From an uncultured Candidatus Saccharibacteria bacterium (GTDB taxonomy: Bacteria > Patescibacteriota > WWE3 > CAZQFB01), in assembly GCA_964592525.1 (NCBI GenBank), contig CAZQFB010000001.1:147454-211453 (forward strand): DNA of 64,000 nucleotides, in the 5' to 3' direction. Shown one piece after another: positions 1 through 64,000 of the stretch (position 1 is its first letter; every line of letters starts with the position of its first letter). The position numbers were made by a program, and so were the translations under genes. Under the pieces are notes generated by a model that was not told the origin of the DNA, did not search any database, and saw only the letters and a list, made by a program, of their open reading frames with translations.

Positions 1-714
1 TTATCTGATCAGACAGTTCAGACAGATTTATACGCTAGATATTATGGTGGTTATGGCGGAATTGGAATTTGGGTAAAAGATTACAGAAACTGGATTTTTG
101 TTAGAATCTATCCTGCAACCGGTCAACTATGGATTCATGAAGCATATGAGGGATTTGATAAGGGCGGTATACTCACATTTTACCCATTAAATGCTGCTTC
201 AAATACCTGGCATGAGATGAAAGTGGAAGCAAATAGCACAACAGGAGTGATAGATGTTTATGTTAATGGAGAATTCATCACGACCTACACAGCCACAACA
301 CCTAACCGTTCGGGATGGACAGGATATTTTAGTGGAAATTGTGGCGGATTCTATGACAACTTTTCGTTAACATGGCCAGATCCAGTACCCTCGCCCGCAG
401 AAAAAGAATTAGCTGTTAAGCTTGCTCCTACTACTTTACCCACCGCCAAAATCGGGCAACCTTACCGGGCAGAGCTCGTAGCCAAAGCTATCTCTCCCGA
501 TCTTGGCAAGCTCACTATGACGATTACAGGGTTGCCTAGAGGATTGAAAGTATATAAGTGTTCTAATACTTCAAAAGCAGTTTCATGCAACTTAGGCGGG
601 TCGGTCCTTGGGACAACACAGCTAGGAATTCATCAGGTTACGGTCAAGGTGAGCAACGATTCAGGCGCTTCAAGGTTCTTTACCACGCCTATTGAAGTGG
701 TAAAAGGTAAGTAA
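1..714 (+). CDS. C-terminal part of a secreted/cell-surface protein with putative Ig-like domain; 5' end upstream of window
   Basis: Frame 1 open from nt 1 to stop at 712-714 with no in-frame stop upstream in window; motif LPTAKIGQPYRAELVA resembles putative-Ig-domain consensus; beta-rich S/T/G composition. Confidence 0.55.
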   Translation, partial: LSDQTVQTDLYARYYGGYGGIGIWVKDYRNWIFVRIYPATGQLWIHEAYEGFDKGGILTFYPLNAASNTWHEMKVEANSTTGVIDVYVNGEFITTYTATTPNRSGWTGYFSGNCGGFYDNFSLTWPDPVPSPAEKELAVKLAPTTLPTAKIGQPYRAELVAKAISPDLGKLTMTITGLPRGLKVYKCSNTSKAVSCNLGGSVLGTTQLGIHQVTVKVSNDSGASRFFTTPIEVVKGK

Positions 715-751
715 TTAAAAATTGGTAAAAAAAGCAATAGGGTTCTATACC

Positions 752-1176
752 TTGCTGTAGTTAGTAGAAGCGGTTTTTGCAACGAGTTAAGCACAAAAGT
801 AAATTCCATTTTTTCTGTTTTTAGGTGGTGGAGTATTTTAAAAGTGTGCGCAACCACGATAAAGGGATTTAAAAACCGTTGCCTTAAGCAGGATAAACCT
901 CAAAGAGCCTCCTATAATTGACTAATAATCTAATATATTAATTTATTAATTGTTTATGTGCCATGTATATATGTATATATTTTTTAAAATCACGTGACCT
1001 TAATAATCACTATTTAATTTATTAGGAAAGGTGGTAGGTGGAGGGGTGGTTGGGCGCCATGAATCACGTTAGGTTTATGACTTCGCCCTTTAGAGTTAAG
1101 TCAGGAAACTTAAGTGCATCTTGCCAGTAAGAAAAAAGACCGCCCTTGTAAGGACGGTCCTTTGTTGCAGTCTTCC
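752..1176 (+). repeat. Copy A of ~400 bp direct repeat unit ending in palindromic hairpin; no long ORF
   Basis: Near-identical to 2782-3205 (ggtttttgcaacgagttaagcacaaaagtaaa...ggtggtggagtattttaaaag...ggtggtaggtggaggggtggttggg...cttgccagtaagaaaaaagaccgcccttg); AT-rich internal segment of differing length between copies. Confidence 0.8.
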
Positions 1177-1181
1177 TGATA

Positions 1182-1751
1182 TTACACTACGCAATTGTAT
1201 TCAGCTGTCAGACGCTCCCACTCCAACTCGGCTTCCTCATCCGTGAGATAGTCTTCGCGACTTGCCCGCCGGATGGGGGCCGGGAGCGGTTGATCGTCGA
1301 TCCGATAGAGGGCATACACAGGACCGTATACCCCCACCAGGTTAGATGTCCGCTCCTTGACGCACATGACAGCACCAAGCCGTCGGAGGAACTCTTTGGT
1401 GGTCTTCGACAGATCGCCATAAGCAGGGCCTGTGAAGCCCCACTTGCCCCACGGTGTCCATAGTACGCTCGGAGCACCGTAGTAGACCTCGAGGAAGAGC
1501 CCTTGCTTGGTCTGGTTGTAGAACGGATTAACGCTATCTCTCCTGCGGTCCTCAACCCAGGCGTCCTCCTCATTAGCTACAAGCTCGAAGAAAAGGTCGC
1601 CAATACGACGAACCACCGCATAGAGTTCGTCGTCGGTCATTTGGATGTCTAGGTGATCAGACACGCCCCACCTCCCATTGATTGTATAACGGATCGGTCT
1701 TCGCCTTCTCCAAAGTGCTAGTATAACTAGCACAGCGAAGTTACTAACCAC
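1182..1751 (-). CDS. hypothetical protein, compositionally GC-rich (foreign-looking), N-terminal hydrophobic segment
   Basis: 189 aa ORF (GTG start in ORF track); region roughly 57% GC versus ~42% flanks; sits between the two direct repeats next to the TA pair; sigma70-like promoter with AACCTATAGT spacer at 1892-1920 on minus strand. Confidence 0.5.
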   Translation of the reverse strand: MVSNFAVLVILALWRRRRPIRYTINGRWGVSDHLDIQMTDDELYAVVRRIGDLFFELVANEEDAWVEDRRRDSVNPFYNQTKQGLFLEVYYGAPSVLWTPWGKWGFTGPAYGDLSKTTKEFLRRLGAVMCVKERTSNLVGVYGPVYALYRIDDQPLPAPIRRASREDYLTDEEAELEWERLTAEYNCVV

Positions 1752-2008
1752 TTGAATGGAGTAAAAATAGCTAGTAACTTCGCCTGGAGAAAGCGATGTA
1801 ACAACTTAAATATCAAAGTTATCAAGGTGCAACAAGAGAACCTTGACGTAAGTAAGCTGTAATAGCGTACCGTTGCCAAAATTCATGAGCAAACATACTA
1901 TAATACTATAGGTTTGTCAAATAAGTTTATATAAAGCTAAGCTGGCTTTCATATCTTTCGCTATTGAGAGTGAAACTTTACGAGCAGGTAAAAGGGTTTT
2001 AAGAAAAA

Positions 2009-2040
2009 AGGACCGTCCTTGTAAGGACGGTCCTTTGTTG
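2009..2040. repeat. Perfect copy of recurring palindromic hairpin element (AGGACCGTCC-TTGTAA-GGACGGTCCT) flanked by A-run and T-rich tail
   Basis: 10 bp perfect stem, 6 nt loop; related degenerate copies at 1131-1166, 2757-2790 and half-copy 3187-3200; lies between divergent promoters so not acting as a simple terminator. Confidence 0.7.
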
Positions 2041-2147
2041 TAGTTAGTTAAAACGCACTGTCTTCGTCGTAAACCTTCTTCTCTTTTAATTGAGGTCAGT
2101 GACATGGGGTTGGTTCTTTTTACCCGGTTACATTTTCCGCTCAATCA

Positions 2148-2175
2148 TTGACTAAATATACCAGAGTAATATAAT
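2148..2175 (+). promoter_or_regulatory. sigma70-like promoter (TTGACT-16-TATAAT) for TA operon; ATG 9 nt downstream of -10 (leaderless-type)
   Basis: ttgact at 2148-2153, tataat at 2170-2175; short inverted repeat taatt-gcat-aatta over the start region could be an operator. Confidence 0.5.
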
Positions 2176-2184
2176 TGCATAATT

Positions 2185-2481
2185 ATGAGGACAACACTTC
2201 AAGTACCATTAACCAAATCCTTAAAAACCTCTTCCGAGAAGGTGGCTATTAAATATGGTTTTTCTTCGCTTCAGGAGGCTGTTCGGTTGTTTTTAACCCA
2301 GCTTTCTAAAGAACAAATTACCATTGGCTTTAATCCTGTGCAGACTGATATTTATTTAACTAAAGAACAGGAAAACACTCTTAATAAGAGATACGCGGAA
2401 GCGAAAAAGGAAACTAAAAATAGCAAAGCGCCCCCCGTAACTAGTGCTAAAGAAATGATGCATCAGCTGCGCATGGGATGA
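2185..2481 (+). CDS. type II antitoxin, RelB/DinJ family
   Basis: 98 aa; segment LQEAVRLFLTQLSKEQITIGF matches DinJ core (ISDLVRITLTKVAREKALPF); overlaps toxin gene by 4 nt (ATGA). Confidence 0.6.
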   Translation: MRTTLQVPLTKSLKTSSEKVAIKYGFSSLQEAVRLFLTQLSKEQITIGFNPVQTDIYLTKEQENTLNKRYAEAKKETKNSKAPPVTSAKEMMHQLRMG

Positions 2482-2747
2482 AGTTAATTATCTCCAGAAG
2501 ATTTAAGAAGAGTTACACCACCAGGATAAAGCCCTATCCAAAACTAGATAAAATATTTGCAGAGAGAATCACCCTATTCTTAACTAATCCACAAGACCCT
2601 CGTTTAAGAGATCATAAACTAATCGGTAAAAAACAATCATTCAGAGCCTTCTCAATCACAGGGGACGTTAGAGTAATTTATTCCCAAGAATCCAAAGACA
2701 CCATACTTCTGCTTGATATAGGCACACATAACCAGGTTTATGCGTAA
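2478..2747 (+). CDS. type II toxin, RelE/YafQ/ParE superfamily mRNA interferase
   Basis: 89 aa; PRLRDHKLIGKKQSFRAFSITGDVRVIYSQESKDTILLLDIGTHNQVY matches RelE/YafQ plasmid-stabilisation motif (LxGxxxxxRExRIxxDxRIIY...IGxHxxxY). Confidence 0.7.
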   Translation: MKLIISRRFKKSYTTRIKPYPKLDKIFAERITLFLTNPQDPRLRDHKLIGKKQSFRAFSITGDVRVIYSQESKDTILLLDIGTHNQVYA

Positions 2748-2781
2748 GCTAAAAAAAGACCGCCCTTGTAAGGACCGACCT

Positions 2782-3205
2782 TTGCTTTAGTTAGTTAAAA
2801 AGGTTTTTGCAACGAGTTAAGCACAAAAGTAAAACCCATTTTTCTGTTTAAGGTGGTGGAGTATTTTAAAAGCGTGCGTAACCACGATAAAGGAATTTAA
2901 AAACCGTTGCCCTAATAAGTAAAAAACTAAAGGGCCTCATATAATTAACGAACAAACTAATATATTAATATATTATTATATTAATTTAATAATATATTTA
3001 ATCATTGATTAATATATTTTTTATCTTCAACTATTTTTTAAAAACACTTGATCTAATAATAACTATTTAATTTATCTAGAAATGGTGGTAGGTGGGGGGG
3101 GGTGGTTGGGAGCCATGAAACACATTGGGTTTATGATTTCACCCTTTAGAGTGAAGGCAGGCACTTACGTGTATCTTGCCAGTAAGAAAAAGGACCGTCC
3201 TTGGT
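2782..3205 (+). repeat. Copy B of ~400 bp direct repeat unit (terminal hairpin truncated)
   Basis: Aligns with 752-1148; preceded by degenerate hairpin copy 2757-2790 and tagttagttaaaa spacer also seen after hairpin at 2041. Confidence 0.8.
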
Positions 3206-3447
3206 TGCATAAGGTATTGCATAGGTAAAGCACTTTATTGGTCTTTTGTTCAACCAGTCTTCAATCTCCAGGCAGACCGCTAGTAATGTTACTAATTAGT
3301 TTAATCTCGTTTGAATAAGCATTAACAGTAATACTATTCCGTAATTGGGTGTTTTGATGAAGATTTTATAAGAAAAATTACTTGGGGAAAATCTTTACTC
3401 AATGCTTAACAAGTTAAACACATCGATTGCATAAGAGCTTTGTGGGC

Positions 3448-3476
3448 TTGACAACCCACATACTATGGGTTATAAT
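3448..3476 (+). promoter_or_regulatory. Perfect consensus sigma70 promoter TTGACA-17-TATAAT
   Basis: ttgaca 3448-3453, 17 nt spacer, tataat 3471-3476; overlaps the ATG at 3465 listed in ORF track, so true CDS start is downstream. Confidence 0.7.
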
Positions 3477-3527
3477 CATCTCGTGCTAACGATTCTCACT
3501 AGCGTTGGCAATCCACGGGAGGGGAAG

Positions 3528-3836
3528 ATGTACCCTATACTGCCGATTGGTCCTTCTGTTGCTGAACTGCATGAGCTTGTGGGTTTGGTGGGAGCGCTTG
3601 TTTTGGGCTTAATTGGTCTTTTGAATGTCTCTTATGATTTGAATGAGTACCATCTTAGCCCCTACCGCGACCATTGGCGGAAGGTGCTGCAGCGGGATTA
3701 CATGATATTGGGTTTGGCAGTTTGTAGCTTGGTGGCAGGGTTGTACTTTTGGGCTCCGGTGCTTTTGGTGGTTGTTATCAGAATCGTCTTCGTCAGGCTG
3801 GTTGAGGGGTTGATGATCGTTCTGGGCAAGGACTAG
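3528..3836 (+). CDS. small integral membrane protein (hypothetical), 102 aa
   Basis: Start moved to ATG at 3528 preceded by GGGAGGGGAAG RBS, because ATG at 3465 lies inside the promoter; three hydrophobic helices. Confidence 0.5.
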   Translation: MYPILPIGPSVAELHELVGLVGALVLGLIGLLNVSYDLNEYHLSPYRDHWRKVLQRDYMILGLAVCSLVAGLYFWAPVLLVVVIRIVFVRLVEGLMIVLGKD

Positions 3837-3843
3837 ATGTGGT

Positions 3844-3884
3844 CTGCCGTAAGGTGAACTTCACCTTACGGCAGTTGTTTTTTT
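3844..3884 (+). terminator. Rho-independent terminator
   Basis: 15 bp stem ctgccgtaaggtgaa/ttcaccttacggcag with 2 nt loop followed by TTGTTTTTTT. Confidence 0.85.
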
Positions 3885-3957
3885 AAAATTTGTTTTTGGC
3901 AAGCGCCACCCTTTCGTTTTGTATTCTTATTGCTCCACTTTCGCTAGAATAAGGTTG

Positions 3958-4182
3958 ATGAAGGTTACTATTCGGGTTCACCCCAACGCAAAAGAGGTAA
4001 AAGTAGAAAAAGATTTGTTGGGTAGGTTACATGTTTATGTAATAGAACCCGCTTACGAAAACCGCGCTAATCATGCTGTGTTAAAGGCGCTAGCCAAATA
4101 TTACGGTTCGGCTAAAAGTCAGGTTACTATTATCTCCGGAGGTAATTCCCGAAACAAGATCATTGAGATAAAGACAAGTTAG
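3958..4182 (+). CDS. yggU: DUF167/YggU family protein
   Basis: MKVTIRVHPNAKEVKV...LHVYVIEPAYENRANHAVLKALAKYY...VTIISGGNSRNKIIEI matches the YggU/UPF0235 pattern; start taken at internal ATG 3958 (track ORF starts 3919). Confidence 0.6.
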   Translation: MKVTIRVHPNAKEVKVEKDLLGRLHVYVIEPAYENRANHAVLKALAKYYGSAKSQVTIISGGNSRNKIIEIKTS

Positions 4183-4331
4183 ATATCATTTAGTGAGGAG
4201 AAAAAAGCTTATCTTAAGCTTCAATCTTGGAAAACAGATAACCGCCAATGAGCCTTTTTGAGGTGAAGTGCTATTTGGTGAGGGGTATATTTATATTGGG
4301 GTGTTTTTAATCCCCACATCCAAATCAATAA

Positions 4332-4355
4332 GGGCGATTGGCAAGCCAATCGCCC
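4332..4355 (-). terminator. probable Rho-independent terminator for minus-strand rmuC operon
   Basis: perfect 10 bp stem gggcgattgg/ccaatcgccc, 4 nt loop, about 14 nt after stop of ORF 4370..4669, followed on minus strand by TTATTGATTT. Confidence 0.5.
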
Positions 4356-4369
4356 TCACTGGGCTGGTC

Positions 4370-4669
4370 TCATCTCCTCCACAACCAATACCATTTACGA
4401 CCTTGTCTTTGTTCAGCGCGCAGCCTTTTGGCTTCTGCCTTTGCCTCTTTTTTCTGTTCAGCCTGTTCTCTTTCAAGCCTTCTTTTCTTCTCCATCTCGA
4501 AACTTTTATTGCGCGCATGCTCTTCTCTTTCGTAAGGTGTGGCTGCCCGCAGGTGGCTCTCATCCTGGTCGCAAATCAGGTAGATATTAAATATATCTTC
4601 TACATATCTGACTTTGCCATCACAGCGCGGGCACTTCTGACCTACTCGATAGCCAAAATCGTAGTACAT
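4370..4669 (-). CDS. small zinc-ribbon protein (CPRC...C...C) with K/E-rich coiled-coil tail
   Basis: 99 aa; CxxC motif, charged repeat tail; terminator hairpin directly downstream; preferred over overlapping low-complexity plus-strand ORF 4268..4756. Confidence 0.45.
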   Translation of the reverse strand: MYYDFGYRVGQKCPRCDGKVRYVEDIFNIYLICDQDESHLRAATPYEREEHARNKSFEMEKKRRLEREQAEQKKEAKAEAKRLRAEQRQGRKWYWLWRR

Positions 4670-4777
4670 GCGCTTGGTCTCCTTGGGCGTTTGGATGGTG
4701 GCAATTATACTACTATTTTACTTAAACCGCAGCACACTATAAGACTTAACTATTAGGGTAATTGGCGAAATTAAATT

Positions 4778-5932
4778 TTAGTCTAGAGGTAACTTAGGAG
4801 GTTCTTCTGCGAGCATAGGTAAAGACTCTGGCTCCTCTAGTTTGATTTTATCAAAGGTTCTAGTTAAGACCTTGGTTCTGGTAGTATCCACCTTTTCATA
4901 TTGTTCCGTTAATGCTTTTATGCGTCCGCCGATTTTAATAAATTCTTCGCTGTATTTCTCAAATTCTTTCTCAAATTCTCTGATTAAAGCAACAATCTTA
5001 TGCACATTATTCTGAATTCTAAAGTTGGCGTATGATTGTCTGATTAATCGCAATGTAGCCGAGAAACTAAAGGGACCTACGAAAACCACTTTCTTATTCA
5101 TCGCCTCGGTCCAGACGGCGTTCATTTTTTCGTAGATAAAAGAGAAAATCATCTCGTTAGGGATAAACAAGACCACAAAATCAACGGTATTTTCTTCTGG
5201 GCAAATGTAGTTTCTTGTGGTTACCTGCTTAACCTTTTCTTTAATGTCCTGCTCAAAATTTTTCAGGTACGTTTTTTTCATAGCTACGTCTTCGGTTTCA
5301 ATGTATTTTTGCAGATTGGCATAAGGGAACTTGGCATCTACGTTGATCTTGACGCCATCGGGGAGTAAGACCGTAAAATCTGGTCGGTTAAGTGAACCGT
5401 CCTGGGCTTGGTTGTAATAATAATCAACTCCTTTCACAAACCCAGCCATTTTCAAAAGATCCTCCGCCACCTGCTCACCAAATTGACCGCGGAGTTGGTT
5501 GTTGGACAGTACCTTTTTCAGGTTATCGGTGGTGACGGTTAGCTGTTCGGAAAGGCGACGTTGGTTTTCTAGCTCGGTTTTAAGTTCGCTAAAAGAACCG
5601 ATGCGTGCTTTTTCTGCTCCCTCTAAGCGTTCTGCATTTTTTTTGAGGTCGTCTTTAATATTTTTGATCAACTCTTCAATAGCGGTTTTATTACTATTAA
5701 CATTGGTATCAATCACTTGCTTTTTGGCATCAAATTTTTGATCGGCCATCGTGATCAGCTGATCAGTGGCATTCTTTAAAGCTTGGGGAAAAATCTCATT
5801 TATCTTTTGCTCAAAGATATGCTGAACACTGTCTCCAACCGAGCCAAACAACCTATTCTTGAAGATAAAAATAAGTAGACTGGCGAGCACTGACCCAGCT
5901 AGTAGACCGAGCATAAAATAAATATTGTTCAT
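4778..5932 (-). CDS. rmuC: DNA recombination protein RmuC
   Basis: N-terminal TM helix, long coiled coil, C-terminal RmuC nuclease-like domain (PDFTVLLPDGVKINVDAKFPY...); start set to ATG at 5932 (M48 of track ORF, which begins with TTG at 6073). Confidence 0.75.
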   Translation of the reverse strand: MNNIYFMLGLLAGSVLASLLIFIFKNRLFGSVGDSVQHIFEQKINEIFPQALKNATDQLITMADQKFDAKKQVIDTNVNSNKTAIEELIKNIKDDLKKNAERLEGAEKARIGSFSELKTELENQRRLSEQLTVTTDNLKKVLSNNQLRGQFGEQVAEDLLKMAGFVKGVDYYYNQAQDGSLNRPDFTVLLPDGVKINVDAKFPYANLQKYIETEDVAMKKTYLKNFEQDIKEKVKQVTTRNYICPEENTVDFVVLFIPNEMIFSFIYEKMNAVWTEAMNKKVVFVGPFSFSATLRLIRQSYANFRIQNNVHKIVALIREFEKEFEKYSEEFIKIGGRIKALTEQYEKVDTTRTKVLTRTFDKIKLEEPESLPMLAEEPPKLPLD

Positions 5933-6185
5933 CTTGGTAGGTATTGTACCTCTTGGCGTTGCCGGTTGATACCCTGAAAAGAATGACTTGCTGGCTTTAG
6001 AAACCCCAGTGTGGTTGCTTAGCAGCAAGTAAACATTGTGTCTTAATGGGGAAGCATTAATTAATTTAGGCAAAAGGCACTAAGAATTTTTAAGCGCCAA
6101 AATTATACGCTTGGTTAACTCACTTGGTGTAAATGTGCCGTAGCATTACGTTTCTTATTAGTTGTAGGATAGTTTTAAGTGAGAG

Positions 6186-6668
6186 TTACTTAGACCCTTT
6201 GGGTAAGCTTTCGCAGGCTTCACCGTCTTTATCACCATCTAGTCGGTTGACATCATTACCTACCCCGCCGACTTTATCAAAGAAAGCTTGCGCTGCAGGT
6301 TGGCTGTCAAAATCATCACAGTTGTAATCGTCGGCTTTTTTGCCTTGCGTGGTATCGGTGGTGATGTTGCCAAAAGTATCATAGAGCACATTGCCTTCTT
6401 CATCCCGTTGTACCTTTGAGGCTTCAAAGGATTTGGTTTCCCAGAGCTTGTTCAAATCCCAATCTTGCTGGGTAACTTCCAAACCCAAAGCTGCAAGCAA
6501 GGCAATAAAAGCAATGGCTAAGCCCAAACGTGCCTTTTCCCAGACAAAGAATAACACTACCACAATAACTAGGAGTACCACGATCACAGCGAGTCGGACT
6601 TTGTGACTACCGCGCGCCTGCTTGAATTTGGATATAGTTTGTTTTGTTTCTTTAATTTCTTCAGCCAT
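6186..6668 (-). CDS. membrane-anchored protein with C-terminal Excalibur calcium-binding domain
   Basis: C-term DYNCDDFDSQPAAQAFFDKVGGVGNDVNRLDGDKDGEACESL matches Excalibur (DxDxDGxxCE) signature; one TM helix; start taken at ATG 6668 (M22), which has TATAAT 7 nt upstream. Confidence 0.6.
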   Translation of the reverse strand: MAEEIKETKQTISKFKQARGSHKVRLAVIVVLLVIVVVLFFVWEKARLGLAIAFIALLAALGLEVTQQDWDLNKLWETKSFEASKVQRDEEGNVLYDTFGNITTDTTQGKKADDYNCDDFDSQPAAQAFFDKVGGVGNDVNRLDGDKDGEACESLPKGSK

Positions 6669-6776
6669 AGGTTGATTATAATTCAGAGGGTAAATTAGAC
6701 CAACAACTAATTTAGGAAAAATAACAAACATTTAATTTTGTAGTGTGACCAGTGTAGTTCTGTTTCCATCTGGTTA

Positions 6777-7637
6777 TTGTTAGAATTAGTGGAAATGTTA
6801 TTAGCCATATTTTGTGTTTTTACCGCCTTTTTTATTTGGAGTTCACAGGGGTTGTTTATCAACCTTCTTGCCGTGGGTTCTGTGGGGTTGGCTTGGGCAA
6901 ACAGCGCATTAGCCCTTGGGGTGGCCATAATAATTCTTAAAAATAATGGAACCTTAAGAAAGACCTTTAAGAATTCTCGGAAATTTGTATGGGCGGTGGT
7001 ATTGTTTCAGGGATTGCATAATGTGCTGTGGTATGTAGCTTTAAAAATTACCCCCATTGGTCCCGCCAATTTTATTCATAGTATGTCGCCGCTACTCATA
7101 ATACTTTTAGCAGGTGTCCTAATAAAAGAGAAATACTCAATTTACTCCTACTTTTCGGTTCTTATTGGCGCAGTAGGTCTGCTATTTATCATTGGTAGTG
7201 ATTTAAATATGAACAAGGAATTTAACGTTGTTGGCATGGCTATCACGCTATTAACCGTGGCTCTGGTTGCTGTTTTTTCACTGGCTATTAAAAAACTAAG
7301 CGCAGAGCTTAGCTATACGCAACTAATTCTGCTTATGAGTTTAGGGCAATTCATCTTTAGTAGCCCTTGGGTATTAGCTAACCTGTCGGCGATGGCTACT
7401 AATATTCTTCCCATTACTATATTTGCTTTAATCTATGCACTACCTCCATATTATTTGATACTAAAAGGATATCGAAAATTGAAAACCGCCCATGTTTCTC
7501 TTATTGGTTATTCTGAACCTGTGTTTGCCAGCATCTGGGGGGCGCTCTTTTTGTCCCAAGCGATCACCCCACTGTTAATACTTGGTGGGTTGTTGATCTT
7601 GCTCTCTAATTACCTGGCGTTTAAGCTAGACCATTGA
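6777..7637 (+). CDS. EamA-family (DMT superfamily) transporter
   Basis: 286 aa, ~10 predicted TM helices, duplicated EamA-like halves. Confidence 0.7.
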   Translation: MLELVEMLLAIFCVFTAFFIWSSQGLFINLLAVGSVGLAWANSALALGVAIIILKNNGTLRKTFKNSRKFVWAVVLFQGLHNVLWYVALKITPIGPANFIHSMSPLLIILLAGVLIKEKYSIYSYFSVLIGAVGLLFIIGSDLNMNKEFNVVGMAITLLTVALVAVFSLAIKKLSAELSYTQLILLMSLGQFIFSSPWVLANLSAMATNILPITIFALIYALPPYYLILKGYRKLKTAHVSLIGYSEPVFASIWGALFLSQAITPLLILGGLLILLSNYLAFKLDH

Positions 7638-7790
7638 AGCACTTGTTTTAAAAAGTGACGGTACCTCGAACTAAGAGATGGGTTTGTTGACTTGGGAAAG
7701 CTTTTTCCTGCTTGTGAATACTCACCGGGTTATTTAAAAGTAATTTACAATTATGATGGTTGTTTCTGTTACCGAATCTAGCTAGTATTA

Positions 7791-8255
7791 GTGGCGATGA
7801 GGAAAAAAATACTCTTGCTGGGTTTATTGTTGGTAGTGGGGTTGGGATATTACTTGTTTGTTCGCGAGAGAAAAGCTCCTGATGTGGTATTGCCAGAAGC
7901 ACAGGTTGAGGTAGTTATCTCACCGGAAGAGGAAACTAACGTGGCGGTGGTGGGTGAGTCGGAAGTGCTTGCGGACAACTTGGTGTTGGTGGAAGTTAAA
8001 GCCACTAACTTTGCTTATGATGTTACTACCATTAATGCTACCTTGGGGGATACTGTTAAACTGACTTTAATTAATGAGGAAGGGGTTCATGATTTGGTGT
8101 TGCCTGAATTTGGGGTTGCAGTGGAACCTTTGGAAGAGGGTGAGCAAGCGAGCGTGGAGTGGGTGGCTGCTAAACCAGGTGAGTTTGAATATTATTGTAG
8201 TGTGGGCAACCACCGCGAGCTGGGAATGGTGGGGACTTTAGTGGTAAGCGAGTAG
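7791..8255 (+). CDS. cupredoxin-domain (blue copper) protein, membrane-anchored
   Basis: N-terminal TM/signal; C-term EYYCSVGNHRELGMVGTLVV with H..C..H..M copper ligand spacing typical of plastocyanin-like domains. Confidence 0.55.
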   Translation: MAMRKKILLLGLLLVVGLGYYLFVRERKAPDVVLPEAQVEVVISPEEETNVAVVGESEVLADNLVLVEVKATNFAYDVTTINATLGDTVKLTLINEEGVHDLVLPEFGVAVEPLEEGEQASVEWVAAKPGEFEYYCSVGNHRELGMVGTLVVSE

Positions 8256-8284
8256 GGCGGGGACTAGTTAAACGAGCAGATAAC

Positions 8285-8334
8285 AAAAAACCCGCTGCTG
8301 ATGGTTATTAAGTTCAAGCCAGACGGGTTTTTTG
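8285..8334. terminator. possible bidirectional terminator between convergent genes
   Basis: AAAAAACCCGCTG...CAGACGGGTTTTTT: imperfect stem with long loop, flanked by A6 and T6. Confidence 0.4.
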
Positions 8335-8348
8335 CCGGTCTTCTGGAT

Positions 8349-8810
8349 TTAGAACACCTCATAGAATTTCACGGTGTAAGTTACTCCTCTCTCACCATTC
8401 ATCAACACGCCCAGGATATTTTGACTGCGGTCCTTAATATTCACGGGAGTTCTCAACCAGATCACGCCACCAGAAGAAGGGGTACTACCACGGTGGATTA
8501 ACGAGGCTCCTCGGTAGAGATTAGCTGTCATCCGACCTTTGGTGGTAATACGAATGTATTGCGTACCACTTTTGAGGGGGTAATGATTAACCCAGTCCCG
8601 ATCAGTTTTACTGTGGAAATTACCACTTATGGAACTCACCCCATAACAGGAAGAAGCGGTGTTGGGTGTGTTGTTGAGATACTCATCCACAGCTACGTCA
8701 CAATTATTACGCGTGTAGTACTTACTAGCAGCGGCGTTGGTAATTGAAACAGTCGCGCTAAAGATTAAGCTGGTAAGAGCAAGAGCCTTAATTAAAAGCT
8801 TTTTGTTCAC
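8349..8810 (-). CDS. small secreted protein (signal peptide), unknown function
   Basis: 153 aa, N-terminal signal peptide MNKKLLIKALALTSLIFSATVSITNA; promoter with AACCTATAGT spacer upstream (8853-8881). Confidence 0.55.
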   Translation of the reverse strand: MNKKLLIKALALTSLIFSATVSITNAAASKYYTRNNCDVAVDEYLNNTPNTASSCYGVSSISGNFHSKTDRDWVNHYPLKSGTQYIRITTKGRMTANLYRGASLIHRGSTPSSGGVIWLRTPVNIKDRSQNILGVLMNGERGVTYTVKFYEVF

Positions 8811-8947
8811 GTATACTCACCTCCTTGATAGGTTTAATTTTAAGTAGCGGGGATTGTATCATATGACTATAGGTTTATCAAATAAGGAAAAGCCTCCTCT
8901 CGCTTGTGGCAAGAGGAGGCTAGGTCTAGCTACCACAGCGCGGGTAG

Positions 8948-10192
8948 CTAGTGTCGGTAGGAAATGGGCAGATAACTTGCGTAGCGGTTGGGGGGAGGGG
9001 TGTTGGTAGTAGGTAGGCAGTACTGGCTGGCGGGTTGACGCAAGTAGGCTGGCACTTCTGGGTCTTCGTAAATCTCAAAGGTCAGTAGTTGGTTCCACGC
9101 CATATTCCATGGGTTATAGAAGAGCCGGCCGCGCCAGCCTACAACTTCCAAGAACACTTCAACATCCAAGTCATGCCCCCAGTAAAGAAAGGAGCCATCT
9201 GCTTGGCTAACATCTCTCATTACTTCCACGCCATCTGCTAGTCGGACAAATACAACTTGCACTCCGCAGACTCCTCCACCGTTGTACCGATGGAAAACAT
9301 ACCCGAATTTAAGTTCGGGAGTACCGGTAGGGCTGGGAGTGAGGCTGGGGCTGTGGGTAGGGGCGCTGGTGTTACTAGGGGTAGTGGTAGTGCTGGGGCT
9401 AGCCGTCCAGGTCGGGGTACTGGTCAAGCTTGGTGTTGGGGTAGCAGAGGGTGTCACTGAACTGGTCACGCTGGCAGTGCTAGTAGGGGTCAGGGTGACG
9501 GTGACACTGGGCGTAGTGGTAGCGCTGGGGCTAGCCGTCCAGGTCGGGGTACTGGTCAGACTCGGTGTTACGGTAGCAGAGGGTGTCAGTGAACTGGTCA
9601 CGCTGGCGGTGCTAGTAGGGGTCAGGGTGACGGCGACACTGGGCGTAGTGCTAGCGCTAGGGCTAGCCGTCCAGGTCGGGGTACTGGTCAGACTCGGTGT
9701 TAGGGTAGCGGAGGGTGTCAGTGAACTAGTCACACTAGGAGTGCTGGTAGATGAGGGGCTGGCGCTAGGGGTGTTGGTTGGAAGTAGGGGTTCCTCTTCA
9801 CAAAGCAGCAACACTTGATCCTGGAAGCAAGTTTCCCGCACAATGGGAAGATGAGCTCGACAATAACTGGGAGCTACGACCCATAAAGCGGCTAATTGAC
9901 CTTCTACCACCGGTGGACCGTCGAACTTAAACGCACCTCTGTCCGAAGTCCAGGTGGTGGTAACGTAATTAGCGCCACCACTCGGGGGAAAGAGGTTAAA
10001 CTCAATCCCAAACAGGGCGACTTGGGTATGACTCAAGGGAAACAAGGGACAGGTGGGGCACCAAGTGCCATACACAGTACCCGTGACACAGCCTTCTACT
10101 TGGTTGGGCGTGGCTCTGGCCGTTGGCAAACACACGAAACCCATCACCAGTAGCACTGTCACAACTGTGGTTACCTGTAACCAGCGGTTCAT
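8948..10192 (-). CDS. secreted Ser/Thr/Pro-rich repeat surface protein with C-terminal beta-sandwich-like domain
   Basis: Signal peptide from ATG 10192 (AGGAAG RBS); three 44-aa tandem repeats (SLTPSATxTPSLTSTPTWTASPS...); GC-rich; track ORF extends to 10225. Confidence 0.65.
   Translation of the reverse strand: MNRWLQVTTVVTVLLVMGFVCLPTARATPNQVEGCVTGTVYGTWCPTCPLFPLSHTQVALFGIEFNLFPPSGGANYVTTTWTSDRGAFKFDGPPVVEGQLAALWVVAPSYCRAHLPIVRETCFQDQVLLLCEEEPLLPTNTPSASPSSTSTPSVTSSLTPSATLTPSLTSTPTWTASPSASTTPSVAVTLTPTSTASVTSSLTPSATVTPSLTSTPTWTASPSATTTPSVTVTLTPTSTASVTSSVTPSATPTPSLTSTPTWTASPSTTTTPSNTSAPTHSPSLTPSPTGTPELKFGYVFHRYNGGGVCGVQVVFVRLADGVEVMRDVSQADGSFLYWGHDLDVEVFLEVVGWRGRLFYNPWNMAWNQLLTFEIYEDPEVPAYLRQPASQYCLPTTNTPPPNRYASYLPISYRH
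9395..9790. repeat. 3 x 132 bp in-frame tandem repeat inside CDS 8948..10192
   Basis: ggggctagccgtccaggtcggggtactggtca... recurs at 9395, 9527 and about 9659. Confidence 0.85.
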
Positions 10193-10320
10193 GACAACTC
10201 TTCCTTTCGGGTTGTTAAGGTTCAATATTCGTACTCCGATTATGCTTATAACCGGGCGCTGTAGTACGAAGACACGCCATTATACCACAAGACTATAAGT
10301 TATTATGGGGCTGGTATAAT

Positions 10321-11205
10321 TTGAGTATGTTTGGTGATGATTTTAAGCAGCAGGTTTCAGGGCTGTGGGCTGATTTGAAGCTGACTTCCGACCAGCTTAG
10401 TACTAGTTTAGGGCGTTTAGCCTTAAATAATAGTGCTGATGTGATTGATTATGAGTATCAGCTCCCCAGTGGTGTTTACTTACGTAATCTTAATTCTTCT
10501 TATGATAATCCCTTTACGCATCGTCACTTAGCGATATCTGGGCGTTTGTTGCTCATACCCGACCAGGGTTTGGTGTTGCTGCCGACCGATAAGACACAGA
10601 GTTGGTGGTTAACTCATGTTTGGCAGCAGAGCTTTTGGGAGTGGGAGATTAGTTCTAAGTGCTTGTCGGTGTGGCAAGTCAAGAGACTGGCTTTGGGGGA
10701 GCAAAAACCTTTAGTGGTAATCCAAAAAGAGATCGTGGTTACTATGACGGGGATTACTTTTTCATTGCAAACGCTGGTTTTAGGGCAAGTGTGGGTGATC
10801 CAGAAATGGAATTATCAAGCTGACCAAACCACAGCGGTGGAGTATCTACAATCTGCACCTTATGTGGTTGGGGCAAAACTAGGGGTACTGAACGAGTATC
10901 CGGAGCAGACGCCCATTGAAATTTTAGAAATTCAAAAAGATAGCTCTTCTTTAGGAAGATTTGTGGTCAAAGGTTCAGGACCGCAAAAGTTATCCGAGTC
11001 TCATGTGTCTTTGTTTATTAATCGGGCTAAGTTACTGGAGATAGAGGCTCCGGTTTTATTTACAGCGCTCAATAAGTTACCAGAGTATTCTTTGGAGCAA
11101 GCTTGGGCTTATGTCCAGGCAGCTAAAAGCGAAGCGCTGAAATTTATCGCGCCTTACGTTGAGTCTGCTCCTCAAGAGCGCTATACTACAAGTACTAACT
11201 TATGA
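10321..11205 (+). CDS. hypothetical protein
   Basis: 294 aa ORF, no recognised domain; 4-nt overlap (ATGA) with next gene. Confidence 0.45.
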   Translation: MSMFGDDFKQQVSGLWADLKLTSDQLSTSLGRLALNNSADVIDYEYQLPSGVYLRNLNSSYDNPFTHRHLAISGRLLLIPDQGLVLLPTDKTQSWWLTHVWQQSFWEWEISSKCLSVWQVKRLALGEQKPLVVIQKEIVVTMTGITFSLQTLVLGQVWVIQKWNYQADQTTAVEYLQSAPYVVGAKLGVLNEYPEQTPIEILEIQKDSSSLGRFVVKGSGPQKLSESHVSLFINRAKLLEIEAPVLFTALNKLPEYSLEQAWAYVQAAKSEALKFIAPYVESAPQERYTTSTNL

Positions 11206-12332
11206 GTGATGATGCTATAGACCTAAATGGTCAATTACCAACCGAACCTTCTGCCAATGAGTATCAGGAGGTTCCCGAGATTCCTGCGACTGAAGCTGAT
11301 AATGCTAATTTGGCTGCGGATCCTACTCGTTTAGCTTCCTTGGTGGAAGCTGAAGATGGTATCGCGCCGGCTTTTGGTCAAACAACGGGTTATTCTGGGG
11401 TAGGTGCCACCATGGAGGAAGCAGTTGAGCCCACCGTCTCTTATGAGGCTGATGTGGAAGAGGATCCTTCTGGTGTAAATGTGGAGAGTACTAATCCTGT
11501 GGCTCCGGAAGATAAAGTTTTGCACAAAAGATCACGTTTGCTCCATCTGCTATTAAGTCTGGTGATTGTCTTGCTGGTGGTAGGTGGGGCTGCCGCGGCT
11601 GCTTATTGGTATTCCAAGAGTGATTCTACTTTTATTAAACTGCCTAAATTACCTTTTGTGAGTGAGCCAGAAGCGGAGGTAGAGAAGGTGGTGGAGGCGG
11701 AACCTTTAGTACCAGAAGAGCCAGCAGTGACACCACCAAAAGAAACACCGGTGCTGGATACTAAGTTGGATGGCCCTTTTGATGAAAGGGTAGAAGATGA
11801 GCAAACTAAAGGTGGGGTGGAAGTAACCCCCAAACAAGAAGAAGTGGTGGTGCCTCCTCCCGCTGGTAAGGCGGTTGAAGGTTGGAAAAAATATCTTAGT
11901 CAAAGCTGGGGATACAGCTTTTTTTACCCACCAGAGTGGTATCTTTATCCTCGTGATTCTGGGTTGTTAGGGGAATCTACCATGGTCGCTTCGTCGCCTT
12001 TAGCCTCTTTGGATAATAATATTGGAGCTCATACAGTACGCTCCGGTAATATCTTGGTGGCGGTGGGCGTATTGACGGAGGATTATTCAGCGGAACAATC
12101 TTTGCTGGATTATATTAAAAATAACGCTTCTTTATATGGCTTTTCTTCTTCGGTAATAAAGAAAATTGACGGGCGTAGTTTTGTACGGTCAGTGGCTGTG
12201 GGTGGGGTTACCCACTACCATATTAATTCTGGTCGAAGGATATATTTTGTTTCTATTAAACCCGAGGAGTTAAGTCCAACATTAGAAGAAACCGTGGAAA
12301 AACTACTGACCAGTGTGTCTTTTAACCAGTAG
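11202..12332 (+). CDS. hypothetical membrane-anchored protein (acidic N-terminus, single TM, extracytoplasmic domain)
   Basis: 376 aa; TM LLHLLLSLVIVLLVVGGAAAAAYWY; translationally coupled to upstream ORF. Confidence 0.5.
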   Translation: MSDDAIDLNGQLPTEPSANEYQEVPEIPATEADNANLAADPTRLASLVEAEDGIAPAFGQTTGYSGVGATMEEAVEPTVSYEADVEEDPSGVNVESTNPVAPEDKVLHKRSRLLHLLLSLVIVLLVVGGAAAAAYWYSKSDSTFIKLPKLPFVSEPEAEVEKVVEAEPLVPEEPAVTPPKETPVLDTKLDGPFDERVEDEQTKGGVEVTPKQEEVVVPPPAGKAVEGWKKYLSQSWGYSFFYPPEWYLYPRDSGLLGESTMVASSPLASLDNNIGAHTVRSGNILVAVGVLTEDYSAEQSLLDYIKNNASLYGFSSSVIKKIDGRSFVRSVAVGGVTHYHINSGRRIYFVSIKPEELSPTLEETVEKLLTSVSFNQ

Positions 12333-12350
12333 CAGAAAGATGGGGGGTAT

Positions 12351-12932
12351 ATGAATTCAGAAAAACACGTTGAACAACGAGTTGGGGTTTTTGTTGATGT
12401 TTCTAATATGTATTACAGTGCCAAAAACCTTCATGGTAGTAAGGTTGATTTTGGTAAGGTACTGAAAGAAGCCACCTCGGGCAGAAAATTAATCCGTGCT
12501 TTAGCTTATGTAATTAAAGCGGATATTGACCAAGAACAAGATTTTTTTAACGCGTTGAGCAAACAGGGTTACGAGGTAAAAGCTAAAGATCTGCAGATCT
12601 TTATTGGTGGTGCTAAAAAGGGTGATTGGGATGTGGGCATTTCAGTGGATGCTATTAAACTAGCTGATAAGCTTGATGTGATTGTGCTCGTTACCGGTGA
12701 TGGTGATTTTGTTCCTTTGGTTGAGTATCTACAACACAATAAAGGTTGTCGGGTGGAAGTAGTGGCCTTTGGTAAAACCACCTCCTCGCTATTACTGGGA
12801 GTAACCGATGATTTTGTTGATCTGGACCATGATCCCAAAAAGTATCTCATGCCGGTTAGGAAAACAGGGACCATGACTCGCAAAACCGCTCATCCGCGAG
12901 AATCGGTTGAAGGCTTCTCCCCCAGAGGATAG
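12351..12932 (+). CDS. NYN/LabA-like domain protein
   Basis: VGVFVDVSNMYYS...VIVLVTGDGDFVPLV matches the NYN (LabA) fold. Confidence 0.65.
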   Translation: MNSEKHVEQRVGVFVDVSNMYYSAKNLHGSKVDFGKVLKEATSGRKLIRALAYVIKADIDQEQDFFNALSKQGYEVKAKDLQIFIGGAKKGDWDVGISVDAIKLADKLDVIVLVTGDGDFVPLVEYLQHNKGCRVEVVAFGKTTSSLLLGVTDDFVDLDHDPKKYLMPVRKTGTMTRKTAHPRESVEGFSPRG

Positions 12933-12951
12933 ATGGTAAACTCAAGGCAAG

Positions 12952-14685
12952 ATGAGAAAATATTTGTTGTTAGGTTTTGCTGTGGTGGTTGTGCTTTTGT
13001 TATTAGCCAGTGCTGCAGTGGCAGCTTTTTATTTGGCTTATCGAGGCAAGATTTTACCGGGGGTGAGTCTTAACTCACTGCCTCTGGAGAATCGAACCGT
13101 AAGTATCACGGTGCCTTTGGTGGAAAAATACCTTTCCGTTTATCAGCACCAAAAACTACCCTTACAGCTTAATGAGCAAGTGGTGCTCTTGACTCCTAGT
13201 GAGGTTGGTTTTATTTATGATGCTCGTCAAACTTGTGAGCTGGCTTACCGGGTGGGTAGAACCGGTAGTTTGGCGAAAAGACTCCGTGAAGCTTACCTCG
13301 CCTATCGTTACGGGATAGATCTGTTACCCCCATACCAGCTTGAAGTTTCTCGTTTATCTTCTTATGTCCAAGCACTAGCATCTAGATACGACCAACCACC
13401 GCGAGATGCTGGTTTTATTTTGCAAAATGGTCGTCTGGAAGTAACTTCTTCCCAGAACGGTTTAATGGTGGAGCAAAGTTCTTTAAAATTAGCGATTACC
13501 TCAAGCTTGGCAAATTTAGAGTTTAGACCACTACCGGTTGAGATGGTACTAGTTGAACCAACGGTATCGTCAGTTGCCCTACTAAATTTTAAAGAAGGAG
13601 TGGCAGAACTGATGCGCACGCCTATCCAGTTTGCGTATCAGGAGCAGCTTTGGACACCTTCGCCCGAGGAGATTCTCTCTTTTTTGAAAGTGGGACCAAG
13701 TGAGCTGGGTGACAGTTTAAAGTTAGGTATTAACCAGCAGTCCGTTGAGGAGTATCTGCAGAAAATCAAACCAGCGATTGAAGTGACGGCGGATGCAGGT
13801 GTGTTTGAGTTGAACAATGATCGGGTGGTTAAGTTTGCTTTCCCTCGGGATGGGGTAACGGTGGATGTGGCAGCAACAAGCGCTCTTTTGCACCAAACCA
13901 TCAGCGGTGAAAGGGGGGCTTTAGTGATTGATATTGCCGTCATCATCACCAAAGCGCCAGGCTTGGCTAATGATTATGGCATTCGTGATTTATTAGGCGA
14001 GGGTGTTACTCAATACCGTGGTTCTATCGCTGGTCGGGTGCATAACATTGGCTTGGCTTCCCAGAGGGTGCGTGGGGTGTTAGTGCCACCCGGTGAGGTG
14101 TTTTCCTTTAACGCTAACGTGGGTGAAATTACGGCAGCGACTGGTTATGACCAAGCCTATATTATTTCGGAGCGGAAAACGGTGCTGGGTACGGGTGGGG
14201 GGGTATGTCAAGTTTCCACAACTTTGTATAAAGCTGCTTTGGCAGCGGGGCTGGAGATAGTGCAAAGATATCCTCATTCCTATCGGGTGTCTTATTATGA
14301 ACCAGCGGGTATGGATGCTACGGTTTACGCTCCTTCAGTTGATCTACAGTTCAAAAACAATAGTGCGCACCATCTGCTGATTGATTCCGAGTTCAAACCG
14401 GAAGCTTGGGAGTTAATCTTTAGGATTTATGGGACAGACGATGGTAGAGAGGTGCAGATTATTGGTCCCACGGTAACTGTGGGGGGAGCACCGCCAGAAC
14501 CTATTTATCAGGAAGATCCGTCTTTAGCACCGGGTCAAGTGAAACAGGTGGACTTTGCCGCGTGGGGAGCGAAGGCCTATTTTGAAAGGATTGTCACCAG
14601 AGGAGAGGAAGTGCTTATTGAGGAAACAGTGCATACCTCCTATTCCCCTTGGCAAGCGGTGTTTTTGGTGGGTCCTCAAGAATAA
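12952..14685 (+). CDS. VanW-family protein
   Basis: N-terminal TM; VanW domain motifs PGEVFSFNANVGEITAATGY, GGGVCQVSTTLYKAALAAGL. Confidence 0.7.
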   Translation: MRKYLLLGFAVVVVLLLLASAAVAAFYLAYRGKILPGVSLNSLPLENRTVSITVPLVEKYLSVYQHQKLPLQLNEQVVLLTPSEVGFIYDARQTCELAYRVGRTGSLAKRLREAYLAYRYGIDLLPPYQLEVSRLSSYVQALASRYDQPPRDAGFILQNGRLEVTSSQNGLMVEQSSLKLAITSSLANLEFRPLPVEMVLVEPTVSSVALLNFKEGVAELMRTPIQFAYQEQLWTPSPEEILSFLKVGPSELGDSLKLGINQQSVEEYLQKIKPAIEVTADAGVFELNNDRVVKFAFPRDGVTVDVAATSALLHQTISGERGALVIDIAVIITKAPGLANDYGIRDLLGEGVTQYRGSIAGRVHNIGLASQRVRGVLVPPGEVFSFNANVGEITAATGYDQAYIISERKTVLGTGGGVCQVSTTLYKAALAAGLEIVQRYPHSYRVSYYEPAGMDATVYAPSVDLQFKNNSAHHLLIDSEFKPEAWELIFRIYGTDDGREVQIIGPTVTVGGAPPEPIYQEDPSLAPGQVKQVDFAAWGAKAYFERIVTRGEEVLIEETVHTSYSPWQAVFLVGPQE

Positions 14686-14688
14686 AGC

Positions 14689-15015
14689 TTATTTTTTGGC
14701 TAGATATACCTGCAGGCAATAAGTAGCCCACGCCGACACTATAGCAAGGTAAATAATGATCACAAACCAGCTAGACAAGATAGAGATGCGACTAAAAGGA
14801 TCATAATAACCCATCCGGAGCAAACCCAGTTTCAGCCAGGAAACTCCGCCTAAGAAATGACCAGCGGTAAACATGAACATTAAGAAAAGGTTATAAGGTT
14901 CCTTTATTTTTTTCACTATCAAATACCAAAGAGAAAACCAGATTAGAGAGCCAAAAATAAAAGCCCAGGGGGAGAGGAGTAGAGCGTAGTAAGCGGGGCT
15001 AGCTTCGTTTACCAC
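14689..15015 (-). CDS. small integral membrane protein (hypothetical)
   Basis: 108 aa, 3 hydrophobic helices. Confidence 0.4.
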   Translation of the reverse strand: MVNEASPAYYALLLSPWAFIFGSLIWFSLWYLIVKKIKEPYNLFLMFMFTAGHFLGGVSWLKLGLLRMGYYDPFSRISILSSWFVIIIYLAIVSAWATYCLQVYLAKK

Positions 15016-15224
15016 CCTTGAGGTTGAGTTCCAGTATTCCTCTCCTTGGCCTAGTAAAGTAAGAGTGCTATCAACGATGGCGGGAAATATCAGGGCAAAA
15101 AATAGGGGTTTTTCTTGATTAGCTTCACAACCATATTATACCCATTATCTTGGGGGTTTATTTAGATGGTGTAAAAAACTACCCCGCGCTTTCGCTTGGG
15201 GTAGGCCAGGCGACAAGCGCGGGG

Positions 15225-16043
15225 TCACATCGTTTCAGGAGCCTTACCTACTCCCAGGTAAGAGCGTTCCTCATAGGAAAAGTCATCACCGATGATGACC
15301 AGAGTGCCTGGGGGAGTCCAGTTGAACAGACGCTCGGCGTCTTTGGGTATCAAATTGATACAGCCATTAGACACGGCTAGGGTACCGAACCGGTAGTGGG
15401 TGGACGTGCCGTGAATTTTGTACAGGTTACCTTGGTAGGTCATCTGGTAGGGAACATCGTTCAACCGATAGTTCCAACCAGTTGCGGCAACGGTACCAAT
15501 CATGTCTTGCCGCTTGATTTTCTTACCGATGGTAAAGGTACCTGCGGGTGTCTTCCAGTCACTAGCACCCCACGCTCCCGTTGAGGTGTAGGTGGCAAGG
15601 TAGAGTTCACTGCCGTTGAGGGCATAAAGCCTCTGCTTGGCTCTATCCACGACAATGCATTTGCCCCCATCTGGGCACGCAAAGTCCAGCTTAGGCGGAT
15701 CTGGTACTGGCAGAGTGTAGCCAGAGTAGATGTAGTTTCCTTCATCTACCTGGAACCAGAGACAGTTATCCTCCTGAAGGCATTCTCCCATCTCGTAGCC
15801 ATAGACCTTGACCCACTCACCCTCTAGGACTTTCTGACGGAAGGGATGAGCTGCGTCGTTACCAACGCGTCTGCCAGGATCCGCGAGTGGGCAGGTTGTG
15901 TCTGCACACTGGTGGATATTCAGGGCGTCTGTGTTGATGACCTCCACCCAAGTACCATGGTTGGCGTATCCTGTGTGTGCCAGAGCAAGACTGGCAACAA
16001 CAGCTAGACCCACACCCAGCAAAGCCACAACTAGTTGACGCAC
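15225..16043 (-). CDS. L,D-transpeptidase (YkuD domain), secreted
   Basis: Signal peptide; catalytic motif HGTSTHYRFGTLAVSNGCINL (HG..S/T...SxGCIRL-like); GC-rich; promoter with AACCTATAGT spacer at 16086-16114. Confidence 0.75.
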   Translation of the reverse strand: MRQLVVALLGVGLAVVASLALAHTGYANHGTWVEVINTDALNIHQCADTTCPLADPGRRVGNDAAHPFRQKVLEGEWVKVYGYEMGECLQEDNCLWFQVDEGNYIYSGYTLPVPDPPKLDFACPDGGKCIVVDRAKQRLYALNGSELYLATYTSTGAWGASDWKTPAGTFTIGKKIKRQDMIGTVAATGWNYRLNDVPYQMTYQGNLYKIHGTSTHYRFGTLAVSNGCINLIPKDAERLFNWTPPGTLVIIGDDFSYEERSYLGVGKAPETM

Positions 16044-16134
16044 TTTCTCTCCTCCTTGAGGATGGTTAGGTTAGACGATGAGCCCATCATAACACTATAG
16101 GTTTTTATGGTCAAGCGGTGGTGGGTGTGGTGAT

Positions 16135-17256
16135 TTAATTATGACTATGTTGTGGCGAGCGAATAACTTCGCTTAAAAATTCTTGTTTTAATTTATTGGC
16201 ATTAAGAATTCGACCCAAGCTTTCAATTTCTCCGGCGATACCAAAAGTGGGGATTCCAGCATAGCAACCAGAGTTAATTAAAAAAGCGCCACCGCCTGAA
16301 TTACCTTGTTCAATTTTGGCGGAGGTGTTGAAGTAGTAAGCGGCTTCAGTTATTTCCTCACTGATAATGCCTTCGGTAGCTGTAAGCACAGGTAAATAAT
16401 CGGTATCATCATCACCACTATAGGAGGGAAAACCCAAAACAAACAAAGCTTCACCGATGGTTAATTGTTCGGTCGTACAGGCTTGGGGAAAGGTGTTGAG
16501 GTCAAGGAAGGTGCTGGGGATGTCTTCCTCATCGCGGTCATCTTCCATGAGGTCAATGCGAGGTTCTGTTAATATTTTAAGCAGGGCAAAATCAATCTCT
16601 GCCATTTCTTCCTCCTCAATCTCTGGGGGGTAAAAAGGCTCAACATAATACCATTCTTTTTCGGTTTCCCCTTGTGCGCCCACAAGACATATGGTTTCCT
16701 CTTGGGCGGTGTCCGTTAAATCTGCCACAACATGATAGTTAGTTAATACAATAAGGTCATCCTTTTCGTTTTTACCAATAACCACTCCTGACCCAAAGCC
16801 ATTAGTAAAACCATCCTTAAAATTAATGCAAATAACTTGAACGACATATTTCTTTTGTTGTTGAATAATCTGCGGTAGTGAAGAGAGATTGGCGCTGCTT
16901 TGGTTAGTGTCGGTCTCAAGCAATTTTAAGAGATAGGCACTTTGGACTTGGAGTGAGTCTTCGGTAGCTTGCAGCTGACCTTCAAAGGATTTTATTTTGG
17001 CTTCAAAGGCGCTTATTTTTGCTTCATAGTTAGCGGCTGTTCCCAGTACTTGTGTGCTGGCTTCCTTTTGCACAGAGGTGGTTGGGGGTGGGGTAGTGCT
17101 TTGAGTGGTGGTTAGCGCTTGATATTTACTTTTGGCTTGATTGGGTTGGATGACCTTTTCATAAGTAATAATGAAGACACTAATCAACACTAAAGAAGTG
17201 ACTATGGCAGAGGCAAAGAGAGCGATCTTGGTTAGGATTGTCTGTTTCATTATCAT
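16135..17256 (-). CDS. trypsin-like (S1 family) serine protease, membrane-anchored
   Basis: N-terminal TM; LTNYHVV His region and GNSGGGAF Ser region in C-terminal half; coiled-coil linker. Confidence 0.65.
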   Translation of the reverse strand: MIMKQTILTKIALFASAIVTSLVLISVFIITYEKVIQPNQAKSKYQALTTTQSTTPPPTTSVQKEASTQVLGTAANYEAKISAFEAKIKSFEGQLQATEDSLQVQSAYLLKLLETDTNQSSANLSSLPQIIQQQKKYVVQVICINFKDGFTNGFGSGVVIGKNEKDDLIVLTNYHVVADLTDTAQEETICLVGAQGETEKEWYYVEPFYPPEIEEEEMAEIDFALLKILTEPRIDLMEDDRDEEDIPSTFLDLNTFPQACTTEQLTIGEALFVLGFPSYSGDDDTDYLPVLTATEGIISEEITEAAYYFNTSAKIEQGNSGGGAFLINSGCYAGIPTFGIAGEIESLGRILNANKLKQEFLSEVIRSPQHSHN

Positions 17257-17459
17257 CGTTAGTATAGCGCAAATAAGCGTAGGGTAAATTTAGCTTGAGG
17301 GTAAATGAGTAGGTGCTTGTTAATTAGAGTCTTTGGGGCTTAAGGCTTTAGTGATGATATTGTGCATGAGGTTTTAAGTCAGAGGTCAAGGGCAAAAGTA
17401 TTTGATAACTTGGGTACGTACAGAAGTCCCGCACCAGAAGTGAGGGACTTTCTGTCACT

Positions 17460-17909
17460 TTATGGTGCGGGTTTTGTTTTGATTTGGGCGTAGAGCCGGA
17501 CGGTGGCTACATGGTAGCCCGCCGCCAAGGCATCCTTTTCCCGTCTCATGTCATCTGCGGTTTCTGGTTGAGAGATGATTTCAAAAGCAACCACTCGCTC
17601 TACCAATACCGCTGGTATTTGTGAGAGCACCTCGGCGATACTTGACTTGAATAAGCCATAATAGCCAAAGGCATGATAGGTGGTAATGTCGGTTATTGGT
17701 ACCAAACCTTCGGCGAGTCGTTCGGCTTGAGGGGCCCAGAGGAAAGATACTTCAAACAAGTCTACTGGTTTGATGTAGTAGAGTTTGCCTCTTTTTGAGC
17801 GGATCAGAGCATCTTTGCCTTTGCGGAATCTGACCACAGGTTTGATTCTACGCGCTAGCTTTTGGATACTGGACTTTGGAGCCTTTGGAATCCAGACCCT
17901 GACTACCAC
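17460..17909 (-). CDS. hypothetical protein (basic N-terminus), GC-rich
   Basis: 149 aa; promoter TTGATA-17-TATAAC with ACCTCATAGT spacer at 17954-17982. Confidence 0.45.
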   Translation of the reverse strand: MVVRVWIPKAPKSSIQKLARRIKPVVRFRKGKDALIRSKRGKLYYIKPVDLFEVSFLWAPQAERLAEGLVPITDITTYHAFGYYGLFKSSIAEVLSQIPAVLVERVVAFEIISQPETADDMRREKDALAAGYHVATVRLYAQIKTKPAP

Positions 17910-18260
17910 GGATATGCCTCCTTGAGTTGGTGACTTGGCTAAGCAGCAGGATTGTTATACCAGACTATGAGGTTATTATCAATTATAGGTATCCTTGCCT
18001 TTTACTCTTTTTTTCTTACTTTTTGGCACGCTTCTGTTTTTATGTCTTGACATATCAGGAGCTGCTTGATAACATCCTCGCACAATTAAATAACAAAGCG
18101 TTTGAAGGGAGTCACGATCCCTAAAGGTTTGCAACCTACGTTGAGAGCCAAAATGCTCTACGGAAGCTTAACCGTAAAAAAAGCAGTCGATGTCACTTAA
18201 TTAAGCGGAGTCGGCCTGAGTGCTTAGGGGAGAAATACTTCTAAGAATTAGGATGGGACC

Positions 18261-18334
18261 GCGGGAGGTCTTTTTTTAACCTCTCGTTCCTTATACATCA
18301 GAGCATTGGTGTGTTGGGAACGGGAGGTTTTTTG
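18261..18334 (+). promoter_or_regulatory. alternative-hairpin element (hairpin vs terminator-like hairpin plus T6) upstream of tRNA-His
   Basis: cgggaggt/acctctcg hairpin (18262-18286) shares cctctcg with an 11-bp stem cctctcgttcc/ggaacgggagg (18280-18327) followed by TTTTTT. Confidence 0.3.
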
Positions 18335-18355
18335 TTTGTCTCATAAGAGCTTGAT

Positions 18356-18431
18356 GGTGGCTGTAGCTTAATGGTTAAAGCACTAGTCTGTGGAACTAGG
18401 GATTGTGGGTTCAAATCCCATCAGCCACCCA
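18356..18431 (+). tRNA. tRNA-His (anticodon GTG) with encoded G-1
   Basis: Cloverleaf fits: acceptor GTGGCTG/CAGCCAC, D-stem GCTT/AAGC, anticodon stem CTAGT/ACTAG with loop CTGTGGA, T-stem GTGGG/CCCAT, TTCAAAT loop; extra 5' G pairs with C73. Confidence 0.85.
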
Positions 18432-18472
18432 TGTTGAAACTAAAAAATAAACTTAAGAATGGAGGTGTAACG

Positions 18473-19282
18473 GTGACCCGTCAGCTAGTGGAAGGGGTGG
18501 TAGCTGTGTTGGAAAGCTTCGATCGTTTACCTGAAAATCCGGATCGGGGATACCTTAGGGAAATGGTCAAAATGCAGATTGAAACGCAAGGGTTTTTGAA
18601 CTTGGTTGTTTTTGTGTGTCCAGACACTAATCAATTTGCTTTAAGTACAGCTACTCCGGAGCGTTTCTTTCCAGAAAGAAGCAGCACGAGTGATTTGTTT
18701 CAGCCACGGATTCTTAAGATAAAAGAATTGAGAAGAATGCTCTTTGAAAAGGTTGGTGTTGTAACTTGGCTCAACTTTATTTTAGGAGACAACGGTGCAG
18801 ATCTCTATTTGCTTCCATTCCTTAAAAGGCTGGCTATGGATTGGGAGGAGTATGGTTACAGGCGAAAGAAATACTATCGAAGCTTTTGCACTCGCGTGGG
18901 GGTTGAGTTTGGAATTATGACAGAGGTTTGGAGCTTAGCCGATCTTAACATGCGCTTTTTTGAAGGAGAAGTAGAGTTTTCTCTGGAAGAGCTTGAGCAG
19001 GAAAGATTGAAAAGAGCGGGTGATTACCAAGAAACGTTTTCTGCCTTTGAGGTTAGCGCAGAGTCACAACGCCGCATGGTAAGACTCAAAAGATTAGCTT
19101 ATCTAGCGCAAGGTCAGTTCATTGAGGAGATGGGAGGAGTTTTTCTGCAAACTGAAATGCCCTGGCTCTTTAAAACTCTGATGTTGCGGTCATCAAATAG
19201 AGAACAACCAATACGAGCACTTCCTACTATCTATCCCTGGATACGACGAGAAGAGCTGAAAGAGATTAAGAAAGGGGGGTAG
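18473..19282 (+). CDS. hypothetical protein
   Basis: Track ORF 18371..19282 overlaps tRNA-His; likely start GTG 18473 after GGAGGT RBS (18461-18466); no recognised domain. Confidence 0.4.
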   Translation: MTRQLVEGVVAVLESFDRLPENPDRGYLREMVKMQIETQGFLNLVVFVCPDTNQFALSTATPERFFPERSSTSDLFQPRILKIKELRRMLFEKVGVVTWLNFILGDNGADLYLLPFLKRLAMDWEEYGYRRKKYYRSFCTRVGVEFGIMTEVWSLADLNMRFFEGEVEFSLEELEQERLKRAGDYQETFSAFEVSAESQRRMVRLKRLAYLAQGQFIEEMGGVFLQTEMPWLFKTLMLRSSNREQPIRALPTIYPWIRREELKEIKKGG

Positions 19283-19389
19283 TATGCATCCACACCACCG
19301 AAGTTTTGGTGGTATGGGTCCTCACGGAGAAGGTCGGGTGAGAGGGCTGGGGAGGGAAGCACTAGCTTCCCTCCCCAATATCTAGATAG

Positions 19390-19461
19390 TGACGCCTACG
19401 GGAATTGAACCCGTATTATCAGCATGAGAGGCTGATGTCCTAACCATTAGACGAAGGCGCC
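19390..19461 (-). tRNA. tRNA-Glu (anticodon CTC)
   Basis: Reverse complement folds as GGCGCCT-TC-GTCT-AATGGTTA-GGAC-A-TCAGC-CTCTCAT-GCTGA-TAAT-ACGGG-TTCAATT-CCCGT-AGGCGTC-A; no encoded CCA. Confidence 0.75.
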
Positions 19462-20081
19462 AAACGGTAGCAGCAAAGGGTGCTAGAGTCTCGTGCGGGT
19501 ATTTTATTGGTTTATATCTCTAGCCGCAAGTACTTGTATCGGTATGAGCAATCTTGTGCAAAAAGTTGAATATATTTAGTAGTTATTTGTCTTAATCAAC
19601 TTAATAAAGTACGGTATTTAATTAAGCCTTGGGATATAAGCCTCTTTGCTCATAGCTATGTTCTCTTGTATGTTTATAGCCACCAGGAGTGCTAAGAGAG
19701 CCCACAAATCTTAGCAAGGTAGGATTCTTTAATTTAAGCTCCAGCAAAAGCCAAGTTTTGATAATGTCAAAACACTAAGTTATGAAGTTGAGGAGCGACT
19801 AATGACCCATATTGATGGTTTTTTGCTCCGCAGTACCCTCAAAAGAAGAGGTGGCGATACTTGTTGTTGCTATGACCTCCTGAAAGCAAACCTGGAAGCA
19901 CCATTTAAAATAAAACTTAAGTAATTAATATTTAGCCCTTAGTCTTAAAGTTTAACTGAATTAGCTAAATGCTCCCCCCTCCCCCTTGCTGCGTTGTGCG
20001 TCATAAACAAATTAACTCCCAATTACGTTTGGACATCCTTTCACGGCAAAAGAATGAGCTTTTTAATAAGCTAACTATAGG

Positions 20082-20852
20082 TTAGTTAGTGGTATTGATA
20101 ATAAAAATTTTAATTGCCTGTGCAGTTTCTGCTGGATTGGTGATAGTGAGCAGGTGTGGCGCATTAGCCACTATTGCTAACTGGATTTTAGTTGATAAAG
20201 TGGTTAACCTTTGAGCTTCTTTAGTAGTTAAAATTTGGTCTTGTCCGCCAACCAGCAGTAACACTGGTTTGTTGATCTCTAGCAAAGATTTTTCTAGGTT
20301 AGTTGCGTAGAGTGAAAAAAGAATGTCGCGCATTGTTTCCGCTTCCATTAGCGTTAGATCATTAAGCACGCGTTGGTATCCTAAGACCTCAATTCCTCTA
20401 CCAGCTGATGGGAAAAAGCGAACTAAAGCTGCCAGCAACCTTTCTTGTGAAATAGCGGTTTTTGTAAACTGGGCGAGCTGGGGAGTGCTTAAAGACAATA
20501 AAACTAGCGGTTTAATAATTTTCAGGAGTAAGGAGCGCTTGGGGTTGATTGGTACTGCCAGCAAGGTTAAAGATTTTACTTTAGTTGGGAAATGCTGCGT
20601 GTACTTTAACGCGATTAAACCCCCCAAAGAAAAACCGACAAGGTGACACTCGTCAATTTCGTTGCCGGTTAAATAGTCATTTAACCAGTGACTGTAGTTG
20701 CTCATGGCGTAACCTTCGCTTAGGGTTTTACCTTCTCTGTGTCCCGGTAAAATGGGAGTGTAAACGTCATAATTACTACGGAAAAGAGCTAAAAACTCAT
20801 CAGCTAAAGTGGTAATACCAAAACCATGAAGAAAAACGATTTTTTCAGCCAT
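20082..20852 (-). CDS. alpha/beta-hydrolase fold protein
   Basis: IVFLHGFG...HLVGFSLGG nucleophile elbow (GxSxG). Confidence 0.7.
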   Translation of the reverse strand: MAEKIVFLHGFGITTLADEFLALFRSNYDVYTPILPGHREGKTLSEGYAMSNYSHWLNDYLTGNEIDECHLVGFSLGGLIALKYTQHFPTKVKSLTLLAVPINPKRSLLLKIIKPLVLLSLSTPQLAQFTKTAISQERLLAALVRFFPSAGRGIEVLGYQRVLNDLTLMEAETMRDILFSLYATNLEKSLLEINKPVLLLVGGQDQILTTKEAQRLTTLSTKIQLAIVANAPHLLTITNPAETAQAIKIFIINTTN

Positions 20853-20900
20853 ACTAATTTTAACAATACCTTAAGTTGTATTGTTTGTTAAACTGTAGTT

Positions 20901-21233
20901 ATGACCACTGAATATATTTCTTTCGCGGAATTTAAAAAATTGGAGATTCGAATTGGTACTATTATTGACGCACAAAAGGTTGTAGGTAAGGATAAATTGC
21001 TGCTTTTGAAAGTAGATTGTGGTGATGAGCTTAGAGAATTGGTGGCTGGGATCGCTGAATATTACTCACCGGAAGAGCTTAAGGATAAACAAATACCAGT
21101 CTTAATGAATCTTGAAGCTAAAGAGATCGCCGGTATAAAAAGCCAGGGCATGATCTTGGCGGTAGATGTGGCTGGTAAACCAATTCTTCTGCAACCTGAT
21201 ATTATTGTGCCCTCTGGCAGTGTGGTACGCTGA
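20901..21233 (+). CDS. tRNA-binding domain protein (CsaA/EMAP/Trbp111-like)
   Basis: 110 aa; LEIRIGTIIDAQKV...KLLLLKVDCGDE...IAGIKSQGMILA matches the OB-fold tRNA-binding domain. Confidence 0.6.
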   Translation: MTTEYISFAEFKKLEIRIGTIIDAQKVVGKDKLLLLKVDCGDELRELVAGIAEYYSPEELKDKQIPVLMNLEAKEIAGIKSQGMILAVDVAGKPILLQPDIIVPSGSVVR

Positions 21234-21315
21234 TCCCCCCACCCCCTTTAAGTCGTACAACAATGTTAAGGTTTTGTTTTTTGACTTTAGCTTTTAGCTT
21301 AGGTAGTTTTAAGAT

Positions 21316-21927
21316 ATGACGCACACCTTACCTCCCCTGCCCTATTCCTATAAAGCTCTGGAACCGTATTTAGATGGTCAGATGCTAAAAATACATCACC
21401 AGCAACACCATCAGGCTTATGTGGATAAACTTAATCAGACGCTCGCTGATTACGAAGATTTAGCAGCGAAACCATTAGCCGAACTACTCAATTCCTTGGA
21501 ACTTTTACCGGAAGCGGTGCAAAAGGCTATTGTGAATTTTGGTGGCGGTCATTATAACCATAGTTTTTTTTGGACGGTGCTGTGTGCTCCCAACAAGGGC
21601 AAACCCACTGGGTCTTTATTAGCGCAACTGGAAGAGGATTTTGGTAGTTTTGAGGGGTTTAAAGCTAAATTTAAGGAAGCAGCGCTTGCTCTCTTTGGCA
21701 GTGGGTGGGTCTGGCTAATCTCTGAACCACAACTTTTAACTATCTACTCCACACCCAATCAAGAATCGCCTATAATGGAGGGTAAGAAACCAATATTAGG
21801 GCTTGATTTATGGGAGCATGCTTATCATATTCAATACCAAAGCCATCGCGCAGAGTATCTAGAAGCTTGGTGGCAGATTGTTAACTGGGAGCAGGTTACT
21901 TCTTATTACGAAAAGGAGTCAAAATGA
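21316..21927 (+). CDS. sodA: Fe/Mn superoxide dismutase
   Basis: LPPLPYSYKALEPYLDGQMLKIHHQQHHQAYV, DLWEHAYH metal ligands. Confidence 0.9.
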   Translation: MTHTLPPLPYSYKALEPYLDGQMLKIHHQQHHQAYVDKLNQTLADYEDLAAKPLAELLNSLELLPEAVQKAIVNFGGGHYNHSFFWTVLCAPNKGKPTGSLLAQLEEDFGSFEGFKAKFKEAALALFGSGWVWLISEPQLLTIYSTPNQESPIMEGKKPILGLDLWEHAYHIQYQSHRAEYLEAWWQIVNWEQVTSYYEKESK

Positions 21928-22442
21928 ATAGTCGTCAATTATTAATTAGCAAAGTGATCTTGTTTTTATTAGTTTTATCTGGGGTGCTGTACATATTTAG
22001 AAATTACGCTCTGAAGAAGCAGCTTCCAGAAAAAGAGGTTACTCCCATAGTTAAGGAGCAAGAGTTCCCTAATTTAGCTAAGGAAAAATATATTATTGAG
22101 GTTGAGGAAGATCCCATGCTGGGGTATATCCTTATTGATGCAAATGGTAATACGCTTTATACCTATGCCCAAGATACAGCTGGGGTCAGTACTTGTCTTG
22201 GTAGTTGTTTAGAGCAGTGGCCTCCCTTTTTAGTTAGTAATGTGGAGCAATTAACAGCGCCAATTGGTATTGCACCTGATTTAGCTGTGCTAACTCGAGC
22301 TGATGGTACCATGCAGGTTAGCTATCAAGGTAAACCTCTTTACTACTACACTGGTGATTTAGAACCTGGGGATAATAAAGGTCACAATTACCAAGAGAGG
22401 TGGTTTACTGTCTCCGTTCAAGATCCTTACCTGCTTAATTAA
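21924..22442 (+). CDS. COG4315-type secreted protein with Y-x4-D repeat motifs
   Basis: N-terminal TM/signal; TLYTY..D....S.C.GSC...WPPF and GKPLYYYTGD..PGD motifs; 4-nt overlap with sod. Confidence 0.55.
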   Translation: MNSRQLLISKVILFLLVLSGVLYIFRNYALKKQLPEKEVTPIVKEQEFPNLAKEKYIIEVEEDPMLGYILIDANGNTLYTYAQDTAGVSTCLGSCLEQWPPFLVSNVEQLTAPIGIAPDLAVLTRADGTMQVSYQGKPLYYYTGDLEPGDNKGHNYQERWFTVSVQDPYLLN

Positions 22443-22451
22443 GCTCAAATT

Positions 22452-22964
22452 ATGCCAACAAGGTTAAAGCATCACATAGAGGGGTATAGTGGGGCACTTA
22501 TGTTGGGTATTAACGATGCTTTAGTGGAAATGCTTGGCGCCTTGACCGGCTTTACCTTTGCCCTGCAAGATAATGTTTTGATTGCTTCTGTGGGTCTGAT
22601 TATGGGTATTGCTGCTTCTCTATCCATGGCAGCAGCTGAATATTTAGCTGTGCAGGAAGACGGTTCTAGAATACCTCCTTTCCGAGCAGCTATTTATACT
22701 GGTTCTGCCTATGTTATTTCCGTACTGCTCCTGATACTCCCCTATTTGATTTTCAACACACCACTTTTAGCTTGGTTATTTTCTATTTCTATGGCTATTG
22801 GCATAATTGCTCTTTTTAATCTGGTGCTTGCTCGATTTAAACAGCGCTCTGTTTGGTCTTCTTTTTGGCGCATGTTAGTGATTATTTTTGGAGTAACCTT
22901 GATATCCTACTTGTTAGGTTTAATCCTGCACGATTATTGTGTAGCCTGTAGAGTCTTAACTTAA
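22452..22964 (+). CDS. VIT1/CCC1-family iron/manganese transporter domain protein
   Basis: GINDALVEMLGALTG resembles the VIT family GxNDGLVS..ALVxG motif; several TM helices. Confidence 0.5.
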   Translation: MPTRLKHHIEGYSGALMLGINDALVEMLGALTGFTFALQDNVLIASVGLIMGIAASLSMAAAEYLAVQEDGSRIPPFRAAIYTGSAYVISVLLLILPYLIFNTPLLAWLFSISMAIGIIALFNLVLARFKQRSVWSSFWRMLVIIFGVTLISYLLGLILHDYCVACRVLT

Positions 22965-22980
22965 AGAAGTACCTTGGGGT

Positions 22981-24222
22981 TTATTCAATCTCTCCCAGCT
23001 CAAGGGAGACTGTTTTCTCCTCACCTTTGCTTAGCAATTTGAGCGCAACGGTATCCCCCGTTTCTTTTTGTCCGATTAATCTGGCTAAGCTGGTTTCCGT
23101 GGTCACCTTTTGCCCAGCCACTTCAAGAATAATATCGTTTTCTTGTATGCCAGCTTTATCTGCCGGACTACCTGGCATGACTGCTGGTTCGGCCATTGTT
23201 TCTCCTCGTACCACTAACGCGCCATAATCAATCTCCAGGTTATTAGCCTGTTGTATTTCCTCATTGATCAGAATGTAGCGGACGCCAAGATAAGGACGCG
23301 TGATCTTACCTTTTTCCTGGACACTCTCTAAGGCTTGGCTGGCAACCTCCACGGGGATGGCAAAGCCAATGTTTTCAGCATTGCTGATGATGGCGGTGTT
23401 AATGCCAATCACCTGCCCCGCTAAATTAATTAAAGGTCCACCAGAATTACCGGGGTTGATAGCGGCATCCGTTTGGATGACGCCCTCCAAAAGTTCCGTG
23501 GACACGCCAAAACCACCCGCAGTCACCGAACGACTTAACCCCGAAATCACGCCGACACTTACACTATTGCTAAACTCACCCAGCGCATTACCAATGGCAA
23601 TCGCTAATTGTCCGGCTTTCAGTTCACTGCTTGTACCAAGCTCTACAAAGGGCAGTTCTCCCTCCGTTTCAACTTTGATAATCGCTAGATCAGTGGTTGG
23701 ATGACTGGCTAGGACCTCTGCTTCTAGCTTAAGCCCATTGTTTGTTAGTACCGTGTAATCAGCCGTTTCATCCTCAACCACATGCTTATTAGTCACAATC
23801 AAACCGTTGGCGGAGACAATAAAGCCACTACCCCCACCGATTTCTTGTTTTTGGGTTCCGCGTTCATACTCTTCAATCTGGGGACCAAAAAAATACTCAA
23901 AAGGATCGTCGGTAAAAGGATCAAAGTTTTTGTAGCGCCGTTCAATAATAGGTAGGTCTTTGCTAACGACAATGCTCACTACTGCTGGGGTAACTTTTTC
24001 AACCGCAGCAATAATAGCTGATTCTTCCGTGACGACCTCTTGGCGGGTTTGCTTTGCTTGCTCTGAAGTAAAAATATTTTTATTTTGTCCGGTTAAGTAT
24101 CCCGCTAGCCCACCAGCAATTGTCGCCACGAGAGTGCTCAAAACCATAACTGACAACAAAAACCTAATTCTGATGGCACTTCTGGGGGCTGGTTTTACAC
24201 TGGTGTCGCTAATATCGTTCAT
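22981..24222 (-). CDS. htrA: HtrA/DegP-family serine protease (trypsin domain + PDZ)
   Basis: N-terminal TM; TNKHVV, D..AIIK, GNSGGPLINLAGQVIGINTAI catalytic triad regions; C-terminal PDZ. Confidence 0.85.
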   Translation of the reverse strand: MNDISDTSVKPAPRSAIRIRFLLSVMVLSTLVATIAGGLAGYLTGQNKNIFTSEQAKQTRQEVVTEESAIIAAVEKVTPAVVSIVVSKDLPIIERRYKNFDPFTDDPFEYFFGPQIEEYERGTQKQEIGGGSGFIVSANGLIVTNKHVVEDETADYTVLTNNGLKLEAEVLASHPTTDLAIIKVETEGELPFVELGTSSELKAGQLAIAIGNALGEFSNSVSVGVISGLSRSVTAGGFGVSTELLEGVIQTDAAINPGNSGGPLINLAGQVIGINTAIISNAENIGFAIPVEVASQALESVQEKGKITRPYLGVRYILINEEIQQANNLEIDYGALVVRGETMAEPAVMPGSPADKAGIQENDIILEVAGQKVTTETSLARLIGQKETGDTVALKLLSKGEEKTVSLELGEIE

Positions 24223-24331
24223 CGGGTGATTATTTTAACATGGTTGGTTGAGCGAGAGAAGTAGCTTGGACAATTGTTTATTCGTGCTATAGTTTTCTTA
24301 AAGTTACCCCCTGCCACAAACAACAGATAGT

Positions 24332-26938
24332 ATGGTTGCTGATGCTCTCTTAACCCCAATGATGAAACAGTATCTTTCGCTTAAGAAAGAATACGATGAT
24401 TGTATCCTCTTTTTCCGGATGGGTGATTTTTACGAGATGTTTCTGGATGATGCCAAGATAGCCTCTCAAGTGCTGGATATTACCCTGACAGCTAGAGATA
24501 AAAAGAAACAAATTCCTATGGCGGGCGTGCCCTATCACGCAGTTGATTCGTATTTAGCTAAGATGGTGGGAGCTGGGTATAAAGTAGCGATTTGTGAGCA
24601 AGTGACAGAGCCTGGTTCGGGTCTGGTGGCTCGGGATGTTGTGCGCGTGGTCACTCCGGGTACTGTGCTGGACGAAAAATCTCTGGACAAAGGCAAGAAT
24701 AACTATGTCTTAAGCCTAAGCTTGAAGACAAAAAAAAATATCGGTTTTGCTTTAGCGGATGTTTCTACGGGTAAGTTTTTGGTGGCTGAATATCCTTTAA
24801 CTAATCTTGCCGGTCAGTTAGCAGATGAGCTGGTCAGATTCTCTCCCAGAGAATGCATTTTAAGTGAATCATCCTACGCTGATCCGGTTCTGCTTAGAGA
24901 ATTACGCCAGTTTCGTCATTTAAATATTTATTGTTTTCACTCTTGGGAGCAGTATGCTTCTTGTGCGCAGCAAGTGCTTAAAGAGCATTTTAAGGTCACT
25001 AGTTTACGTGGTTTGGGCATAACAGGTGCGGAAGAAATGGCAGCAGCAGCAACACTTTTGGGGTACCTGCAACAAACACAAAAAAGCCAACTGTCTCATC
25101 TCAAAACGATTTCTTCTGCCCGGAAAGAAAACCATTTAGTGATGGATCGTTCCACAATTTTAAATCTTGAGCTTTTTGCCACAATCCGGGAAGGGGACAA
25201 AAGGGGCTCGTTACTTGAGGTTTTGGATGATACTAAAACTGCCATGGGTAGTCGCTTACTTAGAGAATGGGTGTTAGCTCCGTTGATTGAGCTGGCAGAA
25301 ATTAACAAGCGCTTAGAGGCGACGCAATATTTGGTGACTAACCGTCAAGTGCGAGGTGAATTACGCGAGCTCTTAACGGGAATCCTTGATTTGGAAAGAT
25401 TGCTGGCGAGATTGTCTGCTGGTTTGGGTTCAGCTCGTGAGCTGATCACCCTTAAACGCTCTTTGCGTAATGGGCTACAGCTTAGAGAAATTCTGCCCGT
25501 GGCTAGTCAGGAAGTAGTTATTTTAGCGTCTCTGTTTCCCCAAACAGTGATCACTTCCGCGACCAAACTACTGGCTAAGTTACAGGATCAGCTTGTTGAA
25601 GAACCTCCTTTGGAGGTGCGGGTAGGGGGTATGTTTAAGCAAGGCGTTAATCCTGAATTGGATGGGTTGTTAACTCAATTAGAAGGTGGTACCTCTTTTT
25701 TAACTGCTTACGAAGAAACGGAAAGAAAAAGAACGGGTATTAATTCTCTTAAGGTTAGGTATAACCAGGTTTTTGGGTATTACCTTGAAGTGAGTAAAGC
25801 TAATCTGCCCCAGGTCCCAACAGATTATCTTCGCAAACAGACTTTAGTTAATGCCGAAAGATTTATCACGCCCCAACTAAAAGAGTACGAAGAGCAGATT
25901 TTAACGGCTAAAGAAAAAAGGAGTGCCTTAGAATACCAGCTTTGGTTAGAGCTGGTGAAGGAGGTCTTAGCGGAACTTGATAATTTGCAGTACTTGGCAC
26001 GGTCAATCGCGACCATTGATTGTTTTGCGGCTTTGGCGCAAGTAGCGGAAGTTAATAGGTATGTTCGTCCTGAACTGTTTCCATCAGGAGAGCTGATCAT
26101 TAGGCAAGGTCGCCACCCGGTAGTGGAAAAATTACTTAACGAAGAAACTTTTGTGCCCAACGATGTTCAGTTTATTCCTAAAGAACGTGACTTAATTTTG
26201 TTGACTGGTCCGAATATGGCGGGTAAATCTGTTTATATGCGCCAGGTGGCTTTGATTGTGTTGTTAGCGCAAATGGGTAGTTTTGTGCCGGCAAACGAAG
26301 CCCGCTTACCTTTGACGGATAAGTTATTTGTGCGCAGTGGTGCTAGTGATCTGATTACCGCTAATTTGTCTACTTTTATGGTGGAAATGCTGGAAACTGC
26401 TCATATTTTGCACCATGCCACCTCCCGAAGCCTGGTGCTACTTGATGAGATTGGTCGCGGTACTAGTACCTATGATGGTTTGAGTTTGGCTTGGGCAGTG
26501 GTGGAATATTTAGCGTCTCTTTCAGAAGGTTGCCCCCGCACTATTTTTGCTACTCATTACCATGAATTACAGGTTTTAGCCGAGCGCTTAAGTGGGGTGG
26601 TGAAAGCGCAAGTCTTGGTTGAGGAAGATACTGCCGGTTTACGCTTTTTGCATACTGTGGTTGCTGGAGGGGCTTCCCATAGTTACGGTTTAGCGGTGGC
26701 TTCCTTAGCTGGCATCCCTGAAGCAGTAATCCAAAGAGCATTAGCGGTCTTGGCGGTTTTGGAAGCGAAAGAACAGACTCGCCCGGGTGAGGTGGCGGTA
26801 GTGCCTTATGCCCAGCAATTAAGCCTAATTTCCGAACAACCGCATCCAGTGTTGGACTTATTAAGAGCCTTGGACCTGGACCAGCTTACACCTTTAGAGG
26901 CACTGCAGAAATTGCATGACTTGAAAAATCAGTTGTGA
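24332..26938 (+). CDS. mutS: DNA mismatch repair protein MutS
   Basis: [31 protein letters not shown]-term, Walker A GPNMAGKS, 868 aa. Confidence 0.95.
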
Positions 26939-28698
26939 GCGAGAGAGGTGCTATACTCCTGAATATGGAAGGTCAAATCAGGAAATTACCCGACGAAGTG
27001 ATCACTCAAATTGCCGCTGGAGAGGTGGTGGAAAGACCGGCTTCAATTGTCAAAGAATTGGTTGAAAACGCGCTGGATGCTGAAGCGACCGAGATTATGG
27101 TGAGCGTTGTTGAGGGTGGTATTAAAGGTATCAGAGTGCAAGATAACGGGGTGGGGATGAATGACCTGGATTTACAAAGGTGTGTTTTAGCTCATACGAC
27201 CAGTAAGATCAACGTTTTTGAGGATTTGGTTAACCTTAATTCTTTTGGTTTTAGAGGGGAAGCTTTGGCGGCGATTGCGGCGGTGAGTAAATTTACTATT
27301 GCTAGTCGGCAAAACCATAAGCCGATGGGATATGCCTTGGAAGTTGTTTATGGCACTTGCGGTAAAATCCAGTCCATGGGAATGTCCTGCGGTACTTTGG
27401 TTACGGTGGAAAATCTATTTAGCACCATTCCCGCGCGACAAAAATTTTTAAAATCAGCCGTGACCGAATTTAACCATATTCTTGAAGTAGTAGCCTCAAT
27501 GGCGATTTTATTTCCGGAAAAAAGTTTCACCTTAAAACATAATGGCAAGGTAGCTTTATCTTACCCTAAAAGTGCCCAGCTGTCGGAAAGATTAGCCTTA
27601 GTGCTTGGGCAAAACACGGCGGAGAAAATGATTACGGTGGGCAGCGAATCGCCGTATTTAACCGTGACTGGGGTAGTCTCTCGACCAGAGCTGTCTACCA
27701 GTAGAGCCGATAAACAATTTTTATACGTTAATGGGCGTAGAATCACCGATCATTACTTGAGTGCTGCCATTAAAAGAGCTTACGGTACTCTGTTAATGCC
27801 ACGTTCTTACCCGTTGTATGCTCTATTTATTAACCTGCCTTCGGAAATGGTAGATATTAACGTTCATCCGCGAAAAAGTGAGGTGGCTTTTGTTAACAAA
27901 GGCGCCGTATTTCAGTTTTTAAAACAAGCGGTAGCGAAGGGTTTAGTGCAGGTAGATTTAACTTACGGTCGGTACCCAAGCGAGCCAGTGGCTAGTAATT
28001 TTGTTAGGCAAACGGAGGTCTTCGCTTTGCGGAGGACACCAACTATTTCCCACCCCTCTTTAGCGGCGGTGGCTGAAGCGGTCAAATGGCAACAACCCCT
28101 AATATCTTCTGTGGTTAAGCAAACGATTGCGGAAGAAGTCTGGCAGCTTGAGTTATGTTATTTGGTGACGTTGTCGTCGCAAGGTTTGTTGATTGTTGAT
28201 CAGCATGCTGCGCATGAGCGAGTGTTATACGAAAAGTTGTGGCGTGAGTTTAACGAGCAAAAAAAGCAGGGTCGCTCACAAAAACTTTTAGTACCACTTG
28301 AATTGAAGTTGACGGTACCTCAAGAAGAAGCTTTAACAGAACAGCTAACCATTTTGGCAAAAATTGGGTTTCTCTTTTCCGAAACGAAACCTCTGCACGT
28401 AGTTGGTGTACCAGTGTTTTTGGTCGGACGTGATATTTATGCCATTATTCACGAAGTCCTGGACGATATCTTAAACGATTCGCCAGCCGAGATTGATAAC
28501 CAGAGTTTGAGGATACTAACTTATCTTTCTTGTCGGGGCGCGGTTAAGAAAGGGGATTACCTTTCGCCAGAGGAGAGGCAAGCGCTGTTGCGTGAGTTGT
28601 GGCAGTGTGAGAGTGCCTATACCTGTCCTCACGGTAGACCAGTGAGCATTGATCTAGCAATAAAAGATCTTGAAAAGATGTTCAAGAGAGTTATTTGA
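26935..28698 (+). CDS. mutL: DNA mismatch repair protein MutL
   Basis: [39 protein letters not shown] ATPase N-term; GTG start overlapping mutS stop (alternative ATG at 26965). Confidence 0.9.
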
Positions 28699-28775
28699 CT
28701 TAATTACCCCATAGTATTATACTCTGGTGGGCAAATGAAAACATCTGAGATTGATGGTGGTGCTCTGTTTCTAAG

Positions 28776-29678
28776 GTGTTAGGAGCAGTGTGTCGTCCTC
28801 AATTGATAGTTGAGGCCATCGCCTTGAAGTCGGTGGAATTCTACGACGCACTTGAAAAGGAGCAGAAGGTGACAAAGTCAGTGGTAGTAACGGAGGATCT
28901 AAGGAGAGCCTTTGCTCAGCTAAACGAGGTGCAAAAGAGGCTTCTCAATGGAGCGCTAAGACCACTTGATGTCCGAGATCCCCTGCAAGCAATCATCGAG
29001 GGTAGGATGATTGTGCTCGATCGCTTTGCTCTCTTTAGTGAGCTTCTGCTGAGCCCGGCTGATCAGCTGGAGCGTCTCCGAGCATATGACGAGAAATACT
29101 GGGGAGGTGCAATCTGCGAGGAGCTAAAGGGTTTTCAGTTACCCGATGTAGGTCTTCACCCGCAAAGGGTGAAGGATTTGCGGGTTCTTCATGTGGAATT
29201 TGGCTCTCCGGGAGAGACCCTGGAGAGGTGGTGGCAGGTGATCTCAGCTACCCAGCCCGGGTCTTGGCGATCGGGAGATCTCCAGAGTGATTCTGCTCAT
29301 CTGGGTCTCCACAGCCAGGCACGCCACTACCCTCCAGGAATCCATGTGGTTCGCCTAGACCTGGCGGCCCATTGGGAGCCGGAAGCGGGGAGAACCCTGG
29401 TGGATGTATACGCTAGGGTTAGGGAAGCTGGGGAGAAGCTTGCCCATGGTGAGATTCTCTCGGCCTGTGGGCTCCATCCTGATCTGGTAAGGGAGATGGA
29501 TGGAGAGAATCTGCCTTTCGTGGATCTGGCAGGGTATCAGGTATTAATGCCTGGTTTACCGACCTGTCGGGCTGTTCCGTGTCTTTACTGGGATAGCCTC
29601 AGAGGCAAGGTCGCCCTCGACGTCGACTCCATTGACTATTTCCTTCCCTCTTGGGCGGCTCCGGTGCTCAGGGAGTAA
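28776..29678 (+). CDS. DGR target (variable) protein; no recognised domain, GC-rich, VR encodes last ~43 aa
   Basis: 300 aa, GTG start; roughly 57% GC; 3' 127 nt form the VR; no obvious signal peptide or TM. Confidence 0.7.
   Translation: MLGAVCRPQLIVEAIALKSVEFYDALEKEQKVTKSVVVTEDLRRAFAQLNEVQKRLLNGALRPLDVRDPLQAIIEGRMIVLDRFALFSELLLSPADQLERLRAYDEKYWGGAICEELKGFQLPDVGLHPQRVKDLRVLHVEFGSPGETLERWWQVISATQPGSWRSGDLQSDSAHLGLHSQARHYPPGIHVVRLDLAAHWEPEAGRTLVDVYARVREAGEKLAHGEILSACGLHPDLVREMDGENLPFVDLAGYQVLMPGLPTCRAVPCLYWDSLRGKVALDVDSIDYFLPSWAAPVLRE
29548..29674 (+). repeat. DGR variable repeat (VR)
   Basis: 127 nt aligned to 30140-30266 with 18 mismatches, every one at a position that is A in the downstream copy; 3' 27 nt (ttgggcggctccggtgctcaggga) identical and GC-rich (IMH-like). 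Confidence 0.85.
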
Positions 29679-30139
29679 GTACTCCTACTTAGGGTCTTAG
29701 GGCTTTTGGTGATAAGTCCTTGGACCTTTGTTTGAGAGAAAGAGAAGGGGTGTCTTCTGAAATCTGCTTGCAGATTATGGAGGCACCCCTCTTTGTTTTA
29801 TCAATAGGCGAAATTATATATTTTGTTTCCCCTCGGCAGGTAATAAAATCTACGCTCTACGGTACATCGAGGATATGGGTGGTTTGTATAAATCATATTG
29901 AGATATAATTCCCTTCGGATGGTAGGTTAATGAACCCTGATTTAAGGATTGGGGAACACCGAGATCTCTCTTTTCGCAACAACTAGCGGAATCAAATTTA
30001 AGACATTAATTTTGAGTGTCTAGAGCGAATAACGAGCACTCCTTGCTGTCTACTGGGGATGGTCAATAGGTCCCGAATGAGATTCAGGAGTTGGATGCGT
30101 CTGGCTCCAGTGGTGTAGAAGGTAGATAGCATATACCGG

Positions 30140-30266
30140 TGCCTGGTTTACCGACCTGTCGGGCTGTTCCGTATCTTAACTGGAATAGAATCAAAAGCAA
30201 GGTCAACCTCAACGTCAACTCAATTGACAATTTCAATCACAATTGGGCGGCTCCGGTGCTCAGGGA
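30140..30266 (+). repeat. DGR template repeat (TR)
   Basis: Same orientation as VR; in the target reading frame the variable sites fall on first/second positions of AAC/AAT codons (N->Y,D,A,D,D,Y,L,S etc.). Confidence 0.85.
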
Positions 30267-30280
30267 CTGCTTGTTAATAA

Positions 30281-30311
30281 AAGAAGGACGATAAGTCCTT
30301 CTTTTGTTTGC
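30281..30311 (+). terminator. Rho-independent terminator immediately after TR
   Basis: stem aagaaggac/gtccttctt, loop gataa, followed by TTTTGTTTG. Confidence 0.6.
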
Positions 30312-30387
30312 TGTTAGTAGCAACATAATTTCAGTGCGATCGCTTAGCAGTAATGTTGTTAATGTAATGAAATAGCTGGTAGTCTCT

Positions 30388-30756
30388 TTAGCTGACCGAA
30401 CGCAACCATCCGCCTAACATCTTACCAATTGTAATAAGTTGTGCTTCCAGTTCTAGGTAATGCTTGTTTGATAAACACTGACAATCCTTACCCATGCGGA
30501 TGAGAAGTCGCAGGAGATCGAGTTCACTTGAGGCTTGTTGCAGATAAGTTTTTTTTAGCTTGCCATCTGAGGAGTTAGCTGTTCTTATTGTAAGCCTTAA
30601 TATTTCTAAAGTTTGGTTTTGGGCGGTTGCTCCCAGGGTATATCTTTGATGTTTGGGAAATTTAACTAACTGCACATGGAGATGTTTGTACAATTCATAA
30701 AGATTATGAACGATTGGTATATCGTGTGGTTTCGTAGGGTTAGATTTTGTAATCAT
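30388..30756 (-). CDS. avd: DGR accessory variability determinant (Avd)-like four-helix-bundle protein
   Basis: 122 aa; FPKHQRYTLGATAQNQ...LIRMGKDCQCLSNKHYLELEAQLITIGKMLGGWLRS resembles the four-helix-bundle/Avd family (BPP-1 Avd ...VLIAEVGRILGSWIARV). Confidence 0.75.
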   Translation of the reverse strand: MITKSNPTKPHDIPIVHNLYELYKHLHVQLVKFPKHQRYTLGATAQNQTLEILRLTIRTANSSDGKLKKTYLQQASSELDLLRLLIRMGKDCQCLSNKHYLELEAQLITIGKMLGGWLRSVS

Positions 30757-30762
30757 TAGGTG

Positions 30763-31749
30763 ATGAGTGTAGCAACTTTTTACAAAATATGCTCTCCTAA
30801 GTGGTTGTTTGAATCATGGGATACATTTAGAAAGGGAAAGAGGAAAAGACTTGAGGTGATGCTCTACGAGCGGAATTTGGAAAGGAACATCTTTTGCTTG
30901 AGTGGAAATCTTTTGTCTAAGAAATATAAGCATGGTGTCTACGAGCAATTTAAGGTCACTGATCCTAAATTGCGGAGAATAAGTAAAGCATGCGTACAGG
31001 ATCGTTTGGTTCATCAAGCTGTGGTTTCTGGTATTGAGTCCTCCTTCGAGAAGAGGTTTATTTATGACAGCTACTCCTGCAGGAGTGGCAAAGGCACTCA
31101 TGCGGCTGTTGCTAGGTTGCGAAGTTTTCTGGGGAAAGAAAGTCGGAATAATACTCGGACAACCTATGTTCTTAAATGTGACGTTAAAAGATTTTTCGAT
31201 TGCTTGGATCATGGTATTTTGATGGCTCTAATTAATAGGGTGGTTAAAGATAGTGATACCCTATGGCTGATAGAGGAAATTGTAGATAGTTTTTCTATCT
31301 TTCCTGGTAAAGGTGTTCCTCTTGGTAATCTCACAAGCCAGTTATTTGCCAATATTTATTTACATGAGCTGGATCGGTTCATAAAAAATGATTTGGGGAT
31401 TAAGTATTACGTTCGCTACTGTGACGATTTTGTAATTGTTGACAGTGATTCCAGGTATCTTCAGGGGTTGATCCCTATTCTAGAGGGTTTCTTAAGAAAT
31501 TATCTCAATCTCTGTCTGCATCCTAATAAGATTACCTTACGTACCTGGAATAGCGGGATGGATTTTCTGGGGTATATCCTAAAGCCTGATTGTACATTAC
31601 TCAGGACCAAGACAAAGAATCGTGCATTAAGACGGGTGAATAGCAATAATCTGCCTTCATATCTTGGTATTTGTTCTCACTGTGACTCGTTTGAGCTTCA
31701 ACAGATTCTCAAGTGTAAAGCTGGTAGTCTAGCACGAGAGGGGTCTTAG
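30763..31749 (+). CDS. DGR-type reverse transcriptase
   Basis: RT motifs 1-7 present: PKLRRISKACVQDRLVHQA, SYSCRSGKGTHAAV, YVLKCDVKRFFDCLDH, GVPLGNLTSQLFANIYLHELD (SQ variant of motif 4 typical of DGR RTs), YVRYCDDFVIV, LCLHPNKI, FLGY; no maturase/endonuclease domain. Confidence 0.85.
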   Translation: MSVATFYKICSPKWLFESWDTFRKGKRKRLEVMLYERNLERNIFCLSGNLLSKKYKHGVYEQFKVTDPKLRRISKACVQDRLVHQAVVSGIESSFEKRFIYDSYSCRSGKGTHAAVARLRSFLGKESRNNTRTTYVLKCDVKRFFDCLDHGILMALINRVVKDSDTLWLIEEIVDSFSIFPGKGVPLGNLTSQLFANIYLHELDRFIKNDLGIKYYVRYCDDFVIVDSDSRYLQGLIPILEGFLRNYLNLCLHPNKITLRTWNSGMDFLGYILKPDCTLLRTKTKNRALRRVNSNNLPSYLGICSHCDSFELQQILKCKAGSLAREGS

Positions 31750-31862
31750 CTAGTTAGGGAGACTTTTTAAGAGATAGACTATCGGGCATATAGCTAACTT
31801 TGCTACAATATACAGTAGCTAATCAGTTACTTATTATTAGTTACTGGTTAATAATTATTAAT

Positions 31863-32774
31863 ATGCCTGTCCAGCAATTATTCTTGCCTCATCAACAATC
31901 GGGTACCCGTGCCCATGCTATTTCCCCCTTAGCTTTTACTTTGTATATCGCTTTTGTGTTGGTGTCGATTATTTCCTTCCAAATATTGGCTAAAGAAGCG
32001 GGTTTGGTGCTTGGTTATGCGACAGACATCCACGAACAAGAAATTGTGTCGCTGACTAACCAACAAAGAAGGGCTGAAGGTTTAAACGAATTGACCTACA
32101 GTGAGGAGTTGGCTAAAGCGGCTCAATTAAAGGCAGAAAGCATGTTTACGCTTGATTATTGGGCTCATATCGCTCCAAATGGTACTACGCCTTGGGTGTT
32201 TATTGAACAAGCGGGTTATGATTTTTATGCGGCGGGAGAGAACTTGGCGAGGGATTTTAATGATTCAGAATCGGTAGTTAAGGCTTGGATGAAATCGCCC
32301 TCACATGCCGAAAACATTTTGGGATCACTTTATGCTGATATTGGGGTAGCAGTGGTTAATGGTGAGTTAGCTGGCAGCGAAACCACTTTAGTGGTACAGA
32401 TGTTTGGGATTACCAGAGGCAGTACGGTTGCGCCACCGTCTCCACAACCTCCGGTGCAGGTTAGTCCGGAAGCGGTGTCGGTCAATGTTGGTGAAAACCC
32501 AGCTGCGCTGGAAGCGGAAATACCAGCACCCGTGGAAATTACCGAACCAGCCTTGGCGGTTGAGCCAGTACAGACTGGTTATCAGCTTGGTGAAGCGACC
32601 AAAGCGATCTCACTGGGCTTTGCCTTCTTTTTACTGATTTTGTTTGTGCTCGATTTACTGTTAATCACCAAAAAGGGGATTGTGCGCGTTTCAGGTAATA
32701 CCTTGGCTCATGTGAGTATGCTCCTTTTTATTATCGGTGCTTTGTGGTGGATTAACGGGGGTTCTGTTTTATGA
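31863..32774 (+). CDS. CAP/SCP/PR1-like domain protein, membrane-anchored, with P/A/E-rich linker and C-terminal TM
   Basis: LTNQQRRAEGLNELTYSEELAKAAQLKAESMF...HIAPNG...GENLARDF...WMKSPSHAENIL matches the CAP domain; start at ATG 31863. Confidence 0.65.
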   Translation: MPVQQLFLPHQQSGTRAHAISPLAFTLYIAFVLVSIISFQILAKEAGLVLGYATDIHEQEIVSLTNQQRRAEGLNELTYSEELAKAAQLKAESMFTLDYWAHIAPNGTTPWVFIEQAGYDFYAAGENLARDFNDSESVVKAWMKSPSHAENILGSLYADIGVAVVNGELAGSETTLVVQMFGITRGSTVAPPSPQPPVQVSPEAVSVNVGENPAALEAEIPAPVEITEPALAVEPVQTGYQLGEATKAISLGFAFFLLILFVLDLLLITKKGIVRVSGNTLAHVSMLLFIIGALWWINGGSVL

Positions 32775-33034
32775 ACAAGATTAATCTGATTAGGTTATTG
32801 GCTTATTTAGTATTATTGGTCTTTTTGTCTTTGACGTTATATTTAATTTATCTTTTCCAGGGTCAGTTGGTGACGCAAATTACTTTGGTTAGTGTGGCGA
32901 TTGGTTTTTACGTGTTTTGGGGCGTGTGGTTGCACAAAATTGAAGATCGTTTACACCATTCGTTGGTAGTGGAATATATTCTGCTCGCGTTGTTAGCGGG
33001 CTTACTAGTTTATATCCAACTGCTATTTATATGA
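32771..33034 (+). CDS. small membrane protein (hypothetical)
   Basis: 87 aa, 3 TM helices, 4-nt overlaps with both neighbours. Confidence 0.45.
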   Translation: MNKINLIRLLAYLVLLVFLSLTLYLIYLFQGQLVTQITLVSVAIGFYVFWGVWLHKIEDRLHHSLVVEYILLALLAGLLVYIQLLFI

Positions 33035-33639
33035 CCAAATTATGGCTTAGTGTGTTAATTGGTTGGTTGCTAATTATTCCGCCGGTAGCTTTGGCTGACG
33101 AAGCGGTGCTAGAACCTGAAAAGTTGGCTAAGGTGGCTGCGCAAATAAGTGAATACTTACCGGCAGCGGGTCTAACGCCTGATAAACCTTTCTATTTTAC
33201 GAAAAGACTCAAAGAGGAAGTGGTGGGTTTATTAAAAAGAACAGCTCAAGAAAAATATGATTATCAAAAGGAATTAGCCTCCCGAAGATTAGCTGAAGCT
33301 TATGTTATGGCTCAAAAAAATAAATATGTCTTGGCTGACCGCTTGTTTACGGAATTTGAAATTAAAATTGAAGATTTAAAGTCTTTGGCTTTCCATGAAA
33401 CTTCTTCCGCCCTACAAAGGGATAATTGGCTCTACTACATTGAAAAAGAATTATACAAATACCAAGCGGTGTTAGATGAAATGGATGCTGAAAACATTGC
33501 CGATAGCCAGCGTAAAAAAGAAGCCCAAACAGTGAAAGCGAAAAGAGAAACCTCTGTCGTGCAAGGTTTAAAATCATTATTATCACCAGCGGTATCAAAT
33601 GATCATTATGAGTCTTCAGTTATCATACCGGTGCCTTGA
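33031..33639 (+). CDS. secreted hypothetical protein
   Basis: Signal peptide MTKLWLSVLIGWLLIIPPVALA, helical/charged. Confidence 0.5.
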   Translation: MTKLWLSVLIGWLLIIPPVALADEAVLEPEKLAKVAAQISEYLPAAGLTPDKPFYFTKRLKEEVVGLLKRTAQEKYDYQKELASRRLAEAYVMAQKNKYVLADRLFTEFEIKIEDLKSLAFHETSSALQRDNWLYYIEKELYKYQAVLDEMDAENIADSQRKKEAQTVKAKRETSVVQGLKSLLSPAVSNDHYESSVIIPVP

Positions 33640-33694
33640 GGTAATTGTCTTCTAGGGGCTAAATCAGGTACTATGCTTAAGTAATTAATTAGTC

Positions 33695-34849
33695 ATGGAA
33701 AAAGTAGTCATTGTTATTCCCACCTATAACGAGAAAGAGAATATTGAGCGAACCCTACGGGTTTCGTTGGAGGAGTTTTCCAAAATACAGGGAGCAAAGA
33801 TGCATATTTTGGTGGTGGATGGTAATTCGCCTGATGGTACGGCTGATCTAGTCAAGCCTTTTACTGAAAAGTATGAAAATGTTCACTTGTTGAGGAAAGA
33901 AAAGGGTGGTTTGGGAGGAGATTATATTGCGGGGATGAAATACGCCATGCACAAGCTGGGGGCTGATTTTGTGGGTGAAATGGACGCTGATTTGCAGCAT
34001 GATCCGGCTGATGTGGCGAGATTGGTAGAAGCCTTATTAAGTGGCGCTGATGTGGCGGTGGGGACGAGGTTTATAAAAGGGGGTTCTATTCCCTCCGGCT
34101 GGGGCATCCACCGCAAATTTTTAAGCTACTTTGGCAATCTTTATGCCCGTATGACCACCGGTTTATGGCAGTTACACGATATCACTTCGGGGTTTAGGAT
34201 CACTAGAGCGCGGGGGTTTCTGGATACAGTTGATTTGGACGCTCTCTTCTCCAAAAGATTCGCTTACAAGTTGGATATGATGTATCGCTTGCATCAGTTG
34301 GGGGCTAAGATTACTGAAGTACCGATCGCTTTTCACGAGAGGGATGTGGGTGAATCTAAGATCCAAGTTTTTGCATCCCTGAATAACAATGACTGGTTGG
34401 ATAGTTATATGGTGGTGACGATGGTGTTTTTGGAAAGATTGGGTCTTTTAAAGCATAAACGATTTATTAAGGTGGCTCTGATTGGGGTTTTTGGGGGAGG
34501 GGTTCAGTTTGTCACTTATACCTTGATCAGACTGTTATTAAAAGTGTCACCCCAGATAGCTACGGTGGTTTCCGCCGAGGTTGCCATCATCTCCAACTTT
34601 ATCTTTAACCATCGGTGGGCCTTTAAGGATAGAAAAGAGCACGGACATTGGTTGGCTAAATTACTTTCTTTTAATTTTTTATCAATTGGGTCTCCTATTA
34701 TTCAATTGGCGGTAGTGCACTTTTTTGTTAACTGGTTAGGTGAGGGGTTATTGCGGGAGTGGGCGTATCTAGCTACAGGTATTTGGTTGGGGCTTATCTG
34801 GAATTATCTTTCTTACTCAAGAGTAGTATGGAGAAAGTCTTCCCAGTAG
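33695..34849 (+). CDS. GT2 polyprenyl-phosphate sugar synthase (Dpm1/GtrB/CsbB-like) fused to GtrA-like membrane domain
   Basis: VVIVIPTYNEKENIERTL, VVDGNSPDGT, DADLQHDP (DxD); C-terminal 4-TM GtrA-like region. Confidence 0.8.
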   Translation: MEKVVIVIPTYNEKENIERTLRVSLEEFSKIQGAKMHILVVDGNSPDGTADLVKPFTEKYENVHLLRKEKGGLGGDYIAGMKYAMHKLGADFVGEMDADLQHDPADVARLVEALLSGADVAVGTRFIKGGSIPSGWGIHRKFLSYFGNLYARMTTGLWQLHDITSGFRITRARGFLDTVDLDALFSKRFAYKLDMMYRLHQLGAKITEVPIAFHERDVGESKIQVFASLNNNDWLDSYMVVTMVFLERLGLLKHKRFIKVALIGVFGGGVQFVTYTLIRLLLKVSPQIATVVSAEVAIISNFIFNHRWAFKDRKEHGHWLAKLLSFNFLSIGSPIIQLAVVHFFVNWLGEGLLREWAYLATGIWLGLIWNYLSYSRVVWRKSSQ

Positions 34850-34850
34850 T

Positions 34851-35600
34851 ATGTGGTTGTCGGTAGTCATTCCCACCTACAATGAGGAGAAAATAATTGC
34901 CGAGACTTTAAGAACGCTTGACGCTTTCCTCAAGAAATACAACAAGGAGTATGAGTTAATTGTCTGTGATGATGGCTCTAGTGACCACACGGTTTCCATT
35001 GCAGATGAGTTAAGTAAGGTTATTCCCCAAGCTAGGGTTATTAGAAATCAACACAAAGGCAAGGCGCATGCTGTTTTTCAGGGGGTTACCAGCTCAAGAG
35101 GCGCTTTAATCTTGTTAACTGATGCTGATCTTTCTACGCCGATAAAGGAGCTGGATACTCTTCTTCCTTACGTGGTGAGTGGCATGGATATTGTGATTGC
35201 TTCCAGGGAAGGTTTACAGGCTAAGAGGGTAAATGAGCCTTTTTACAGACACCTTATGGGGAGAGTGTTTAACTATCTTGTCCAAATACTTGCCTTGAGG
35301 GGTATTAATGATACCCAGTGCGGTTTTAAGTTACTTACCAGGGAAAGCGCTAAAAGTATCTTTGCCCAGATGAGGTTGTATGGCGCTAATGCTAAGGTTT
35401 TGAGTGCCCCGGCGGTGACGGCTTATGATGTGGAAATGCTTTTTTTGGCCAGAAAATTGGGATTTAAGATCGAGGAAGTGCCCGTGGAATGGTTGTATCG
35501 TGATGAGACCAGAGTCAATACGCTAAGAGATTCTTGGCGTAATCTTTTGGATGTGGTTAAAGTGCGCTGGTATGATCTGATGGGTTATTATTCTAAGTAG
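34851..35600 (+). CDS. GT2 family glycosyltransferase (dolichyl-phosphate hexose transferase-like)
   Basis: SVVIPTYNEEKIIAETL, CDDGSSDHT, DADLSTP. Confidence 0.8.
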   Translation: MWLSVVIPTYNEEKIIAETLRTLDAFLKKYNKEYELIVCDDGSSDHTVSIADELSKVIPQARVIRNQHKGKAHAVFQGVTSSRGALILLTDADLSTPIKELDTLLPYVVSGMDIVIASREGLQAKRVNEPFYRHLMGRVFNYLVQILALRGINDTQCGFKLLTRESAKSIFAQMRLYGANAKVLSAPAVTAYDVEMLFLARKLGFKIEEVPVEWLYRDETRVNTLRDSWRNLLDVVKVRWYDLMGYYSK

Positions 35601-35632
35601 GAAGTTGCTATTTATTTCCCTGGATAAATCTT

Positions 35633-36907
35633 ATGTCGTCTAAATTCAACCTGATTTCTAGTTTGAAGGGCAATACTCTAGTCAGGGGTAGTTTTTGGTT
35701 GTTTGTGTCCTCAACGGTAGTTAATCTGCTTAATTTTTTGTACACCATCTTTATGGGTCGATTATTAGGGCCGGTTGATTATGGGGTGCTAACGGCCTTG
35801 ATTTCCCTGTTGTATGTAGTGTCTGTTCCTTCTCAAACCCTGCAAACGGTAAGTGCTAAGTTTGTCTCTAAATTTTTTGCCCAAGATGAGAATCAAGCGA
35901 TCTGGTTGTTTTTCCTGAAGGTATCCAAGTACATTATCGCTGTTTCCATTTTAGGTGGCTTGTTGGTGTTACCTAATTTAAGCTGGCTCTCCAAACATTT
36001 AAACATACCTCGTGAGGATTATTTACTGGGTATTTTTTGCTTAACTGTGTTTGGGTTTTTAAACACCACTGGCTTGGGTTTACTGCAGGGGGTGCAGCGC
36101 TTTTTTGCGTTGGCGCTAAGCGGTTTTTTAGCTATGACCGTTAAACTAGTGGTTGGTGTTGGTTTGGTTTATTGGGGGTTTGGGGTGGGAGGAGCGTTGT
36201 GGGGGTTGGTTCTTAGTGGGTTGGTGCTATTTGTCTTTGTTCTTTTTTTTGCTGGAAAATATCGGGAAAAGGGTCGCCCAAGCCAAACTTTGGGGCTTAA
36301 AAAAGAGGTTTTTAATTTCACCCTGCCAACTTTAATCGCTTTTGTTGGTTTGGTGCTACTGGTTAACCAGGATGTGCTTTTGGTCAAGAAACTGTTTTCA
36401 GATTTAGACGCTGGTTATTATGCAGCGCTTTCCATGCTGGGCAAAGTGATTTTCTTTGCCTCTGGGTCAGTGGCCACGGTTTTTTTCCCCTTGGCTTCTG
36501 CTAGGTACGAGAAAGGGGAGCAATCCAGCAGACTGCTTCACTTGTCCTTGGGGCTGGTAGGGTCGGCGGGGTTTTTGGGGGTGCTGGGGTATTACTTGTT
36601 TCCTGATTTGGTGGTGAGTTTGTTTTATGGTGAAAAATATTTGGCTATCGCTCCTCTTTTGTGGTTGATTGGCTTGTTTAATCTTTTTTACAGTTTGCTC
36701 TATTTGCTGGTTCTGCACTTTTTGGCTAGGCAGAAAACTTATTATTCTTTGGTGCCTCTGCTAGGGGCTATGGGGCAATTCATCTTACTTTGGTTAGCCC
36801 ATGATAATTTAAGGCAGGTGTGTTTAATTTCTACTGTGGTGGTGGGCGTGTTGTCGGGGTATCTCTATTTGGTGTATAGTGTCAACGATGGCAAGAACTC
36901 GGCTTAA
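35633..36907 (+). CDS. MOP-superfamily polysaccharide flippase (Wzx/MurJ-like)
   Basis: 424 aa, ~12 TM helices, typical N-terminal region. Confidence 0.65.
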   Translation: MSSKFNLISSLKGNTLVRGSFWLFVSSTVVNLLNFLYTIFMGRLLGPVDYGVLTALISLLYVVSVPSQTLQTVSAKFVSKFFAQDENQAIWLFFLKVSKYIIAVSILGGLLVLPNLSWLSKHLNIPREDYLLGIFCLTVFGFLNTTGLGLLQGVQRFFALALSGFLAMTVKLVVGVGLVYWGFGVGGALWGLVLSGLVLFVFVLFFAGKYREKGRPSQTLGLKKEVFNFTLPTLIAFVGLVLLVNQDVLLVKKLFSDLDAGYYAALSMLGKVIFFASGSVATVFFPLASARYEKGEQSSRLLHLSLGLVGSAGFLGVLGYYLFPDLVVSLFYGEKYLAIAPLLWLIGLFNLFYSLLYLLVLHFLARQKTYYSLVPLLGAMGQFILLWLAHDNLRQVCLISTVVVGVLSGYLYLVYSVNDGKNSA

Positions 36908-37724
36908 AGTTAGTAAGCACCTCCCCCAATTATCCGTAGTGGTGCCTTCCTTTGGGGAGGAAAAAACCATTGAGCGAGATATTTTAAGGCTAGTTCAGGA
37001 GTTGGATGGTATTAGGTACTCTTACGAAATTATAGTGGTAATTGACGGGTTGCTTAATAAACAGGATCAATCGTTAGTTAAAGCGCAAAAGTTAGAGTCT
37101 AGCAAGGTTCATGTTTTTGGATACCCAGAAAACAAGGGTAAAGGCTATGCGGTGCGTTATGGGATGGCTAAGACTAAAGGAGCGGTGGTGGCGTTTATTG
37201 ATTCTGGGATGGAGATTAGTGCAAATAGCTTAAGTTTGGCGCTGGAGCATTTTTATTGGTACGAGGCGGATATTATTATTGGCAGTAAAAGACACCCCGC
37301 TTCACGGGTTTCTTATCCTCGTTCTCGCAGAATTCTTAGTGTGGGGTATCAAATTTTGGTGTGGTTCTTGTTTGGGCTTAAGGTAAGAGATACGCAAGTG
37401 GGGATGAAGATATTTAAAAGAGAGGTGTTGGAAAAAGTCCTCCCCCGGTTGGTGGTGAAAAGGTATGCTTTTGATATTGAGATGTTGGCGGTTTCTCACG
37501 CCTTGGGTTTTAAGAGGATCTTTGAAGCCCCAGTGGAGTTTAGTTATGACAGTAACTTTACAGTAAACTCTTCAAATATAATTACCATCCTAAGAATGCT
37601 CCAAGACACCATGGCTGTTTATTATCGCCTGGTTATTAGACGCTATTACTCAAGGAAAAATCGAAATAACTGGTGCTGTGAAGTTGATCTAGTAGTGATG
37701 AGAAATATTGCTAAAAGCGCTTAG
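36879..37724 (+). CDS. GT2 family glycosyltransferase
   Basis: LSVVVPSFGEEKTIERDI, VVIDGLLNKQD, KGKGYAVRYG, DSGMEIS. Confidence 0.75.
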   Translation: MSTMARTRLKVSKHLPQLSVVVPSFGEEKTIERDILRLVQELDGIRYSYEIIVVIDGLLNKQDQSLVKAQKLESSKVHVFGYPENKGKGYAVRYGMAKTKGAVVAFIDSGMEISANSLSLALEHFYWYEADIIIGSKRHPASRVSYPRSRRILSVGYQILVWFLFGLKVRDTQVGMKIFKREVLEKVLPRLVVKRYAFDIEMLAVSHALGFKRIFEAPVEFSYDSNFTVNSSNIITILRMLQDTMAVYYRLVIRRYYSRKNRNNWCCEVDLVVMRNIAKSA

Positions 37725-39348
37725 GTATTTGGTAAATTACGATGGAGTTGTTTTGAAATACCTTGCTTAAATAACTATTGTATAAAGTGGCGGTGGTCAG
37801 GTCTTTTTCCAGATAATGGGTTTGCGTAATAAGGTGGGTAGCTTCTAAGTTTAAAGCTTCCGCAATTCCTTCTGTGCTATTTAATCGTAGGGTAAAAGCT
37901 GTTTCATCAAATTTTGTGCCTTTTAAGTAAATGGGATTAACGTAAGGTATACCCTTCAAGGGTAACCAAAAGTTTAAGGCTATGTTGGTGTTGGGGTAAC
38001 TGACAATGATTGGTTTTTGGGGCAAGCTCTTTAGATAAAGGATATAGTCAGGTGGTTTGTTGCTGTCAATGATAGGAAGCTTAATGGCGAACTCACCAAA
38101 AGCTACAGTAGCCAGCAGAGCAAAAAGGGGAAACACTAATTTGGAAGGCATCCTTTTAAGTGTTGCTTCCAAATAAGACATTCCCCAACCAGCTGTGATT
38201 AATACAAGTAGATTAATCCAAACCGAGAATCTGACTAATACTCGAAAAGAAGGCATTAAATAATAAAAGAGATAAGAGGGTGAATAGAATTTATGACCAG
38301 CTATGGTAAAGAAGGGTGGTCCAGTGATGGAAAGTAAGAGAAAGATAGAGAGTATAAATGAAAGAACGCGCTGACCATTTAATGATTTCCAACGCCTCCT
38401 ATGAATAAGCAACGTAAACAGTAAAAAGAATAGAGTGGTATATCCAAGGTAAACGCCCCCAGCCTCTTGGGGGTCGTAGTTTTGTGCCAGAAAGTATTCA
38501 GTGTTTTTCAGTTGATTGTAGAGGTCTTGAGACAACTCTCCAAGAAATAAGCTGTCCGTTGGGGGAATGAAAAAGTACCAAGGTCTAAATGAGTACGAGA
38601 AGAAATCTTCCAAGGTTCTGTGAGGCACTACGCCTTCCAGATCAGCTTTTTCTAGATGCGCTTTTGAATATCTGTTGAACACATAGGAGCTATGGATGAA
38701 GGGAGTTAGGTTGGGTATGATTACTAGTGCAATAACGGGTATAGTTATCTTGAGCAAGCTAGCAATTGCTTTCGTTAATGTTTGTCGAAGGTAAGGTTGG
38801 TGGCGGACAGTGGCTAAAGTAATGATGGTTTCTGATATTGAAAGTAAAGATATTCCCACAAAACCTATATAGCCATAATAATTACTTAGATAAAATATTC
38901 CTGCTAGTAAAAATCCCAGCTTCCAAGTTTGTTTTGACAAATAGGACGATAGGATAAGTGGGAAAACAAAAGTGAAATAAAGCAGTTGTGAATTTGAGGC
39001 TACCCGATATAAAAAATAGGGAGAGAGGCTGTAAAGGGTGGAAAGAATAATTATGGTATACGTGGAGTATTTTAATTTGGTAAATAACTTGGAGCTGAAA
39101 TAGAATGTTAGAAGAACACTGACTAAAATGAGTAAATTATTAGCCAGGAAGGGATTAAAAATAGATTGAAACAACCGTATGATCAAATCGCCGATAAATT
39201 GAGGCGTGTATGAATAAGGTTCTACTGCGGAGGTGTGAGGATAACCTAGTAAATAAGTTTGTTTGGTTGCATTAAGCCAGCCTTTAAGTAGCTCTGGGGC
39301 TAAATCATTCATTTCACCAAATGTTTTTGTGGTAAGAAAATTAAACAC
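37711..39348 (-). CDS. polytopic membrane protein, putative GT-C-type glycosyltransferase/polymerase
   Basis: 545 aa, >10 TM helices, embedded in glycan locus. Confidence 0.45.
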   Translation of the reverse strand: MFNFLTTKTFGEMNDLAPELLKGWLNATKQTYLLGYPHTSAVEPYSYTPQFIGDLIIRLFQSIFNPFLANNLLILVSVLLTFYFSSKLFTKLKYSTYTIIILSTLYSLSPYFLYRVASNSQLLYFTFVFPLILSSYLSKQTWKLGFLLAGIFYLSNYYGYIGFVGISLLSISETIITLATVRHQPYLRQTLTKAIASLLKITIPVIALVIIPNLTPFIHSSYVFNRYSKAHLEKADLEGVVPHRTLEDFFSYSFRPWYFFIPPTDSLFLGELSQDLYNQLKNTEYFLAQNYDPQEAGGVYLGYTTLFFLLFTLLIHRRRWKSLNGQRVLSFILSIFLLLSITGPPFFTIAGHKFYSPSYLFYYLMPSFRVLVRFSVWINLLVLITAGWGMSYLEATLKRMPSKLVFPLFALLATVAFGEFAIKLPIIDSNKPPDYILYLKSLPQKPIIVSYPNTNIALNFWLPLKGIPYVNPIYLKGTKFDETAFTLRLNSTEGIAEALNLEATHLITQTHYLEKDLTTATLYNSYLSKVFQNNSIVIYQIPKRF

Positions 39349-39351
39349 TTA

Positions 39352-42300
39352 TTATTTTTTAGACGATAGCATGTATATTGTAATAAATATGAGTATGGCA
39401 GTATATGTAATTAGTGTTATAGGTAATAACTTTTCTGTAACATCTTGAGGAGCATAATAAATATCCATATCTAGGTTTCCTTTGTATAAACCTGGGTTCA
39501 CCCACCAACCATTTTCGAAGTTGTTAACTAAGTAATGTTGCACAGTTACCTCACTTGGAGGGGTTGTTCTCACTTTCCACCTAGGATCAAATTGTTGGTT
39601 AAGAATTAAGCCAAACTCACCAGCTACGTTTTGCAGTCTTATTTTGTATTCGTGTCGATTTGATTTTAGTACCGTCACCTCTGGAGGATTATTCCCTGAC
39701 AACTGTTCTTCGATTAGTGGAGCTATTTTTTGAGCTTCCCTGATGAAATTTATTTGTTTGAAAGCATGGTTTATATCGTCTGTTAGTAAATAGATGTTTA
39801 CCTTTTGAGGGTAGTAGGTTTTATCTATTTCTATATTGATGTTAGGTAAGGAACCTTCCTCAAAATCATCTGGTTTAAATTCTTCTAACCACTTTTCCTT
39901 AACTTCATAAAGCTTCCTGTTTTTCAACAAATCGTAACCTGAAACTTGCGTTTCTTCCCTAGTGATAAGAATGGCAGAAGGTGAGATAAGGGGGATGATT
40001 TGTAATCTCCAAGAGAACGAGTTGTCTGGTTCTAATTGATATTTATATACTGTAAATTCGGAGTATTCCTCATTGAGTAAATATTTCCGATGGTCTTTGT
40101 AGCTCTTTCTAAGGGGATTCTTCTCGTCCAGCAGTTTCATGCCAAGCTCCTGTTGGCTCAACCTAACAAAATCACGGCTTGAAATTGAGGTTGTTTCCGG
40201 GGGTGAAGAAAGTTGAACAGCCAATGCCTCCTCCCACAAAAATAGGTTGTAATTTTTGTCCTTTTTTTTAATAACGAGCATTTCTTGATATCTATTATTC
40301 TCTGCATCTTCCAGTTGTTGTAACCACTTGGTGTAATAGGAATATGTGTCTAGGTTTTGTAATTCGTGGGCTTTTCTTAGGTAGTTTCTACACTTTGTAA
40401 TCATGCCAAAAAGACTATCTGATGGTTTGGGATTCCATTCATAGGAGATTTCTTTTTGAAGTTGGGTATATAGACGGAGATGTTCTTCTTTAAGATAATC
40501 AGTTGCCCCATATTTTTCCATTTCAGACACACGTTTACTAGCGTTCCAGATTAGAAGATCAATCCTCTTGATGGGATCTTTCTCTTTATATAATTGATAC
40601 TTTTCCATAAGTACGGTTATTTTGTAAGCATTTGTGCCAGGTTGCCTGTTTACTTCAGGCCAACTCCAGCCACCATGCCACTTGTCAATGTTTGAGATTT
40701 CAATTTTTTCTAAATTGTGTTTAACCACCCTAAATTGATTAAAAGAGTTGATAGTGCTTGGATGAGTAAAGAGGGATATCTCCGGGTTGTGATTTTTAAG
40801 TGCAATTACTTCTGTTGCCGAAGCAGTGCCCTGCAAAGCCTTGTTTATGCCTGTAATTGGGGTATGGTCTTGTTCTACCTCAAAAAGGCTAATTACTCTA
40901 TTTTTATTGCTAAGCACCTGATCAGATATTTCTGCTATTTCCCCAGAGCCCCTTATCTTTTCCAGAAGAGCCCAATCTTCAGGTAACAGGGACTCGTGGT
41001 AAAACACCAAGTATTTAATATTAAGCATCTTAAGCGTCTGCTGTATCGCTTCTAAATCTTGCGTGTAGAGGCTTTCCATAAACACAGCTAAAAGTTCTTT
41101 ACTTGCTGAAGAATCTTTATCGCCAATAATAATTGGACCGGGTTTTTGGGAATAGATTGGAAATATGGCGGACGCTTCTTGAAAGGGACCTTTATAAATT
41201 TTCGTACTGAAAATGTTTACCCCTTGACCTTGTGGGAGATACAGTACCCGCCCCTCATTGTTCTGATGGGTAATAAAGGAATCAACTTTTTGGTATTGCT
41301 CATCAAACTGATATGTTCGTAAAGAGATATCTTCTACTATGGTCTGATCACCGACAAGCTTGAAGGTGATGAAAGGATATGTTGATAGAATAAGGAGGGC
41401 ACAAATAAACAACGTGACCAAATATTTCCCACGTTTCCAAAGATCATTTAATAGGATAATTGAGAGTGTTACCATTGAAAATGATATTAAAACTTCCATT
41501 CTGGCAACATCTCGAATGATATTTGCGAAGGGCAAAAATGTTAATCTTTGGGGTCCTAAGAGGTACAGTATGAAGGGTAATCCGTACAGGCAAATAAATA
41601 AATTTTTATCTATTCTTGTGTTTTTTACGTACTTAATTCCTGTGATAAATAGTAAAGTGAGCGTATATGAGAGAGGTTTGAGCATATTTGGGTAACTACT
41701 TTCGTATGAGTAGTTAAATAAGGAACCCCACCCTTTAGCAAGGTTAAGGATAGAAAGCTTCTGCCAGGTTCCAAGGCTGATACTAGATAGAACATTTTCC
41801 CCTCCATACAAAACTGGGTCTGGATAGAGAAAAAGATTGATGATCCAGTGTATGTTTGCTAGGAATAGGATAAAACCAACCACAAAACTAACTTTGAATA
41901 CCGGCAATATGTTCTTTTTGTCCTTAAAGATATAAAGCAGTCCTAGGCTTAAGGTCGCAAACGAGTACCAGATGATTGTTGTTGACTGGATCATTGCGAG
42001 TGACCACAACAATCCAGCAAGAATCGTGTGGAACAAATTATGCCTTTTAATTGTTTTATCCAGAAGGACAATATAGAAGGGAAATAGACCCATACTTATT
42101 AGAATATTGATCCATCCCATTACAGCAAAGTTAAAATAGAATGGTGAGGTTATATACAAAAATCCTCCAAAAAATGAAAACCTTTTTCTAAGGCCAAGGT
42201 ATCTTAGCAGTGTGTACATACCAATGCCTCCTAAGGTAAAAGAAAAAAGAAGCAGGGATTTTGACAGAGCTTCCCCAGTCAAATTTAAAGAGGAAAATAT

Positions 42301-42597
42301 TTTATAAATTGGAACAAAGGGAACATCTGTCAGATAAGAGCGATACCCACCTAAGAATGTTGATATCGTTAACCAGGAAGAGGTGGCTGCTTCGGCAGCT
42401 CTGTCCATCTGTTCCGGGGTATAAGGCAAAGACCAATCACCACCCAGAAACATCCCCTTACTAGCTAGTGGTTTCACTAGTAACAAAACAGAGATTATAA
42501 AAAAGAGAAGAGTAACAGTATAGAAATCTATTTTAAAACTATTTAGAAAATGCTTCCAAAGCTTGAAGTTCAATTTCAAAAACTTTATTCCAGTCAT
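39352..42597 (-). CDS. YfhO-family (GT-C) membrane glycosyltransferase-like protein with large extracytoplasmic C-terminal domain
   Basis: 1081 aa; N-terminal multi-TM block; C-terminus DPRWKVRTTPPSEVTVQHYLVNNFENGWWVNPG resembles YfhO C-terminal motif, with terminal TM. Confidence 0.55.
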   Translation of the reverse strand: MTGIKFLKLNFKLWKHFLNSFKIDFYTVTLLFFIISVLLLVKPLASKGMFLGGDWSLPYTPEQMDRAAEAATSSWLTISTFLGGYRSYLTDVPFVPIYKIFSSLNLTGEALSKSLLLFSFTLGGIGMYTLLRYLGLRKRFSFFGGFLYITSPFYFNFAVMGWINILISMGLFPFYIVLLDKTIKRHNLFHTILAGLLWSLAMIQSTTIIWYSFATLSLGLLYIFKDKKNILPVFKVSFVVGFILFLANIHWIINLFLYPDPVLYGGENVLSSISLGTWQKLSILNLAKGWGSLFNYSYESSYPNMLKPLSYTLTLLFITGIKYVKNTRIDKNLFICLYGLPFILYLLGPQRLTFLPFANIIRDVARMEVLISFSMVTLSIILLNDLWKRGKYLVTLFICALLILSTYPFITFKLVGDQTIVEDISLRTYQFDEQYQKVDSFITHQNNEGRVLYLPQGQGVNIFSTKIYKGPFQEASAIFPIYSQKPGPIIIGDKDSSASKELLAVFMESLYTQDLEAIQQTLKMLNIKYLVFYHESLLPEDWALLEKIRGSGEIAEISDQVLSNKNRVISLFEVEQDHTPITGINKALQGTASATEVIALKNHNPEISLFTHPSTINSFNQFRVVKHNLEKIEISNIDKWHGGWSWPEVNRQPGTNAYKITVLMEKYQLYKEKDPIKRIDLLIWNASKRVSEMEKYGATDYLKEEHLRLYTQLQKEISYEWNPKPSDSLFGMITKCRNYLRKAHELQNLDTYSYYTKWLQQLEDAENNRYQEMLVIKKKDKNYNLFLWEEALAVQLSSPPETTSISSRDFVRLSQQELGMKLLDEKNPLRKSYKDHRKYLLNEEYSEFTVYKYQLEPDNSFSWRLQIIPLISPSAILITREETQVSGYDLLKNRKLYEVKEKWLEEFKPDDFEEGSLPNINIEIDKTYYPQKVNIYLLTDDINHAFKQINFIREAQKIAPLIEEQLSGNNPPEVTVLKSNRHEYKIRLQNVAGEFGLILNQQFDPRWKVRTTPPSEVTVQHYLVNNFENGWWVNPGLYKGNLDMDIYYAPQDVTEKLLPITLITYTAILIFITIYMLSSKK

Positions 42598-43708
42598 ATC
42601 TTAAGGCTACTTGCTGTAATTTATTAGCCAGGGCAAAATAATTGTTACAGGATAGCTGGAGGATTTTAATGACTTCCTGGGAGAAGTTATTTTTATTTCC
42701 GAGTGGGGCTGTGGGAAGTAAATCTCCAAATATTTCTCTGTAAACAGGAAGATCATACACTACAGGTATGCATTTGCATAGAATTGCTTCGAATAACACT
42801 ATACTCCAGCCTTCCTCGTAAGAAGGTTGCATAAACACTTTAGCTACTTTTAAAGCCTCATAAATCTCTTGTTTTTGTTGCACATAACCATGAATATTGG
42901 AATTATTAGAACAAGAGTATTTTTTAAAATCTTGTGAGAGTATTTTTTTTGTTTGGGGATCTATTGAACCAAATATATCAAGCCGTAATTTTGGGAAAAC
43001 AAGCTTAACTTGGTTAGTAATAAAAGCAAGATCACCAATACCCTTGGTTGGATTGACCCGATTAAAAAAAACTAAGTTAGAACCAACTTTTTTTTGAGGA
43101 AGAACACCAATAACTTTTTGTGTTTGGTTTAGATTCAATCCGGCATAAGAAACAACAATCGTTTGTGAGAATCCTTTTGCTTCTAACTGCTCTTTTATAC
43201 CTTGATTAAGCACAAAGATTAATGCCGCTCTCTTTTTTATCAGGTACAGACTTATATTTTGTAGCACATAAGATAGCACTCCTCGGAACCAATAATTTTT
43301 TCTTTTCCAGGGGGGTTCATTTAGATGATAAATACAGGCAGCCCACATCCCTTTTCTTTTAAATAAAAATACTGGCACTACGTTACAAAAGAAATCTCCT
43401 GTGGTGTAGTAAATATTAAATCTTTTAGTAAGTAGAATTGAACAAGCTTCAATGGTGCGTAGTATATACGTGGGTAAAAAAGAAGCCACTCGATTTTGGT
43501 TGAAGAGAAGTTTCTCCAACTTTGTTTTACCAGTGCTCAAAAAAGAGTGATTAGAAAATGATTTTTGAGAAAAATATGGTGCTATAACACTTATCTTGAA
43601 ACGACCAGACCCATGAGCCCTGTTAATAATTTCAAGTGATTTAATATCACCGCCACTGCTGATTGTGGGGGATATTATTTGGTTAAAAAGAAACAAAATA
43701 GACTTCAT
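42539..43708 (-). CDS. GT4 family glycosyltransferase
   Basis: PSYEEGWSIVLFEAILCKCIPVV (E..EG...ExxxxGxPVV). Confidence 0.75.
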   Translation of the reverse strand: MKSILFLFNQIISPTISSGGDIKSLEIINRAHGSGRFKISVIAPYFSQKSFSNHSFLSTGKTKLEKLLFNQNRVASFLPTYILRTIEACSILLTKRFNIYYTTGDFFCNVVPVFLFKRKGMWAACIYHLNEPPWKRKNYWFRGVLSYVLQNISLYLIKKRAALIFVLNQGIKEQLEAKGFSQTIVVSYAGLNLNQTQKVIGVLPQKKVGSNLVFFNRVNPTKGIGDLAFITNQVKLVFPKLRLDIFGSIDPQTKKILSQDFKKYSCSNNSNIHGYVQQKQEIYEALKVAKVFMQPSYEEGWSIVLFEAILCKCIPVVYDLPVYREIFGDLLPTAPLGNKNNFSQEVIKILQLSCNNYFALANKLQQVALRYDWNKVFEIELQALEAFSK

Positions 43709-44457
43709 TCCGACTTTTTAGGTATTGCCAAAAAATATAGCTCCCGGACAAACCATTTAAACCCAAGCATCCTGTTTAGGAATAAAACCATACGATGCAT
43801 AATTGGTAGAGACTCCAATTGTTCGCCCACCTTCCCAAAATCATTTGGGTGCTTACCTTCATAGATTATTTTTCTGCCAATTACTGAAAAATCTTTTATG
43901 GCCAATCTCTCCAGAGATTTCATAGTATATGTGTGGGGGTGTCCTACGTTTCGTAATACTGTTCTCTCCGCTACTATTCTTGTTGCGGCAATAAACGGGT
44001 TGTAAACATAACATGCAAAAATAAAATAACCTTCGTCCTTTATTACCCTTCTAATCTCTTTTAGAACAGTTTGTGGGGAGTAGGTATGATCTATAACGTT
44101 TCTGCAAATCACTAAATCGAAATATGTGTTGGGGTAGGGGAGCTCTTCTGCCATTCCAGACACTATTTCCACTTCTTTGATCTGTTCTTTAAGCTTTAGT
44201 TTATCGGCTAAAGGTTCAATCCCGTAGTGCTTTCCAGATTTAAAAAGTCTCGATACACATGTGGCTCCGCAACCCACATCTAATATTTTAGAAGAGTTGT
44301 TGAGGTTGAGCTTCTTTTCAAGGCTTCTAAACAACGCCTTGTACTTCTTATTAGCTTCTTCCCATTCCGCTCCCACAACGGCGTCTCCCACCTCCCATTC
44401 AGCTAGTTCAAATTCTTGTGCATCACGCCACCTTTTATCACTTATCTTCATTACCAT
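43705..44457 (-). CDS. class I SAM-dependent methyltransferase
   Basis: ILDVGCGATCVS motif I, 250 aa. Confidence 0.75.
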   Translation of the reverse strand: MVMKISDKRWRDAQEFELAEWEVGDAVVGAEWEEANKKYKALFRSLEKKLNLNNSSKILDVGCGATCVSRLFKSGKHYGIEPLADKLKLKEQIKEVEIVSGMAEELPYPNTYFDLVICRNVIDHTYSPQTVLKEIRRVIKDEGYFIFACYVYNPFIAATRIVAERTVLRNVGHPHTYTMKSLERLAIKDFSVIGRKIIYEGKHPNDFGKVGEQLESLPIMHRMVLFLNRMLGFKWFVRELYFLAIPKKSE

Positions 44458-45346
44458 AATCCTTAACAGCTAATGCGGCTACTGCCATTGAAGAAGTACT
44501 CAGACGAAACTCCTTATTATTGAAAGAATCAACCCAAGTCAGAAAAGCCAAACCTCGTTGCAGAATTTTACTCATTATTCCTTTGGTATGGTCGTAGTTG
44601 TCTTCTGTATTCCACTCGAATTTCTCCATCGCTTTCCTCACTTCTTCACCGACAGGTAGTGTGGTATAAAACTGTTTACCTGTGTATAAAACGAGATGGT
44701 TAAAGGGAACACCATAATGAGTGAGGACCTTCAAATTTTTAACTGAAAATCCAGTTTTAGTTAGTAACAAATACAGTTCTTTGGGGGTGTATAACCTTTT
44801 ATGGTCATATGCCCAGATACCTCCCCAGAAACCACTTTTGGGATTGAAATGACCCAACCCCATCGCCCCTCTAATTTTATTTAAGGGGTCCCATAACAAG
44901 GGATAGTTGCTGTTAGGAACTGTAACCGCTAATTTGCCTCCGGGCTTGAGAACCCTAAAAAGCTCTTCGGTAGCTTTATCATCTTCAACGATATGTTCCA
45001 GTACTTCCGAGCAAATAATTTTATCAAAGTAATTATCTGGAAAATTTAGAGTAGTGAGGTTTTGTTTTTGTATGGTTACATTTTTATACTTAGCAACCCA
45101 CCTTTCAGCCATTTTGAGTAGATCATTATCGTTGTCAATTCCCACAACCCGACAATTGTATAATTCGCTTAAGACCATTAGATAGAACCCTTCTCCACAA
45201 CCAGCGTCCAGAACCAAATCTTCCTCTTGTAGCTCTAGATATTCAAGAAGCGTAAGTATGCGCCTTTTGAAATTTAAATCTCCCACCTTGGATAATATTT
45301 TTTCAAGTTTGTTAGTCATAATTTTTTTGCCAATACTGCTAGGCAT
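44438..45346 (-). CDS. class I SAM-dependent methyltransferase
   Basis: VLDAGCGEGFYL motif I, LKPGGKLAVTVPN. Confidence 0.75.
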   Translation of the reverse strand: MPSSIGKKIMTNKLEKILSKVGDLNFKRRILTLLEYLELQEEDLVLDAGCGEGFYLMVLSELYNCRVVGIDNDNDLLKMAERWVAKYKNVTIQKQNLTTLNFPDNYFDKIICSEVLEHIVEDDKATEELFRVLKPGGKLAVTVPNSNYPLLWDPLNKIRGAMGLGHFNPKSGFWGGIWAYDHKRLYTPKELYLLLTKTGFSVKNLKVLTHYGVPFNHLVLYTGKQFYTTLPVGEEVRKAMEKFEWNTEDNYDHTKGIMSKILQRGLAFLTWVDSFNNKEFRLSTSSMAVAALAVKDYGNEDK

Positions 45347-46305
45347 GGGTTAAAAAATTCGCTATTACGGCAAAGATACAATACGCCTCTTTTTATTAAG
45401 TGGTGGTGGATTTTATCAAGTTGTACTGGTGTATAGAATCTTTTTACCCACACCATATTTTTATTAAAACCGCTTTTTATGTGATATTTTCGCAGCTGTG
45501 CTTTGGTGAATTGTAGCTCATACCCGAAAATCATATGCCTACCTTTAAATATTCTTACATGTATAAATTCTAATAGTTGCCTTAAAATCGGTAGGTTTGG
45601 GAGCCCTCCCCAGAGAGACCTATACACTAGGTTTCCAGGATTAAGGTGGGGAACTGTATTAATGCAATAACCATTTTTTTTTGTAATTCTATAGAGTTCA
45701 CTTACAACCGCTTGTGTTTTTTTAAAATGTTCTATAACTCCACCCCCGAAGGAAAAATCAACCGATTCTGCTTTCAGGGGCATGTTTTGTATGTCACCAT
45801 GGACAAGCAAGAAGTTATCAAAGCCTCTCTCTTTAAGCCTTTTATTAAGGTAGATAAGAGAATTAGGTGAGACGTCTATGCCAATAAAGAACCAACCTTG
45901 CTTTGCATAATGTTCTCCTATGAAACCACTACCACTGCCCAATTCTAAAAACACACGCTTATTCCCTCTGATTTTCTCTGAGATGGGAGTAAGCTGATTA
46001 ATTGTCGGTTCAAAGAATGTTTTTTGGTAATCTTTTTCAAGTTTGTTAAGATATTCTTCATTTGCGTATATTTTATTCCATTTGGAAATAGATAGCATTG
46101 TATCTTCGTTGTCAACAAAAATAAGACTTGGTATTTTTCCTTCTAATAATTCAAAAGGAGTATGGCAAGCGGAGCATTTTATCAATTTTTCTTTAACAAC
46201 CAAGTTACTGCGACACTTGGGACAGCAACAAAAGTTACGGATGGTTTGTAGATGTGCTTCTTTATCACTCATTATTTCTTTCGTGCTACACCCCAATAAG
46301 CCCAA
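45316..46305 (-). CDS. SAM-dependent methyltransferase with N-terminal zinc ribbon
   Basis: CCCPKC...CSAC ribbon; FLELGSGSGFIG motif I; paralog of 55739..56680. Confidence 0.7.
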   Translation of the reverse strand: MGLLGCSTKEIMSDKEAHLQTIRNFCCCPKCRSNLVVKEKLIKCSACHTPFELLEGKIPSLIFVDNEDTMLSISKWNKIYANEEYLNKLEKDYQKTFFEPTINQLTPISEKIRGNKRVFLELGSGSGFIGEHYAKQGWFFIGIDVSPNSLIYLNKRLKERGFDNFLLVHGDIQNMPLKAESVDFSFGGGVIEHFKKTQAVVSELYRITKKNGYCINTVPHLNPGNLVYRSLWGGLPNLPILRQLLEFIHVRIFKGRHMIFGYELQFTKAQLRKYHIKSGFNKNMVWVKRFYTPVQLDKIHHHLIKRGVLYLCRNSEFFNPCLAVLAKKL

Positions 46306-46889
46306 GCTGCTTTAAGTTGTAGGCTGTTAGGTAAAAACCTTAGCCAAGCCAGGAAGGGGTTAAGACCAATCTTGTGGGTAAGGTTAGTGTAAAAATCCAG
46401 TTCAAGATGTAACGGCTGAAAGTTAGTATACAACATCAACTCAATTAAGTTAGAAGGGGAAAAACTATATAAATGATTTCCATTTCTGGTGAAATATGGG
46501 TACTTAAGGTGGATAAGACTTGCTTCGTTTGGCAGGGAGACAATAAGCAGCCCGTCCTTTTCTAGTTGTTCCCAGCTATACCTTAACATTGAAATGGGGT
46601 TTTCTAGATGTTCAAGAATATGAGAAAGGAAAACAGCCTCAAACTTTTCAGGTAACGGTTGGGGGTTATTAAAATTCATCTTTTTAACCCGCAAACCCTT
46701 TCCCCTTGCCTTCTCTAGGTTTTTATCTGCTAAATCTAATCCAAAGGATCCTTGACCAAAGTGTTTAAGATACCCACCTTCCCCGCAACCAACATCAAGC
46801 ACCTTTTTACCGCGAACGAAGGGAAAAATGGCTTTCATGAAAGTGGGGGATACTTCAGTAGTGAACTGATATTCTTTATCGTATTTCAT
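46272..46889 (-). CDS. class I SAM-dependent methyltransferase
   Basis: VLDVGCGEGGYL motif I. Confidence 0.75.
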   Translation of the reverse strand: MKYDKEYQFTTEVSPTFMKAIFPFVRGKKVLDVGCGEGGYLKHFGQGSFGLDLADKNLEKARGKGLRVKKMNFNNPQPLPEKFEAVFLSHILEHLENPISMLRYSWEQLEKDGLLIVSLPNEASLIHLKYPYFTRNGNHLYSFSPSNLIELMLYTNFQPLHLELDFYTNLTHKIGLNPFLAWLRFLPNSLQLKAAWAYWGVARKK

Positions 46890-48061
46890 TTAGTCTTCTC
46901 GTAGTAATCCAATATAATCTGGGCATTACTTTCTCCATAGTGCTTGAGAGCATACTCCCTTGCCTTGATTGCTTTTTGTTTTAATTCCTCGTTTTTATTG
47001 AGAATTTCTCTAAGGGTGTTGCTAAGCTCTGTTGCTGTTGGTGCTGGAGATAAATAATAGGTAAAGGAATCATCTAGAAACTTTGGAGGTGATCCACGAC
47101 GAGTTACTAAAAGAGGTGTGCCACAGGCGGCGGCTTCAATTAAAGTAGCTGAAAATCCTTCCTCATACAAATAAGGAGATACCACCAGCTCGCAAAGGCT
47201 GTAAAGACAGATCAATTTTTCTCTTTCCTGTTGGTCTTGTTGCCTAAGGGTACCGTAAAAATGAAGATTGTGATGTTTTTTGGCTACGGCGTTAATAGAA
47301 TCTTCTAAGGGACCCTGCCCCACAATATGAAAACCAATGTGAGGTAGTTGCTTGACTGTCTCTAAAAATAATAAAACACCTTTTTTTTCAATCAATCTTC
47401 CCACACCAAAAAGGACATTAAGTGGTTCTGTCACTTTGAGAGCCTGCTGACATTCAGATTTATCTTTGGGTTTAAAAATATTGGTTTCCACCCAGTTGGG
47501 ATGTATACCTACCTTTGAAGGTTTCAAGCCGATTTTAAGTAGCTCTGCTCTAGCTATTTCTGAAACAGCTAGCACCCACATATCCTCTAATATATTTTTA
47601 ACAATAAGCGACAACAGTTTTCTGTGACTGAAGTTATACACCGCATGGGTACTAACAACTATATGAATGGGGTGTATCTTTTGGAGAACTTTGGCAATGG
47701 CAGCTGCCACAAGACCATGAGCATGAAGGCAGTGAATATCTTTATGGTATCTAACATAGTAACTTAAGCTTTTATAAAAAAGACCGGGGAAAAGATACAA
47801 AAACTGCAGGGGGAAGTAATTTTCTAGCTTGTTAAATAATCCCCAACCAAACCACTGTTGTCTGTAAATTTCGAATTTTTGTCCTTGCTCATGCTTTGCG
47901 CCTCTTGTTTTTACCGTGAGCGGTTGGTATGTAATGACAGTAGCCTCATAGTTATTACTAGTGATAAATGAGAGCAGCTTGTCAATATGACTTTCCACAC
48001 CACCCAAATTGGGTCTGACAAAAGGGCAGATGATGAGTATCTTTTTGTAGTTAGTGGGCAT
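46886..48061 (-). CDS. GT4 family glycosyltransferase
   Basis: SPYLYEEGFSATLIEAAACGTPLLVT. Confidence 0.75.
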   Translation of the reverse strand: MPTNYKKILIICPFVRPNLGGVESHIDKLLSFITSNNYEATVITYQPLTVKTRGAKHEQGQKFEIYRQQWFGWGLFNKLENYFPLQFLYLFPGLFYKSLSYYVRYHKDIHCLHAHGLVAAAIAKVLQKIHPIHIVVSTHAVYNFSHRKLLSLIVKNILEDMWVLAVSEIARAELLKIGLKPSKVGIHPNWVETNIFKPKDKSECQQALKVTEPLNVLFGVGRLIEKKGVLLFLETVKQLPHIGFHIVGQGPLEDSINAVAKKHHNLHFYGTLRQQDQQEREKLICLYSLCELVVSPYLYEEGFSATLIEAAACGTPLLVTRRGSPPKFLDDSFTYYLSPAPTATELSNTLREILNKNEELKQKAIKAREYALKHYGESNAQIILDYYEKTK

Positions 48062-48623
48062 CGGTTTTGAGGAACTCTGTAAGCATGTGGTCTATAATCA
48101 TATGCATATCCTCCACAATCCCATAACTTGAGCTGTTAATGAGGATGTGATGATCCGCAAGATGTATTGCTTTTCCGCCAGCAAAACCTAAGAGAGCAAA
48201 ACTTTTTATCTGCTTTTGTTTAGCTACTTTTAGTAGCTTGATGATGTTTTTAGAGTTACCACTTCCCGTGATGACAATAAGAAGATCTTGGGGGTCCGAC
48301 ATCACCCGAAAGGGTTCTGCGAAGATATCATCATAAGATGAATCATTAGCCCACGCCGTGAGAAGAGCGGAGTTGTCAGTTAAGCTTATTGCCCTGATGG
48401 CCCTGTCTTTATTGACCTTGGGGTTTGGTTCTAGAGTAGTTTTTTGAAGATCAGTAACCATATGGGAAGCTGTGGCAGCACTTCCCCCATTGCCTGCAAT
48501 AAACACTGTTCCCCCAGCATTTCGGCAAGCAATTATTAGTGATGCCAAGTGTTTTAGTTTCTTGATTTCTAGATAGTCAATTTCTTTCTTGAGCTCTTGT
48601 TTGTATTTAGCTAACTGTTTCAT
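48051..48623 (-). CDS. gmhA: SIS-domain phosphoheptose isomerase (GmhA)
   Basis: VFIAGNGGSAATASHMVTDL, 190 aa. Confidence 0.7.
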   Translation of the reverse strand: MKQLAKYKQELKKEIDYLEIKKLKHLASLIIACRNAGGTVFIAGNGGSAATASHMVTDLQKTTLEPNPKVNKDRAIRAISLTDNSALLTAWANDSSYDDIFAEPFRVMSDPQDLLIVITGSGNSKNIIKLLKVAKQKQIKSFALLGFAGGKAIHLADHHILINSSSYGIVEDMHMIIDHMLTEFLKTDAH

Positions 48624-49609
48624 AGACGTTCTTCAATAAAGATAATCTTACTGCCATCAGACTCAAAGTTATATTTGATCGGTGTTAATTCCTTGAGTTC
48701 TTCTTCAATCTGCTTATGCTTGTACCGTGGTGCATAAAGCATTAGGAAACCACCACCACCGGCTCCTAAAATTTTACCACCTAAAGCGCCTTTCTTTTTA
48801 GCCCTTTCGTACCAATCATCAATCTGGGGATTACTAATACCTCCGGCCAATTGTTTTTTCAATTGCCAATTAATATCCAATAATTGACCAAAGGTTTTCA
48901 ATGTTCCTTCTTCTAATACTAGGCGCATTTCTTCAGCTAACTGAACCATCTGTCGCAAAATTATTTTTTTGGCTCTGTCTTGTAGTGTGTTGTTTTTTTG
49001 CTCTTTTAATATTGAAGCAGAATTACGAGTGATACCTGTATAAAGGAGCAACAAATTTTCCTGCAGTCGGTTGATAGTGGGACCGGTACAAATTATGGGT
49101 TCAACAGTAACTGAATCGTCTGGATTGAAACGGATATAATTGAGGCCTCCATAAGCGGCGGCATACTGATCTTGTTTACCAATCGGTTTTTTACATAACT
49201 CTATCTCTATGTTTGAAGCTTCTTTAGCAAGGTATTCAGGCGTGGATATTTTACCCTGGTAGGCACGGAGAGCATTAAGCAGACCTACAGTATAGGTGCT
49301 TGAAGAGCCTAAGCCAGTGCCAGTTGAGGGTATATCTGAAATAGAGGTTATTTCTATGCTTTTGCTAAGATCAAGTTTGTTTAAGGCTTCTCTAATGAGT
49401 TCGTGTTTTAGATTTTTAAGTGATGCTACTATTTCCGTAATTGAATAGGAAGCTCTAATTTGATCATCAAACTTTTTATTTACAGCAATGTAAATATATT
49501 TATTGATGGTAGTTGAAACCACAGCCCCATAACTATCTTTGTAGAATGCTTTCAGGTCACTCCCCCCGCCCACAAAACTTAATCTTAGAGGTGTTTTTGA
49601 GATTACCAC
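48620..49609 (-). CDS. GHMP-family sugar kinase, probable D-glycero-D-manno-heptose 7-phosphate kinase (HddA-like)
   Basis: SKTPLRLSFVGGGSDL N-term, PSTGTGLGSSS GHMP motif; 4-nt overlap with gmhA. Confidence 0.6.
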   Translation of the reverse strand: MVISKTPLRLSFVGGGSDLKAFYKDSYGAVVSTTINKYIYIAVNKKFDDQIRASYSITEIVASLKNLKHELIREALNKLDLSKSIEITSISDIPSTGTGLGSSSTYTVGLLNALRAYQGKISTPEYLAKEASNIEIELCKKPIGKQDQYAAAYGGLNYIRFNPDDSVTVEPIICTGPTINRLQENLLLLYTGITRNSASILKEQKNNTLQDRAKKIILRQMVQLAEEMRLVLEEGTLKTFGQLLDINWQLKKQLAGGISNPQIDDWYERAKKKGALGGKILGAGGGGFLMLYAPRYKHKQIEEELKELTPIKYNFESDGSKIIFIEERL

Positions 49610-49688
49610 GTCATATTGTGCGTCTTAATGTGTTGTATCATACCCTGATAATTAGTTGTTTTCTAGTCTTTGTATTTTTAATGATTAG

Positions 49689-50465
49689 TTGTATAGTGAC
49701 TTTGATACCAAGATGCTAAATGGAAAATATAACCGTGCGTGTGTAATTATTCCCACGTATAACGAAGTAGATAATATTGAACAACTTATTCATGATATTG
49801 CTGCTGTTGCTGTGGGTATTAATATAATTGTGGTTGATGACAATTCTCCCGATGGCACCAGTGCGGTTGTTTCATCACTTCAAAAGTGTTATCCCCATTT
49901 ATATTTAATCAGCCGGAGTGGAAAAGCTGGACGTGGCGGGGCGGTAATAGAAGGCATCAGAAGGGCAATGAATTTAAAGGCGGACTATATATTAGAGATG
50001 GATGCTGACTTTTCGCATGATCCAAAAGATATCATTAGATTTTTGGATATTATCCAAGATGGCTATGATGTGGTTGTAGGATCTAAACACCTTAGAAATA
50101 GTAAGATTGTTGGTTGGGACTGGAAAAGAAAATATTTGAGTCTGTGCGGCAACTTATTTGCCAGACTGATGCTTGGGGTTCCTCTTTGTGATTACACTAA
50201 TGGTTTTCGCTGTTATACCCGTAAGTCTTTAGAAGCAATTAATTTTGAGCAGGTTCATGCTACTGGTTATGTTGTTCTTTCGGAAATGATTTATCAATTA
50301 CATCATCTGGGTTATAGAATAAAAGAAGTCCCTATTGTCTTTGTTAATCGAAGACGCGGTTTGTCCAATCTGACTTTGGCTGAAGTGACTGGCGCTTTTA
50401 AAACCATTGTGGCTATAAAAAAGAAAGAGATTCTTACTCGATTTCATGAGATTTTTAAACATTAA
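49689..50465 (+). CDS. GT2 polyprenyl-phosphate mannosyltransferase-like (Dpm1-like)
   Basis: ACVIIPTYNEVDNIEQLI, VVDDNSPDGTS, DADFSHDP. Confidence 0.8.
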   Translation: MYSDFDTKMLNGKYNRACVIIPTYNEVDNIEQLIHDIAAVAVGINIIVVDDNSPDGTSAVVSSLQKCYPHLYLISRSGKAGRGGAVIEGIRRAMNLKADYILEMDADFSHDPKDIIRFLDIIQDGYDVVVGSKHLRNSKIVGWDWKRKYLSLCGNLFARLMLGVPLCDYTNGFRCYTRKSLEAINFEQVHATGYVVLSEMIYQLHHLGYRIKEVPIVFVNRRRGLSNLTLAEVTGAFKTIVAIKKKEILTRFHEIFKH

Positions 50466-53400
50466 GATACTTTCTAAATACCTTGCCCCAGCTAAGGCTT
50501 TGGCAACTAAGTTTGTTCATTCAAGGTGGTTTATTTTTCTCACACTTTTTTTTCTAATCCTCATTTTTTATTGGTCTTTCACAGCGGGGGTAATGTATCC
50601 AGCCCAAGATGGTGCTTTGCCAATTAGTTATTATGCCCATTTATACACCGGTTATTTAAATTATGGGGAATATTTCCTAACCAACACCTTTTCGTATACA
50701 GAAGATTTAATCACTAGCTATGTTTTTATGGGTGCTTCTCCCTTTGACCCAGTTTTGAGAGTGTGGTTCTTTATCAGTCAGTTACTTAATCTGTCCGTAT
50801 TAACCTCCTTTTGGTGGTATCTCATTATTTACATTACGTTCGGTACTATTGCCGTATATATTCTAGGGGAGACGCTTCTTTTTAAAAATAAAAGTTCTTC
50901 TTTTTATTTAGCTGTTGTTTTCTCTATGTCAGGATATTTTGTCTCCAGCACTTCTATTCCCAGCTTTATTATTCCTTTTGCTTGGCTACCAGTAATTCTT
51001 TTATTATCCTTGTCTTGTTTTAAGTACCAGCGCTTGGGAGATTATTATTTGTTGTCTTTGGGGCTATCCATACTAATTACCACCTATATTACTTTGGGAA
51101 TTGGTATTAGCCTCTATTGTTTTCTTTTTATTCTTCCCTTTTTGTTAAATTACTGGCTTAACTACAAAAATAGAAGAGCGCTACTTTTTAAAAGGCTTGT
51201 GTTTTTTGGAGGGCTTTCGCTGTTTTTTAACTCGGTGATATTCCTGGTTTATATTAGATATCTAAATGGAAGTATTCGTTGGTTGCAGGATTTAAAATGT
51301 TTCTATGTGGGTATTCCCCCTCAAATATTAAGTTCCAATCGGTTTATTGATTGGCAATGGCTGTTTAATATTTTTATGCCCAGTGATTTGTTAGCTACTT
51401 GGAATGGGTATGGAAATGGTAGTCTGTGGATCAATAGTTTTTACTATCTAGGAATAGCCTCTTTTATTTTGGCCTGTTTGGGAATTGTGGTGTTAGGTAA
51501 CAGAAAAAGGTATCGTTTGTTTGCTACAGGTTTATTGATAGCAACAATGTTCGCCTTTTTCTACGCCCAAGGACATCCCTTACCGAGAATGATTCCTTTT
51601 TTTAATACCCTCACAAAGTATCCCCATTTTTCTAGACCACTTATTATTTTTAGTGCTCTATTGCTATCCGCTTTTGGGTTTAATGAGCTTTTTGTAGCCA
51701 AGAATAAAGTGATCAAAGACTTGAAAGTATTATCGCTAAAATATTTTCCAGCGTTGCTTATTTTGGCCGCACTGTTTCTACTCCTGGTTCATTTATCCGT
51801 TGGTGCTAAATCCAAACCAGACGAAATTGTGTACTCTCTTTCTTATATCTTTATTTTGGGTATCTTATACGTGGTAGCTATGGTATCTAAGCGTAAGAAG
51901 TTATTTTTATCTTTACTGCTTTTTGATTTATTCTTTTTTCTCTCATCCAGTATTCCTCTGGTTGATTACCCACATAAGAGAACACTTGCCAGTATTACGG
52001 CCGTGTTTCTAAATAGTGATCGGTCGTTTAAGATTCCTCAGCTTCAAGAATATTCTGTAACAAAACCATTTCCTGGTATGCATTTTGGAGCTAGTGCTGT
52101 CTATAGTAGGCAAAGTCATCTTCCCTCACCCGAAACTGGTTTTATGTTGCTTAGGCGAACGGCTTTAAGTAACAAAGAGATTAATGATACTTTTATAAGT
52201 GGTAAACAGCGTTTCAACGCCTTGTCTATGCTGGGGGTTTCTAAGACAAGGTATTTTGTTGCACCTGCTGCTCTTATGGTAGATCAATACGAGGATCTTT
52301 ATCCAAAACTTAGTCTTCTTTATGAAGAATTAGACCGCGAAAAGCCTTGGCAAGGGGCGGAACCAGTTGTTGTTGTGGGTAATGACCATCCTTTGCTGGC
52401 AAAGGTGTCGGGTGAGTATGGGCTAAGCGATACAAAGGTAACAATTCATACTGATTATGAGGAATATTTATCTTCATTTTCTAGAGATAACCAGCGCACT
52501 CAAGTTACTTTAGAAAAAGAATACTTGGTGGATGTGGGTCGGGGTGTTTATAAGTTTACAGGGGAACTTCCTGTGGCGCAGGAAATTGTGACTGAAGGTA
52601 TTTCCGCTGAGCGCTTATGCCTTTTAGTTGAGGATGCTGGTGGTAATTACTATTATCCCTTAAGTGGGGATATCTTTAATTTTGATGAGTCGCCTCCAGA
52701 GGGGGAGCCCGCCAATAAAAAGTATATGGTACCTAATAATTATTTTTACGCTTCTTACTTAGAGACTGACGGAGAAGCATCTTTTTTTATCAGAAGACCA
52801 ACCAACCAACCTGGTCTGGATTTAGAAGACTTAATCTTGTTTATCAAAGATCCCTGTTATAGTCCATTTACTGGTAGTGACGACTTAAGAGAGGAAAAAG
52901 TGGTTATTCCTTCAAGTGATTTTGTTTTTGAAAAAGATTTTAAGAACACTGTACTCGCCTATTATACTGGGGTATTGACGAATACAGAGTTACCTTCTTA
53001 TTTTGGCAAAAGTTTTAATAGGGTAACAGTAACTGATTTAGAGGGAAGAAAAATTGATTGGTTTGAAGAGCATAGTAATCAGGAAGCCAGTTTTGAACTA
53101 GAAGACCAGGTTTTGAGAATCCTCTTAGATTATTACGCAAATCCGGTTATTGCGAGTCCTATTCAGGTAAATTTTAGTGTTATTGACAAAAAACCCTATC
53201 CACCGGAAATAGAAATTGTTAATGAAACGCCGGATCAAGTATTACTCAAAGTACGTTCTGAAGAACCATCAATAGTTGTTGCCCGTCGGGTGTTTGAACC
53301 TGATTGGAAAGTTTTTGTTGATGGTGAAAAAGAGAAGGTCTTTTCTGTAAATGGGTTGTATCTTGGTGTAGAAATGCCTGCGGGTGATCATGAAATCAAG

Positions 53401-53520
53401 TTTGAGTATAAGCCTTTTTGGTTGGGGTTTATGAAAGAGTTAGTGCCAGTGTACGCTATTGTGATTCCCGTGTTAATTCTTATACTTCGCGGTAGAAGCC
53501 ACCGCGAGCAGGATTCTTGA
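50446..53520 (+). CDS. YfhO-family (GT-C) membrane glycosyltransferase-like protein
   Basis: 1024 aa; multi-TM N-terminal half; C-terminus VARRVFEPDWKVFVDGEKEKVFSVNGLYLGVEMPAGDHEIKFEYKP plus final TM matches YfhO C-terminal signature. Confidence 0.6.
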   Translation: MRFLNIKILSKYLAPAKALATKFVHSRWFIFLTLFFLILIFYWSFTAGVMYPAQDGALPISYYAHLYTGYLNYGEYFLTNTFSYTEDLITSYVFMGASPFDPVLRVWFFISQLLNLSVLTSFWWYLIIYITFGTIAVYILGETLLFKNKSSSFYLAVVFSMSGYFVSSTSIPSFIIPFAWLPVILLLSLSCFKYQRLGDYYLLSLGLSILITTYITLGIGISLYCFLFILPFLLNYWLNYKNRRALLFKRLVFFGGLSLFFNSVIFLVYIRYLNGSIRWLQDLKCFYVGIPPQILSSNRFIDWQWLFNIFMPSDLLATWNGYGNGSLWINSFYYLGIASFILACLGIVVLGNRKRYRLFATGLLIATMFAFFYAQGHPLPRMIPFFNTLTKYPHFSRPLIIFSALLLSAFGFNELFVAKNKVIKDLKVLSLKYFPALLILAALFLLLVHLSVGAKSKPDEIVYSLSYIFILGILYVVAMVSKRKKLFLSLLLFDLFFFLSSSIPLVDYPHKRTLASITAVFLNSDRSFKIPQLQEYSVTKPFPGMHFGASAVYSRQSHLPSPETGFMLLRRTALSNKEINDTFISGKQRFNALSMLGVSKTRYFVAPAALMVDQYEDLYPKLSLLYEELDREKPWQGAEPVVVVGNDHPLLAKVSGEYGLSDTKVTIHTDYEEYLSSFSRDNQRTQVTLEKEYLVDVGRGVYKFTGELPVAQEIVTEGISAERLCLLVEDAGGNYYYPLSGDIFNFDESPPEGEPANKKYMVPNNYFYASYLETDGEASFFIRRPTNQPGLDLEDLILFIKDPCYSPFTGSDDLREEKVVIPSSDFVFEKDFKNTVLAYYTGVLTNTELPSYFGKSFNRVTVTDLEGRKIDWFEEHSNQEASFELEDQVLRILLDYYANPVIASPIQVNFSVIDKKPYPPEIEIVNETPDQVLLKVRSEEPSIVVARRVFEPDWKVFVDGEKEKVFSVNGLYLGVEMPAGDHEIKFEYKPFWLGFMKELVPVYAIVIPVLILILRGRSHREQDS

Positions 53521-53576
53521 TTCAACTCTCCTCATCTGTAATAGGATGGATACAAAGTAATCACCACTAATAATAT

Positions 53577-55742
53577 TTATGCCTTTGGTAGAATTTGGTT
53601 GCTCCTCTCAAGTTTAAGAACGCTCATTATTATAAGGGTAAACAAACTAAGGGCTAATAAAAAGCAGAGCCACACAATGTCTGATTTATGATTAAATTCA
53701 ATGAATATTCCCGAGAGAAAATAAAGCTCCAAGGACATGAAAAAAAAGTAACTAAATAATAGAAATAACTTAACTTTTGTTGACTTTGCGGTCATCTCTC
53801 TAACGATTATTCCTAGTATTAAAGGGATGATAAGGGGATAAATAGCAGAAAAGATGCCATAAGAAGTACCTGAATATACAAGTAAAAACAAGGCAAGGGG
53901 TGTGAGTATAAACCATAGTGCTTGTCTGTATTTAACATTGCTAATTACGTTTTTGGTTTTAAGAATGAAGAATATGGCTAATACGGGAGTAATTGCAAAG
54001 ACTAGTGATCTACTTAGTAAATTTCTAAAGTAAGCAAGGGATGTAAAATTTTCATGATAAGTGAGAGTGTAATCGGGAAGGAAAAGGTTTATCAAATTGA
54101 ATATTTTATCTGCAATAAATTGTTTTGGAATATTACTAAGACTTTGGGCATAGATATTGCTTGATAAGGATCCGCTAACTAAGTAATTGTTAGAGAAGGT
54201 AGTCCAAAGAATAAAGGTAATAATAGAAGGTGAGAAACTTATTATATACCCATAAATTATATTATTGATTCCCTTTAATCTAGATAAGTAGTAAATGCCC
54301 ACAGAAGCAATAATTATCATTGCCAAGGGGTGAATGAATAGAGACATAGCAAGGAGTAACCCGATAATGTAAAACGGAATATGTGGTCTCTTTAGAATAG
54401 CTAACGCTAGGATTGCTGGATAAAAAGCTATATATTTTAAGTGGACTTCAGTTGAAAAAGCCATAAATAGAAAAGGTACATTCATAAGCATTAATAGGCT
54501 CACTTTTTTGGCGGTGTTTGTATTAAGGTACCTTTTAATCAAAATGTAAACGGAACAAAAATATAATGATACCAATACATTAGTGAAACGTTGGTAAATA
54601 AAATGACTTTCACCAAACATTTTAAGTATAGGTGCGGTAATCAGGGCTAACATTGGTGTGCGGTCAAAAATTGAAGCTTTTTCGTGACCCAAAAGGTAAT
54701 ATTCAGTTTCTTCAGAATCTAATTCAACCCGATTTAAAATGATTCTCGCAATGCCCCAACTGCGTGTATTATCAATATGGTAACCGTAGTAACCACCACC
54801 CCTACAATCCGGTGGATATTTTTGCTCAACTAAATACTGTTCAATATATGGTAAATTGACAAGAAAATCTCGTTGAGCTTGTACCACTGTTGATACCAAG
54901 GTGGCTATAATAGTGATGAATAAAATAAACTTTAACTCCCCCAGATTTTTATAAAGCCTATCTTTTAAGAAAGCATATCCTGCTAATATGAACAGTAAGA
55001 AAGGGATATAGAGCGCCAACTCAATACCTAGAAAATAATAGACCATCGCTGAAACGGCAAGGATAGATAAGAATATTACCGGACCGAAAGCCAACTTATT
55101 CTCTGGACTGATGTTTCTTCTTCTATATTGTTGCATGAGTTGTGCTAGACCGTAACCCGAGACATAGACTAAAATGTAGAATATTGCGGAGTAAATGATG
55201 TAAAAAGGGAAAGACTCATTATGTCTGCTCACATAGTCTTTCATCGCAAAGAGGAAGTTTACTTGTTTTCTCTCTAGTAAGTTAAAGTTTTTGATCGCTA
55301 CGGCATTATCAAAAGCAGCTTTATGTAAGATAATTTCTATTTTTTTTGTTTCAAGTTCTTCCTGTAAGGTTTTACGGAATGATGATTTTCGATTACCTCT
55401 AACTACTTCTATGTAAGATGACCCAAACTCGGTTTCTGCTATAACATCAAAATCTTCAGCTAAATATGAAGAGGTATTATGAAAGTTGCCTGGGAAGTAA
55501 AACTCTACCCCAGAAATATTAAGTGGTTTGCTCAAAAGTATTTCTATTTTTTGGGGGGTGCTTCTCGTTATGTTTGTTACGACTAAAGCATTTGGTTCTG
55601 TAAGATTGCTAAATATTTCTTTAGGTTCGGAAAAGAGTTTAGTTGCTTCACTAGATAGCTGGTAGATGGTTGTTTGACCAAATAATAATGTCAAAAAAAT
55701 AAGTGTAGCTAAGATAAGGGCGAAGTAATATTTTCTAATCAT
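53577..55742 (-). CDS. large polytopic membrane protein (extracytoplasmic N-domain + >12 TM), putative glycan polymerase/GT-C
   Basis: 721 aa; hydropathy only. Confidence 0.4.
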   Translation of the reverse strand: MIRKYYFALILATLIFLTLLFGQTTIYQLSSEATKLFSEPKEIFSNLTEPNALVVTNITRSTPQKIEILLSKPLNISGVEFYFPGNFHNTSSYLAEDFDVIAETEFGSSYIEVVRGNRKSSFRKTLQEELETKKIEIILHKAAFDNAVAIKNFNLLERKQVNFLFAMKDYVSRHNESFPFYIIYSAIFYILVYVSGYGLAQLMQQYRRRNISPENKLAFGPVIFLSILAVSAMVYYFLGIELALYIPFLLFILAGYAFLKDRLYKNLGELKFILFITIIATLVSTVVQAQRDFLVNLPYIEQYLVEQKYPPDCRGGGYYGYHIDNTRSWGIARIILNRVELDSEETEYYLLGHEKASIFDRTPMLALITAPILKMFGESHFIYQRFTNVLVSLYFCSVYILIKRYLNTNTAKKVSLLMLMNVPFLFMAFSTEVHLKYIAFYPAILALAILKRPHIPFYIIGLLLAMSLFIHPLAMIIIASVGIYYLSRLKGINNIIYGYIISFSPSIITFILWTTFSNNYLVSGSLSSNIYAQSLSNIPKQFIADKIFNLINLFLPDYTLTYHENFTSLAYFRNLLSRSLVFAITPVLAIFFILKTKNVISNVKYRQALWFILTPLALFLLVYSGTSYGIFSAIYPLIIPLILGIIVREMTAKSTKVKLFLLFSYFFFMSLELYFLSGIFIEFNHKSDIVWLCFLLALSLFTLIIMSVLKLERSNQILPKA

Positions 55743-56680
55743 AATTTTATCCCAATTACCTTGTGCATCGGATTTAGAAAACCCACCTCATTGATTATGC
55801 GAGAGAATAGTGGTTTCAATTTTTTTGGTATATATTCCAGAACTAGTGGTACTTCGTATTTGTCTACTATTACTTTTCTGAACCCTGCTTGGCTATGAAT
55901 ATTCGCTATTGTGCTTGCAAGGAAAGACATTTCGTAACCATAGCGCATATGCTTAGCCTTGAGTACTTTGATATGAATAAATTCAAAGATCTCCTTTATT
56001 ATACTTACATTTGGCACATTCCCCCACAATTGTCTATAGGTGAGACTGCCAAGATTTAGAGCTGGCACAGTATTAAAAGAGATTCCACCTGGTCGCAATA
56101 ATCTATAAATTTCATTGACACTTTCTCTTGTGTTTTTAAAGTGTTCAATTACCCCTCCACCGAAAATGATATCTACAGAGTTATTTTTGAGAGGAATATG
56201 TCGTATATCCTCCAAAATCAAAATGTAATTCTTGATCTTTTTTTCATTAAGCAACTGCTCTGCTGTTTTTATGGCTTCTAAAGAATAATCTACACCAATA
56301 ACCAGTTGACATTCAGGTGCTATTTTTTGCCCAAAGAACATCTCGCCACACCCTAGTTCTAAGAAAATACTGTCTTTAACCTCTCTTGCTTGTTCGATTT
56401 GTTTTCTTAAAAGAACATACTCGTTTGCATAATAATTATTCTTGGATAGGGAAAGGCTTTTTGAATTTTTTTTGTAGTAGTTATCCCATGATTTTCTGTT
56501 TATTAAGTCCTGGTTTGGTAGGTTGAGCTTTTTATTAATCAGACAATTTCCCTCAATCAAATACTCGTTATGGCAGCTTGGGCAATAATAGTTGTCTTTT
56601 CCCAGAACTAATGCTTTGGCGCAAATTGAGCAAAATAAATTGTTTATTAAAAAATTTTGTACTAACCGAGAAGTGCTCAT
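55739..56680 (-). CDS. SAM-dependent methyltransferase with N-terminal zinc ribbon
   Basis: CSIC...CPSC ribbon; FLELGCGEMFFG; strongly similar to 45316..46305 product. Confidence 0.7.
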   Translation of the reverse strand: MSTSRLVQNFLINNLFCSICAKALVLGKDNYYCPSCHNEYLIEGNCLINKKLNLPNQDLINRKSWDNYYKKNSKSLSLSKNNYYANEYVLLRKQIEQAREVKDSIFLELGCGEMFFGQKIAPECQLVIGVDYSLEAIKTAEQLLNEKKIKNYILILEDIRHIPLKNNSVDIIFGGGVIEHFKNTRESVNEIYRLLRPGGISFNTVPALNLGSLTYRQLWGNVPNVSIIKEIFEFIHIKVLKAKHMRYGYEMSFLASTIANIHSQAGFRKVIVDKYEVPLVLEYIPKKLKPLFSRIINEVGFLNPMHKVIGIKL

Positions 56681-57837
56681 AGGTAATGAAATGTTTCTAT
56701 AAGCGCCTTATTAAATACCTTTTCCCAACTATATTCAGAAATCATCATAACCGCATTCTTTGAATATTCCTTAGTTAAATATATATCTTTTAAGAGGTTT
56801 TCAATTGCTTCAGCGAATTCAGCAACTTTGTATTTAGCTACAATACCTGCTTTATTTATTTTAATTTCTTCTGCAATTGAAGGTACGGGAGTAATTATTA
56901 CTGGTAAGCCACAAGCTAAATAGACCTTAACCTTACCCACATCGGAGTAATTACTATAACTATCTGGATCTGGTACGTAGGGTGCTACGGCAATAAAGCT
57001 ACGTGAAATCCTATTTTCAAGCTCGCTGTGTTTGTTAATGAAACCCGTGAATTCAACCCGATCCTCTATTGATAGGCTTTTCGCCAGGCTTATTAACTGC
57101 TCTTTGAGTTCTCCTCGTCCAATTATTATTAACTTACTTTGCGGAAAGTGTTTGTTGACCTGTGAAAAAGCTTTAATGAGTAGGGGGATTCCTTTACCTT
57201 TAACTAAATTTCCCATAAACACGATCTCCCATCTGTTTCTTTCTTCCACCGGAAGCCTTTTTATTTGATTGAAATGACAGCCATCCGGTACTGTTATCTG
57301 TTTAGCTGTTTTTTGGGGATCAACACCTCTTATTGAGCGCATTTTAGCCATTATAGAGGCACTGTTCCAGATTAGATTGCAATGATAACAGCAAAATTTG
57401 TCTAGTTGGTGATAGATATAGTTTAACAGCCTATTGTTAAATCTGTTTGGTGTATAGTCTACAGTCATGTAAATAACCTGTTTTACATAACCCAGGCGTT
57501 TAAGTAATAGTGCACTAAAAGTATTCAAATTATCCGCTGATATACAGTAATCATACTTTAAGCCTAATTTGATAACTAAATATACGGTAGCTAAAACATC
57601 TTTTAGGTAATAGATTAAGTCTGGTCCCTTAATGGTTATTATTGATTTCTTTGTTTTCAGTACCCCTTTTTCGTAGTGATGCAAGGTAGTATTTTTCTCT
57701 TCGGCATATGAGAAGGGGTGATTAATAAACACAGTGTGATAGGTTTTATCCTTTAGGAAATTAACTAGTTCATAGGCAGGTCCTGCGGGTATTGGCGCAT
57801 GATTTATAACCAGAAAATTTTTATTGGTTAGATTCAT
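56677..57837 (-). CDS. GT4 family glycosyltransferase
   Basis: IVFMGNLVKGKGIPLLI..., VYLACGLPVIITP. Confidence 0.7.
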   Translation of the reverse strand: MNLTNKNFLVINHAPIPAGPAYELVNFLKDKTYHTVFINHPFSYAEEKNTTLHHYEKGVLKTKKSIITIKGPDLIYYLKDVLATVYLVIKLGLKYDYCISADNLNTFSALLLKRLGYVKQVIYMTVDYTPNRFNNRLLNYIYHQLDKFCCYHCNLIWNSASIMAKMRSIRGVDPQKTAKQITVPDGCHFNQIKRLPVEERNRWEIVFMGNLVKGKGIPLLIKAFSQVNKHFPQSKLIIIGRGELKEQLISLAKSLSIEDRVEFTGFINKHSELENRISRSFIAVAPYVPDPDSYSNYSDVGKVKVYLACGLPVIITPVPSIAEEIKINKAGIVAKYKVAEFAEAIENLLKDIYLTKEYSKNAVMMISEYSWEKVFNKALIETFHYL

Positions 57838-57840
57838 TAA

Positions 57841-58413
57841 CTAATTAAGTATTTTAACTATTTTAGCGGGATTACCTGCAGCAATGGTGTTAGATGGTAC
57901 ATGGTGTGTGACTACGGCTCCTCCGGCAATAATTGAACCATTACCGATAGAAACACCCTTAAATATCATTGCGCGCCGCCCAATCCACACATCATTGCCA
58001 ATAGTTATTTTTTTACTCAAGAGCTCTAATTGTATAGATTCTTTAAGTTCTCTTCTACGCTTTTTATAGTTTAGGGAGTGGTTATTATGATCCTCAATGT
58101 AAACGTCAGAAGCAATATTACAATAATCTCCGATTTTGATTTTATCAGCAGCTCTTATAATTGTTCTAGGATGAATGATTGTGTTCTGACCGACATCAAT
58201 TTTACCTTTTCCATGAGTTATTAGCCATCCTTTGATTTGAGTGTTTTTGCCAATAGTAATGCGACTTTTTTCCCCCGTTTCGTTTATCACCCCACCCCCC
58301 AGAAAGAACCTTACACCCTCACCATACCTGCATTTATTTCTTGCCAGCGTGTATTTAACTAAAGTACCGCCAATATTAAAACAGAGAAAATGAAATATTT
58401 TATAAGGATTCAT
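57841..58413 (-). CDS. hexapeptide-repeat (LbH) acetyltransferase
   Basis: IGNDVWIGRRAMIFKGVSIGNGSIIAGGAVVTHHVPSNTIAAGNPAKIV. Confidence 0.75.
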   Translation of the reverse strand: MNPYKIFHFLCFNIGGTLVKYTLARNKCRYGEGVRFFLGGGVINETGEKSRITIGKNTQIKGWLITHGKGKIDVGQNTIIHPRTIIRAADKIKIGDYCNIASDVYIEDHNNHSLNYKKRRRELKESIQLELLSKKITIGNDVWIGRRAMIFKGVSIGNGSIIAGGAVVTHHVPSNTIAAGNPAKIVKILN

Positions 58414-59366
58414 GATGAATATTTATAGATAATATTATCTTTATACCAAGATACGGTTTCCTTGATTCCCGCGCTCAATTTATACTTTGGTTGGAAATTA
58501 AGCTCTTTTTTTGCTCTGCTGATATCTAATATTCTTATATCCTGACCACCTTTATTTTGTTTTTCATAAACCACTTTTCCTGTGTACGCCGTTTCTTGGA
58601 CGATGATTTCAACTAATTTTTTGATGCTAGTCCTTTCTCCTGAGGCTAAATTAAAAAGATTTGAGTTTGTTTCGGTTTCTGCTGCTAACGTTATGCCCTT
58701 AATTAAGTCTGCGATGTATATAAAATCTCTTATTTCTTTTCCGTCTCCCCACACTTTTAGCTCATTATGGTGGAAGCATTTTGATATTAATGAGGGGATT
58801 ACATGAGCATTTTCTAATGCGAAGTTATCTCGTGGACCGTAAGTATTATTGCATATTAGTGTGGTTATGTTCATTTTATACTGCATGCGGTAACATTCGG
58901 CTATCACCACTAAAGATCTTTTTGCCCAGCCCAAGCCTAAATGACTCTTGTCTATCTCCCCATCAAATAGACTACTTTCTTTGTAGGGTGGTTGGATGGA
59001 ACTAGAGAAAGCTGGGGAGCAACTTATGAGTATAATTTTGGACACATTGTTAATTCTTGAGCTCTCAACGATATTCAAATCCATTATTGAGCAATTGTAT
59101 AACTGTTGGGCTGGGTGCTCTCGACTATAGCCTAATCCGCCAATGTCACCAGCAAAGTGTATTACTAGATCCACGTTTTTCGTTACTTGCAGGCAATCTT
59201 CAAGTCGCATTAGATTTATTTTATCTTTGTCTGGGGCTAAGAGATTCTTTTGCAGTACTTTTTTGTTATTGATTAGATGACTGACAAAATTTGAGCCGAT
59301 AAAACCGGAGCCACCGGTGATTAATATTTTCTTTCTTTGCCAATAATTGTTTTTTTTCATTTCCAA
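58410..59366 (-). CDS. NAD-dependent epimerase/reductase, GDP-L-fucose synthase (Fcl)-like
   Basis: ILITGGSGFIGSNF Rossmann; YGPRDNF, HVIPSLISK, KVWGDGKEIRDFIYIADL resemble Fcl/GMER motifs. Confidence 0.55.
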   Translation of the reverse strand: MEMKKNNYWQRKKILITGGSGFIGSNFVSHLINNKKVLQKNLLAPDKDKINLMRLEDCLQVTKNVDLVIHFAGDIGGLGYSREHPAQQLYNCSIMDLNIVESSRINNVSKIILISCSPAFSSSIQPPYKESSLFDGEIDKSHLGLGWAKRSLVVIAECYRMQYKMNITTLICNNTYGPRDNFALENAHVIPSLISKCFHHNELKVWGDGKEIRDFIYIADLIKGITLAAETETNSNLFNLASGERTSIKKLVEIIVQETAYTGKVVYEKQNKGGQDIRILDISRAKKELNFQPKYKLSAGIKETVSWYKDNIIYKYSS

Positions 59367-60451
59367 TCAACCCTGTCTATCCAGGCTTCTCTGTTATCGG
59401 CATACCACTTAATTGTATGAGATATACCCTCATTCCACGAGTAACTTGGTTCCCATCCTGTTAGCCTATTTAGTTTTGAGAAATCTACTCTTAGTTCTTC
59501 AACTTCACTTTTACCAAGCCTTCCTCTCCAGCTTCCTGCATTACTTATTACTTTTTTATCTTGCCAATATCCAAGCTGTTTTCCGATGTTAAGTATCAGT
59601 TTCAACCATTTTTTCATAGATATAGTTTCACCGAAGCCAAAGCAGTAGACATTACCAGGTTTTCCGAAGAGGGCGACATGGATATGACCTAAAGCTCCGT
59701 CTTTTACAAAAGTGAAATCTCTTTTTGCACCTAAATATCCTAAAGAAATATGGTTTCTCTCTAGAGCTTGGGTAATAATGGTTCCAGTAATATATCTAGG
59801 ATTTTGTCTGGGACCATAGTTGTTAAATTTTCGAGCAACGACTGTGGGTAAATTATAGGCTCTATGATAATTCCGGAAAAGAAAGTCGCCAGTTAACTTT
59901 GAGGTAGCATAAATACTTTGTGGGTTTAATGGCGAGCGCTCGTCAAGTATTAAACCCCCATGATCGTCAAATCGGTATAGGTCTTTTAAATTTTCATCTA
60001 CATTCCCATATTCTTCAGAGCTTCCTGCATAACTAATTTTATAAGGATTAAGCTTTGTGTCTATTATTGTCTGCAGAAGATTGTGCGTTCCCAGATAGTT
60101 GGAATTGAACGTTTCAAAAGCTCTCTTCCAAGATTCTCCCACATGTGCTTGAGCAGCCAGATGAAATATTATAGGTCTCGGTTTTTGTTTAGAGCTTTTC
60201 TTTATTTCCATCAAACATTGCCGTAAAGATTCTTTATCTATTAGATCTGCTTTGTGAATGGTAATTTTTTTTCTTAGATGAGCTAGGTTTGATGTTGTTC
60301 CTGAAGAAACAGGTCTTAATATTACATGAACTTCAGCGCCATAATTTAAAAGCTCTTCTGTTAAGTGAGATCCTACGAAGCCACCAGCTCCGGTAACAAT
60401 TACTGGTCGCCCGGATAATACTTTTTTAATCCTCTCATTAGTATTTTTCAT
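59357..60451 (-). CDS. NDP-sugar 4,6-dehydratase (GDP-mannose 4,6-dehydratase-like)
   Basis: VIVTGAGGFVGSHL; YATSKL (YxxxK); FNNYGPRQ; extended short-chain dehydratase architecture. Confidence 0.55.
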   Translation of the reverse strand: MKNTNERIKKVLSGRPVIVTGAGGFVGSHLTEELLNYGAEVHVILRPVSSGTTSNLAHLRKKITIHKADLIDKESLRQCLMEIKKSSKQKPRPIIFHLAAQAHVGESWKRAFETFNSNYLGTHNLLQTIIDTKLNPYKISYAGSSEEYGNVDENLKDLYRFDDHGGLILDERSPLNPQSIYATSKLTGDFLFRNYHRAYNLPTVVARKFNNYGPRQNPRYITGTIITQALERNHISLGYLGAKRDFTFVKDGALGHIHVALFGKPGNVYCFGFGETISMKKWLKLILNIGKQLGYWQDKKVISNAGSWRGRLGKSEVEELRVDFSKLNRLTGWEPSYSWNEGISHTIKWYADNREAWIDRVDWK

Positions 60452-61542
60452 TTTTTATTACCTCCGTTACGAAGAAAATATTTAATTTCTCGACAGATTC
60501 TATTAATATCCGAGTTGGTGAGAAAAGAAGATGATGGCAACCAGAGACCATGCTTAGATGCCCAGGTAGCATTGGTAAATGTTTCGTGTGATTGATGAAC
60601 TTTTAAAGTATGAAGCGGAGGATATAGCTCAAGGGTTCCTATACCCACGCTATTTAAATAATTTTTCAAGTCTTGCGGTTTTTTTACATATATATCTGCA
60701 AACCAAGGTGTAGTCTGATTCAGATCTGTTTCCAGCATTTCCAGACCTGTTAGTCCAGTCAAATTATTTTCGTAAATTTGATAGATTTCTTTTTTTCTAT
60801 CAATTCTAGCAGGTAGTTTCTTAAGTTGTGCAAGACCTATGGCAGCTTGCAGATCAGTGAATTTAAAGTTCCAACCAATTTGGTTATGATCTTTTGAGGT
60901 TCTATTTTTTCGCCCAAAATCTTTGAGTCTATAGAGCTTATTTTTGAGTTGTATGCTGTTTGTTACTACCATCCCGCCCTGACCGGTAGTGATAATTTTT
61001 GGTGTGGAGAATGAAAAGCTACCGCAATCACCAAAGGTACCAAGATGTTTGTTCTTATGGTACGAGCCAAGCGCTTGAGCTGCATCTTCAACTATTTTTA
61101 ACTTGTGTTTCTTCGCTAAATCAAGAAGCTCTTTCATTTCTGGTGCTCGAGCATTCATAGCTACTGGGATAATTGCCTTTGTTTTGTAGGTTATCTTTTT
61201 TTCAACGAGCTTGGCATCAATTGTCAAATCTTCTCTTCTAACATCAGTTAGAACAGGTACTGCTCCCGCTAGAAGGACGGCATTTGCAGTAGCCACCATT
61301 GTCATATCGGGTACTATTACCTCATCATTAGGTTTTATTCCCAGGGCTAGTAATGAAAGTGTCAGGCTGATAGTACCATTGTTGACTGCAATCGCATGGG
61401 AGGCTCCTACAAATTCGGCAACGCGTTTTTCAAATTCCTCTGTTCTTTTTGCTTCAGTAATCCAACCTGATCTTAGACAGGCTAGTATCTCTTTCTCCTC
61501 CTCTTTGTCTGTTCTTGGTTCCATTTGATTTATTCTTTTCAC
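60448..61542 (-). CDS. DegT/DnrJ/EryC1/StrS-family PLP-dependent sugar aminotransferase
   Basis: typical length and motifs (SFSTPKIITTGQGGMVVTN with PLP lysine region). Confidence 0.8.
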   Translation of the reverse strand: MKRINQMEPRTDKEEEKEILACLRSGWITEAKRTEEFEKRVAEFVGASHAIAVNNGTISLTLSLLALGIKPNDEVIVPDMTMVATANAVLLAGAVPVLTDVRREDLTIDAKLVEKKITYKTKAIIPVAMNARAPEMKELLDLAKKHKLKIVEDAAQALGSYHKNKHLGTFGDCGSFSFSTPKIITTGQGGMVVTNSIQLKNKLYRLKDFGRKNRTSKDHNQIGWNFKFTDLQAAIGLAQLKKLPARIDRKKEIYQIYENNLTGLTGLEMLETDLNQTTPWFADIYVKKPQDLKNYLNSVGIGTLELYPPLHTLKVHQSHETFTNATWASKHGLWLPSSSFLTNSDINRICREIKYFLRNGGNKK

Positions 61543-62531
61543 GACAGAGCTTTCTCCTCATACCATGAGTCATATTTTTTATCCCTGGGGTTAGTGAACA
61601 TCCCTTTTTCTATCGCTTCTTTTACCTCAACAAAGCCTTCCTCCACAGATTTATGGGGTTTAAACCCGAGATCTCTTCTTATTTTTTTGGTAGATACTCT
61701 GTAGGAGCGGGGATCTTTTTTTGTCTCTATTACTTCTATCTCAACTTCTGGCATATGTTTCTTGACCAATTCCATTAACTGCTGTTTCTGCATATTTTCC
61801 GAACTTGCGTTGTATATCTGTCCGCCGATCAGCTCTTTTGGAGCTTCTAAGCAACTCAAGTAAATATGAGCGGCGTCTCTTATATGCGTGAAAGCTCTCC
61901 AGGAGCTGGGGGAGTAAATTGTGATTTTTTTATCCAATACAGCCTCTCTTGCCAAATCATTTATTATTAAGTTGAATCTAAACTTAGGGGATAATCCAAA
62001 TACCATTGCGAAGCGCAGGATACATGGATGTATTGGGGTAAATTTGTCTGAAAGGAGAAGATCTTCAGCTTTCTTTTTAGTGATAGTATAAAGCGTAGTT
62101 AAATCTAGAGGCGCTTCCTCGTCTACTTCAATATTATTCTCTACTGCTCCGTAGTTACTACAAGTTGAGGCAAAGATAAATTTTTCTAAGCCATTTTTTA
62201 ATGCGGCATGGGCTAGGGCATTTGTTATCCCGTAATTTATCTGCTCTGTTACAACCGGATTATACTGGCAGGCTTCTTCTCCCACTAAAGCAGCCAAGTG
62301 TATCACTGAATCTGTATCTTTTATTACTTGGTCAAGGAAGCGCTTGTCTCTCAAATCACCTTTCATTAATTCAAAGTTGGGGTGTCCCACATTACCTATA
62401 AGACCCTCACCTCCGAACATCAAAAAATCTGCTACTCTAACTAAATAGCCTTTATCTAAGAGCATTGGAATTAGGGTTGAGCCAACGTAACCAGCCCCGC
62501 CAGTAATTAATATTTTTTTTCCCGTAGGCAT
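61539..62531 (-). CDS. NAD-dependent epimerase/dehydratase (UDP-hexose 4-epimerase-like)
   Basis: KKILITGGAGYVGS; YTITKK (YxxxK). Confidence 0.75.
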   Translation of the reverse strand: MPTGKKILITGGAGYVGSTLIPMLLDKGYLVRVADFLMFGGEGLIGNVGHPNFELMKGDLRDKRFLDQVIKDTDSVIHLAALVGEEACQYNPVVTEQINYGITNALAHAALKNGLEKFIFASTCSNYGAVENNIEVDEEAPLDLTTLYTITKKKAEDLLLSDKFTPIHPCILRFAMVFGLSPKFRFNLIINDLAREAVLDKKITIYSPSSWRAFTHIRDAAHIYLSCLEAPKELIGGQIYNASSENMQKQQLMELVKKHMPEVEIEVIETKKDPRSYRVSTKKIRRDLGFKPHKSVEEGFVEVKEAIEKGMFTNPRDKKYDSWYEEKALS

Positions 62532-62533
62532 TA

Positions 62534-63352
62534 TTACAATATCTTCCTAACTTTAGTAAATAACCAGAGTTTTCTTTTTGCAGATATTATTGGAAATGAA
62601 ACCATAAGCTGTAAAAGGTTTGTATAAAGTTTATCCACCATAGTGGCTTTATAAGACTGATAGTACATTCTTCTAGCTTTGATGGTTTGAGATTCCATTT
62701 CTTTAATTTGCTTAGATGTCATTGAATTGTCCAAAATCCTATACTTTATGAGTTTGTCTGGCAAGTTAGCAAATTTAGCATGTTTTCCTATTCTAAAATA
62801 TAACTCATAATCTTCTGCGGGGTTAAAATCGGGGTTGTATAATCCAGACTTACGTAAAACGCTCCGCCTAATAATGATGGCTGGATGACAGAAAGGGCTA
62901 TACCGAAAGATTTTACTTCTAATTTTCTTATCAGTAAGGTGATATTCTCTCTTGCCTATAGTGCGGCCAGAAGAGTTTATGATTACCATTGTCCCGCCTG
63001 AAATACCGACATCATCTTTTGTTTCCATCAATTTAACTTGTTTTTCTATTCTGGTCGGGTAAGAAATATCATCAGCATCAAAGCGAATAATATACTTGCC
63101 TTGAGCGATGTTTAAGCCTTTATTTAAAGTTCGGCTTAATTTAAGGTTTTCCTTGTTAAATATTAATTTAATTCTTGAATCTCTTTGTTTGTACTCTTTA
63201 ATTATTTTGGATGTATTATCGGTTGATTTATCATCAATTATGATGAATTCAAAGTTGCTGTATGATTGTTTTAAAATACTTTCAATTGCTTCGCTGATGT
63301 ATTTTTCAACATTGTAAGCAGGGGTTAATACTGTTACTAAAGGTTTTGTCAT
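62534..63352 (-). CDS. GT2 family glycosyltransferase
   Basis: LVTVLTPAYNVEKYISEAIESILKQSY, IIDDKSTDNT, FDADDIS. Confidence 0.75.
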   Translation of the reverse strand: MTKPLVTVLTPAYNVEKYISEAIESILKQSYSNFEFIIIDDKSTDNTSKIIKEYKQRDSRIKLIFNKENLKLSRTLNKGLNIAQGKYIIRFDADDISYPTRIEKQVKLMETKDDVGISGGTMVIINSSGRTIGKREYHLTDKKIRSKIFRYSPFCHPAIIIRRSVLRKSGLYNPDFNPAEDYELYFRIGKHAKFANLPDKLIKYRILDNSMTSKQIKEMESQTIKARRMYYQSYKATMVDKLYTNLLQLMVSFPIISAKRKLWLFTKVRKIL

Positions 63353-63353
63353 C

Positions 63354-63962
63354 TTATTGGCGCCAAGCGGATCTTGGCAGTTCTTTTGTTGATAAGAGAC
63401 CTTTTAAAGTGCCTAGTGAGTATTCCCAGAGAGTAATGAGGCAAGCTAGGGGGTGAAAACACCAGGCTTTATCTTTAATCTTCCCATATCCTCTAGCGCT
63501 ATCTAATAAGGGGGGGATTAATAAAGCGCTATAAATTGTAAACTTGATAATGGCTACCTTGCCTCTTTTATCACTGGACCATGAGATATTTCTATGATTC
63601 TGGCTTTGGTGATAAAGATAATCCGAGACTCTTCTTTTTTGTTTTCGTTTAAATTTGATAATACTAGCTTCGCAGAAGGTGTGGATAATGCCAATCTTTA
63701 CCTTAGCTATTTTGAGGTAGTTTCTTTTTCGGACCTCGCTTGCGATGATGTCTATGTCAAAAAGATACTCCTGGTTAATAAGGGAGTTTTTTAAAAAAGG
63801 TGTTTTAAAGATAGTGCCATTGGCGCCAATGGTTGGGACAGGTTTATGGTTAGCAAGGGTTACTTTCAGCCACTCACCTTTATCCTCTTCTTCAAGAGTT
63901 ATACCAGTCCATTTTCCAGTTAGATGGTTAAGGCGGTCATAATTGCCAAAAAATAGTACCAT
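63354..63962 (-). CDS. hypothetical protein, possibly C-terminal part of a glycosyltransferase; true start may lie beyond window end
   Basis: 202 aa ORF ending at 63354; contains PTIGANGTIFK-like segment; window ends 38 nt upstream of listed start. Confidence 0.35.
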   Translation of the reverse strand: MVLFFGNYDRLNHLTGKWTGITLEEEDKGEWLKVTLANHKPVPTIGANGTIFKTPFLKNSLINQEYLFDIDIIASEVRKRNYLKIAKVKIGIIHTFCEASIIKFKRKQKRRVSDYLYHQSQNHRNISWSSDKRGKVAIIKFTIYSALLIPPLLDSARGYGKIKDKAWCFHPLACLITLWEYSLGTLKGLLSTKELPRSAWRQ

Positions 63963-64000
63963 GGGATCATTGACACCAATTAACGCGGAATACCTCTCAA

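Follow-up and report, generated by a model that had tools for sequence, protein, structure and literature searches.

The question raised by this locus is what is built, and where, by a run of genes for sugar transferases, flippases and large membrane proteins lying in a 64,000-nucleotide stretch of DNA (the window), which the original prediction had interpreted as several paralogous three-component glycosylation sets. All of the predicted open reading frames are present at the coordinates and on the strands given there. The reading that we favour, with a probability of roughly 0.7, is a multi-component transmembrane (extracytoplasmic) glycosylation system that forms part of a larger gene cluster for surface-glycan biosynthesis, at least 30 kb long and reaching to at least 63.9 kb of the window. 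The inventory consists of four DPMS/GtrB-like GT2s, a single GtrA domain (fused), one Wzx and four GT-C proteins in total, where two, of the YfhO type, had been counted before. Such a design is already known, but the versions found here are very divergent and unannotated and probably belong to a little-studied group (Patescibacteria/CPR).

All four GT2s were recovered by Pfam, and each has the dolichol-phosphate-mannose synthase of P. furiosus (PDB 5mlz) at the head of its PDB matches, with ArnC and GtrB coming next. The first (33695..34849, + strand, 384 aa) joins a GT2 domain (PF00535, E 1.2e-26) to a four-helix GtrA/DPMS-type TM domain (PF04138, GtrA_DPMS_TM, E 1e-18), the fusion that had been predicted; it matches 5mlz end to end, TM domain included (residues 3-349, E 7.5e-36), has a syntenic homolog on contig L001 and is probably a polyprenyl-phosphate glycosyltransferase of the P. 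furiosus type. Two others are soluble: a DPMS/ArnC/PgfS-like protein of 249 aa (34851..35600, + strand; Pfam GT2 E 9.5e-28, 5mlz E 4.3e-21), with PgfS and ArnC as its top NCBIfam matches, and a DPMS/AglJ-like protein of 258 aa (49689..50465, + strand; Pfam GT2 E 1.8e-28, 5mlz E 2.1e-27), which shares 38% identity with the catalytic domain of the fused enzyme and finds AglJ first and a dolichyl-P-hexose transferase second in NCBIfam. The fourth, of 281 aa (36879..37724, + strand; Pfam GT2 E 1.4e-19), is weakly DPMS-like (5mlz E 6.5e-8, then GtrB sll0501) and adjoins the flippase gene also on contigs L001 and L002. NCBIfam scores for the GT2s and for the Agl-type matches all fall far under the equivalog cutoffs. 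Homology argues strongly for a role as polyprenyl-phosphate sugar transferase at 33695 and 49689, moderately at 34851 and weakly at 36879; since the three smaller enzymes lack a TM anchor and the last of these four is weakly DPMS-like, some may glycosylate lipid-linked glycans and not polyprenyl phosphate. The separate flippase is likewise as predicted, a Wzx-like MOP-family protein of 424 aa (35633..36907, + strand; Polysacc_synt_3 E 8e-18, Polysacc_synt E 4.7e-9) with a weak NCBIfam match to O-glycosylation Wzx.

The Pfam searches that returned the expected GtrA and GT2 matches were less kind to the two large proteins predicted to be YfhO-family GT-C enzymes, which miss the threshold of PF09586 and are tied to YfhO solely via profile-profile and fold evidence. 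The 1024-aa protein (50446..53520, + strand) comprises a TM domain and an extracytoplasmic region of ~480 aa and closes with the YfhO motif and a last TM helix at its C-terminus; an invariant Asp (D55) lies in loop 1, just past TM1. It reaches 22.8 bits against PF09586, in its C-terminal part only, where the gathering cutoff is 28.5, and a homolog 34% identical to it (P0002) passes with 34.1 bits. Its family (A3) was aligned by hhalign to a set of bona fide YfhO proteins (A5, whose member P0005 scores 87.6 bits against PF09586) at 99.1% and E 8e-19. The 1081-aa protein (39352..42597, - strand) has an N-terminal TM domain, then an extracytoplasmic region of ~630 aa whose last part is a beta-sandwich, and one more TM helix at the C-terminus; D54, in the same position of loop 1, is invariant in its family. 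It has no match in Pfam, YfhO included, or in NCBIfam, and its family (A1) aligns to the YfhO set at 97.7% and E 1.7e-12. Both alignments cover 320-398 columns of the TM domain, and a Wzx profile used as negative control gave 0.5% at most. An AF2 model of the 1081-aa protein (pLDDT 74 overall, 85-95 in the TM domain) drew GT-C enzymes only as top Foldseek matches (AftD at 2e-10, STT3, AglB, PglB, ArnT and AftA). The C-terminal motif, predicted for both, stands out clearly when the 1024-aa protein is aligned, the version in the 1081-aa protein being looser. The layout of the two proteins, in which many TM helices are combined with a large extracytoplasmic region and a TM helix closes the chain, is also that of B. 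subtilis YfhO (PMC5836110).

The two further polytopic membrane proteins that had been predicted also exist, and both are GT-C-like. The 545-aa protein (37711..39348, - strand) matches neither Pfam nor NCBIfam, and its family (A4) aligns by hhalign at 97.8% with family A2, 93.8% with the 1081-aa family and 90.4% with the YfhO set, the value against the PMT_2-like family being 83%. It lacks both TM1 and the loop-1 Asp, and its gene stands directly downstream of the 1081-aa family gene, a pairing kept on L001 and L019; with moderate confidence, it may be regarded as a truncated protein of the YfhO-like kind that partners the 1081-aa one. The 721-aa protein (53577..55742, - strand) has a signal-anchor, an extracytoplasmic CBM32 (F5_F8-type-C) domain at about residues 24-161 and a PMT_2-like GT-C membrane domain. 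The protein itself has no direct Pfam or NCBIfam match; exhaustive HMMER searching assembled a family of 49 representatives, in which PF13231 (PMT_2) is matched by 11 of 32 members (best 4.8e-13) and F5_F8_type_C by 3 of 32. Its AF2 model (pLDDT 88) gave Foldseek matches to CBM32 (prob 1.0), AglB (8e-4) and ALG12.

The components of the proposed three-part sets are therefore in place, and what did not hold is their arrangement into paralogous triplets. The four GT-Cs belong to at least three very divergent families, between which BLASTP finds no similarity, so the sets are not recent paralogs. With one GtrA domain, fused, and one Wzx, there are too few flippases to complete every triplet. Sharing of a flippase has precedent in L. 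lactis, and both L. lactis and B. subtilis have several GT-A/GT-C pairs that use a single one (PMC8035078). Among the closest known systems is the CsbB-GtcA-YfhO type of multi-component transmembrane system that glycosylates LTA or WTA in B. subtilis, S. aureus and L. monocytogenes (PMC5836110, PMC8035078). There, as here, the gene for a GT-A polyprenyl-P-sugar synthase adjoins that of a YfhO-type GT-C (here the gene at 49689 and the 1024-aa gene overlap by 20 nt), a TM module of the GtrA family occurs, the GT-C combines a TM bundle and a large outside domain with a TM helix at the C-terminus, and one organism may hold several GT-A/GT-C pairs. In contrast to those systems, the GT-Cs of this locus fall under the Pfam YfhO threshold, the GtrA domain is fused to a GT2 and not free-standing, the pair of C-terminal TM helices found in CsbB and GtrB is missing from the GT2s, the genes for the four GT-Cs lie among cytoplasmic GT4, methyltransferase and NDP-sugar genes, and the host, judging by the organisms named as sources of the homologs, is probably a member of the Patescibacteria.

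Those cytoplasmic genes, tightly packed and all on the - strand, occupy both the middle and the far end of the cluster. A GT4 (42539..43708; Glycos_transf_1 E 1.5e-15) is directly upstream of the 1081-aa gene, and four consecutive SAM-dependent methyltransferases of 250, 302, 329 and 205 aa (43705..46889; Pfam Methyltransf_11/23/25/31) are followed by a second GT4 (46886..48061; Glycos_transf_1 E 6.6e-22, Glyco_transf_4). Heptose genes come next, namely a GmhA-like sedoheptulose-7-P isomerase (48051-48623; NCBIfam gmhA E 3e-29, under the equivalog cutoff, and Pfam SIS_2) and an HddA-like heptose-7-P kinase (48620-49609; NCBIfam HddA E 3e-49, also under its cutoff, and Pfam GHMP kinase). Beyond the 721-aa gene, Pfam identifies a fifth methyltransferase (55739-56680) and a third GT4 (56677-57837), and Pfam and NCBIfam a group of NDP-sugar modification genes and cytoplasmic GT2s (57841..63962) with a WbbJ-like acetyltransferase, an Fcl-like reductase/epimerase, a 4,6-dehydratase, a LegC/PseC-like aminotransferase, an epimerase and an EpsE/TuaG-like GT2. 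Because the GT-C genes are co-operonic with such genes, the locus is seen as a whole glycan-assembly cluster that goes beyond decoration alone.

The best-supported reading is a chain that leads from lipid-P-sugar synthase through flippase to extracytoplasmic GT-C. The four GT2s would first take single sugars off nucleotide sugars and load them onto polyprenyl phosphate at the cytoplasmic face, and the lipid-linked sugars would then be flipped by the fused GtrA/DPMS-type TM domain, by the Wzx-like protein, or by both; the usual cargo of Wzx is Und-PP-oligosaccharides. Outside the membrane, the lipid-linked donors would be used by the four proteins of GT-C fold, two of them full-length YfhO-like, one a truncated YfhO-like partner and one CBM32-PMT_2-like, while the co-operonic GT4s and GT2s, the five methyltransferases and the heptose and amino-deoxy-hexose genes would build a methylated backbone or primer glycan for elaboration. 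No acceptor-synthesis genes were identified. The carbohydrate-binding-type beta-sandwich domains on the GT-Cs make a glycan preferable to naked protein as acceptor, and the favoured candidates are a polysaccharide of the wall or surface and a protein that already carries glycans. The analogy with LTA and WTA may inform the mechanism, not what is modified.

The most serious competitor, possible though clearly the less probable, is that proteins are the acceptors, with the YfhO-like and PMT_2-like GT-Cs O-glycosylating secreted or membrane-anchored proteins in their Ser/Thr-rich parts and later GT-Cs extending the O-glycan, on the model of streptococcal PgtC2/PgfM1 and the PMTs. In streptococci, the YfhO-family proteins PgtC2 and PgfM1 act with the GT-A enzymes GtrB and PgfS to glycosylate Ser/Thr-rich disordered regions, and here, too, PgfS-like GT2s and at least two YfhO-domain GT-Cs are found in one locus (PMC12041528). 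PgfS is the top NCBIfam match for two of the four GT2s, the PMT_2 family is related to protein mannosyltransferases, and the window encodes a secreted protein (8948-10225) whose Ser/Thr/Pro tandem repeats span ~170 aa, as well as a protease whose linker is S/T-rich. However, the gene of the repeat protein, the candidate acceptor, lies 24 kb off and is not kept beside the cluster in relatives, and no adhesin or acceptor gene is found inside the cluster, unlike in streptococci. The gene content is also much larger than theirs, with many cytoplasmic GT4, methyltransferase and NDP-sugar genes that suggest a larger polymer, and the CBM32 and beta-sandwich domains of the GT-Cs suggest sugar binding. 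The archaeal Agl pathway (AglJ, AglD, AglP, AglR, AglS, AglB), which provides the top NCBIfam match of the GT2 at 49689, combines enzymes of the same kinds, with lipid-P GT2s and GT-Cs beside further cytoplasmic GTs, a SAM methyltransferase and a Wzx-like flippase; the host here is bacterial, in contrast, and no protein was recognised as an STT3/AglB-type OST carrying a WWDXG motif.

It is unlikely that the locus makes a conventional Wzx/Wzy heteropolysaccharide, whose repeat would be built on Und-PP by the GT4s and GT2s and flipped by Wzx, with at least one large membrane protein being a polymerase or ligase and not a transferase dependent on a lipid-P-monosaccharide. The Wzx, three GT4s, the EpsE/TuaG-like GT2 and the NDP-sugar genes would all suit this, as would a weak EpsG match in one member of the 721-aa family and a Wzy_C-PMT fusion in the related locus L019, there being otherwise no recognisable Wzy. 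Yet neither an initiating phosphoglycosyltransferase nor a chain-length regulator nor an LCP ligase was found in the window, a plain Wzy pathway has no role for four DPMS-like GT2s, and the large proteins resemble GT-Cs that use lipid-P-sugars and not Wzy or O-antigen ligase. Still less probable is a lipoglycan like actinobacterial LM/LAM, in which GT4s prime a glycolipid that is flipped and then elongated and branched outside by GT-Cs with polyprenyl-P-sugars from Ppm1-like GT2s: the enzyme classes fit the logic of PimA/PimB', Ppm1 and PimE/MptA/MptB, the large GT-Cs share extracytoplasmic carbohydrate-binding-type domains and, as predicted here, polyprenyl-P-sugar donors with the mycobacterial AftD/Emb/Mpt and Ppm1 enzymes, the 1081-aa model finds its closest structural match in the LAM/AG arabinofuranosyltransferase AftD (with AftA also matching) and PimB' is among the PDB matches of the second GT4, but these Foldseek matches, at 8-9% identity, reflect common GT-C fold and size and not specificity, the GT4 matches are weak and generic, and neither lipid-anchor synthesis genes nor an arabinan or mannan pathway context is seen.

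Parts of the cluster recur as syntenic sub-cassettes on related contigs, mostly of Patescibacteria, and this conservation in other genomes means that the arrangement is not due to chance. The order GT4-MT-MT-MT-GT4-1081-545 is one such cassette; the adjacency of GT4 and 1081-aa gene is seen on L001, L004, L010 and L019, and three of the four consecutive methyltransferases are syntenic on L001 and L019. Another is GT4-MT-721, and L018 carries the acetyltransferase, GT4, methyltransferase and a 737-aa homolog of the 721-aa protein in unchanged order. The group at 57841..63962 also includes a 202-aa ORF related to the non-catalytic part of a GT2, with homologs on L005 and L019, that on L005 (337 aa) being a full-length GT2.

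Judging from its gene content, the glycan cluster most likely works by multi-component transmembrane glycosylation, a mechanism that is of a known kind. In such systems, the C55-P-sugar that a GT-A enzyme makes on the inner side is carried through the membrane by a flippase, its sugar is then transferred on the outer side by a GT-C enzyme, and in L. lactis one flippase is common to several GT-A/GT-C pairs (PMC8035078). The parts encoded in the window fit this scheme, with four candidate donor synthases and four GT-Cs set against one GtrA-type domain and one Wzx. The GT2s, of the GT-A fold, would make C55-P-sugars on the cytoplasmic side, a flippase, possibly one common to several pairs, would carry them through the membrane, and the GT-Cs would transfer the sugars outside the cell. 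The cytoplasmic GT4, methyltransferase and NDP-sugar genes probably build a methylated glycan to be elaborated.

All of the ORFs behind the original prediction were found at the positions given for them, and they are densely packed, neighbouring genes overlapping or lying a few bases apart, in four transcription blocks: a forward block at 33695-37724, a reverse block at 49609-37711, a second forward block at 49689-53520 and a reverse block that ends at 53577 and reaches up to at least 63962. Just two short intergenic regions occur (49609-49689 and 53520-53577), and a scan for promoters and terminators, which found fewer sites than in shuffles, was uninformative on operons. Interleaved with the GT-C genes are three GT4s and five SAM methyltransferases (by Pfam), GmhA-like and HddA-like heptose genes, and genes for a 4,6-dehydratase, an Fcl-like reductase, a LegC/PseC-like aminotransferase, a WbbJ-like acetyltransferase and an epimerase; searched against the PDB, the GT4 sequences gave generic matches or none. 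Across 38-64 kb, which takes in most of the glycan cluster, the G+C content is 0.34-0.39, lower than the ~0.42-0.51 of the housekeeping genes upstream (MutS, MutL, SodA, HtrA), and low G+C of this kind is typical of variable or horizontally exchanged surface-polysaccharide loci.

Three or more Dpm1/GtrB-like GT2s had been predicted, and this is borne out, with DPMS 5mlz, ArnC and GtrB as the closest solved relatives. Pfam identified GT2 domains on the forward strand at 33695-34849 (E 1.2e-26, joined to a GtrA_DPMS_TM domain, E 1e-18), 34851-35600, 36879-37724 and 49689-50465. When these four were compared with all PDB sequences, the dolichol-phosphate mannose synthase of P. furiosus (5mlz) was the top relative of every one, followed by ArnC and Synechocystis GtrB sll0501. 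The E-values against 5mlz were 7.5e-36 for the GT2 at 33695 (residues 3-349, TM domain included), 2.1e-27 for 49689, 4.3e-21 for 34851 and 6.5e-8 for 36879, and the catalytic domains of 33695 and 49689 share 38% identity. The top NCBIfam families were PgfS, ArnC, AglJ, PpgS and the haloarchaeal dolichyl-P-hexose transferase, all far under their equivalog cutoffs, and hydropathy revealed no TM segment in the three short GT2s (34851, 36879 and 49689). The sequence case for a polyprenyl-P-sugar synthase is strong for 33695 and 49689, moderate for 34851 and weak for 36879. A fifth GT2, at 62534, is EpsE/TuaG-like by NCBIfam and is therefore taken as an ordinary cytoplasmic chain-building enzyme.

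For the flippase of the proposed modules of GT2, GtrA and YfhO, the candidates are a GtrA domain fused to a GT2 and a separate Wzx-like protein; no stand-alone GtrA was found. The GtrA family PF04138 was seen solely as the domain joined to one GT2, and in PfDPMS a domain of this type is a membrane anchor of the enzyme. The Wzx-like protein (35633-36907, forward; Pfam Polysacc_synt_3) is present instead and is the sole free flippase candidate.

Among the large proteins, the 1024-aa (50446-53520, forward) and 1081-aa (39352-42597, reverse) proteins lie closest to YfhO. Checked against Pfam YfhO (PF09586), both of these ~1,000-aa proteins missed the gathering threshold of 28.5 bits, but their N-terminal TM domain is homologous to YfhO by hhalign. 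The 1024-aa protein reached 22.8 bits, over its C-terminal 42 residues alone, and PF09586 gave no match to the 1081- and 545-aa proteins or to any 1081-family member tested; scans of Pfam and NCBIfam as a whole yielded zero matches for the 1081-, 545- and 721-aa proteins. A family search found 16 relatives of the 1081-aa protein, without Pfam domains and with one named Patescibacteria, and for the 1024-aa protein essentially one besides itself, P0002, which is 34% identical to it and clears PF09586 with 34.1 bits. In a metagenome scan the 1024 family had a single weak C-terminal match, and its sole relatives sit at contig ends.

For hhalign, a bona fide YfhO set was made of three proteins with Pfam YfhO matches, among them P0005, whose match of 87.6 bits spans positions 28-596 of the profile. 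The 1024 family matched this set at 99.1% (E 8e-19, 320 columns) and the 1081 family at 97.7% (E 1.7e-12, 398 columns), and the full matrix held weaker cross-signals to the 721-aa family (78-91%). A hydrophobic profile that served as negative control, that of Wzx, gave at most 0.5% against everything, which rules out an artefact of hydrophobic composition, and the signals therefore reflect real GT-C-level homology. PDB sequence searches with the profiles of the 1081 family and of a mixed set returned no real matches. The several paralogous sets that had been envisaged did not survive as recent paralogs, as BLASTP of the four large proteins against one another found no similarity.

In B. subtilis YfhO, a large extracellular region is set between ~12 N-terminal TM helices and one last C-terminal TM helix (PMC5836110), a layout matched by the 1081- and 1024-aa proteins, in which AF2 secondary structure and hydropathy delineate a TM bundle, an outside region of 480-630 aa and a last TM helix. 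The YfhO C-terminal motif, Y/F-x-P-x-W-K-V-x-V-D-G ... G-x-H ... F-x-Y-x-P ahead of the last TM, had been ascribed to both; it is clear in the 1024-aa protein but looser in the 1081 family, which has F-D-P-R-W-K ... H..vN..NGW ... PQ with W1007, H1021, N1029 and P1050 invariant. As expected of the GT-C fold, an invariant Asp lies just after TM1, in extracytoplasmic loop 1: it is D54 throughout the 1081 family and, throughout the 1024 family and YfhO proteins, D55, which aligns with D64 of P0005. The AlphaFold model of the 1081-aa protein (mean pLDDT 74; TM domain 85-95) matched GT-C enzymes alone in Foldseek at E ≤ 1e-3, with AftD (2e-10) and STT3 (2.6e-6) followed by AglB, PglB and ArnT; AftA came just past this limit (1.1e-3) and Pmt1 far lower in the list (0.03). 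The C-terminal beta-sandwich had separate matches of its own, to jelly-roll domains that bind sugars. The hhalign links of both proteins to YfhO and the GT-C matches of the 1081-aa model agree with the original prediction, which had expected YfhO or GT-C profiles to be matched.

Two further large polytopic membrane proteins were also predicted, and both are present, with GT-C-level signals by hhalign, PMT_2 or Foldseek. The 545-aa protein (37711-39348, reverse) has six relatives beyond its own NCBI record, and its family matched the YfhO set at 90.4% (E 1.4e-6, 298 columns), the mixed set at 97.8% and the PMT_2-like family at 82.6%, so that the YfhO link is moderately specific. Lacking both TM1 and a large outside domain, it does not match the YfhO layout, and an equivalent of the loop-1 Asp is absent from its family. 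A 1081-family gene always precedes the 545-family gene in the window and in the related contigs L001 and L019, and from these features the 545-aa protein may be a truncated, possibly non-catalytic partner of the 1081-aa protein. In the window the two genes are in the same frame (39348-39354), with a gap of a stop codon plus one codon; in L001 the homologues lie in different frames with a 1-nt overlap, and in L019 they are 24 nt apart, and a fusion by stop-codon read-through is therefore unlikely.

The 721-aa protein (53577-55742, reverse) belongs to a larger family, of which exhaustive searching with HMMER found 49 representatives. The window protein itself did not match PMT_2 (PF13231), which was matched by 11 of 32 family members (best 4.8e-13), and three of the 32 matched F5/8-type-C. 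Its AlphaFold model (pLDDT 88) has a signal-anchor, an outside CBM32-like domain, which Foldseek matched to several CBM32 structures with probability 1.0, and a multi-helix domain. The membrane domain had weak matches to AglB (8e-4) and ALG12 (TMt 0.48), weaker than in the 1081-aa case, and D324 is invariant in the family.

The gene for the GT2 at 49689 overlaps that of the 1024-aa protein at 50446 by 20 nt, and the remaining GT2s lie in a convergent operon abutting the 1081/545 pair. The same arrangement was seen in the ENA contig L001, where SIS-GT4-MT-MT-MT-GT4-1070aa-545aa (MT, methyltransferase) is convergent with GT2-Wzx-x-GT2-GT2/GtrA. The order GT4-MT-MT-MT-GT4-1102aa-524aa recurs in L019 and acetyltransferase-GT4-MT-737aa in L018, and L020 is dense in GT-Cs, carrying, besides the 545 family, a GT2-GtrA, three PMT_2 proteins and two unannotated ~720-aa proteins (2257-21626). 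Genes of the 1081 family were found in eleven GTDB loci, labelled mostly Parcubacteria, Saccharibacteria, Berkelbacteria or Patescibacteria, usually directly downstream of GT4, GT2 or methyltransferase genes. L019 also encodes a 1009-aa fusion of Wzy_C and PMT/PMT_2 (20387-23309), and GT-C-dense glycan islands seem to be recurrent in these lineages. One protein with a CAP domain and one with DUF5667, the latter domain common in CPR genomes, flank the GT2-GtrA end in the window (31800-33639) and likewise in L001 (18687-19681). The labels of the relatives, DUF5667 and a diversity-generating retroelement in the window together suggest that the DNA is of Patescibacteria origin.

Because two of the GT-Cs carry CBM-type domains, a carbohydrate acceptor is favoured. 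A protein acceptor is a live alternative, as YfhO-family enzymes of streptococci O-glycosylate Ser/Thr-rich regions (PMC12041528) and the window encodes a secreted 425-aa protein (8948-10225, reverse) in which an N-terminal hydrophobic anchor is followed by ~170 aa of tandem Ser/Thr/Pro-rich repeats. This protein, with S+T at 63% in its densest 30 aa, is mucin-like and a plausible acceptor for O-glycosylation; it has no Pfam match. A membrane-anchored trypsin-like protease (16135-17256, reverse) has a short S/T/P-rich linker, TTTQSTTPPPTTS, behind its TM helix. A plain Wzx/Wzy pathway is a weaker explanation: Wzx was found, but no window ORF scanned matched PF00953, PF02397, Wzy_C or Wzz, and no initiating phosphoglycosyltransferase, Wzy polymerase, Wzz chain-length regulator or LCP was found among these ORFs, genes that could lie elsewhere in the genome. 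An LM/LAM-like lipoglycan is likewise weaker than the multi-component transmembrane system.

An unlikely but more far-reaching reading starts from the conserved cassettes of GT4, methyltransferase and GT-C, the four GT2s predicted to use polyprenyl monophosphate and the missing Und-PP initiator. In it, oligosaccharides are built archaeal-style on polyprenyl monophosphate, flipped by the Wzx-like protein and transferred en bloc by the YfhO-like GT-Cs. The oligosaccharides could be short and methylated, assembled as in the haloarchaeal Agl pathway, and the 1081-aa enzyme could form a heteromer with the 545-aa protein, its truncated partner without the Asp. If true, the cluster would encode an oligosaccharyltransferase system that is bacterial and independent of STT3, with Und-P-linked oligosaccharide donors, and a coupling of GT4, methyltransferase and GT-C that meant lipid-monophosphate-linked oligosaccharide donors would extend archaeal-type glycosylation logic to bacteria.

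Compared with known multi-component systems, the multi-component transmembrane system proposed here differs in GT-C families too divergent for Pfam and NCBIfam, a conserved pair of full-length and truncated YfhO-like genes, a CBM32-fused PMT_2-like enzyme, conserved GT4-MT-GT-C cassettes, and a GtrA domain joined to a synthase, which leaves Wzx as the only free flippase candidate. Three GT-C families (the 1081-aa protein, its truncated 545-aa partner and the CBM32-PMT_2 protein) thus fall outside the reach of Pfam and NCBIfam, and their conserved gene partners give them testable roles. Patescibacteria/CPR cells are attached to other microbes and, to our knowledge, their surface chemistry is almost unknown and their surface glycans uncharacterised; a literature search found no paper tying them to YfhO/GtrA-type systems. 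With at least 30 kb of a small genome given over to a glycan cluster, and four extracytoplasmic GT-Cs encoded in it, the surface glycan may well be central to the lifestyle.

Elsewhere in the window, ARAGORN placed tRNA-His(GTG) and tRNA-Glu(CTC) within 18357-19461, with both positions confirmed as tRNA by Rfam, and a 303-aa ORF (18371-19282) that overlaps tRNA-His and has no Pfam match is probably spurious. A complete diversity-generating retroelement (28776-31749) lies directly upstream of the glycan cluster, consisting of a target ORF (28776-29678) with its VR at 29548-29674, a 127-nt TR at 30140-30266 that is 86% identical to the VR, bAvd (30388-30756, reverse; PF22296, E 2e-18) and a reverse transcriptase (30760-31749; RVT_1, E 1.4e-21). 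All of the mismatches between TR and VR are an A in the TR that is G, C or T in the VR.
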